NCBI RefSeq assembly: GCF_004010195.1
Contig: NC_057746.1
Coordinates: forward strand, 10,519,457-10,583,456
Reading direction: 5' to 3'
DNA: 64,000 bases
From: Chiloscyllium plagiosum
Taxonomy: Eukaryota
Part shown: piece by piece, positions 1 to 64,000 of the stretch
Layout of the letters: every line of letters starts with the position of its first letter
How positions within the stretch are numbered: position 1 is the first letter of the stretch
The notes under the pieces: generated by a model
What the model saw: the letters and a program-made list of their open reading frames with translations, nothing else
Databases searched by the model: none
What the model was told of the DNA's origin: nothing
Translations under genes and position numbers: made by a program

Positions 1-537
1 GCTGGGCCCGCGTATTGCGACCCGGTAGGCCCATTCCACCCTTACCTGGCCTGATCCAGCTTGCAGATTTAAAAGTTGTGGCAGCCACTGCTCCAGGAAT
101 GCTGTAAGCTGGCCTTCCCCTTCCTGTTCGGGAAGGCCCAGCAAACGAATATTTTTTCGACGACCTCGATTATCGAGGTCGTCAATATGATTTTCCAAGG
201 TCCGGACTCGCTGCTCGAGAGTCCGGACCTGATCCACGGCCGATTGAGCGGTTGTCTCGAAGGTCGCGGCCTTTAGCTCCGCCCCTCCGACTCGGCGTTG
301 AATTTCTTCAATTTCACGGTCGTGCTTCTGCAGCGCAGCCGAGAGCGACTCCCAACGATTTCTGGATTCGACGATAAAGGTATCGATCTTCGAGTCAAGC
401 TTGGAAAGCATTTCTGCAAGACTTGCTACTGTCGGTAAGTCCCCCGGGGCGGCTGTGGACGCCTCTGCTGCAGCTGGTGAGTGTGGGGGAGGGGTTCCTG
501 CTTGCTGAGAGCTGCGGGCTCCCTTCCCTTTAGTCAT
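1..537 (-). CDS. L1 ORF1p N-terminal 179 aa (coiled coil and start of RRM), open to the window edge
   Basis: Manual translation from ATG 537 is stop-free to position 1: MTKGKGARSSQQ...QVRTLEQRVRTLENHIDDLDNRGRRKNIRLLGLPEQEGEGQLTAFLEQWLP. DDLDNRGRRKNIRLLGLPE matches the L1 ORF1p DLENRSRRNNIRIxGLPE motif. Absent from the ORF track because there is no stop in the window. Confidence 0.85.
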   Translation of the reverse strand, partial: MTKGKGARSSQQAGTPPPHSPAAAEASTAAPGDLPTVASLAEMLSKLDSKIDTFIVESRNRWESLSAALQKHDREIEEIQRRVGGAELKAATFETTAQSAVDQVRTLEQRVRTLENHIDDLDNRGRRKNIRLLGLPEQEGEGQLTAFLEQWLPQLLNLQAGSGQVRVEWAYRVAIRGPS

Positions 538-720
538 TTTAACTTAGGATTAAGTTGCTAAAATGTAATATTACACAACTAATTGAGTTACTAAACTATT
601 ATAAATGATTTATAAATGATTTGGTGAGCTTGGTAGGGGGTAGGTGACCCACTGTGCCCAAGTCTTGGGAGAAGCACTATAGACTCAGTCTTACTGGGTC
701 GCCGCCATCTTGGATCCCCC
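1..720 (-). mobile_element. L1-clade LINE, 5' end (5'UTR plus start of ORF1); the element continues off the left edge
   Basis: The minus strand starts GGGGGATCCAAGATGGCGGC (G-run plus YY1-type motif, as at L1 5' ends), followed by an ATG at 537 and an ORF1-type frame. The region is CpG-rich. Confidence 0.85.
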
Positions 721-749
721 GGTCTACCCCTTTTTTAAGCTGTATCCTC

Positions 750-2390
750 TGGTTCGGCACTCACCCATCAGGAAACATGTTTCCTGCAGCCAGAGTGTCC
801 AATCCTTTCATAATCTTATATGTCTCAATCAGATCCCCACTCAGTCTTCTAAACTCAAGGGTATGCAAGCCCAGTCGCTTCAGTCTTTCAGTGTAAGGTA
901 ATCCCACCATTCCAGGAATTGACCTCGTGAATCTATGCTGCACTCCCTCAATAGCCAGAATGTCTTTGCTCAAAATTGGAGACCAGAACTGCACAGTACT
1001 CCAGGTGTGGTCTCACCAGGACCCTGGACAGCTGCAGAAGTACCTCTTTGCTTCAAAACTCAATCCCTCTTGTTATGAAGGCCAGCATGCTATTAGCCTT
1101 CTTCACTACCTGCTGTACCTGCATGCTTACCTTCATTGACCGGTGTACAAGAACACCCAGATCGCTTTGCACTGCCCCTTTACCTAAATTGATTCCATTC
1201 AGGTAGTAATCAGCCTTCCTGTTTTTGCCACCAAAGTGGATAACCATACATTTATCCACATTAAACTGCATCTGCCATGCATCTGCCCACTCACCTAACT
1301 TGTCCAGGTCACCCTGTAATCTCCTAACATCCTCATCACATTTCACCCTGCCACCCAGCTTTGTATCATCAGCAAATTTGCTAATGTTATTGCTGATACC
1401 ATCTTCTATATCATTGACATATATTGTAAAATCTGTGGTCCCAGCACGGATCCCAGCGGTACCCCACTGGTCACTGCCTGCCATTCCGAAATGGAGCCGT
1501 TTATGACTACCCTTTGTTTCCTATCAGCCAACCCATTGTCAATCCAATCTAGTACTTTGTCTCCAATACCATGCAGCCTAATCTTACTCACTAACCTCCT
1601 GTGTGGGACTTTATCAAAAGCTTTCTGAAAGTCCAGGTACACTACATCTACTGGATCTCCCTCGTCCAAATTCAGAGTTACATCCTCAAAAAATTCCAGA
1701 AGATTAGTCTAGCATGATTTCCCCTTCATAAATCCATGCTGACTCTGTCCTATCCTGTTACTACTATCCAGATGTGCCGTAATTTCATCCTTTATAATAG
1801 ACTCCAGCATCTTTCCCACCACTGAGTTCAGACTAACTGGTCTATAATTTCCTGCTTTCTCTCTCCCACCTTTCTTAAAAAAGTGGTATAACATTAGCCA
1901 CCTTCCAATCCTCAGGAACCGACCCGAATCCATCGAACTCTGGAAAATAATCACCAACGCATCCACGATTTTCCGAGCCACCTCCTTCAGTACCCTGGGA
2001 TGTAGACCATCAGGCCCCGGAGACTTACCAACTTCAGACCTAACAGTCTCTCCAACATCAAATCCTGGCAAATATAAATTCCCTTAAGTTCAGGTCCTTC
2101 AGCCACTTACCTCAGGGAGATTGCTTGTATCTTCCACAGTGAACACAGATCTGAAGTACCCATTTAATTCTTCTGCCATTTGTTTGTTCCCCGTAATATA
2201 GTCCCCTGTTTCTGTGTTCAAGGGCCCAATTTTAGTCCTAACCATTTTTTTGCCTTGCACATACTAAAAACCTTTTACTATCCTCCTTTATATTATTGGA
2301 CAGTTTACCTTCGTACCTCATTTTACCTCTGCGTATTTTCTTCTTAGTAATCCGGTGTTGCTCTTTAAAAGCTTCCCAGTCCTCAGATGG
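750..2390 (-). mobile_element. CR1 (HER1-like) LINE, ORF2 reverse transcriptase fragment
   Basis: ORF pieces with KSPGPDGLHPRVLKE, NYRPVSL, QHGFMKGKSC, DVVYLDFQKAFDKVPH, SKFADDTKLGG and RRLSGDLIETYKIM; frameshifted. Confidence 0.93.
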
Positions 2391-4814
2391 AACATTTCCA
2401 TGGTGAAGTCATTGCGGATGTAATGATAGTGAATTATGCAAATTGCCATAATTACTGCCTATGTTAATGTGAAGATTGCCTTGCGGTGGAATAACAAAAA
2501 ACAGAAACAGAAATGAGGAAAACATAAAATATCAATAAAAATAACCTCGCTCATCAATTTAGACATGCTCCTTCTACTGCCTCCTTTGAATTTGAAATGA
2601 TTTTAACCATAGTTAACACAACAACGAGTGTAACAAGTTTAGAAATCACACACAGTTTTTCTCTCGCCAGTCAATAAAGTCATGACAGAACTGGTCAGCG
2701 AACTGCACATTGTTAGGCTATTCAAATATCTCTTAATATCCACTCTCTAGATACTTACGGGTATATGTCTTGGATACTCTCAACAAAACATAATCCATTG
2801 ATTTCAGAGGCAGTGAATTTCAAAGAAGCATTATCTTGCCTTAAGTAACTAACCCTTCTTATCGGCAAAAATGCCTGGTTCGTCATTTTGACGCTGCAGC
2901 CGCAATCCCATCGAGAATAAATGGTTGATTTGATTTGATTTGTGCCACATGTAGTAAAGTACAATGAAAAAGTTTCGTATTGCATGCAAGACACATAGAT
3001 CAGACTATAAAAAGTGCAATGCGGCAAAGGAAGATTGCGGAGAATAAATCGTTATGGCTGCAGTGAAGTTACCAAAAGACCGAGATCAACACTAAAATTA
3101 AGATTTGACAGGTCCAATCAGAACTCTTATAACAGTGGGAAAGAAGCCATTCTTCAAATATTTATCAACGACCCAAGAAGGGTTATTTGTATTTCTGAGA
3201 TCGCATCAAATTAACTTCCACTAACTGGACTTTCGCAAAGATTCTGATAAAAAAATCCGCTTTGGAGTCTGAGAGTGAGCAGTGCCATGCTATCAAAGGA
3301 AACTACCCTAAAAAAAATCCAGAATTGGCAGAGTACAGAGGGTAATGTTGAACGGCTTTTGGGATTCAGCAGTGATCACTGTTCAGCACCGACTGTTCAA
3401 CTTTTATTTTGGCAGGACAAACAAAGAAACGGAACACACAAGGAACTGCAGTACGCTGAGAAGTAACCAGGATCAGAGGAACATTTGCATGCATGTCCAC
3501 TGAATACCTCGTGGGATCTCACTCGTCATTAAATATTTCTCCCTGAATTCCCATCCCATCATAGACTTCTTGACGGTTTGCAAAGTGATTCTCAACAGTT
3601 GAACAGACGAGCTGGATAACAATCCTGTTCAGTCGCTTCATGAATCCATCTTCTGTGTACGACAAGTCCACTGGCAGGATTTGAACAGAAATGAATAATA
3701 TATGTTAGGCCAGAAAAACTGCGAAAACTCCAAGATCTCGAATGTCGTTTCTCCCTATGAAATCAATAGGATTTTATGTATTTGGTGAAGGCAAATTCGT
3801 AGCTCAGTTTAACTATCACCATACTTCTTTTTGGAACATCACAGACTTAACTCTCATCTGGCGATGTTCTCGATTTGCCTGATCGTTGTTTAACTAAAAT
3901 TCAGTGATTTTCAAATGGTAAAGTCAGAATGTGTTAAGTGGCAGAAAGCCTTCCCTCGGAGCTTTGTTGGCACATAACATTCGCTCTTTGGTCAGGTTGC
4001 TATACCTGGAAATATTTGTATGAACAAAATGCAACATTAACTGTGAAGTGAAACTGAAAGTAACATTGGACTAGTTATCAAAGCACGGTTATTACGCTGT
4101 GAAAGGCTGACTTTGAGGCTACAGAAATCAGTGGAATGTCCTTGGTACATTGGCCGAACTCACTAATTTGCAGCAGCATTTCGAGATTGCGGGAGTATCA
4201 TTCCATTCGTTCCACTCCCCTAATTTATGCAATCGGAATAATATCTGAATTCTCGACACCATCAGAACAAAGATGCGCAATTTTGATGTTTTGTCTCGTT
4301 AACCAATTGTTCCATCTATCACTGGCGCTGTAGTGTTTAGTGTTGACTATACGCAAAAGGAACTAAAATATTTCTCAAAATTTCACTGCGCACCATTGCT
4401 GATCAGTCTCTCGGCTCATAAACGATGAAGGAGAGCAGGAATTCTGAAGGGCGACATCACCAATTTGTTTTCAAATTGCACGTCATCCTAATTTTGGAAC
4501 TTGATGCAATGGACACATCTGCCCAGACTGTCACAATCCTGAAGCTTTATCCCTAGCAGAGTCATTCTTTCTCTTCTTGGAATGCAGTGTCTTCAGAAGA
4601 GAATCAATCTTAGATTGAGAGTCATACTGCATAAAAACAGATAGTTTGGTCCAACGATACTGTGTCGACCATGTTCCCCAACGAATTTGATCCGACGTGC
4701 CTGTGTTTGGCAATGATCGCTACAAGCATTTCCTTTACATGAAAATATCGAAAGATATTATAAACATTGTAAATGTACCTATAACTACTACTTCGACTGG
4801 CAGTTATACAACCA

Positions 4815-7800
4815 TAGAGTCAGAGATGTGCAGCAAAGAAACAGACCATTCAGTCCAACATGTCCAACCAGATATCCCAACCCAATCTAGGTCCACTTGC
4901 CAAAAACGGACCATATCCTTTCAAACCCTGCCGAGCCATATACCCATCCAGACGCCTTTCAAATATTGCAAATGTACCAGCCTCCACCACTTCCTCTGGC
5001 AGTTCTTTCCATACATGTACCATCCGCTGTATGAAAACGTTGCAGCTTAGGTCTCTTTTATATGTTTCCCCTCTTGCTCTAAACCTGTGCCCTCTAGTTC
5101 TGGACTCCCCCACCCCAGGGAAAAGATTTTGTCTATTTATCCCATCCATGCCCCTCATGATTTTGTAAATCTCTAAGGTCACCCCTCAGCATCCGACGCT
5201 CAAGGGAAAACAGCCCTAGCCTATTCAACCTCACCCTATAGCTCAAATCATCCAAAAGTGGTAAAATCTGTGTAAATATTTCTCAATCCTTCCAAGTTTC
5301 ACAATATTTTTCCAATATGAAAGAGACCAGAACTGCATGCAATATTCCAACAGTGGCCTAACCAATGACCTGTACAGTCGCAACATGACCTCCCAACTCC
5401 TGTACTCAGTACTCTAACCAATACAGGAAAACATACAAAACGCCTTCTTCACTGTCCTCTCTATCTGCGACTCCACTTTCAAGGAGCTATGAACCTGCAC
5501 TCTAAGGTCGCTTTGCTCAGCAACACTCCTTAGGACCTTACAATAAAGTGTATAATTCCTGGTAAGACTTGCTTTCGCAAAATGCAACAGCTCACATTTA
5601 TCTAAATTAAACCCCATCTGTCACTTCTCACCCCATCTGCCACTTCTCAGCCCATTGGTTCATTTGATCAAAATCGCATTGTAATCTGAGTTAACCTTCT
5701 TTGCTGTACACTACACCTCAAATTTGGTGTCATCTGCAAACTTGCTAACTATACCTCTTATGCTCACATCCAAATCATTTATATAACCTTGTTGCACGCT
5801 ACTGGTCACCGGCCTCCAGTCTGAAAAGCAACCCTCCTCCACCACCACACTGTCATTTTCATCAGTCAGTTCTATCCAAATCACTTCGTCTCCCTGTATT
5901 CCGAGAGATCTAACCATGCTAACCTATCTCCCATGGGGAACTTTGTCGAACTCCTTACTGGTGTCCATACAGATCACGTCAATCACTCTGCCCTCAATCC
6001 TCTTTGTTAATTCTTCAAAAGCTCAATCACGTCTGTGAGACATGATTACCTATGCAAAAAGCCATGTTGACTATCCCTAATTAGTTCTTCCCTTTCCAAA
6101 TACATGTACATCCTGTTCCTCAGGATTCCTTCCAACAACTTGCCCACCACGAACATCAGACTCACTGGTCTATTGTTTCCTGACTTGGCCTTACCACTTT
6201 TCCGAAACAGTGGCAGCACATTACCCAACCTCCAGTCTTCCAGCACCTTACCTGTTACTGTCAATTATACAAATATCTCAGCAAGGGGCCCAACAATCAC
6301 TTTCCTAGCTTCCCAGAGAATTCTAAGGTACACCTGATCAGGTCCTGGATATTTATCCACTTTTATGCATTTCAAGACATCCAGCACTTCCTCTGTAATA
6401 TGAACATTTTTCAAGATGTCATCATCTATTTCCTGACATTCTATGTCTTCCATGTCCTTTCTCACATTTAATGCTGATGCAAAGTTGTCGTTTGGTGTCT
6501 CCCCCATCTCCTGCAGTTCCACACAAAGTCTGCCTTGCAGATATTTGTGGGGACTTACTTTCTCGCTTGTCCTTAATATATTTGTAAAAGCCCTTTGGAT
6601 TCTCCTTAATTCTATTTGCCAAAGCTATCTCTTATCCCTTTATTTGTACTCCTGATTTCCCTCTTTGGTATACTTCTACTGTCGTTACTCTCTAACGATT
6701 TACTTGATCCATCCTGTCTATACCGGAAATATGCTTCCTTCTTTTTCTTACCAAACCCTCAATTTCTTTAGTCATCCAGCTTCCACTATAGCTACCAGCC
6801 TTTCCTTTCACTCTAATTGGAACATACTGTCTCTGAACTTTCATTATCTCATTTCTGAAGACTTCCCGTTTTCCAGCTGTCTTTTTATCTGCGAACATCT
6901 GCCCCCAATCATGTTTTGAAAGTTCTTGTATAATACTGTCAAAACTGGTCTTTCTCCAATTTAGAATTTGAACTTTTAGATGTGGTCTATCTTTTTCCAT
7001 GATTATTTTCAAAATGATAGAATTGTAGTCGCTGGCCTCAAAGTGCTTCCCCGTTGACACCTCCGTCACCTGCCCAGCCTGATTTCCCAAGAGTAGGTCA
7101 AGTTTTACACCTTCTCTAGTTGGTATATCCACATACTGCATCATAAGATTTTCTTGTACACACTTAACAATTTACTCTCCATCTAAACCTTTAACACTAT
7201 GGCAGTCTCAGTCTATGTTTGGAAAGTTAAAATCCCCTACCATAACCACCCTATTATTCTTACAGATAACCGAGACCTCCTTACAAGTTTGTTTCTCAAT
7301 TTCTCTGACTATTAAGAGGCCTATAATATAATCCCAATAACGTCATCATTCCTTTCTTATTTCTCAGTTCCACCCAAACATCTTCCCTGGATATATTTCC
7401 AGGAATATCTTCTCTCATTACAGCTGGAGTGCTATCCCTTATCAAAAATGCCACTCCTCCTTTCTTGTCACCCTTTCAGTCCTGCGTGTAGCATTTGTGT
7501 GCTAGAACATTAAGCTGCCAGTACTGTCCATCCCGGAGACGTGTTTCTGTAATTTCTATGATATTCCAGTTCCATGTTCCTCACCTCTGCCTTTTTTGTT
7601 CGGCCTCTTGCAATGAAATAAATGCAGTTTAATTTATCAGTCATACCTTGTTTTCTGCTTTGTCCCTGCCTGTCCTGACTGACTTACTTCTGTTCTCAAC
7701 TTTACCAGTCTCAGATTGATCTCTTTCCTCACTATCTCTCTGGTCCCACCACCGCCACACCGCCCCACCTGCCAACCGACATTACTAGTTTAAATCCTCC

Positions 7801-8280
7801 CAAGCAGCTCTACCAAGTCTCTGCTAGTATATTAGTCCCGTTACAATTTATGAGCAATCCGTCCTTCTTGTACAGGTCACTTCTACCCCAGAAGAGTTTC
7901 CAATGATTCAAAAATGTGAATCCTTCTCCCATACACCAGCTGCTCAGCCACGCATTAAAATACTCTATCCTCCTATTCCTATCACTAGCTCGTAGCAGTG
8001 GGAGTAATCCAGATATTACTATCCTCGAGGACCTCCTATTTGAATTCCTGCCTAACTCTAATCTCCCTTCAGAATCTCAACATTTTCCCTTCCTATGTTG
8101 TTGGTTGCAATGTGTACAATGACTTCCATCTGGCCCTCCTCCCCTTTGAGAACATTCTACACCCTCAGACATTCCTGATTCTAGCACCAGGGAAGCAACA
8201 CCATTCTGCCTTTTTACTGCTGGCCATAGAAACGTTTGTCTGTACCTCGGATTAGAGACTCCCCTCACACAATCACACGA
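4815..8280 (-). mobile_element. Near full-length degraded CR1 LINE (ORF1 esterase region, endonuclease, RT, 3' tail)
   Basis: RT fragments (SKFADDTK, RPVSL, QHGF), EN fragment PTREGVKLDLLLGN, ORF1-like 5' part, and a CATAGAGTC-type 3' tail near 4815. Confidence 0.9.
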
Positions 8281-8694
8281 CACATGAACCACACTCTTTG
8301 TAAATTAAGTGTCCCTCATGTTACTCACTGCTGTATTCCTACCCTCGGACCTTTTCTTGCGGCCATTGTGTGTACATGGCTCGTGCAGTTGAGTTTCTGG
8401 TGAATGGTAACCTCCATGGTCTTGACACTGGATGATTCAGTAATTGTACCACATTAAATGTCAGTGGACAGTGCTTGGATTGTTTCTTGTTTGAGACAGT
8501 CTTTGCTTGGCATTTGTGTGACACAATGTAATGATTTTATCCAGGTCATAGAGTCATAGAGAATCATAGAGCTGTGCAGTCCAAAACCGGCCTTCGGTCC
8601 AATTTGTCCTTGCCGACCAGACATCCTAAATTAATCTAGTCCCATTAGCCAGCACTTGTCCCCTATCCCTCTAAACCCTTCCTATTCATATACC

Positions 8695-9239
8695 TGATGA
8701 TATGGACCCCTCCAGAGGGGCCCGTTCATTCGATATTGGTCAAAAGAATCAATGGAATGCGGTCTGTACGAAGCAAGGTCATTAGTTTAATAAAGTAAGG
8801 CAGCCTGATGCAATTCTTTCCAGCAACAGAGGTTAAAGCTTCTGTGCTCTGTGGCGAAATTGCGCAATTACTATTGAACAATAAGCATTTTTACGTTTTT
8901 GAGAAACAGTACAGCCTTAATTACAAGAAAAGACCAATCAACTGTAATACAGTGATATAGTTGACAACAGGCTAATCCAAAGATATTCCCTGGGAATCGG
9001 TTCTTAGTCATGTAAATCTTCATCGAATGCTAGGAGTTCAAGGTTAGTTCGAACGGTCAATTAATATATCGTTATTCGCTTTATGAAAACTCCATTATCT
9101 TCTATTTCAGCTAATTCAGCAAAGCAGCTCTACAGGTTCACAAAGTCAAATCATAACCTGCAGCCATTTTGTTGTTAGTCAAAACCTACATATGTTTGTT
9201 GCTTCTGACAACAACCTAAGTTCAAATTTTAAATCCTCA
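8695..9239 (-). mobile_element. Solo LTR (545 bp) inserted into a CR1 3' end
   Basis: Starts TG and ends CA, with imperfect terminal inverted repeats (tgatgat / atcctca) and a 4-bp TSD TACC (8691-8694, 9240-9243). Removing it restores the CR1 sequence ctattcatatacccatccagatgcc. Strand is tentative. Confidence 0.8.
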
Positions 9240-10096
9240 TACCCATCCAGATGCCTTTTAAATGTTGTAATTATACCAGCCTCCAGCACTTCCTCTCGCA
9301 GCTCATTCCATACACGCACCACCCTCTGCGTGAAAAAAGTTGTCCCTTATGTCTCTTTTATATCTTTCCCCTCTCACCCTAAACCAAGCCCTCTAGTTCT
9401 GGGCTCCCCCATTCCAGGCAAGTGACCTGTTTATTTACCCAATCCATGCCCCTCATGATTTTATAAACCTCTACAAGGTCACCCTGAGCCTCTGACGCTC
9501 CAGGGAAAATAGCTCCAGCCTGTTCAGCCTCTCCCTCCAACCCTGGCAAAATCCTTGTAAAGCTTTTCTGAACCGTTTCAAATTTCATCCTTCTTGTAGG
9601 AAGGAGACAGAATTGAATACATTATTCCAAAAATGGCCAAACCAATGTCCTATGCAGCTGCAACATGACGTCCCAACTACTGCGCCCAATGCTCTGACCG
9701 ATAAAGTAAAGCATACCAACGCCTTCATCACTGTCCTATCTGCCTGCAACTCCACGTTCAAGGAACTATGAACCTGCACCCGTAGGTCCCTTTGTTCAGC
9801 AACACTCTACAGGACCTTACCATTAAGTATATAAGTCCTGCCCAGATTTGCCTTCCTAAAATACAGTACCTCACATTAAGCTAAATCAAATTCCATCTGC
9901 CACACCTCGGCCCATTGGCCCATTTGATTAAGATCCCATTGTCCACCCCGAACAAATTCCTCATCATCAAAGCCCTTAACACAATGGCAGACCCAGTCTA
10001 TGTTTGGCAAGTTAAAATCGCCTACTATTACTACCCAATTATTCATACAAATATCCTTACAAATTTGCTTACCAATTTCCCACTGACTTTTGGCAG

Positions 10097-10133
10097 GGGG
10101 GCGGGGGGGGGGGGGGGGGGGGGGGGGAGGGCG
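10097..10133 (+). repeat. Poly-G tract
   Basis: Near-pure G run that produces the poly-Gly and poly-Pro ORF artefacts. Confidence 0.9.
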
Positions 10134-11769
10134 GGAAGAGTCTACACTATAATCCCAATGAGGCCATCTTATCTTACAGTTCCACCAAAATAACTGTCCT
10201 GAATCAGCTCCCAGGAATATCATCCCTATATACAGTTCTAATGTTATCCCAAACTAAAATAAACCACTCCACCTCTACTCTAGCCACGCCCCTCCATTTC
10301 AATCCGTCCTGTAGCATTTACATTCTGGAACATTTAGCTGCCAGTCCTGTCATCCCTAAACCATGCTCTGATATTGCCAAGATATCCCAGTCTCATGTTC
10401 CTAACCATGCTAGGAGTTCATCTGACTTCCATGTTAGGCATCTTGCATTGCAATAAACGCAGTTTCATTTATCAGTCCTACCTTGTTCTCTGCCTTGACT
10501 GTTTGACTCGCTCTTTTTTCCAGAACAGTACCAGTCTCACTGTTTCCACTGTCTCTTTGGACTCCTCCCACCTTGCTAGTCTCAAGCCTCATGGAACACT
10601 AACAAATCTCCCTGCCAGTAAATTAGTCTCTTTCTAATTCAGGTGCAACCCGTACTTCTTATATACGTCAGATCAACTCAGAAGAGATTCCAATGATCCA
10701 AAGATGTGAGCCCTTGTCCCCTGCACATGCTCCTCAGCCGCGCATTCGCCTGCACTATCCTTCTATTCTATCCTTCTGCTCAATTGGCTCATGGCACGGT
10801 AGTAATCCAGATATTACTACCCTCAAGGACCTTTTTTAAAACACCTGCCTCATTTCCTATATTGTCTCCTCAATCTCTTTCTTATCCTATACCATTAGCT
10901 CCAATGTGTATACAATGACCACTTGCGGATCCCTCTCGACTTTGAGAGTATTCCACACCCTTGCCAAGATATCCTTGACCCTGGCATGAAACACCATCCT
11001 CTTTGCTCATTGCCAGCTGCAGAAATGTCTGACGAGGGAGTCTTCTATCACAATCATTCATTTGGAACCTGAAATACCCCTCATTATATTAGAGCCATTC
11101 TCGGTACTAGAAACTTGGCTGTTCATGCTACATTCGCTTGAGTCCATCACCCCGACATTGTCCCAAAACAGCACACATGATTGAGCTAAGTATAGGCACA
11201 ACAGGCTCCTGCACTACCTGTCTCCCTCTCCTACCTTTCCTACCTGAAAGTAACTGTGATCTTTCTCCCTTCCTGAAACTGCCATCCATTACACCTTCCT
11301 GGTCCAGTACATTCCTCATTGTCTCTAACTGACGTTCCAACCCATCATGTGATCTGATGGGATTCACAACCAAACACACATTTACTGCAAACATACTTAT
11401 TAGTAACATGGAGACGCTCCCTAATCCCTCACATCCAACGGGAAGAGTATATCACTCCTCTGAAGGCCATCTTTTTACTTTAACAAGCTGCAGACCCAGA
11501 AAATAGCAGATCCTTATTGCTGCCGGATACATTTAAGAATCAATTTAATCGAGACAAATCTGAATAAAAGATGAATTAAAAAATCTCACGTTACTCACTA
11601 TTATTGCTTCACAAAAAAGAATAGATTAAGGTTTATGTTTTTTTAAAAGTCTTATAAAACACTGAACTGATCCTCAGCTGTAAGGTGGTTCAATAATGAG
11701 GTCTGTCCAAGGTCAACTGTGAATTTCACTGCTTTTCTCAGACTAAACTCAATGTCCAGAGTTTCACTG

Positions 11770-12400
11770 GAGATTTATGACCTTATGATGGAGCGAAGTC
11801 ATTGTTGATGTAGCTGAAGAAAGTTGGGCCTAGGTATGAGGAATTCCTGCAGAGATGACCTGGACCTAACATGACTGACCTCCAACTATTATAATCATCT
11901 TCTGTGAATGAATCTAAACATTGGAGAGATTTACCCGATACCCATTGATTCCAGTTTTGCCCTGGCTCCTTGAAGCCACACTCAGTCAAATGCAGTCTTA
12001 ATGTCAAGGGCTGTCACTCTCACCTCTGGAATTCAGCTTTTTTGTCCATGTTTGAACTAAGACTGTAATGAGATCAGGGACTGATTGACCCTGGTGGCAC
12101 CCAAACATGGCACCACTGAGCAAGTTATTGCTGAGCAGGTGCTGCTTGATCGCACTGTCGATGAACCGTCCATCACTTTAATGATGATAGAGGGTAGACT
12201 GATGGGGCAGTAATTGGCCGGGTTGGATTTGTCCTGCTTTTTATGCACAGGACACAGCTAGGCTATTTTCCATATTGTTGGGGTAGATGCCAGTGCTCGA
12301 GTTATGCTGGAAAAGTTTGTCTCGCAAACGGCAAATTCTGCAGCACAAGTCCTATTCCTGGAAGGTCGTCAAGGCCCATAGCCTCTGCAGTATCCATTGT
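11770..12400 (-). mobile_element. LINE RT fragment (second CR1-group family)
   Basis: HKKQDKSNPANYCPISLPSIIIKVM motif; same family as 46580-48075. Confidence 0.8.
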
Positions 12401-13676
12401 GAGTGTATATTCACAAAATTATCTGTTCATGTTTTATTCACTTGGGACTAAGTTGTATCTTAGTGTTGATGATGCTAAGCATCGATACAACAAAAAGCGA
12501 AGGCCATTACTTTAGGCCCAACCCACCGTTTCTATATCAGTCAATATCTAGCTGACAATAGCATCCACCTACCTATTGCCTGCCTTTTATCAACTTTATG
12601 CTCCTATGTAAACTCATCACCCTACAAATATAACAACCTGACCACATTTTCTCCTCTTCAAACTAAAACTATGTACAATTTCTCAACTACAATTGTTAAA
12701 CTAATATTACTACTAGCCCCTGGGAGAGATCCTCCACTTTATGAAGCTTCTGTGTGAGAAAGAATGAACTGGCTCAGCATCTTTGGAAAAGGGGTACACC
12801 AAAAACATCGACTTCTCCACCTCCTGATGCTGCCTGGATTGCTGTGTTCTTCCAGCCGCCTGCCCGCCTACTTTGGATTCCAGCATTTACAGTATTGTTG
12901 GCTCCACTATTTTTATTAGCTACCCCCGAGTCAGTAATGACAAGGTCAATTTATACAGAATTTTACAAAATCAATGCCTTTCATCCAGACCTAATAAATT
13001 TATGTTTCAAAAGGAACTAATTTAAACAGGCCTTCTGGGGTTAAGTGAGTGAAGTTATTATTTAATAAATGTGAGAAGAAATAAAAATGTAACACACACT
13101 GATTTGAAAAAAAATCCGTTGACTCTGAATCATCCATCTCAAACTTCTTTTATGGCTTGTTCAAACAGTTGATTACACAATACTTGGCATGTTTAGGTAT
13201 CAGGTTACTGACTTTTCAGAACTGCAGCCATGTCTTGAAACGTTGGTTTTAAAACAGCTCCTTCTCAGTTCAGTCACAATTTATTTGAACAAGCACCAAA
13301 TAAAACTACATGGTCCTCAGGCTTTTCAGACAGCCACTGAATTTACATCTGCAGAAAGTTCTTCGGCAGAAACTCCATTTTATAAAGAAATGTGGTGAAA
13401 TTAAAAAGTTAATGTGTCTGAAGGTGATCAGAGTTTCAGGTCTGTGGACGTGACACTAGTCTGAAATTTATAACATTTTACAAAAACTTAGCCAAATTAA
13501 AGAATTTTAACGATTTTTTTTCACAATTGTAACAATTTAGTTATTGATGGAGTTGTCGCTTTTGTATTTTAAAGCCTTGATTCAATGTTCTACTTGAAGG
13601 TTTCAGCTCTTTTAAAGACTGAACTGTCGGCTGACATTTTTGTGAATGTCTGTCTCAAATATTTTTTCTATTCCAG

Positions 13677-13806
13677 GTGCCTCTGTTCCACTTTTCATAC
13701 AGTTGTGAACAAAAACAAGAGGACAATTTTAAAGAAGTTGTATTCAGATGCAGTTTATGTTGACTTTTCAATTAAAAGGTATGTGGAAAGAATTGCAGCA
13801 TATTAT
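13677..13806 (+). pseudogene. Possible decayed MHC class II alpha alpha-1 exon (5' half)
   Basis: Acceptor ttttttctattccag at 13662-13676. The phase-1 frame reads ..PLFIQL*TKTRGQF* (stops at 13706 and 13730). After a frameshift it reads SDAVYVDFSIKRYVERIAAY, which aligns without gaps to the recalled shark class II alpha-1 segment DEIFYMDFNLKKEVARIPEF. Same strand as, and upstream of, the alpha-2 exon. Confidence 0.45.
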
Positions 13807-13849
13807 GTACGTATTTTGGCCTTACCTCAGCAGTATCTTCAGCTGAAGG

Positions 13850-14590
13850 ATAGAGGAGCTGAAACAGAGATAGGATGGGGCTGGGATAGGGATGACAGAG
13901 ACTGTCAGAGAGTGAGATAGCATGTGGAAATGATTTGAGAGAGCAAAAGAGGAGTGACATGAAAGGAGAGAGACTTAGAGGTGTCAGAAGCAGGGGTAAA
14001 AGACAGGTGGAGGTGAAGAAAGTTATTGGATTATTAGAGAGTTATTAGAAAGTTATTAGAGAGAGCAACATAGGGATGAGGAATCAAGGCAAACCTTAGA
14101 GAGTCAGGAGTGAGAGAACGTGTGAATTAGATTTTTGGGGATAGGGGTATAAGAAAAATAAATGGTGAGTGGTTGGGTTGAGATGGAGGGGAGGAGTAAT
14201 AGAGGGGCGACGTAAAGACAGGATTGAGAGAGTTGAGCGAGGAATGAAAAGAGAGAGGGAATGCGTATAAGTGGCAGGGTTGGGCAGGACAGACAAGTGT
14301 GGAGAAAGTTGGAGAAGTGAGTGAGGAGAGAGAAACTCCAGTGAGAGTGAAGTGGGAAAAGCGAGAGGGGGATGCAGGAAAAGTGACGAGAGGATTGTAT
14401 GGTGTTGAGTGTAAGGTAAGTCAAAGAAGGCAGTGGTGGAAATAAGAAGCACAAGAGAGACAGAGGTGGTGAGTTAGCTATGGGTGGAGAGAAACGCTCA
14501 GGAGAGACAGGAGAGTACAATTTAGATAGCTAGATAAGCTCAGGTGAGACAGAGGAGGTGACTTAGATGTGGTTGAGAAGGATGGGAGTG
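13850..14590 (+). repeat. Purine-rich (GA) low-complexity tract
   Basis: Strong A/G bias over ~740 bp; explains the S/L/P/F-rich spurious minus-strand ORFs. Confidence 0.8.
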
Positions 14591-15063
14591 AATGCAATCA
14601 TTTTAACAAATCAACTTCTAACAAAAAGGAAAGTTGAATCCTGAATTTAATTATCTGTCCCCCTGAGAGGATAAGTCAAAGTTATAAATGTTCACATTTG
14701 TGAAAATGGAAAACTAACAAGCAGTGACACAATTCCCCTTTCCATATTCCCAGACTCGATTGTTCACTTAAAGGCAAACTCTGAATGAGACTTGATGGCT
14801 AATGGTCTCAGTGTCTTTCTTCATTCTAATCGGATTTATTTTTTGAATGACTAGATTGAATTTTGAAAATGGTCAAAATCTCTCCAGTGCAATCTCTCCT
14901 TAGGTGGCCGTTATTACTACCAGCTGAACCCTATGAAGAGGTTAGAGAGCCATGATGTTGCATCTCTGAGCTCCTCTGTCTATTTTCCACAATTTGGACT
15001 TACAACATAGAAACAGTTTATTCAACCCAACTTTATGATTTGTGTCGATAGACCGCTAACGAC

Positions 15064-17551
15064 TGTGATTGTAGCTCCCTGATTAATATTATGTGAATTC
15101 TGCTAACTGCTGGCATTGACCCTACAGGACTCATCGCTGAAAACTGCTCAGTCTGTAGTTGGATAGACCTTCTTGGGGTGAGCGTCCCACCCTTCTATAG
15201 GTTACTGTGAAAAACACCGAGGAGAGAGTGTGGACCCTGCTCGTGTCTGGTAATGCTGGGACCCCTGTACTGAAAGACCAACTCTGCTTGAGTGGTCTGG
15301 GGACTAGGTCCCACCCATTTCTTAACATGGCCACTTGGTTAAATACATGCGCAGGCTGTCTGCCACACAGACAGCTGGCAGATGCTGAACATGTGGGACT
15401 GCCATCTCAGTGTTTCTGCATCAGCATGCATACTGCCCCACACCCCACCCACACATACCCACTCATGTATCCGCACATATCCACATACACACAAAATCAC
15501 ACGCACAAGCACAGCAGCAGCAGCATTGATAACATTCGGCTTTGACTGAAGCACCAACACATTAACAGGAAAGGTCTGGCAGGGATGCTGCAAGAACGCA
15601 GGGTGGAAACAAGTGGGTTTATGCTCAGATAGCAAGTGATCAGCCCAGAGAACCAGCCCTGAATAATCCAGGAGGTTTCTGTCTCTTTGAGGCCTTGCTG
15701 CAGCTTGTTAGTTCTAGGTGCTGGACCACCAATAGTGGAAGAATAAAATACTTTTGAAGCATAGGGTTGTTTGGTATTGCAGGTAGACTGTGGATAGAAA
15801 GGTTGCAGTTTAAACAAGCAGACATCTTTTTAGCCAGAATCCGTGGGAAAGGCAGATTGCTTGGGAAAAAGCAAACAATCCCAATGTTGCACTAATATTC
15901 ATTTTTTTTTATCAGTTAGACCGATGATTGCAATTTTGTACTCACTGCTTTTCTAAATAATTTTCCATGTTCTATTTTTGACTTGTTGGAGAGAGGAGTG
16001 ATTACCTGTTACGTAAATAGAGATTGGTTTGGGCAAATAAATATTTTGACTGAATCTTGTTTTGGATTGATATCTATATCTTTGATACGTTCAGGTAAAA
16101 CTCAGTTGTCCCATGATATAACCACTGGACAATATAGATTCTGAAGACTAAAATTCTAAGATTAACGTTCTGAAGAATAAAATTAAACTTTCATTGTTAA
16201 CCAACATGTTATCGTTGTGGCCAAAATCACAACATTGTTCAAGACATTATTTCAAAATTCATTGTCAGCATATAATATCTTGTGCATCAGCGTTTTGTGC
16301 TGCTTGACTTTAAGTTGGTTTCGGGTTGTTGCTGTATAAATGTGTTCATCAAAGAAACAGAGGACACAATACCATCTACATCCTAAATGTAAGCCAATTT
16401 GTACAGACTTCCCAACATAATATACAGGGAAATGGCAGGTGAGAAAAACTACTGTGTTAAGGAAGGTAAGCAACAGTTTATGGTCTGTTTAAAAAGTAAT
16501 CTCGAATACAAAGATGTAATCGGTAAACCTTTCAGAAACCCAGGACCTCTTCCTATGACAGCATATCTTTGTTTATGGTCTGCCAATACTCAGGTGGCAT
16601 AATATTACAATCTGTGTATTATAGCAGTTATCAGTATTCCAGCAACTGCATTCTCACTGACTTTGGAAAAACATGGCCCAGAGCCCAATGGACAATGCAT
16701 GAGCTGTGACTCAGTAGGTTTGGGTTGTAATGAGCCAGTCTACCTGTTGTGAGGACTATGTCCTCTACCTGGTGTAGTTACCAAATACCTGCTTAAGCAA
16801 TTACTACAGTGTTTCATTCACATGAACTATATTAAGTAAGAAATTCCATCACTGATCATAGCACAGTGATCCAGTGAACACTATTGTTCCTATCGCGAGA
16901 TTATTGTTTCTGATCTTTGATCCAATCCAAGGCAGTAAGTGTAAAAGCTGTTGACATTCCAAATTATTTAGACTGTCACAAATAAGTTCCAGGCAGCATC
17001 GAGAGATACATTTTATCTACTTGCCTCATTGGATGATAGTGAAGATAGGGATTTCGGTGTAGTTATTGTCAAACAGGTCACTGGTTTGATCAGTTAATTA
17101 ATAACCTAGTTGAAACAGAACCGGGGACTTACCAGCATTCATTTCCTCCAGACGATTGAAAAAAATCCCTTTCCAGTTCAGCGCACAAATAATTGTTGGT
17201 CAGGGAAAACTGATTTCACAGTTGCTGCTGGAAAATTGCCATTGTTAACTGTTCACACCCTCGTTCAGGAAAACTTTAAACACAACATAGACCATGATTT
17301 CATGCAACTCACACCCCTCCCCCACCCCAACCGCATTGTGATCTCATGCATCTTCTAATCAATTCCCCCTTCAATCAGGTCTAATAAGCCACATCATTTC
17401 ACTGAGTGTTTTCAGAACGTGCAAACCCCTCTGCTCAGCGTACTGATTGCAATAGGCAGGCTTCTTGTAATCCTTCATCACCACAGCTGCTATCTTTTTG
17501 CCTTGTGACCCATCCAGAGAATTGCAGGGTCGCTCTCTTACCAAGGCTCCT
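15064..17551 (+). repeat. Segmental duplication, copy A
   Basis: 15064-17256 matches the reverse complement of 20489-21691 plus 23011-24078. 17252-17551 matches 19356-19649 in direct orientation. Confidence 0.9.
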
Positions 17552-18789
17552 ACATGATGTGCTTTCTCACGAACATATTGTGATTGTGATCTTGCTGTCC
17601 ATTCTGGAGAAGCACATGCATAGGAAATTGGTATATGTTGTTGTATGCAGCACAAAGTGTGTCAGCAGGAGGCAGGGATTATGTTTCTGACCCATGCCAG
17701 ATAAACGGCTCATCTTCAAGTTGTAGCAGTTAGTCCCACGATAGCACCCATTTTGCCTGGATTGCTTTTGAAGGTGAGAGTTCAAAGACCCACTCCACTG
17801 CATCCATTCAGGCAGATAGAGTAATCAACTTTCTCAACTCAACTACAACTTTCATTTATGCAGCACATGACAAACTAAATGGAACTGGAAGGAGGGAGAA
17901 GTCCTAACCATGCGTAAAGTCCACAGTCGAAAGGATTTGATAATCGTTGTTCATAAAGAGTTATTGCGAAAAGCAGTAGTCTTTGCTTTGGGGAGAGGAT
18001 ACATCCCAAAGAGGCCAACATCTTGACCAGATGATGAAAGATAAACTGCTAAAGGTCACCCATACTGAAACAAAGAAGAACATAAAATACACATCTACAA
18101 AATGCCATGATGGTGCGTGTGGAATGTATACTCAGTGTAACACCTTCCCCACTCATTTCATTGATTGCAATGTAAGAACTGCATTTGGTTCCAATAAAAA
18201 CCATCAATCTGAAATGTTAATCTCTGTGGAGAGAGAAACAGAGTTAGGAGACCTGCTGAGTATTTCTCGCACTTATTGTTTCATCTCACCTCTTGATTTT
18301 TGCTTATCTGTGAAGGGATTTGCCCACAGTAGCATCTAATTGAATAGTCCACACTACATCACAACCCACTGGGTATTAAATTGGTTTCAGGGATGTGAAC
18401 AGAGCCAGATGAAAGTTTGGTAGACAGCACACTAACTTGTTCATGCCAGTGATTGTGATGTGCAGGCAACAGGACTGTCTGTTGCTGAGTAGCTGCACAC
18501 TTGAGCACAAACCGTTTTGTAAGCCTCATTTTAAAAGTTAGTCTGCACTACATAAAGTCAGACTCCACTGCTTAAAAGCAAGATGCATTCTGGCTGCAGC
18601 CTGGGGCTAAAACTGTTCCAATTACATTTGAAGACTTTTCAAAATGGAATTACTGGCCTCAGGATGTACCCCCCAGATTTTCCAGTTCCACACTGGATAC
18701 ACTGATGTAAGACATGGACCTGGAGGAGAGGGGCTATCTTCCATTAGCAGGTCCTCCAGTCATAATAGCCTTGGCTGAGGAGATTAGGT

Positions 18790-20460
18790 GAATCCAAACA
18801 ACTTCTTTAAGTATATTAAAGGAAAAAGAATAACTAGAGAGAAAAAAAGAACCCTCAAGGACCAATGAGAACATGTTTAGAACTGTAGGAGGTGGGTGAG
18901 GTCCTCAATGAATTCTTCTGTGCTTCCCTTAGGGAAGACATGAAAACTTTGGAACTTGGGGAAGTTAGTGGTGATATCTTGGGAACAGTTCATATCATGG
19001 TTGAGGAGATGTTGGATGCATTCGAACGTATGAAGGTGGATGAATCTCCTCGTACTGACCAGACACATCGAAGAAAACTGCAAGAGGCTAGACAAGAAAT
19101 TGCAGGGACCCTGGCTGATATTTTTGCATCCTCATTAGCTGCGCGTGACGTCCCAGAAGCCTGGAGTCTAGCGAACGCTGTGTACCTTTTCAAGAAGTGT
19201 TGCAAAGAAAAACCGGGAACTATAGACCAGTAAACTTGACCTCTATGGTAGGTAAGTTATTTGAGAAGATTCTGAGAGATAAGATATGCATACATTTGGA
19301 AAGACAGGGTTCGATTAGAAGTAGCTAGCATGCCTTTGTGAGTAGGAGATTATGCTTCACACCCTCGTTCCGGAGAACTTCAAACACAACATAGACCATG
19401 ATTTCCTGCACCCCACCCCACATTGTGATTTCATGCATGTTAATCTTCCAATCAATTTCCCCCTCAATCTTGTGGAATAAGCTCCATAATTTCACTGAGT
19501 TTTCAGAATGTGCAAGCTCCTCTGCTCAGCCTACTGACTGCCATAGGAAAGCCTCTTACTTGCAATCCTCCCACACCACAGCTGCTATCTATTTTGCCTT
19601 GTGTGATCCATCCAAAGCATTGCAGGGTGGCTCCATCATCAAGGCTCCTTATTTATTCTCATCCATATCGTTAATACAAATAACAAACATGATCCCAGCA
19701 CTGATCCCTGAGGCACTCCAATAGTCACAGGTCTCCAGACCCATAAGCATCCTTCCACTATTACCCTCTGCTTCATAACATACAGCCACTTGTGTATCCA
19801 ATTGCCAGCTTCCCCTGGATTCCACGTGATCTAACCTTGCAGAACAGCCTACCATATGGAAACTTATCAATGGCCTTAATCAATCCATGTAAACGATGTC
19901 TACCAGCCTGGTCTCATCAACCTTCCTGGGTACTTCATCTAAGAGCTTTAACAAATTTATACTCCCCCATCGGAGGGAAAAGACACCTATGTTAACTTTA
20001 TCTATACCCCTCATTATTGCATAAATTTCTATGAGGTTGCTTCTCAACCTCACATGCCAGTGAAAAGTTCTCAGCCTTTATTTATAACTCAATTTCCATA
20101 CCTGGGAACATCCTGGTAAAGCTCATTTTGCACGCTCTCAGCTTAATAGTATCCTTTCTGTAACTAAGTGGCCAGAACTGGATACTTCTTGAAAACGGAG
20201 ACAGTGAACACTGTAAATGCTGGAGATCAGAGTCCAGAGTGTGGTGCTGGAAAAGCATAACACGTCAGGCAGCATCTGACCCATTATCATTAGAGTGTAG
20301 CGCCTGGTTCTGGAATCCTGAGACATTGGGAACATCCTTCCTGCATTTACCCTGTCAAGGTTTCTGTTCAACTCTCTGCTTCTTAGCCCATCCAATCTCT
20401 GACGAATATAGAGATCCAGACTCTAATCATATGTCAACCCTGCCATCCTAGGAATCCATC
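18790..20460. mobile_element. CR1 fragments in both orientations around the rearranged duplication
   Basis: 18790-19355 is CR1 ORF2 on + (EVLNEFF..., RPV, GF); 19650-19935 is its continuation on the - strand; further 3'-end fragments run to ~20460. Confidence 0.8.
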
Positions 20461-20488
20461 TAGTAAATCTTTGTACAGACGCTTCATT

Positions 20489-23400
20489 GTGAACAGTTAA
20501 CAAAGGCACTTTTTCCGCAGCAACTGTGAAACCAGTTTTCCACGACCAACAACAATTTGTGCGCTGTACTGGAAAGGGATTTTTTCAATCATCTGAAGGG
20601 AGTGAGTGCTGGGAAGTCCCCGGATCTGTTTCAACCAGGTTATTAAGTAACTGATCAAATCAGTGACCTGTTTGACAATAACTACACCGAAAACCCCTAT
20701 CATTCAATGAGACGAGTGACGAAATGTGTCTCTCGTTGCTGCCTAGAATTTATTTGTGACAGTCTAAATAATTTGGAATGTCAACAGCTTTTACTCTTAC
20801 TGCCTTGGATTGGATCGGATAAAAGATCAGAAACAATAATCTCGTTATAGGAACAGTAGTGTTCACTGAATCACTGTGCTATGATCAGTGAGGGAATTTC
20901 TTACTTAATATAGTTCCTGTGAATGAAACACTGTAGTAATTGCTTAAGCAGGACCACGTCAGGTATTGGAACCCACACCAGGTAGAGGACAGTCCTCACA
21001 ACAGGTACACTGGCTCGTTACATCCCAAACCTACTGAGTCACAGCTCATGCATTGTCCATTGGGCTCTGGGCCATGATTTTCCAAAGTCAGTGAGAACGC
21101 AGTTGCTGGAATACTGTGATTACTGCTATAATACACAGGTTGTAATACTATAGCACTTGAGTATTGGCAGACCATAAGCAATGAAATGGTGTCATAGGCA
21201 AAGAGGTCCTGGGTTTCTAAAAGGTTTACCGATTACATCTTGGGGTTCGAAATTACTATTTAAACAGACCATAAACTTCTGGTTATCTTCCTAAACAAAA
21301 CAATTTTGCTCACTTGCCATTTCCCTCTATATTCCATTGGGTCCTCTGTACAAATTGAGTTGTATTTTAGATGTAGAGTGTAAGGTGTCCTGTCTTTCTT
21401 TAATGAACAAATTTGTACATGAACATCCCAGAAACCAGCTGAAATTTAAGCAGCACAAAACGCTGATGCACGTATGATATTACATGCTCATTGAATTTTG
21501 AAATAATGCCTTGAACAAGGTTGAGATTTTAGCCACAACGATAACATTTTGGTTAACAATGAAAGACTACTTTTACTCTTCAGAACCTTAGTTTTAGAAT
21601 TTTAGTTTCAGAATCTACATTGTCCAGTGGTTATACCATGGGACAACTGAACTTTACCTGAAAACGTATCAATGATATGGAATATGTCAATTGTGCAAGG
21701 CGCCAGGGTACATGGGCAATAGCCAAATTTGTAACTGAGTCATGAAATGAACATTGTCGTCGAGCTCAATGTTGGGAGCATCTTGCTGCATTTTTTGTGC
21801 TTTTATTGCTGAGTAGTAAGACGAGTTTCTGATTAGGCAGTGGCAAGTTGCCAATTGACAGATTAGAGCTTGCTAAATGCCTTGTTAATAGCACAAAAAA
21901 AATCAATCACTAAAGTCAGATTCCGTTCCTAACAAACAAGCTAGACATTGAGAAATATTGACATGCAGTTTAATGTGGACAAATGTTTGGTTATCCACTT
22001 TGCTGGCAAGAACAGGAAGGCAGATTACTACCTAAATGGAGTCAAGTTAGGTAAAGGGGCAGTACAAAGAGATCTGGGTGTTCTTGTACACCAGTCAATG
22101 AAGGCAAGCATGCAGGTACAACAAGTAGTGAAGAAAGCTAATAGTATACTGGCCTTCATAACAAGAGGGATTGAGTATAGAAACAAAGAGGTTATTCTGC
22201 ATCTGTACACGGCCCTGGTGAGACCGCACCTGGAATATTGTGTGCAGATCATCTCCAAATTTGAGGAAAGACATTCTGACTATTGATGGTGTGCAGCGCA
22301 GGTTCACGAGGTCAATTCCTGGAATGGCGGGACGATCTTATGTTGAAAGATTGGAGCGACTGGGCTTGTATACCCTTGAGTTTCGAAGACTGAGAGGGGA
22401 TCTGATTGAGACGTATAAGCTTATTAAAGGATTGGACACTCTGGAGGCAGGAAACATGTTTCCGCTGATGGGTGACTCCCAAACCAGATGACACGGCTTA
22501 AAAATAAGGGGTAGGCCATTTAGGACAGAGATGAGGAGAAACTTCTTCACCCAGAGTGAGGTGGATGTGTAGACCGGTCTGCCCCAGAAGGCAGTGGAGG
22601 CTCAGTCTCTGGATTCATTTAAGAAAGAGTTGGATAGAGCTCTCAAGGGTAGTGGAGTCAAGGGTTATGGAGATAAGGCAGGAACAGGATACTGATTGAG
22701 GATGATCAGCCATGATGATAATGAATGGTGGTGCAGGCTCGAAGGGCATAATGGCCTACTCCTGCACCTATTGTCTAAAAACCTGGTACCTTCATCTCAT
22801 TGCTGCCAGTGAAGAGCCTCCGTGCTGTTCAGCATCAAACATATCTCAGGGCAGCATTCCTCAGCATCAGCCATGTGCACATCAGAAATAGCCTCAGCCA
22901 CAGACACTGGCATCTGGTACTTGCCAACCACTCAAAACCATCGTGGCACCTCTGATCCAATGGCAGGCCAAATAAGAAACACATTTTGCATTGCTGGTAT
23001 TGAAGTCTTTTATCAATCCTAAACAAGATTCAGACAAATTATTTATTTGCCCAAACCAAGCTCTATTTTTCCTGCATGCAGGGACAGAGTACCTAGTCAC
23101 ATAACAGGTAACAACAACTCTCTCCAACAATTTAAAAATATGACATATACTTGAAAAATTATTCAGAAAAGCAGTGAGCACAACATTGCAATAATCGGTC
23201 CAACTGAAAAATGTTAGTACAACATTGGGACTGTTTACTTTTTCCCAAGGATTCTGGCTAAAAATATGTCCGCTTGTTTAAAATGCAGGTTCCAATACCT
23301 GGCGTGGTCTGCTTAAGCAATTACTGCAGTGTTTCATTCGCATGAGCTATTTTTAGTAAGAACTTCCCTCACTAATTTGTCCACTGGCCACCAGCAATAC

Positions 23401-24078
23401 CAAACTATCATATGCTTCAAAAGTATTTTATTCTTCCACTCTGCACCGACCACTGACAAGCTGCAGTGAGGCCACAGAAAAACAGCCAGGTCCTGGATTT
23501 TTCAGGGCTGGTTCTCAGGGCTGATCACTTGCTCTATGAGCACTAACCCACTTGTTTCCACCTTGTATTTCTACAACATCCCTGCCCTGCCAGACCTTTC
23601 CTATTAATGTGTTGGTGCTTCAGTCAGTGCAGAATGTTATCAATGATGCTGCTGCTGCTGTGTGTGTGTGTGAGAGAGTGTATGTGCGCGCTCGGGGGTG
23701 GGATATGGGGCGGTATGCATGCTGATGTAAACACACAGATGTCATTCCTACACTTTCATCTTCTGCCAGCTGCCTGTGTGGCAGACAGCCTGCACATGTA
23801 TTTAACCAAGTGGCCATGTTAGGAGTTGGGTGGGAGCTAGTCCCCAAACAACTCAAGTAGTGTGGGGATATCAGTACAGGGGTCCCAGCATTACCAGACA
23901 CGGGCAGGGTCCACACTCACTCCACGTTTTTTTTCACTGTCACCTATAGAAGGCTGGGGCCCTCACCCCTAGAAGGTCTTTCCACCTACAGACCAAGCAG
24001 TGTTCAGCGTTGAGTCCTGTAGGATCAGGGACTGCGTTCAGCAGAATTCACATTGTCAATGAGGGAGCTACAAGCACA
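20489..24078 (-). repeat. Segmental duplication, copy B (inverted), with a 1.3-kb insertion at 21692-23010
   Basis: For example 20489 gtgaacagttaacaaaggca is the reverse complement of 17237-17256, and the paired ORFs 15207-15545(+) and 23620-23916(-) share NMATWLNTCAGCLPHRQLA. Confidence 0.9.
21960..22780 (+). mobile_element. CR1 LINE 3' end (5'-truncated, young)
   Basis: MQFNVDKC..., LYTALVRPHLEYCVQ, RRLRGDLIETYKLIKG, and a 3'UTR ending ggcctactcctgcacctattgtcta; closely similar to the 750-1300 copy. Confidence 0.93.
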
Positions 24079-24780
24079 ATGGGTCGGCGTCTGCTCAGTC
24101 ATGTCTCGGGGCTGCATGTCAAAGTCAGTCAGAAGTCGAGCTGGATCGAGTAATGAGTGTCTGTCCATTGATCATTAAGGCGAGTGCAAGGTGGCCCAGT
24201 AAGGGCAAAGGGGAGTGGGAAAATCAAGGCTGGAGTGGGGAAGGTCCTGTTAAAGTGGGGGCATTTGTGGAAGTGGGAAAATGGGTGGGAGAGGGTGGGA
24301 GAGCAAGGAGCATGTGAAGCTATAAGAGGCATGGAGGGGTTATTTGTAGCGAACACTATGGTGACCTCCACAAGGGGAGCTTGGAGAAATAGCTTGGGCA
24401 ACATTATGGTGTAAAGGTGGCGTTGGGGGCAGGGAAACTGCAGGCAAGTAAAGTTCAATGTGGTCAGTCTCCAAGGGAGAAAGGATTGATGGGAGTGGGG
24501 GTAGAGGGATATCGGTCGTCAGAGTGATGTGAGAAAATAGAAGACATGGAGGCTCTGGGAATGTATCTAGGGACCAGGAGGAGCTCACTGCCCACATTAA
24601 GCTGCATTTCTTGACACTACTTGCCTTTCTTAGTGTGAAAAGAGGCTGAACAGTGGCATGGACAATGCCCAGGTGGAATGTCGTCAGTGCGAAAGTGCAG
24701 ACTCCAGATTTGCTGGAGGCTGGGATGTTGAAGCGTCAATTAACACAAAACGTGGGATTGAAAGTAGAAAGTGACGATTT

Positions 24781-24987
24781 CAGATATTGGAGAGTCAGAG
24801 TCAAAAAGTGTGGCGCTGGTAAAGCACAGCAAGTCAGGCAGCATCCAAGGGGCAGGGAGCCAACAATTCAGGAAGAAACCCTTTATCAGGAATGTGGGAT
24901 GGGAAAGACTGATGCCCGAAACATCCATTCTCCTGCTCCTCGGATGCAGCCAGACGTGTTGGGCTTTTCCAGCAGCACACTTTGACG
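24781..24987. mobile_element. Penelope-derived short element with inverted (head-to-head) termini
   Basis: Arms ~24799-24895 and ~24905-24987 are imperfect reverse complements (gatgctgcctgac...ccagc..cacact motif), with hammerhead-like remnants in the centre. Confidence 0.65.
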
Positions 24988-25779
24988 CTGTACAAGCGTA
25001 GTTAGTCATCACTGCTCCTGAAGAAAAGGTGGCCCAGGTGGGCAGAATATTGCAGAAAAATCTGTATCAGGTCTGGGACCCACATGATAGAAGTATTGGG
25101 AAAAAGTGTGTAGGGACTTAGGCAAGTGTGCTCCCCAGCTGAACAAGGCTGCATGGAGCAGCTACAAGGGATTGCAAAAATACAAAGTTAAGACAGGAGT
25201 TGGATGAGTTGAAGTAGGTGTGGGAGAAAATATACAACAAAGTGCTGGAACAAAAGTAAAAAATAAAACAGTTAAATTTATTACAAATGGGCGAGGTACA
25301 GACCCAGTATCAAAAAACTACAGCACGCAATCAGCAAATGTGACAAATCCCGAAAATGATTGAGTTATCAGAAACGTGCAAATTTACAAATCATACTCAA
25401 AACTCTGCATGAAGCAGACAAAGAAAATAAAGCCCCTCCTATGGATCATTGTGAATGCCAGTTTTGTTTAGCACAGAAAGGGCTGACATGCCCATTTAGA
25501 ACAATAGAGCATGAAGTAGAAACTGGCAAATGGAGGAACAAGCTCACTGGTGTGTTGAGCGCAGTGATGATTGGGGACCCCACCTCCCCTCCCAAGGGCA
25601 TCAGAGCCCTCTGCAGCCCCAGCACCTGACCCTACCCTGATTAACTCTCTGACAACAAGCCACCAGGATTGCCAAGATACTGAAAATCCAATCACGTACA
25701 CAGTATTCACAGCAAGACAGTTGATTGTGATAGTGAAAATGATATCCACTTTGGAGCCTTCTATTGACTCCTATCTACA

Positions 25780-26935
25780 ATAGACCCAGTCATGCAGCAT
25801 AGAAAGAGACCATTCCGTCTAACTCGCCTACACCAGCCCCAACCCAACCACAATTCCGACCGGATAGCCAAAATAAATCTAGGCCATTTGCCCATAACAC
25901 TGACATCTTCCTATTCATATACTCATCCAGATGCCTTTTAAATACAGTAACTGTACCAGCCTCCACCACTTCCTCTGCCAGTTCATTCCACACACACACC
26001 ACCTTCTGTGTGAAAAAGATGCGGCTTAGGTCCCCTTTAATTCGTTCACCTCCCACCCTAAACTATGCCCTCTAGTTCTACCGCCACCCCACCCCAAGGA
26101 TGAGTCCTTGTCTATTTCCCCTATCCATGCCCTTCATGATTTCATAAACTTCTATAATGTCACCCTCAGCCTCCAACGCTGCAGGGAAAACAGCCCCAGC
26201 CCATTAAGCCGCTCCCTATACCTCAACCTCTCCAAACCTGGCAACATCCTTGTTAATCTTTGCTGAACCCTTTCAAGTTTCACAACATCCTTCCTATACT
26301 GCATGCAGTATTCCAACGGTAGCCGAACCAATGCTCCTGTACAGCCTCAAAATAACATCCCAATGTCTATTCTCAATGCAGTGACTAATAAAGGAAATCA
26401 TACCAAACACCTTCTTCACTATCCTATCTACCTGCGATTCCACTTTCAAGGAACTATGATTCTGCACACCAAGGTCTCTTTGCGCAGTAACACTCTCCAG
26501 GACTTTACCATTAAGTGCATAAGCCCTGCTCTGATTTGCCTTTCCAAAATGTAGCACCTAACATTTATCTAAATGCCTACCACTTGCCTGCGTTAACCAT
26601 ATCTCTAAACTGTTCCAATACATGTACCTGTCCAAATGCCTTTTAAATGTTGCAACTGCACTTGCAACAATTCCATCTGGCAATTCATTCCACATACAAA
26701 CCACCCTCTGTACAAGGTTACTCCACATGTCCCTTTTTCAAATTTCTCCTCTCATCTTAGAAATATGCCCCTCATTTTGAACGCCTCCCATCCTGCCTAT
26801 TTCCTCTCTGTGTCCATCATGATTGTAAAATTTCTACAAGGTCACCCCTCAGCCTCCCAACATTCGAATGAAAAGGTTCCATTCTAACCAACCTCTCCGT
26901 ATTACTCAAACCCTCAAGTCAAGGATACATCCTCA
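25780..26935 (-). mobile_element. CR1 3' fragments
   Basis: FFTQKVVCVWNELAEEVVEAGT and LHFGKANQSR...RDLGVQ motifs. Confidence 0.85.
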
Positions 26936-27884
26936 ATCTTGGCTAAACTCTCTCTGACTGTCCTATTAGAACCCAAAATTTTTGTTTCCTCCTTCCCACT
27001 CCCCCTTCCCCTTCCGCTTCCCCTCCCCCAACGTTTTAGGTGTTACCCCCTAACATCCCAGAAACTTATATCTGAACATCTAATGCACCATACTATTTAT
27101 GTTGTGTACTGTCAAACTCTCCCAATTGAAACCAAACCGCATGGTACTCCAGGAGGTCTTTCACATACTGTTGGAAACAAAATCAGCATGGCGACAGAAA
27201 TACTTACAAGTTGATCATTGAATGACCAAACCCACATGCCACTAGTTCAAATCCAAATTTGAAAATAAATTATATTTTGAAAATAGACAAATTACACACC
27301 TTACATCACAAATGGTGAAAATGTCATTGTTAATTTTCCTGTATGTTAACCTGGTACAGTATATTGATTCCTAATGTGACCACTGACAGTGCAACCTAAC
27401 AAATCTGGAGATGACAACTGTGTGTTTTATCTATATAGAGTTAAGACAGCTGAGGAGCAAGGCACACCATCAATGCTTGGTGACTCAGTGAATGGCTGAA
27501 AAACACTAGCAAAATCTCAAAATTTATTTTGGCATTCAACAAATTATGTGCAAGTGACCACACAAACTCTCAAACGGTTCACTAACAGAGTTTTACATTG
27601 CCTGGATGATTTAGAGGAAATAAAATGCATGTTAATACACTCGTTCACCAAAATGCAATTTTAAAAATCTCACTTACCTTAGCTGTAGTCTTCTTGGTTT
27701 GCCTTACCTCCGCTGCTGCTCCCACGCAAAAAAGGCGGCTGGTGTCGAATGAAAAATATTTATACTCACTCCTTTCCTTCCCGGCAGTCCGTCTGGTCCG
27801 CGTCACTTCCGCTGCTGCTCCAGCTTCTACTTCGCTGTCGCCTTCCTGGTTCGTTTTGCCTCTGCTGCTTCATTTTCCTCGGCA

Positions 27885-28445
27885 GAGTGGGAGTTGAAAT
27901 TTTCGGTCACTGGGGGTGACTGGTGCGGTTGTCCTGGTGATGTTCTCTGAAACGCACTGCGAGAAGGCGTCCAGCCTCCCCAGTGAAGAGGAGACCACAT
28001 CGGGAGCAACGGATACAATAAATAGCATGTAGAAGTGCAGGTGAAAATTTGATGGATGTAGAAGGCTCCTTTCAAGCCTTGAATAGAAGTGAGTGGAGAG
28101 GTCTGGGCTCAGGTTTTGCAATTTCTGTGGTGGTAGGGAAGGTGCAAGAAGGGGAGAGTGAGTTTTCAGGGGGCATGGACCTGACCAGGTAGTCGTGGAG
28201 GGAAAGGTCTTTGCAGAAAGTAGAAAGGGGTGGGGAGGGAGATATACCTGGTGATGGGCCCATTTCGAGGTGGCGGAAATGTCGGCAGATGATGCGATTT
28301 AAGTAGAGGTTGGTTGGGTGGATGGTGAAGACCAGGGCGATTCTGTCCTTTTTGCGGTTGGAGGGTTCGGGTGAAGGCAAATATGCAAGATGTGTTGGAG
28401 GGCATCTTCAATCACGTGGAAGGGAAAGTGTCGGTCTTTAAAGGA
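27885..28445 (-). mobile_element. Penelope-like element fragment (RT C-terminus to GIY-YIG endonuclease)
   Basis: RKKDRIALVFTIHPTNLYLNRIICRHFRHL, then FTCTS...(CI)RC...LHWG...RFREH-like sequence in shifted frames. Confidence 0.8.
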
Positions 28446-28699
28446 GGAAGAATTGTCCCCTGCTTCAGGGACTTGCTGAATTTTAGGATTTATTCGGAGT
28501 CAAATTGAAACAAGTTTGAGTAATTAATATCTTTCACTAATTCTGGTAATTGGACAGGCGAAAGAGGTATATTTATGTTTAGTGATGCATTGTTTGCTGC
28601 TTTAACGCATCCTCTATTAATCCAAGCTGATGGGAAAACATATTGAACACAACCCATACATTCTAAACCTGCTTAGAACAAAATAATTATCATACAACA

Positions 28700-29190
28700 G
28701 AAGGATGTTGTGAAACTTGAAAGGGTTCATAAAAGATTTACAAGATTGTTGCGAGGGTTAGAGGATTTGAGCTCCAGAGAGAGGTTGAATAGGCTGAGGC
28801 TGTTGTCGCTGGTGCGTCAGAGGCTGAGGGGTGACCTTACAGAGATCTATAAAATCATGAGGGGCATGGATAGGATAAATAGACAAAGTTTCTTCCCTGG
28901 GTTGGGGTAGTCCAGAACTAGAGAGCATAGGTTTGGGATGAGAGGGGAAAGAGATAAAAGGTAATTAAGGGGCAACGTTTTCACGCAGAAGGTGGTGTGT
29001 GTATGGAATGCCAGACGAAGTTTTGGAAACTGGGACAATTGCAACATTTAAAAGGCATCTGGATGGTTATATGAACAGGAAGAGTTTAAGAGGGTTATGG
29101 GCCAAGTGCTGGCAAATGAGACTAGATTATGTTGGCATGGACAAGTTGAACCGAAGGTTCTGTTTCCATGCGGTACATCTATATGACTCA
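28700..29190 (+). mobile_element. CR1 3' end
   Basis: KLERVHKRFTRLL...RLRGDLTEIYKIMRG; tail catctatatgactc. Confidence 0.88.
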
Positions 29191-30534
29191 TACTGCTACT
29201 CCTTGTATATTCCATGTAGTTTGAGCCCATTTATGTTCACACGCATAAGCAGTATGTTCTGGTGTCATAGGCTAAACAACGAATCCAAGTGTACACTGAG
29301 ATCTAGGACCACAACTCATGGTGCCATTTACTGAGGCTACATAATCTGGTTTATGGCATTTAATTATGTGGCTTATTCTGTGTACCGCTGTGGTTTCTAT
29401 AAATGCAGAACTATTTCTGAACATCCTGCTATCGTCTATGGTATGGATTCAGTTTTTTTTAACCATGGCATCCATGACATGCTCCCCACCCTGCACATAA
29501 TGATTCTTGTTCTAGTAGGCTTCTTCAGCTTTCTACACTTCATTTGGTTAGTGTGAAATCATTAGACCTTGTTTTAGAAAACCAAACTGCATACAACAAG
29601 AGACCTATCTTCTATCTGTACGGTTCTTCATACAAGTTTCAGACACTTTCACAGTTTCTTACCATCGCTCGGTCATCGATATTCCAAACTTTTGGTATGG
29701 CTGTGGCTGTCTGAACCTAGCTGAAATGATATATCTTCCAAATTTTGGTGGCAGCCGTTGAGCAAAGCTTTGTCAAGATTCCACATATATCTTTGTGAAC
29801 TTGGTCCTGTGACTTCAGTTAAGTTTGTTAATTAACAAATGTATGGGGCCCTCATGGCCCTATCAGGAAATTCTTCATTGTTTTTGAGTGTGCACCCCAC
29901 GCCCCTCCCACATCTCCTAAACAACAACTCGATCAGACCTTGTTGAACAATGGGCCGAGGAGTGGCAGATGGAGTCTAATTCAGATAAACGAGAGGTGCT
30001 GCATTTTAGTTAAGCAAATCAGAGAAGGACTTAACTATGGATAGCCGATAAATGAGAACTTTACAATATTAGACAGACATCTTGAAGTTTTTAAAAAGTG
30101 TTCTCTTTTAATTGTAATGTTAAACTGAGGTTGTATTTGTCACCAGAGGTAGTTATCAAAGGATCCATGATGAGCCTATAGAAAGAGTAGATCACTTTCT
30201 CAGTATCTCAGTCAAGGTTTAGCTCCAACTAAGATCATCTGATACAAATGACATTGACTTTAATTTCATTGGATGTTTTCTGGATCTTGGTATGTACACA
30301 ACACTGTATGTGAAGGACTTAAGGATATATTGAGGATGAGATGAGGAGCTGTACATAAATATACATAAACTCTTCCTTTAGTTAACTTTCCATCCACTAC
30401 ATAAAAAAAAGTCTAATTTCCTATGGGATTTGCTAATCTCCTAATGATTTGGAATTAGTTATACAGTAGTTGCTTATTATATATTTTACACATTGGTTAA
30501 TTGTACCTGTTTTTGTGTATGTATCTCCCCACAG

Positions 30535-30816
30535 CTGCCCCTCAGATTGTCATGTATCCTGAAAAGCCTGCCAAATGGGGACAGCTCAACACATTGATCT
30601 GTCTGGCTGATGGATTCTACCCTCCACACATCACCATGAGATGGAAGAGGAACAGTGAGCCAGTGACTGATGAAGTCAACATTACAGAATTCTGTATGAA
30701 ACAGGATCATTCCTATCAGAGATTCACATACCTGAGCTTCATCCCAAATCCTGGAGACATGTATTCCTGTCACGTGGAACACGACGGGCTGCAGGATCCA
30801 ACCACTGTATTCTGGG
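30535..30816 (+). CDS. MHC class II alpha chain, alpha-2 (C1-set Ig) exon
   Basis: Acceptor tctccccacag, donor gtcagt; 282 bp, phase 1/1 (canonical size). Translation APQIVMYPEKPAKWGQLNTLICLADGFYPPHITMRWKRNSEPVTDEVNITEFCMKQDHSYQRFTYLSFIPNPGDMYSCHVEHDGLQDPTTVFW carries the class II alpha hallmarks NTLIC, GFYPP, YLxFxP, YSCxVEH and an NIT sequon. Confidence 0.95.
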
Positions 30817-32065
30817 GTCAGTCGTGAATATATTGTGTAAGAGCTGAATTCATCCTCGTGTCTAATAAACTGTGTGTATTACCGAAACTCCCCTGCGTTT
30901 TCTTAAAAGGTCTCTTTTTTTTAACCAAAAGAGTAGTAGTAGAATCCCAAGCAATAAGAAATAATTCGTAATTATTTAGGCTGTTTACTGTATTTTACAC
31001 CCAGTCCAGATTCCAACAGAAAACTCACAACAATGTAATTAAGTCAAAGATTGGTCTTCACTGAATGAGAAAAACAAAGATCATCGTATAATCTTCAGCA
31101 ACATACTTTCAGTCAGCTAAATTTATCCAGTCTTGATGATGCAAAAAATAGATTTAAAACAAAACCACGCAAACCAAAATCATACCAAATGCAATATCTT
31201 TCCATTTACATTTTGAGATTTACTTGTCATTGTACTGTATGTTTTACACACTCTGACTTCTGTAGTTTCGATTATTTTCACTGGTGATTATGTTCAGCAA
31301 GATTTAAATCTAGGGTGATTGGGAAAACAGAGCTCAAGATTTACCTCATGCCTCGCCTTGTTTCTGAAAAACTGAATTTCACACCAAAATTTGTGATAAA
31401 CTTTCAATGTAAAATAGCAATTTGAAGATTCTTTGGAAATGTTCAAAATGCATATAATCTATTTTGCAAGGTAATTCCCGTATTAAATTATGAATTTAAA
31501 CGCTTCTTTTTCTCCAATGTCTCTGTTCATTGTCTGTCCCTGTTTTCTTTCACTCTTCATTGCTTAATTTGTCTTTAATTTAATTTGCCACTGTTTCTTC
31601 TCTTTCTTTCTATAAGCACTGAGCTTGGAGCCTCTGAAGAATTTGGCCATGGATTGCAATTGTTCTTATGCTCCTTATTTTCCTTCTCAGCCAAATTCTG
31701 AGTACTCTCATAAGGTAACAGGTGATTGGTTAGTTAGTATTTTTCTCCTTTAACTTCTAGAAACTCAAAACTGATTAATAATTGTAAAGCTTTATTATAA
31801 GTAGTAAGCTAATACTCGCAAAATAAATATTAGTCGTGACAGTAGCATTTATAATTAGGAACAAGGAAGATATTAACTAATTAGCATCTCCTAGCAGATG
31901 ATGTGTTGAGACGTTACGAGGTGGGAGCTTGTCCAATTAGTGTTTGCAGCTAGAAAACGTTGGACTTCGAGTTAATAAGCTGCAGTCAAGTTACAGAGAA
32001 CGTGAACCATCATAGAAGGAGAAAGTTACCTGGAGACTTTAATAAAGAAAGCAGTCACACCTTGT

Positions 32066-32440
32066 TTTTATTCATTCAAGGGACATAGGACCATGTGAGT
32101 GAGACGAGCAATTGTCGCCCATCTGTTATTATCTTTGAATTGGCTTGCTTGGCCATTTAAGAGGGGAATTAAGTGTTGATGACTTTGCCATGTGTCTGAA
32201 TTCGTATGTAGTCACAGGACAGAGCAGGTAAAAACAGCAGATTTCCTTCCTTAACGGATGTTAGTGAATCAGGTGGGTTTTTACAAAAATCTACATCACA
32301 ATCATTACTGAGATTAGCTTTTAATTTCTGATTTTTAAACTAAATTCAAATTCTATTAGTAATTTCCTTTATTTTAAGCCGTGTCCCTGGACTGTTAGAC
32401 TCGGTTTCTGGATTATGAGTCCACTGACATTGCCACTACA
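32066..32440 (-). mobile_element. tRNA-derived shark SINE (non-HE1 family), degraded
   Basis: Similar to 46030-46265; its 3' tail resembles the end of the LINE at 46580-48075. Confidence 0.65.
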
Positions 32441-32519
32441 GCAGAAGTGTCAGCAGAATTTGACTGAGTGTGTGGCAGGTAAGTTGTTTGACAGGGTTGC
32501 AGATCTTCAGTCCCTGCTG

Positions 32520-33260
32520 TTATAGAGTCTTGGAATTATAGAGATGTGCAGCATGGAAACAGACCCTTTGGTCCAACTTGTCCATGCCAACCAGGTTTCC
32601 TAAAGTGAACTAGTTACATTGTCTGCATTTGGTCTATATCCTTCTAAACCTTTCGTATTTGCATATCTGTCCAAATGTCTTTTAAATGTTGTAATTGTAC
32701 TTGCCTCTATCATTTCCTCTGGCAGCTTCTTCCACATATACATCACACTCTGATTGAAAAACAACTTCTCTCTGTTTCCGTGTAGATATTTTTTGTCTCA
32801 CCTGAACCTATCCCAATTGTACTGGACTCCCCTACCCCAAGAAACAAACCTTGTCTTTACCTTACCATTGCCGCTCATGATTTTTTAAACTTCTATAACA
32901 TCAGACCTCAGCCTCCGATGCTCCAGACAAAGTTGTCCGAGCCAATCTCGACTTTCCTGATAACTCAAACCCTCCAGTCCCAGTAACATGTTTGTCAATC
33001 TTTCTGCACCCTTTCCAATTTAATTACATAATTCCTATAGCAGGAAAACCAGAATGGTATGGTGTACTCCAAATGTAACTTTACCAATATATTGTACAGC
33101 AGTAACGTGATGTCTCAGCTCCTGTACTTGATGAACTGACTGAACGGAAGCGTGCCAAACAAATTGATACATGCCTCATTTACTTTCTTTACCGGAGCCT
33201 CAGTATCTCTAGTGATCCAGTGCACTCCCATCTACATGTGACACCATTTTCAAGGAAAAA
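32520..33260 (-). mobile_element. CR1 3' fragment
   Basis: 3'UTR gcagcatggaaacagaccctttggtccaac and degraded RT C-terminus. Confidence 0.8.
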
Positions 33261-33284
33261 TGTACCGTCAACTCAAGGTTGTCA

Positions 33285-36200
33285 TAGACTCATAGAGATG
33301 CACAGCACGGAAACAGACCCTTTGGTCGGCATGGACGGGTTGGACCGGATATCCTAACCCAATCTCGTCCAACTTGACAGGACCCGGCCCATGTCCCTCC
33401 AAGCCCCTTCTATTCATATACCCATCCAAATGACTCGTAAATGTTGCAATTGTACCAGCCTCCACCACATCCTCTGGCAGCTCATTCCAAACACGTACCA
33501 CACTCTGCGTGAAAAAGTTGCCCTACACGTCTCTTTCATATCATTCCCCTCTCACCCTAAACTTATGCCCTCCCCGACTCCCCCACCCCAGGAAAAAGAC
33601 TTTGTCTATTTATCGTATTCATGCCGTTCATAATTTTGAAAACCTCCATAAGGTCACCCCTCAGTCTCTAACGCTCCAGGGAAAACAGCCCCAGCCTGTT
33701 CAGCCTCTCCCTATAGCTTAAATCCTCCAAAACTGGCAAAATGATTGTAAATCTTTTCTGAACCCTATCAAGTTTCACAACATCTTTCCAATAGGAAGGA
33801 GAACAGAATTGCACGCAATATTCCAACAGTGGCCTAACCAATGTCCTGTACAGCTGCAGCATGATCTCCCAACTCCTACTCACTACTCTGACCAATAAAG
33901 GAAAGCATAACAAACGCCGCCTTCACTATCATATCTCCCTCCGACTCCACGTTAAAGGAGCTATGAACCTGCACTCCAAGGTCTCTTTGTTCAGCAACAC
34001 TCCCTCGGACCTGACCATTAAGTGTAGAAGTCCTGCTAAGGTTTGCTTTCCCAAAATGCAGCACCTCGCATTTATCTGATAAAACTCAATCTGCCACTTC
34101 TCAGGCAATTGGCCCATCTGGCCCAGATGCTGTTGTAATCTGAGGTAATCCTCCTTGCTGTCCACTACACCTGCAATTTTGGTGTCATCTGCAAACTTAC
34201 TAACTGTACCTCTTATGCTCCCATCCAAATCATGTATGTAAATGACAAAAAGTAGAGGACCCAGCACCGATCCTTGTGTCATCCCACTTTTCACAGGCCT
34301 CCAGTCTTAAAAATAACCCACCACCACCACCCTCTCTCTTTTACATTTTCAGCGAGTTCTGTTTCCAAATGGCTAGTTCTCCCTGTATTCCATGAGATCT
34401 AACTTTGCTCATGAGACTCCCATGGGGAACCTTGTCGAATGCCTTATTGAAGTCCATATAGATCACATCTACTGCTCTTTCCTCATCAATCTTCTTTGTT
34501 ACTTATTCAAAAAACTCAATCAAGTGTGTGAGACATGATGTCTCACGCACAAAGCCATGTTGACTATCCCTAACCAGTCCTTGCCTTTCCAAATACATGT
34601 GCATCCTGTCCCTCAAGATTTCCTCCAACATCTTGCCCATCATTGATGTCAGGCTCACCGGTCTATAGTTCCCTGGCTTGTCTTTACCTCCCTTCTTAGT
34701 AGTGGCACCACGATTGCCAGCCTCCATGCTCTGGCATCTCACCTGTGACTATCGTTGATACAACTATCTCAGCAAGCGGCTCAGCAAACACTTCTCTAGC
34801 TTCCCACAGAGTTCCCGGATACACCTGATCAGGTCCTGGGTATTTATCCACCTTTAACCGTTTCGAGACATCCAGCACTTGCTCCAATGTAATCTGGACA
34901 TTTTGCAAGATGTCACCATTTATTTCCCTACAGTCCATATCTTCCATATCCTTTTCCACAGTAAATACTGATGAAAAATATTCATTTAGTATCTCCCCCA
35001 TTTTCTGTGGCTCCACAACAAGGCCGCCTTGCTGATCTTTGAGGGGCCCTATTCTCTCCCTAGTTACGCTTTTGTCCTTAATATGTTTGTAAAAACCGTT
35101 TGGATTCTCCTTAATTCTATTTGTCAAAGCTATCTCATGTCCCCTTTTTGCCCTCCTGATTTCCCTCTTAAGTATACTCCTACTTCATTTGTACTCTTCT
35201 AAGGATTCACTCGATCTATCCTGTCTATACCTGACATATGCTTCCTTCTTTTTCTTAACTAAACCCTCAATTTCTTTCGTCTTTCAGCATTCCATATTCC
35301 TACCAACCTTCTCTTTCAACCTGACAGGAATATGCTATCACTGGATTCTTGTTATCTCGTTTCTGAAGGCTTCCTATTTTCCAGCCGTCCTTTTACCTGC
35401 AAACATCTGCCTCCAATCAGCTTTTGAAAGTTCTTGCCAAATACAGTCAAAATTGGCCTTCCTCCAATTTTGAACTTCAACTTTTTTATCTGTCCTATTC
35501 TTTTCCATCACTATTTTAAAATGAATTGAATTATGGTGGCTGGCCCCAAAGAGCTCCCCCACTGACACCTAAGTCACCTGCCGTGCCTTATTTCCCAAGA
35601 GTAGCTCAAGTTTTGCACATTCACGAGTAGGTACATCACATACTGAATCAGAAAATTGTCTTGTACACACTTAAGAAATTCCTCTCCATCTAAACTTTTA
35701 ACACTATGGCAGTCCCAGTCGATGTTTGGAAAGCTAAAATCCCCTACTATAACTACCCTATTACTCTTACAGATGGCTGAGATCTCCTTGCAAATGTGTT
35801 TCTCAAATTCACTCTGACTACTAGGGGGTCTATAATACAATCCCAATGAGGTTATCATCCCTTTCTTATTTCTCAGTTCCACCCAAATAACTTGCCTGGA
35901 TATATTTCCGGGAATATCATCCCTCAGCACAGCTGGAATGCTATCCCTTATCAAAAATGCCACACCCCCTCCTCTCTTGCCTCCCTTTCTATCCTTCCTG
36001 TATCATTTGTATCATGGAACATTAAAGTTGCCAGTCCTGCCCATCCCTAAGCCATGTTTCTGTAATTGCTGTCATATCCCAGTCCCATGTTCCTTACCAT
36101 GACCTGAGTTCATCTGCCTTCCCTGTTAGGCCGCTTGCAATGAAATAAATGCAGTTTAATTTATTAGTCATACCTTGTCCCTGACTGCCCTGATATTTGC

Positions 36201-36905
36201 TTGGTTTGTTTGAGTTCTGTTCTCGACTGTACCAGTCTCAGATTTATCTCTTTACTCACTATCTCCATGTACCGTCCCCCCCCCCCCCCCCAACTTACCA
36301 GTTTAAATCCTCCCAAGCCGTTTTAGCAAATTTCCCTGCCAGTATATTAGACCCTTCCAATATAGGAGCAATCCGTCCTTCTTCTACAGGTCACTTCTAC
36401 CCCAGAAGAGATTCCAATGATCCAAAAATCCTTCGCCCATACACCAGCTCCTCAGCCATGTATTTATTTGCTCTGTCCTCCTATTCCTGCCCTCACTTGC
36501 TCGTCGCACTGGGAGTAATCCAGGTATTATTATTCTCGAGGACTTCCTTTTTAAATTTGTGCCTAATTCTCTGTCATCTTCCTTCTGAATCTTAACGTTT
36601 TCCCTTCCTATATCGTTGGTTCCAATGTGGATAATGACACCTTGCTGGCCCCTCTCCCCCGTGAGAACATTCCGCATCCTCCTGAGACATCTTTGATACT
36701 GGCACCTGCGAAACAACACACCATTCTGCTTTTTCTCTGCTGGCCACAGAAATGTCTGTCTCTACCTCGGACTACAGAATACCCGAACACAATTGATCTC
36801 TTAGAAGCCGCGTAGCCCTCGTTGCATTCGAGCCAGTCTCAATACCAGAAAGTTGGCTATTCGTGCTGCGTTCCCCTGAGAATCCATCCCCCTATATTTT
36901 CCAAC
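33285..36905 (-). mobile_element. Near full-length CR1 LINE with SGNH-esterase ORF1, APE endonuclease and RT (frameshifted)
   Basis: ORF1: FGYSVVRG...MVCCFAGASIKDVS and VIIHIGTNDIG. EN: WVELRNKKG...YYRPP...VIVGDFSFPNIDW. RT: QGSVLGPLLFVIYI...SKFADDTK. Confidence 0.93.
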
Positions 36906-36914
36906 TGTCCAGCT

Positions 36915-37230
36915 GTGCGAAGGTCAGTGTCCTGTTTGTGTGCAGACCGGAGGTGTTCCGCATTGCGGCCATCCAGTCGGCATTTGGTCTCCCCAATATA
37001 GAGTAGGCCGCATTGGGTGCAGCGAATACAATACACAAGATTGGAGAAGGAACATTTGAAACGCTGCTTCACCGGGAAAGACTGTTTCGGCCCTTGAATG
37101 GTGAGCAGGGAGGAGGGGATGGGGCAAGTCTTGCACCTTCTGCTGTTACATCGGAAGGCGGTGGTGGTGATGTAGGTTGTGGAATGGACTGATATATCCT
37201 GGAGGGAATGATCCCTGCGAAATCTGCAAG
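36915..37230 (-). mobile_element. Penelope-like GIY-YIG endonuclease fragment (Neptune type, with upstream Cys-rich motif)
   Basis: CNSRRCKTCP...FKCSFSNLVYCIRCTQCGLLYIGETKCRLDGRNAEHLRS within ORF 36857-37417. Confidence 0.88.
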
Positions 37231-37239
37231 CATTAGTGA

Positions 37240-38850
37240 CAGTTACTCTTGTAGCCACCACGTTCACAGCAAAAGACGTGAGACCAGACCCAGCGTAGAA
37301 TACCATCCAACCAGACGATGAAAAGGCTTCACCATTCTGATTGTAACAGATGATGTTAATCACCTGGAAGTTAACCAGCATAATTTGCACAAAGTAAACT
37401 GGCAAACACACATTCAACCAAAGACTGACATCAATTGAACCTAGTGAAGGGCATTTACCAGAACCATCAAAACACTATCTTACTACTGAAAGCCGCTACA
37501 TTACCTGCACACAATGGATTTCCCATTTCTTTCACTGCCGCATTAACAATGTGATGTAGCTACTATAATTAAACATGGAAACCTCAAATACTTTACGTGA
37601 TGGACACAAATCGACCAGAACTACAGCTCTCAAAACAGCTCATAGATCACAAAGCTACCCACAGTAGCAGAAAAGACCGAGAATATTCTCATTGACTCAG
37701 TCCAGGATTTTCAACAATTGTACAATAGTTTTAATGTCATAGGAGCTTTCGATAGTGACACTATATTACAGCTCAGAGCATAAAAATCCATCAACTGACC
37801 CTCCCAGATAGTGTGGTGTTCACATACAGGAAAAGCTTCGATATAAGTGCAAGGACTCGAATACAATGCCACCAACCATCATGTGCATCCCCACACAAAT
37901 ACATTTGATTCTGTGAGCAGATTACCAAACCCGGACATGGACGTCAGCATTCCACTTGATATAAACATTGACAGCATGAATATTCAGGTTTAAGATCTTC
38001 TCAAAGTCAATCTATATTGCATTTTGTTCAACAATATCATTTCAAAACGGCTAACAACCTATAACTGAAGGCACAGAGTTATCGTTATCAATGTTATCAT
38101 TGAAAGGTGGCCTAACATTGTTAGAGATTCCAAATACTCTCATATAATTCTGGACTTTACAGAGATGAGCTCGGTATCTTAAGGGGCATAATTTTCAAAG
38201 ATAAACAACTACTCATGCCCAAAACTCTCTGTCAGGGAATATTGTTACAACTGCAAAAGGACTTTATTGGCCTACAGCAGATGTCATGCCAGTCATGTGA
38301 TTAAGTTTATCAGCTAGTAATTAACAGTGGCACCAAAAAAGTAGGTGAGGTATGTCAGTGCCACCAGCCACAGCAACGTAGAGAACATTTACATCCATAT
38401 GAGATTCCAGCAGTGCTTTACTCCAAAACGGGCATTGATCTAGTTGTCATGATTGGAGATGGCTTCATCTTTGTCGCTGATTTATTTCTCCAAATGTCCA
38501 ATTATCAGACAGGTAAGACATTGGAGGTGCAGTGGCAAATGATTCTCGGGAGATATTTAATGGCTCAGATATTCCAGGGACTCGACAGTTGTACCTGCAG
38601 TGCAAACTGGCGTTCTGCATCAGGAAACCTCAGCACAGGGAAATTGGCCTGAAATTTGACGTTTCTGATAGGCAATTCCACTGCAACTCGAACTGTCCAA
38701 AAACATACATAAAAACTGAGTTTGGAGCGTCCTGGCTCATTTAAAATTATAGCCACCGAGGAAAGGTTAGAGGATTAAAAACTACCCTAATTCCAATGTA
38801 AATAGTAACCTGAATCCCAGATTCACCAGTGACTCCCATCTACACCGCTC
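37240..38850 (+). mobile_element. Gypsy LTR-retrotransposon pol relic (RNase H to integrase)
   Basis: Translates to DELGILRGIIFKDKQLLMPKTLCQGILLQL (~38164-38254) and EVCQCHQPQQRREHLHPYEIPAVLYSKTGIDL...FVADLF (integrase Zn-binding and core start); many stops. Confidence 0.7.
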
Positions 38851-40019
38851 GTCAGTATTTAATACTACTTAGGGACTCAGGTACAGAAATCATGAAAAGG
38901 TTCTGATCAAGTCCAGAAAATAATCAAAATCCTCAGGGATTGCAAGGAAAAGAATACAAGGAGCGAGAAGTTATGTTTCAGTAATGCAAAGGACTGGTTC
39001 GACCAAAACAGGCCTTTGTATTTCTGAAACATAAGTTCTGGACATATTCCCACAGTAAGGAGTCCTTGGAGGAGGTGCAGTGTAATTAGTCAGACTGAGC
39101 CCCAGAGTTAAAGAGTTATGTTATGAGGAGAGATTAAGCAACAGAGGTCTATATTTCCTGGATTTCAGATTTTCCCTAATCTCTCAGTTCACTCCTTTAC
39201 TGATTATTTAACATTAATGCTGCCTCAGAGGTCATGTATGCCTCACCAAGGGGAATAATCCGCAATGAATATCCTTCATAATTTCAAAATATTAAATTCA
39301 AATCTAATTTCAGCCCACCCTGTTCTAAAAGGAACAATTTTAGTGGCCTTGGGAGGAGAGTTACTGAAATGAAACCATATGTAACTTCAATTACATTGGA
39401 ACAGAAGGTAAAGAGACACACAATATTGAAGAGTTTTGATAGACTGGAGCGGTAGGAACTGCTTCCACTGGTAAGAGGATGGATAAGAAGAGGGCACAGA
39501 TAGAAGATAATTAGTGAAAGAACCAGGGAGCATCTGGAAATTTATTCATTGCTTCTTGTTGTGAACAATTGTTGGGAGCGAAGGAGGTTGAATACTGTTT
39601 GAAGAAAAAATAATGGTCTGGATTTACCAAGGAAAGCCAATCCCATTCAGGTCGCCACTCCAGCCTGTTTTATGAAGGAACGGAGCTCCACATTTCTGAG
39701 AGGAGATTTTAATCAGGGTTCCGTCAGAACTGCTAACCTGCATCCCCTCTTCACAGCATTCAGCTGCCAGATTCTGTTATGTAAATGTGTGATCTAAGCA
39801 CGGAAGGGAAGTGTAATGTTAGTTGCTGGGTGGGTAAATGCTATATGGTAGGAGGCCCAGGCTTCCATGTATGTCGGATGTTGGCTGGGTTAGGGTGGTG
39901 AAGGGTGCCACATGGGTGAAGGTGCTAGGGGCCCAGGTAAATGCTGCAGTGTTAGGGTAGGTTGGGTTGGGAGGAAGAGATTTGGTACAGTGGAAAGGGT
40001 GGTTGTCACAGATGGTTTC

Positions 40020-40625
40020 TCTCATGCACATAAAATCAAACACATGCCTACACATAAAGATAGACACACAAATACACACACACGCATACACAAACTAATA
40101 TGCACGCAGAGGTATGTAAACATCAGTACAAACACATATGTACATACATATGTACATAAATGGACATTCAAGCACACGTACACACTCAAATACTCATAGG
40201 TATTTACAAACATACATATGTGCATACAAATACTAGTAGATGCACACAGACATGTACATATATACAAAGACTTGTACTTGCACACAAACATATGCACACA
40301 CAGAGAAACGTATGCACATGGGCACACACACAGATGACACACACATAGACACAAACACATGTACACATGCACATATCCATTCACACCCGTACACACATAC
40401 ACATAGATACATATACACAAACACACATACATATGTACATGCATATACACACACGTGTACACACAGATCACAGACACAACACACATGCACACACAGAACA
40501 CACATACAGAACACATACACATGCAAAGAACAGACACCAACACACTCTGCCACCTTCCCCCCAGACCTGCCCCCCCACCCCTCCACCCCCCCACACACAC
40601 ACACAGAGAACGCATGTACACACAT
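40020..40625 (+). repeat. Degenerate (CA/TA)n low-complexity microsatellite
   Basis: Source of the H/T-rich and C/V-rich spurious ORFs at 39819-40769. Confidence 0.92.
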
Positions 40626-41161
40626 TGCCTTGTGGAAAATTCAAACATTCAACAATTCCTTCAGAGTTTGTTACAATGGAATTTCTACAGGGTCCCATGC
40701 ACAACTCCCTGCTTCACTGGAATAACACTGTCTAGTCAGTGGGAGTTGCAGGCCAGCGTTGGACTATGAATAAGAAGTATTGAGACTAACTGGGTAACTC
40801 TTTCAAAGATCCAGCAATGGGATACTGAGCGAAACAGCTGTCATTCCAGTAAAGCCTTTGTGAGCACCTCTGCTCATAACTAGTTTCCCATTCCCGGTAC
40901 TTCCTGATGAGTCTATGTTACTGTTTCTGTAGGGTAAATTCTTTCCTTTACAAATAGCATTGCCATCAGTAATTCCTAGACTTTGGAACTTTGTGTACGT
41001 GATTAACACAATTAAGCATGATGCATATTTATGGCCAGTGGGCACTTTACTTGGTGATGCACCGCAGCATGGGTAAGACCCTCCAATAGTCTTTCCACAC
41101 TGTTGACATCTCAAGTTTCACTATGAGACACTCATTCTTTCCCTGCCTCTCTCTAATGTAG

Positions 41162-41334
41162 AACCTGAAGTACCAGAGGAACAGTCTGGTCCTTGGACAG
41201 TGATCTGTATTGTGGGAATCATCCTGGGAATTATCAGTGCTGTTGTAGCGGTCATTTTACTGATTAAAGAGAGGAAACGGCTGCAACCCCTGGCATCTAG
41301 GGATAAGTACAGGGTGCAGGGTCTGTGTTTATAA
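41162..41334 (+). CDS. MHC class II alpha chain, connecting peptide/transmembrane/cytoplasmic exon
   Basis: Pyrimidine tract plus tag acceptor ending at 41161. The phase-1 join to alpha-2 gives W-EPEVPEEQSGPWTVICIVGIILGIISAVVAVILLIKERKRLQPLASRDKYRVQGLCL*. It contains the class II alpha TM pattern C-x2-G-x3-G followed by the basic stop-transfer KERKR. Confidence 0.9.
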
Positions 41335-41779
41335 CACATATTCAGGAACGTTAAGGATACACAAGGTCACTGGTCCTTATTGCTGTAAATGTGTACACAG
41401 ACATGGGCAGCACTGAGCTGGTCTGCTATAATCATTGCTGTCATTCACAGGAAGAATCAGTCCTTGGGTGAGATGGAGATGGGATCCATTCAGAGCTGTC
41501 ATCATTGGACATTATTTTTCACTTAGACCATAGCACTGCAATAATCCACCCAGCCATTTCAGGGCTTTCTGATGAGCACATTCATCCCATTGGCACTGCT
41601 TCCATTAACCTGCAGATGTGTAGTGGCACTTTCTAAATTTTAAAGCACTCTGAGAATAAGGAATATGTGTGTGTAGACTGTAAAACACTAAATAATAGGA
41701 AGCATATGAAGGAATAAATCCGGGGGTGAATTACGGGGGAAGATGCAAAATCTACAGAAAGTGAAGAGGAATTCATACT

Positions 41780-42850
41780 GTCTGCAGTGTCTTTTATCAT
41801 GGGTAGCATTGAATACTTCACTCCAGTTTGCATGGGACAGCACTTGACCATTCGGTCCCTCCACCATCCAGTGAGATCATGGGTAATCTGCAACTTTACT
41901 GCAATAAACCATCTTTAACCCACTTGCCTTCATATTTTTGAATGACAAAATATCTGCTAATGTCTAATTTAAGGCTTAAAATTGATCGGACTTCCCATTT
42001 GTGAAAGTGAGTTTTAAACTTCTACCATTCTTTGTGTGTAGAAATGTTTTCTAATTTTTTTCTGACCAGGTCCACCTCTAGTTTTTACATTATGCTACCT
42101 CGTGGTAGACTCAACAAACCAGTGAAATAGCTTACATCTGCTTAAGTTGACGGCTCCCAGTAATTACTTTGAAATTTTGAACACCACTGAACATTAACCT
42201 TCTTAATTCCTGGGAATATAACCCTAGATTGTTTAATCCCTCTTTATAATGGAACCCAGCATTCCGGGATCATTCTGGTAAATTTAAACTACACCCCCTC
42301 CAAGGCTAATACCTCCAGCCTGTGGTGATGTTCCCAGGACTGCTCCCAGTATTCCAAGCATAATCAAACCGACTTTCAATAACTAAAATATGACTTGTAA
42401 CCCCTTGTGTTCTTTTCCTTTAGATATAAAGACCAGCATTGCATCAGCATTCTTTTTTATTTTCCTTTCCTGTACCTGTCATTTTCATTATCTGGACCTT
42501 CACTGTTTCTATTTCTCACCATTTGTCAAAGTGGATGTTCCCACGTTTCCTACATTTCGTTCCATTTGACCCAGTTTTGCCCTTTAATTAACCTTTTAAG
42601 ATCTTTGTGATTTTATGCTGCTATCTACACTGTTTACAATGCTATTTTTGAGTCATCAGCAAACTTTGATATATGATTTTCCACATCATCTACATCTTCC
42701 ATGAATATAGGGAATAGTTAAGACCACAATTTTGTGTGTCTCCACTATCTCCATTCCGCCAGTTTGAGAACGTTACTATTATCCCTGCTGTGTCTTCTTC
42801 CATTCAGAACTTTCTTACCAAGTCAATAATTTATCTTCAATTGAACTTGA
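41780..42850 (-). mobile_element. Old degraded CR1 3' portion
   Basis: Recognisable remnants such as gagtcatcagcaaactttgatat (SKFADD on the - strand) and a CR1 3'UTR. Confidence 0.6.
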
Positions 42851-43359
42851 CCTGACAGCCTCCAGTGAGGAGCTGTACCTGCACCATTCCAGTTGACTTG
42901 TACTATGTGGGTTACCTGATACACAGTAAGTGTTACATATGCTGCTGCAGTTAGGCCTGCCTTGGCTGGTGCAACACAAATGAACATTGTGCCCTATATT
43001 TTCTAACTGCTGTAATATTAATCTGTCTGTCATTGCTAATCTTAATCAATCTCTGACCATCAAAATTCTACTTCAGGAACAACACAATTAGATAAGACAA
43101 TAAATATCTGACACTGCACGTGATATCCACATGAAGACTGTAACAGTTGACATATATGCAACCAATGAATTTGTGATTGTGCAATAATTTTAAGTTTTTC
43201 AAGTCAGTTTATTTCTGATCTGTTCACACAACTCTAACAAACAAGTACTTCCTTAATCCACAGATTGTTTCAAACTCAATTCTTTATTGTAACTCTTAAC
43301 CTTTACGACTATAACTGTATTGAAAAAAAAAAATCATTTTTGCCGTAAAACACAAGTAC

Positions 43360-45345
43360 TTAGAGAAGATATTCCTGTTGGGATCATCCAATAAAGCTGT
43401 TTGGGTGGAATTGAGAAATAAGAAGGGGGTGATCACTTTGATGGGATTGTCCAATCTGTTCCCAATAGGTCAGCAGAAAATTGAGGGGCAAGTCTGTCGG
43501 GAAATCACAGATATCAATAAGAATATTAGGGTTCCAATAAGTAGATGATTTTAACTATTTCTATTACTTTTTAAGTAGTCATAGTTAGAAGTCACACAAA
43601 ACCAGGTGAAGGTGCAACAGGTTTATTTGAAATCACAAACTTTCGAGCACTGCCCCTTTGTCAGTGGCCTGACCGACCTGACAAAGCAGCAGCCCTTCGA
43701 AAGCTTGTGATTTCAAATAAACCTGTTGGACTCTCGCCTGATGTCATGTGACTTTTTCTGACTTTATCCACCCGAGTCCAACACCAGTGCCTCCACATAG
43801 TAAATTGTCGTGGAAGTGAATAGACCTGGTCAACAAATTAAAGTTCTAAATTGGGGCAAGTCAGGAATTTTAAAAAGTTGATTGCAGATAAAGGGACGTC
43901 TGATAAGTGGGAGACTTTCAAAAGTGAGATAACGGAAATTCAGGGACAGCGTGTTCCTGTTGGTTTGTTGGGCAAGGCTGGCAGGAGTAGAAAACACTGG
44001 ATGATCACAAATATTGAGGCTCTGGTCAAGAAAAAATGAAGGAGGCATGTTCAGGTTTAGACAGCTAGGAAGAAGTGAATCCCTCGAGGAGTATTGGCAG
44101 TGTAAGAGTAGTCCTAAGAGGGAAATCAAGAGGCAAAGAGGGAGAATATGTGGTAACATTGGCAGATAAGTTGAAGGAAAATCCAAAGAGACTCTAAGTA
44201 TATTAAGAGCAAAACAGTAACTAGGGAGAGGATAGGACTCCTTATAGATCAACAAGGCCATCTATGTGTGGAACCACAACAAATGGGTGAGATCCTAAAC
44301 CAATATTTCCCTTCAATATTAACTGTAAAGAAAGACAAGGAAGCTAGGGAATCAGGGACCTAAATGTTGATGTCGTAAAAAGGTTCCACATTACAGAAGA
44401 GGTGGTGCTGGAGTCTAAAACACACAAAGATAGATAAGTTGGCGATGACATCGAAACCAGTGATATTGTGTATCGTGAAGAAAGTTATCTAAGAGTACAA
44501 TAGGATCTTGATCAACTGGGCCAGTGGGCCAAGGAATGTCCTGTGGAGTTTAACTTAGATAAATGTGAGGTAAGATGCATTTTGGTAAGACAAACCAGGG
44601 CAGGTCTTATACAGTGAATGGTAGGGTCCTGGGGAATATTGTTGAATAGAGAGACGTATGAGTTCAGGTATGTAGTTCCTTGGAAGTGGTATAACAGGTA
44701 GACAGGATGGTGAAGTAGGTATCTGGCACACTTGACTTCATCAGTCAGAGCATTGAGTACAGGAGCTGGGTTATCAGGTTATGGCTGTAAAGACATTGGT
44801 AAGGCCACTTTTGGAGTACTGTGTACAATTCTGGTCACCCTGCTTTAGGAAAGATGTTATTAAACTGGAAAGGGTGCAGAAAGATTTACAAAGATATAAC
44901 TAAGAATAGAGGGCTGGAGTTATGAGAGTCTGGATAGGCTGGACATTTTTTCTGAAATGGAGAAGATTGACAGGTGACATTATCGAGACGTTTATAAAAT
45001 GTCAAGGGGCATGTATAGGGTGAGGTCAGGGTTTTTTCTGTGGGGTGGGGAAATCCAGAACAAGAGGGCATAGGTTTGGGATGCGAGGAGAAAAATTTAA
45101 AAGGGACTTGAGTGGCAACTTGTTCACACGAAGGTGGAATGAGCTCCCAGAGGAAGTGGCAGAAGTGGGTGCGATTAAAACATTTAAAAGGCATTTGAAT
45201 AGGTACATGAATAGGAAATGTTTAGAAGAATACAAGTCAAATGCTGGCAAATGGGGCTAGTTCAGTTTAGGAAACCTGGTCGGGATGGAAAAGTTGGGCT
45301 GAAGGATCTATGAATCCATGCTGTGTGCCTCTAGGAATCTATGAC
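43360..45345 (+). mobile_element. Degraded CR1 with internal deletions, interrupted by a palindromic Penelope-derived element
   Basis: WVELRNKKG EN remnant; 3' end RTRGHRFGMRGEKFKRDL...WNELPEEV. Confidence 0.85.
43585..43800. mobile_element. Palindromic Penelope-derived short element (two inverted hammerhead-bearing termini)
   Basis: Arms ~43585-43664 and ~43678-43760, including the perfect pair caacaggtttatttgaaatcacaa / ttgtgatttcaaataaacctgttg; same family as 55400-55530. Confidence 0.8.
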
Positions 45346-46029
45346 GAGGAAGGCCGGTGAGAATGAGGTGAGCACCAAACCCATCTGCCCATCCTCACCC
45401 TGAAATCCCAATAACACGAATCCTGGGAACTTTCAAAAAACCCAAGCTGTGTGAGAATGTCTTCCAAAACCAACGTGAAATAGTAAAAAAAGATATGATG
45501 AGGTCAATGTCCCAGACTACAGCTCTTCAACACTCCACTAGGTCACAGGGAAGAGGTTTTTAGATAAGGTTTATTATCCAAAAGGGGTGATACTCTTGAC
45601 AAGGGAGGTTAAGTTTCCTATGTGGAGTCAGGTCAGAGAGAATAGTGGTTTATGGGGAAATTTACAAAGACTGGGGATAGAGTGCCAGGAGACTCGATGT
45701 TCAGTGTAAGAACAGAGACACAGCTACATGCGGACCCTGAGCCATTGGAGTTGCGGATGTAACAAAAGGTTGTAAACAAAAACATGCAGATAAATTGAAA
45801 TGACACTATGGGCTGAATGAAAATAAAGAGCAGAAAATATTGAAGTTACTGGACTGAAAAAGACTAAGGTCTGTTTCGGATTGCGACATGATTTAGGGAA
45901 CAACAATGATCTTACAATACATTCCAGCTTGCGGCTGACCCACCATTGAGTGTTTCGACACGGGTAAACCCTTGTGCTGATTAAAACAAACACCCGGAAA
46001 AGCTCACTTCGCCTCATAATCTGTTAAAG

Positions 46030-46265
46030 TATGAGTCACATGTCGACCAGACAAGATAAGGATGGCAGATATCCTTCTTGAAGGACATGAGTGAACTAGA
46101 TGGATTTTTCGAACAATTGACAATGATTTTATGGTCATCATTACATACTTCATTCCAGATTTGAAAAAAAAAAGAATTTGGAATCCTCAATCTGCCCAGG
46201 TGGGATTCGAATCCGGCTTCCCAGAACAATGTTTGAATTTTTGGATTAGTTGTCCAGCAATAATA
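46030..46265 (-). mobile_element. tRNA-derived shark SINE, head interrupted by a MITE
   Basis: B-box-like ggattcgaatccc on the - strand; body similar to 32066-32440. Confidence 0.7.
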
Positions 46266-46271
46266 TAGGTA

Positions 46272-46573
46272 CACAATCCTTTATCCGAAACCCTTGGAAT
46301 AACAGACACTATCACAGTGAAAGTTTTTAATTTTAAAAAAATTACCGAACAGCAGCTGCGGCTGTGACTACTTCACGCACAGAGACACAATTAACTCCTG
46401 TCAATGCGGGGCCACGATGCCACGTCGCATCTAAGTGATGTGGGGCAAGTGGGTGTGGAGTTGGGTTAACTGTTCACACGCCAAACAACCTTGTTATGCA
46501 GAAAAGCACATCAAGACAAAATCTTTGGATCTTGGAGCTTTTAGGATTTTGGAATTTCAGATAAAAGATTGTG
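46272..46573. mobile_element. Tc1/mariner-pogo (Tigger-like) MITE, 302 bp
   Basis: TIRs CACAATCCTTTATCCGAAA and TTTCAGATAAAAGATTGTG (17/19 match), with TA TSD at 46270-46271 and 46574-46575. Confidence 0.85.
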
Positions 46574-46579
46574 TACCAG

Positions 46580-48075
46580 TAACACTAGTACCACTGATCG
46601 AGCTGGTCGGGTTCTAAAGGACATAGCTGTTGGACTGGGTCTGTGGCAGGCGGTGAGAGAACAAACAAGAGGGAAAAACACACTTAACGTCAGCCTTCCA
46701 ATCTGCCAGCTGCAGATACATCTGTCCATGACATTATCTTTAAATGTGACCATCGCACAGCCCTAGTTAAGACAACGTTCTGTCATCACGTTGAGAATAT
46801 TCTTCATTGTGTTGTGTGGCATTATCACTGTGCCAAATGGGACTGACTTTGAACACATTTAGCAACTCAAAACTGTGCATCCGTGAAGTGCTGTGGTCCA
46901 TCATCAGAGCAGAATTCAGTCCAACACAATCTGTAACCTCATGGTCGAGCATATTCTCCAGTCAACCATTAGCATCAAACCAGTGGATCAACCGTCATTC
47001 AATGGACAATGCAGGGGTGCATGCCAGGAACAGCATCACGCATACCTGAAAGTGAGGGGTCCACCTGGTCAAGCTACCAAACAGGAGTACTTGTGTGCCA
47101 AATAGAATAAACAGTAAGTGGAAGGCACTTATGTCAGCTCCAGGACATCTCTGCAGGAGTTCCGTGGGAGCTCCTCCTCGGCCCAACCATCTTCACCTGC
47201 TTCATCAATGCCTTTCCATCATATAGTCAGAAGTGGAGATATTCACTGATGATTGTTAAATGTTCAGCAACATTCGCGACTCCTCAGACACTAAAGCAGT
47301 CCGTGTCCAAATGCAACAAGATCTGAATAGCTTGGGATGATATGTGGCAAATAACATTCAAGCCACACAAATGCCAGGCTATGACCATCACTAACAACAG
47401 ACAATCTAATCAGTGATCCTTGATGGTGTTATCATCATTGAATACCCCACTGTCAATATTCTGGGAGTTATCGTTGACTAGCAACTCAACTGAACTCACC
47501 ACATAAACGCAATGGGTCCAGAGGTTAGGAATACTGCAGTGAGTAAACATGTCCACCATCGAAAAGGCACAAGTCAGGAGTGTGATGGAATACTCCCCAC
47601 TTGCCTGGATACGTGCAGCTCCAACAATACTCAAGAAACTTGACACATCCAGGGAAACTCAGCCTGTTTCATGGTCACTATATCCACAAAATCCATTCCT
47701 TTCACCACTATTGCTTATTAGCAACAGTGTGTACCATCTACAAGATGCACAGCAGAAATTCACTAAAGATCCTCAGACACACCTTCCAAACAGACAATCA
47801 CTTCCATCGAGAAGGACAAAGGCAGCAGGTACTTGGGCAACAACACCACCTGCAAGTTCCCTTCTAAACCACCCGCCATCCTAACTTCAAAATTTATCGC
47901 TGTTCCTTTAGTGTCACTGGAACAAAATCCTGGCTTTCTCTCACTAAGGACATTGTGCGTCAACCTACTGCACATGGACTGCAGCAGTTCAAGAAGGCAG
48001 TGCATCATAACCTTCTTAAGGGCACTAGAAACAGGCAATAAATGTTGCCCAGGCATTGAATAAATAAAACAAAAA
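46580..48075 (+). mobile_element. LINE (second CR1-group family), internally deleted, with A-rich 3' end
   Basis: STIEKAQVRSVMEYSPLAW motif, ttcactgatgat (F[A/T]DD) remnant, and a tail ending aataaataaaacaaaaaaa. Confidence 0.8.
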
Positions 48076-48680
48076 AACATCATAATGTTCTCTTCTCAAT
48101 TGGAACAGGCAAAGAGGGGATGTGATGGGCATTGAAGAGTTGGAGAGCAGTAGCAATCTTCACAGAATGAAGATGAAGGTGTTGAGCAGAAGGAACATCG
48201 CATTCTGTATGACAGGGCACAATAGTGTCAGATATAACAATGCTAACATGACATGAATGATACTCAAATCCAGCAGTTGAGAGCCACACTATTCATTTAC
48301 TGACTGTACATTTGTTGATGGAAAAGCAAATGTTTTCTATCTCCATCTCTGGAGCAAATATAACTTTTCTTTTCTATACTTTAGCTGTTGCTGAATTAAA
48401 GTGACGGTGTTCACTGCGTTAAGGTTTTTCTTCAGTATATAATCCGCCCCCAATGAAGCTTGAGAAAATGTTGAGGTACTCTAGATGTGACTAATTGTGA
48501 AATACTCCCTCAGTTGGAATTCTAAAATGTTTAGCAATCCAGCTGAGTGAGTTCTCTTGGAGAAGAGTGACCTTTATTATGATAAAACGCTTTATCAAGG
48601 TGGAGAGTGATATAGTTAATTCTGAGATGAGGGTCCTGCATCTAAATTAAGGAAACTATCATGCTATGAGGAGCAAGTTC

Positions 48681-48982
48681 GATTAGATTAGATTAGATTA
48701 GATTACTTACAGCGTGGAAATAGGCCCTTTGGCCCAACAAGTCCACACCAACCCGCCGAAGCGCAACCCTCACATTCCCCTACACCTAACACTACGGGCA
48801 ATTTAGCATGACCAATTCATCTAACCTGCACATTTTTGGACTGTGGGAGGAAACCGGACAACCCGGAGGAAACCCACGCAGACACGGGGAGAATGTGCAA
48901 ACTCCAGACAGTCAGTCGCCTGAGTCGGGAATTGAACCCAAGTCTCTGGCGCTGTGAGGCAGCAGTGCCACCGTGCCTCCCA
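48681..48982 (-). mobile_element. HE1-type V-SINE
   Basis: V-domain ggagtttgcacattctccccgtgtctgcgtgggtttcctccggg on the - strand, tRNA-like head and (TAATC)n tail. Confidence 0.92.
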
Positions 48983-49327
48983 AATTTGGCGATGATAAAT
49001 TAGGGAACATCACTGTAAGAGACGACAGTGATAGACAATGGCAAACATTTCAAGAGTGCATGGAGGACTTCAAAAATTGTTCATTATTGCCTGGCACAAA
49101 ATGAAAACAGAATAGATGACCTGGCCATGGTTAACTAATGAAACAAGGGATTATACTAAGTTGAAGGAAAGTGCACACAAAATGGCCAAAAGAAGCAGCA
49201 GACCTGAGGATTGTACCCATTTTAAACGTTCATCAAAGAGGACCAAGGGATTAATTGCCAGGGAGAGAAACAGTACCAGTGTAAGCTTGCAGAGAACATT
49301 GAAACCGATTGTATAAGTTTCTAAAGA

Positions 49328-49973
49328 TGTATTAATAGGGACCAGACCAGATACCTTAAAATACTTTCAGAAGATAGATTTGACCCTAATTATTTCTTAT
49401 TGAAAAGGCAAATGTGACATGCTAATTCAATTGGTCAAAATACTCAACACTGTAAAAAACAGATCATTCAAAACACAAAATACAACAAAAGTAATAAAGA
49501 CTTAGAATAACCTAACTCTATTGGGAAACTTAATTAAATAATAGATATTGTAACTATTGCTCATGAACAGTTCCTGTATAGTAACATCCCATAAGCATAT
49601 CTCTTGGCAAAATGGCAAATTCAGAAAAAAGATTCGTCTCACAGGTATCTCAGCAGCAGAGAGAAATCCCAGCCTCTAGCTTTAACTAACAGAGAGAAAT
49701 TCTTCTAATTCTTCAAAAATCCAACCGTTTCTGCCTCGTTGAGGCTCCAATAGCAACTGCTTCAAGTTAAACCTAAAAACTAAAACAAATGTAGAAATCC
49801 TGGCCCCACCCAACTATGCTGCTTCTATCGTTCCAACTTTAAACAGAAAACACCGTGGACTCAGAAGTTGTTTACTTAATTAATGTTCAAACTGGAGAGT
49901 TGTGTACCAGTCTTAAAACCTCTCTTTAAAAAGAGAAGTACAAAATTACCTCTTAAATCCATAGCAACATCAC
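49328..49973. mobile_element. Probable solo LTR inserted in CR1
   Basis: About 650 bp of non-CR1 sequence running tgt...aca that splits a CR1 coding remnant; TSD not clearly preserved. Confidence 0.45.
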
Positions 49974-52900
49974 AATATGAAAAGAAAGAACGAGTGAAGA
50001 CAAATGTAGATCCCTAACAGTCAGAAACAGAGAAAGTTATAATGGGACGTACAAAGAGTTGACAGACCAATTGAAAATATAATTTAATTCTGTCCTCACA
50101 AAGGTGACGCAAATAATATCCCTAAAATGTTGAGAAACATATGACAGAAGGAACAGAAGGAAGTCAGTATTAGTATGGAAAAGATGTTGGGGATGTTTAA
50201 GGGTTTAAAGCCCCACAGGTCCCTGGAGCCCAGCAATCTACATCCTAAAGTATTGAAGGACATTCCTCGAGAAAGAATGGATGCACTGGTTGCCATCTTT
50301 CTTGATTCTGTCGACTCTGGAACTGTTGTTATGGATTGGACGGTATCTAATATAACCCCATTATTTAAAAAGGGAGACAGAGAGAAAACCAGTCCTGAAA
50401 GGGCAGTTATGGTCGACAAATCTGGAATTTTTAAAGGATGTAACTCGTGAAGTTATTTGGAGGAGTCAGGAGATGTGGTTTACCTGGACTATGAGAAGGC
50501 TCTCAATAAAGTCCCATATGAGTTGAGCAGGTAAAATTAAAGTATATGATATTGGGGATAGTGAATTGACATGGACAGAGAACTGGCTACAGTTATGAAA
50601 CAAGAGCAGGAATAGATGGAACATGTTCCAAGTGGCAGCCAGTGACTCATGGGGAATGGGAGGGATTGGTGCTTGGACCCCAGCGAATATGTGCAAGTCT
50701 AAAAGTGAAAACCGTAAACTAGAGTTTTCGATTTGGATACAGCCAACTTTAACAAAATCAAACAGAGTCTATCCACAGTGAATTGGGGAAATCTGCTAAT
50801 TGGTCAAACAACTGAAACACAGTGGAGAATGTTTTTAAAAAAATTCAAAATCAGTTTATAACTCTGAGGGGAAAATGCTCCATTTAACAGAAAAAAAAAA
50901 CATCCAGGGCAATTGAAGAGATAACAGTAAAACTAATATAAAGGGCTAACAAAAATGCAAAATAAAACCACAAATTCTTCTGAATGGCAAACATACAAAG
51001 ACAATTGAAGGGCCACAAAGCAGCTTATGGGAGTTATGGTAAAGGATTATTAAAGGAAACATGCCAGGAACTTTAAAATCAAGAAGTTTCGTAACGATAT
51101 AAAGAAAATAGTCACGAGGAATGTTGGCTTACTAATGACTGAAAGTGGGGTAATGTCAATGACTATCAGGAAATGGCAGACATGTTGAATAATTACTTTA
51201 TCTCAGTAGAAGAAAATAAAACATTTACAGCAGTAAAGGAGAAAAGCTTTTCAGAAGTCATGAGGAAGTTAATAGAAGATTGGGAACAGAGACTGAATAA
51301 AAAGTTACATTGTATAAAAATTTGAAATTAGGCAAGTAATGGAATTAAAGAGTAACAAATTGCAGAACCTGACGGTTTTCATCCAAGGATGTTAAAGGAA
51401 GTAGAGGAGCTTTCGGAGTTCGCTAGACACATAAGTCAACCCTCTAGATTGAAAGATTGTACACGTCGCTCCACTTTTTACTAAGGGAGAAAGAGGAAAG
51501 CCAGGAAATTTTACACCAGTCAGCCTATTATCTGTGATGGAGAAATTGTTGGAGTCTATAAGCAAGGATCGGTTAACTGAACACCTTGAACATTTTCAGT
51601 TAATCAGGAAGTGCCAGCATGGATATAGTGGCAGCTAGTTCAGGCCTGACAAACCTCATTCAATTTTTGGAACAGTGACTCATGTCTGTGGATGTTGTTT
51701 ACATCGACTTCAAGAAAGCATTTGAAAAAGGCTCACAAAAAAGATTGTTAACTCCGTTCAAAGCCGACAGAATTGAGGCAAATTACTGACAGGACTGGGA
51801 AATTGCTTGATTGACAGGCGACAAAGTAGTGATAATGGGTAGGTATTCAAATTGTCAGGATGGGACCTGTTGTCCCACATAGATCTGTGCTGGGTCCCCA
51901 ATTATTCACCTTACTTATTAACTACTTGGATCATGGCATGTAGAGTCATATATCCAAATATGCTGATGACACAAAATTAGACGACATTATAAACAGTGTA
52001 GGTGGTGGCATAGAATTAAAATTGATATTGATAGAACAATGAAATGGGCAAAACAGTGGCAGGTGAAGTACAATTTAAGTAAGCGTGAGAATATCCGTTT
52101 TGAAACAAAAAAGGATAAATCATTTCTTGATGGCATGAAATTGAACACTGTGGATGTCCACAGATTTGGGGGTTCAGGTGCATAAATTCTAAAACGTCAC
52201 AAACAGGTGCACAGAATAATCAAGAAATCTAGCCTTTATATCTCGTGAATGGAATACAAGTTGAAGAAGATACGGATGCAGAAGTTACGTAGCAGTTCTC
52301 TACAGGGGTGTAAACCCAAAGGTAGAAATCACTTGGAGTACTGAGAGCAGACCACACTTTAGAAACGAATTATTGGTCTTGGACTGAGTATAACGCAGGT
52401 TTACAAGAATGATACCTGTACTTCAGGAGTTGTGCTATCAGATTGTAGAAATAAGGCTTGTTTTCTTTGTAGAATTTTAAAGGTTAAGAGGTGAATCCAT
52501 CTAAGTCCTCAAGGTATTGACAGGCAAAGATAGGATTGATAAACATACACTATATCCACAGGTTGGAGATTCCAGAATTAGGGTTACAGCCTGTGAATTC
52601 AAGAGGTTTACAAGAGATATTCAGAAGCACTTCCACAGTTAAAGGGTGGTAGATGTTTGGAACTCTCCCACATACAACAGTGGATGCAGGATCTGTTGTG
52701 AATTTTAAATCTGACATAAATAATTTACTGTTTAACAGAACTGTTAAGGAATGGGCCAAAGGCAGAATATGGAGTTTGGCCATGGATCAGCTGTGATCTC
52801 ACTGAATGGTGGAATAGGTTTGAGGGGTTCACTCTTTTGTTTCTCTGTCTCAGAATTACTGGAATGGTTTTAAATATATGGACATTGTAGAGGATTATCT

Positions 52901-53254
52901 TTTTTATGTCATGAAGAAAGAATTGGAGGTTTCATTACTGGACCTTGAAGCCCACATTCGTTTAATCTTATTTTGGGATCCATTCCAGTCTTTTCAAACC
53001 TTATCCAGAGTTTCTGAAGTCAGAATCTGACAACCAGAATGACTTATCCAATTCTTCTCACAGAATATGAAAGATTTTCATAATTCGCAGAACTCAGGCT
53101 GTTTATTCATTTTTTGTGATGGTATTTCTCACATGCTATCAATCTTATTGTACAGTCCATTAATCAAGTTCCATATGATGACTCGACGTCAGAGTTGACA
53201 ACCATGCATACAACAATTCCATTGTCCTGGCTTGTGATTCAAGGGTCAAATAGA

Positions 53255-53805
53255 AAATACACGAGCAAAACTAATGTCATTTACTAAATACCGTGCAAGG
53301 ACTGTAGCAAACACTACATTGGACAAACAGGCAGAAAACTATCCAACAGGACACATGAACACCAACTAGCCACAAAAAAACACCATCGTCTCTCACTATT
53401 ATCCTCAAATACTGATGAGGAATGAAACCATTTCAACTGGGACAACACATCCATCCTATGACGAGCCAAATAAAGAGACGCACAAGAATTCCGAGAAGCA
53501 TGACGTCCCAATCGGAACTCTATCAACAAATACATCAAGTTGGACCCCACCTACCACCTCCTGAAACACTGAACCGGAAGTGACTTCATCACAGGAAAAA
53601 CATCACCACAGGAAGTGACATTACCAACCCAAAGAAACCCAAACATATAAATTGAAAGCAGGAAGTTTCAGCATTGCTTTGCCTCAGGTCCAATATAGAT
53701 GTTACTTAGTAGGGTTAAGAAGCATTTGGAAATGAACCTTCCAGCTCAGCGAGCAAACTTACCTCCAAAACCTCAATCTCAACGACAAATCTTCTCAAAA
53801 CTCGC
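53255..53805 (+). mobile_element. Penelope-like (Poseidon-type) 3' fragment with GIY-YIG domain
   Basis: TNVIY*IPCKDCSKHYIGQTGRKLSNRTHEHQLAT and a downstream FNWDNTSIL motif. Confidence 0.85.

Positions 53806-64000: not shown

Follow-up and report, generated by a model that had tools for sequence, protein, structure and literature searches.

A DBA-lineage MHC class II alpha duplicate reduced to its 3' half, most likely a pseudogene, in Chiloscyllium plagiosum

Exons and duplicated segments at the locus

The window (the whole 64,000-nt stretch of Chiloscyllium plagiosum DNA analysed here) contains two real exons of a DBA-lineage MHC class II alpha gene, encoding the alpha-2 domain and the transmembrane (TM) region. 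This pair, a DBA-type alpha-2 exon and a class II TM exon, bears out the gene identity proposed in the first-pass annotation. Both exons lie in a duplicate of about 40 kb. Introns included, it shares approximately 83% identity with a classical gene found at another place on this chromosome. The duplication is colinear with this parent gene, which is located at 1.35 Mb on contig C37. The locus comprises the following features:

8324..26589, plus strand: copy of the parent's far-5' flank, sharing 76-86% identity with G000:C37:1,444,166-1,473,649
13677..13806, plus strand: alleged alpha-1 remnant; AT-rich, non-coding, with borderline protein-level likeness to alpha-1
26599..27640, plus strand: continued duplicated flank, matching unplaced contig C97855:22,369-21,371
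27657..27870, no strand assigned: fragment A of a dispersed repeat; among 40 scored candidates the best copies are 77-87% identical
27749..27848, plus strand: first exon of RefSeq model XP_043533774.1 (P0001, 184 aa), inside repeat A, with a weak hydrophobic core and no RNA reads
27876..28448, no strand assigned: dispersed repeat B, best 40 of 8,793 candidates at most 80% identical over the span
28447..47047, plus strand: copy of the parent's 3' half; its blocks mostly share 76-86% identity with C37:1,355,119-1,331,877 (minus strand)
30535..30816, plus strand: alpha-2 (Ig C1) exon, open, DBA lineage, with several changes at conserved residues (e.g. Y>C, Y>H, V>A)
33281..36904, minus strand: CR1-like LINE in intron 3, absent from the matching place in the parent
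41162..41334, plus strand: connecting-peptide/TM/cytoplasmic exon, open, with a frameshifted tail and G>A at the TM glycine
41290..41291, plus strand: point at which 7 nt present in both paralogues are deleted; the conserved stop, TAG at 41298-41300, is out of frame
41303..41304, plus strand: GT>AT change in a donor consensus, ATAAGT here against GTAAGT after the stop in both paralogues

The alpha-2 exon is in phase 1, has AG and GT at its ends and contains no stop. It matches the Pfam C1-set domain with E 4.6e-23, finds class II alpha chains among its top PDB matches, and retains both cysteines and the tryptophan. It is thus open, in phase and flanked by splice sites, as first described, and corresponds to the DBA-type C1 exon of a classical class II alpha gene. 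The TM exon had been described in the same terms, which holds for the AG preceding its start and for its frame, open until TAA at 41332-41334, but not for its 3' part. The 7-nt deletion causes the conserved AQQHGI-stop tail to be read through, the original stop is lost, and the altered GT belongs to what is probably the donor to a 3'-UTR exon. The changed TM glycine is present in 22 of 22 relatives. With the deletion and the change at this invariant residue, the conserved TM region and cytoplasmic tail of a classical gene are not retained.

Substitutions on the window branch number 14 non-synonymous to 7 synonymous, or 13:7 when codon 46 is corrected with the outgroup, giving a pN/pS of 0.6-0.7 that does not differ from neutrality (P=0.45). 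The test is of low power: neutrality is not rejected for the classical paralogues either (13:9, P=0.14), and the window branch does not differ from them (Fisher P=0.75). At well-conserved columns the window carries 9 private residues, against 0-4 in 21 other proteins; the epaulette orthologue has 5, and a nurse-shark DAA-type protein 12.

The missing 5' half

The segment of the window from 8.3 to 27.6 kb corresponds to DNA that lies upstream of the promoter in the parent. It is followed by the two repeat fragments (27657-28448) and then by intron 2, the last 2.1 kb of which opens the duplicated 3' half that extends into the 3' flank. The parent contig stops at a gap exactly at window 26589; C97855 begins at 26599, its homology to the window stops at 27640, the left edge of the missing segment, and it then enters a 36-bp minisatellite of about 20 kb. 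The right edge lies where repeat B ends and intron-2 homology starts. On C101167 the same minisatellite recurs in the same orientation upstream of the parent-type leader, at a distance of 8.2 kb, and in the C. punctatum model P0004 it also comes ahead of the leader; the window and the 200 kb upstream of it contain 0 copies. We infer the order of C97855, C101167 and C93255. Beyond its array, C101167 holds 6.7 kb of its own sequence that does not occur in the window.

Profile and DNA searches found neither an alpha-1 exon nor a leader in the window or the 200 kb upstream (264 kb together; the upstream part holds 5,902 N, of which 4,636 directly precede base 1), and real alpha-1 exons give no blastn match in the same 264 kb. 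Because introns and flanks have diverged from the parent by 10-14%, a decayed alpha-1 of the gene's own would be expected at about 87% identity. The assembly as a whole holds three alpha-2 exons (at least 83% identity), two alpha-1 exons and two promoter/leader regions, the second of the latter detected at 71% identity. The peptide-binding exon of a classical gene, and its promoter and leader exon, were not found at this locus. That the gene has no working alpha-1, as first suggested, is borne out by the empty 264 kb and by the lack of a third alpha-1 in the assembly, and the same results speak against the suggestion that the real alpha-1 lies more than 30 kb upstream. A crude pattern for X-Y boxes matched plausibly in the parent region, at 1,360,105, 1,458,211 and 1,474,361, but gave nothing plausible in window 1-30 kb. 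From 200 kb upstream to 100 kb downstream, gaps aside, neither a class II beta exon nor a further C1 exon was found, and with it no linked beta gene. Protein searches of low power for short third-lineage forms returned only P0032 or nothing.

Alternative readings

The loss of the 5' half might be an artefact of assembly, the real locus keeping its leader and alpha-1 and the assembler having dropped both along with the minisatellite. The assembly is of poor quality at this very place: pieces of both classical genes are distributed among contigs that are unplaced or wrongly oriented, both alpha-1 exons adjoin gaps, and RefSeq carries a 107-aa model of leader and alpha-1 only (P0032). The same exons of the parent gene ended up on unplaced contigs C101167 and C93255 because of tandem arrays, the Hemiscyllium protein P0003 retains alpha-1, and no piece bridging the left junction at 27640 occurs among the contig pieces listed. 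The right junction at 28447, however, is bridged by contigs of two samples (DNA runs X1 and X3), and the junction region is free of N. For the two repeats there, the best of 40 candidates scored in each case reach no more than 80-87% likeness, which is too different for collapse. With no third leader or alpha-1 anywhere in the assembly, we regard such an artefact as quite unlikely; even a whole gene would have the tail frameshift and no spliced transcript seen.

Another possibility concerns the stretch 13677-13806, which had been read as an alpha-1 remnant. The two stops and the subsequent frame change to DAVYVDFSIKRYVERI are present, but the likeness to alpha-1 is borderline only. The stretch scores 5.3 bits in an HMM search (E 2), below the 8.8 bits of a chance match on a LINE reverse-transcriptase motif, and its frameshift-aware score is 41.4, where half an alpha-1 with 13% decay would be expected to reach 91 (median). 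It is the top plus-strand profile peak in 264 kb; its score is reached by 2 of 140 shuffles (0/20, 0/40, 0/40 and 2/40) and exceeded by 3 of 48 other real 30-kb tiles. In DNA comparisons with real alpha-1 exons, 62-95% of 130-nt window tiles do at least as well as this stretch, and its GC content is 32%, against 51-52% in those exons. A paralogous copy at C37:1,450,037-1,450,442, 83% identical, differs by four frame-breaking indels and scores 25.5, which equals background. Pfam, PDB and Atlas searches with the open frame returned nothing class II-like, and a search for a decayed alpha-2, TM or leader partnering the stretch gave only background peaks; the best of these (51.5, 168 kb upstream) could not be read by eye as an Ig exon. 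That the stretch is the alpha-1 of this very gene, in decay beside a preserved alpha-2 and TM, is scarcely credible, for all that it combines the best plus-strand peak with a good acceptor at 13675-76 and a YVDF..K..V.RI motif. It cannot be exon 2 of this gene, since its DNA is upstream of the promoter in the parent locus, where its copy sits in the pre-promoter flank while a parent-type alpha-1 exists separately; DNA similarity to alpha-1 is absent where about 87% is expected, and the donor-like GT at 13807 is lost in the copy. It is somewhat easier to envisage, although still unlikely, an alpha-1 exon fossilised much earlier in some other gene of class II or W type and already dead before the duplication, which would be compatible with the pseudogene reading preferred below. 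The rarity of the score among shuffles points this way, as do the acceptor retained in both copies and the comparison with single shark alpha-1s, in which the stretch ranks above the best other plus-strand site in 14 of 21 cases, ties in 3 and falls below in 4. The background score of the copy and the empty database and partner searches point the other way, and any mosaic of both copies falls outside the top 20 of 172 peaks.

A groove-less membrane chain consisting of the Ig domain only had also been proposed. In an expressed form of this kind, the repeat-derived exon 27749-27848 would supply a promoter and a makeshift signal peptide and splice in phase 1 to alpha-2, giving an Ig-TM protein of 184 aa. 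The RefSeq model is in frame and has an ATG, a brief stretch of leucines and, at 27849, a GT donor in phase 1, and alpha-2 keeps its cysteines and tryptophan; a class II beta gene without exon 2 is conserved in two anoles, according to the available part of PMC9679377. No spliced window-type transcript was found in four RNA-type runs (X14, X18, X19 and X21), which are of low depth, with about 2% of X21 read; assembled contigs drop rare forms, and the source tissues are not specified. In all, the analysis covered 7 of 24 listed runs. The spliced alpha-2/TM contigs of X14, X18 and X19 carry 17-19 and 8 non-window letters and lose the match at 41285. In raw run X21 the paralogue letter is seen in 27/27 reads at 41249, 23/23 at 41209, 12/12 at 30708 and 10/10 at 30640. 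Every spliced alpha-2/TM sequence in these runs is of paralogue type; at 30586, the paralogue letter is seen in 7/12 X21 reads, the other 5 being ambiguous. X14 also yielded one unspliced 180-nt piece of window type (30406-30585; 4 differences, versus 23 for the paralogue), which can be counted in favour of the chain and may represent DNA or nascent RNA. The proposed first exon sits within a dispersed repeat, X21 depth is 0 over 27519-27952, no 27848-30535 joint occurs among the splice joints listed, and the hydrophobic core of the exon reaches 2.4, against 3.4-3.6 in true leaders. The epaulette model has a different N-terminus, also not a leader, and retains alpha-1, so the architecture is not conserved in the orthologue; the substitutions at conserved residues argue in the same direction. 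With no leader in 264 kb to splice straight to alpha-2, only two leaders genome-wide and a RefSeq first exon that is repeat-borne and unread, we consider an expressed groove-less chain very improbable. Equally speculative is its evolutionary form, in which a third class II alpha gene specific to bamboo and epaulette sharks would have been restarted by a repeat-derived promoter and first exon, yielding a membrane-anchored, groove-less, Ig-only chain with a new tail in another tissue and regaining a B2M-like state. If the repeat-driven transcript were genuine, this group would gain its first non-classical class II chain; none is reported in the available parts of PMC8010645 and PMC10751288.

Origin of the locus and comparison with known systems

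We conclude with good confidence that a DBA-lineage MHC class II alpha gene, copied by segmental duplication, is represented in the window by its 3' half. Promoter, leader and alpha-1 exon are absent, the likely cause being a deletion that exceeds 28 kb, and the copy is most likely a pseudogene. It is most likely better read as a dead duplicate of the ordinary kind than as a new groove-less immune protein. As in other unprocessed pseudogenes, introns and flanks are colinear with a functional parent, and disabling lesions are present in the missing 5' half, the frameshift and the donor change. Of the initially suggested pseudogene with uneven decay, the pseudogene stands as the best reading, and the uneven decay gives way to loss of the whole 5' half.

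The duplicate probably arose before the split of Chiloscyllium and Hemiscyllium, since the epaulette shark has an orthologue. Selection on it may then have been relaxed, possibly after early loss of the promoter and leader, as the epaulette model likewise lacks a leader. In the C. plagiosum lineage, a deletion with its ends at or in the two repeat fragments would have removed the minisatellite, promoter, leader and alpha-1, spanning 28 kb as measured directly and probably 50-90 kb. That the alpha-2 reading frame survives would mean no more than that a divergence of 5-7% over 279 nt need not give a stop. Without a promoter and a signal peptide, no surface protein is predicted.

As a pseudogene the locus carries little weight, being another instance of MHC birth and death. 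It suggests that the family of these carpet sharks carries a third, degenerating DBA copy, which might be co-amplified by alpha-2-anchored typing primers. The analysis also corrects RefSeq entry XP_043533774.1, a protein model with a repeat as its first exon, and maps the scatter of both classical genes across the assembly. The literature searched gave no description of the locus; lists of shark class II sequences and of MHC maps accompany PMC8010645 and PMC10751288 and may bear on this.

The locus resembles shark DBA class II alpha genes in its exon phases, in its chromosome, which is that of the classical genes, in the 82-88% identity of alpha-2 and TM to carpet-shark proteins, and in the DBA primer sites, matched by eye with few mismatches (available part of PMC8010645). 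It differs in the absence of promoter, leader and alpha-1, in the frameshifted tail, and in having no nearby beta partner and no spliced transcript seen; in addition, the assembly places it some 9 Mb away from the class II cluster. Its sister in the alpha-2 plus TM tree is Hemiscyllium ocellatum XP_060706684.1 (P0003; support 95/90), with which it has three residues in common that occur in 0 of 22 other relatives. The P0003 model resembles the window in having no recognisable leader, and differs from it in a tail of normal length and in keeping an alpha-1 (PF00993, E 5.8e-14) with 9 private residues, the highest number among 23.

The human HLA-DRB pseudogenes DRB2, DRB6 and DRB8 lack 5' exons, and DRB6 is transcribed from a repeat-derived promoter. 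They are likewise truncated class II duplicates of birth-and-death evolution, but are primate beta genes of independent origin. An Anolis mhc2-beta homologue without exon 2 is similarly a class II duplicate devoid of its peptide-binding exon beside full-length paralogues; it encodes a beta chain, its loss is common to two species about 39 My apart, and its function is untested there (PMC9679377, available part). The window additionally lacks leader and promoter, and its alpha-1 loss is not found in its orthologue. Beta-2-microglobulin and the W-category alpha chains also possess a single C1 Ig domain related to class II alpha-2; the W genes map outside the MHC according to the available part of PMC10751288. 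The window exon, in contrast, shares 85-88% identity with classical IIA alpha-2, has a class II TM exon after it and belongs to a recent duplicate.

Exons and origin of the duplicated locus

The window, at C37:10,519,457-10,583,456, carries a segmental duplicate of a classical MHC class II alpha locus. The translation of its alpha-2 exon is 100% identical to XP_043533774.1, an NCBI model of C. plagiosum comprising 184 aa without a PF00993 domain, and 82-88% identical to class II alpha chains of bamboo, epaulette and whale shark. Compared by eye, the exon agrees with the primer sites that PMC8010645 gives for the DBA lineage. As the first-pass annotation stated, alpha-2 (30535-30816) is open and in phase, with AG and GT ends in phase 1. 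The TM exon, taken there to be intact, is indeed open over 41162-41334, but it is not undamaged. Aligned with its two paralogues, it lacks 7 nt between positions 41290 and 41291, so that the conserved stop is no longer in frame; the sequence after that stop, GTAAGT in the paralogues and by consensus the putative donor to a 3'-UTR exon, is ATAAGT in the window. The exon is therefore open but damaged.

Duplicated segments and related features of the parental region (C37, chromosome contig; C97855 and C101167, unplaced contigs)
8324-26589: duplicated flank, colinear with C37:1,444,166-1,473,649
26599-27640: flank continuation, matching C97855, which begins at window 26599 and continues into ~20 kb of 36-bp minisatellite
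28447-47047: duplicated 3' half, colinear, introns included, with the gene whose alpha-2 lies at C37:1,352,699 (minus)
C97855:38-20,132 and C101167:22,067-35,226: 36-bp minisatellite arrays of 13-20 kb
C37:1,360,105, 1,458,211, 1,474,361 and 1,214,281: X-Y box-like motifs near classical genes (crude pattern)

Across five blocks of intron and flank, window and parent have diverged by 10-14% in substitutions. The parent contig stops at a gap corresponding to window 26589. The minisatellite of C97855 recurs in the same orientation 8.2 kb upstream of the parent-type leader on C101167 (MEAKSYF..., with a Y-box-like GATTGG), and in a C. punctatum gene model it appears in translation as PDPDPV repeats that precede the leader; the parent-type alpha-1 is located on a third unplaced contig, C93255. 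The parent order would thus be flank, minisatellite, promoter/leader, alpha-1, intron 2, alpha-2 and TM.

Several further features were observed in these regions. On C101167 a 69-bp array precedes the parent-type leader by ~1 kb, and the X-Y box-like motifs at 1,360,105 and 1,458,211, found with a crude pattern, sit in parent DNA absent from the window. The window contains an inverted duplication (15064-17257 and 20488-24078, arms 71-87% identical), both arms of which match a single parent-region copy at C37:1,460,078-1,466,788. An open frame in intron 3 (36860-37474, minus), likely a Penelope-type element fragment, resembles a GIY-YIG domain at a Pfam E of 5.7e-4, which misses the cut-off. 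At the start of the window, a coiled-coil open frame of 181 aa (1-543, minus) adjoins a 4,636-N gap and has only weak coiled-coil matches in Pfam; we take it to resemble LINE ORF1.

The missing 5' half

Searches with blastn, HMM and tblastn found neither alpha-1 nor leader in the window or in the 200 kb upstream, a stretch that includes 5,902 N, 4,636 of them directly before the window. This agrees with the lack of an intact alpha-1 noted in the first-pass annotation, which had proposed the tblastn search. Genome-wide, three alpha-2 exons reach at least 83% identity, alongside two alpha-1 exons and two promoter/leader regions; the regions read contain three TM exons. The locus qualifies neither as a classical class II alpha gene nor as a non-classical chain with leader joined to alpha-2; the suggested groove-less chain is very improbable.

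The stretch 13677-13806, earlier read as a decayed alpha-1 remnant, combines a good acceptor with a YVDF..K..V.RI motif, and is the top plus-strand peak of a frameshift-aware profile in 264 kb. A shark alpha-1 HMM gives it 5.3 bits (E 2), short of the 8.8 bits for the reverse-transcriptase motif of a LINE at 34469-34338. Its profile score of 41.4 compares with 294 for real alpha-1 and with a median of 91 (5th percentile 63) for simulated half exons at 13% decay; it was reached in 2 of 140 shuffles, and among 48 further 30-kb tiles of real sequence 3 scored higher. It has no DNA-level likeness to real alpha-1 exons, a GC content of 32% against their 51-52%, and no relevant match in Pfam, PDB or Atlas. 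The sole paralogue (C37:1,450,037; 83% identity, score 25.5) is set apart by four indels that break the frame and does not have the donor-like GT, and even with any mosaic of both copies allowed the stretch is not in the top 20 of 172 peaks. On these grounds the stretch is not exon 2 of this gene; it may be a very old fossil exon. In this LINE (34469-34338, minus), and in other CR1-like copies, the reverse-transcriptase motif VIYMDF imitates the YMDF motif of shark alpha-1 and can mislead searches for that exon.

Relative to the parent order, the window passes from the flank (27640) through two repeat fragments at 27657-27870 and 27876-28448 into sequence that starts 2.1 kb ahead of alpha-2. 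The missing segment measures at least 28 kb (21.4 kb of C97855 and 7 kb of C37), and probably 50-90 kb. The absence could instead reflect misassembly, since assembly around the class II genes is poor and the left junction is bridged by none of the contig pieces listed. The junction, however, is free of N, and the repeats in it share no more than 80-87% identity with the top copy among the 40 scored per search, making collapse unlikely; the right junction is spanned by contigs of DNA runs X1 and X3 (28388/28390-28725), two samples of one study, of which X1, with 0-1 differences, may not be independent of the assembly. We consider an artefact improbable. The best explanation, in which we have high confidence, is a pseudogene, as in the second option of the first-pass annotation, but one with its 5' half deleted rather than unevenly decayed, marked by the jump from flank to intron 2 and the TM frameshift.

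Both classical genes are scattered over C37:1,180,914-1,352,980, C93255, C101167 and C97855. One has its leader (1.195 Mb) and alpha-1 (1.181 Mb) on the minus strand and its alpha-2 (1.289 Mb) and TM (1.325 Mb) on the plus strand, and its RefSeq model is a 107-aa fragment; the leader, alpha-1 and upstream flank of the other lie on three unplaced contigs. The window duplicate offers a guide for re-ordering these contigs.

Selection and transcription

The dN/dS comparison proposed earlier, made by three-way parsimony over the 134 codons of alpha-2 and TM that precede the frameshift, assigns 14 non-synonymous and 7 synonymous changes to the window branch (13:7 with codon 46 polarised by outgroups). 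The pN/pS is 0.6-0.7 and does not differ from neutrality (P=0.45). For the two classical genes combined the count is 13:9 (P=0.14; Fisher P=0.75 against the window branch), and the test therefore has little power. More telling is the count of private residues in columns conserved to 80% or more: 9 in the window protein, among them V>A, Y>C, L>V, G>A and Q>K where 22/22 sequences agree, against 0-4 in 21 other proteins, 5 in the putative orthologue and 12 in a divergent nurse-shark DAA-type chain.

This likely orthologue, the predicted Hemiscyllium ocellatum protein XP_060706684.1, groups with the window in a tree of 16 alpha-2+TM sequences (support 95/90). In its model the alpha-1/alpha-2/TM frame is open, conserved residues of the groove are altered and the N-terminus is not leader-like; its alpha-1 carries the most private residues of 23. 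Judged by this predicted protein, the groove-less form is therefore not conserved. The protein may represent either an earlier-stage pseudogene or a non-classical candidate; a third copy decaying in both genera is the simpler reading.

RNA reads, the mapping of which had also been proposed, do show the 30816-41162 splice, but with paralogue-type letters. Contigs with this splice establish that runs X14, X18 and X19 contain RNA; each differs from the window at 17-19 letters of alpha-2 and at 8 of TM and ceases to match at 41285, so they are paralogue transcripts. Raw single-cell run X21, ~2% read, yielded 15 reads with this splice. At diagnostic sites, paralogue letters were seen in 27/27 (41249), 23/23 (41209, 41212), 12/12 (30708), 11/11 (30694, 30782) and 10/10 (30640) reads, and less uniformly in 10/11 (30785), 5/6 (30571) and 7/12 (30586). 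X14 contained one unspliced window-type piece over an intron/exon edge. These data cap a window transcript only loosely, at about 10% of the class II alpha mRNA of a single sample. The first exon of the RefSeq model (27749-27848) sits in a dispersed repeat, has a hydrophobic core of 2.4 against 3.4-3.6 in true leaders, and is covered by no reads in the ~2% of X21 read.

Comparison with other class II duplicates

No description of the locus was found in the literature searched, although supplements of papers may list it. The MHC genes of C. plagiosum are placed on Chr37 (PMC7677710), and the available text of PMC10751288 counts between one and four classical class II copies in each shark species, with no non-classical class II reported. 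The window locus behaves like other truncated class II duplicates arising under birth-and-death evolution. Human DRB pseudogenes without 5' exons are one such case. Class II genes without exon 2 have been described in anoles (PMC9679377).
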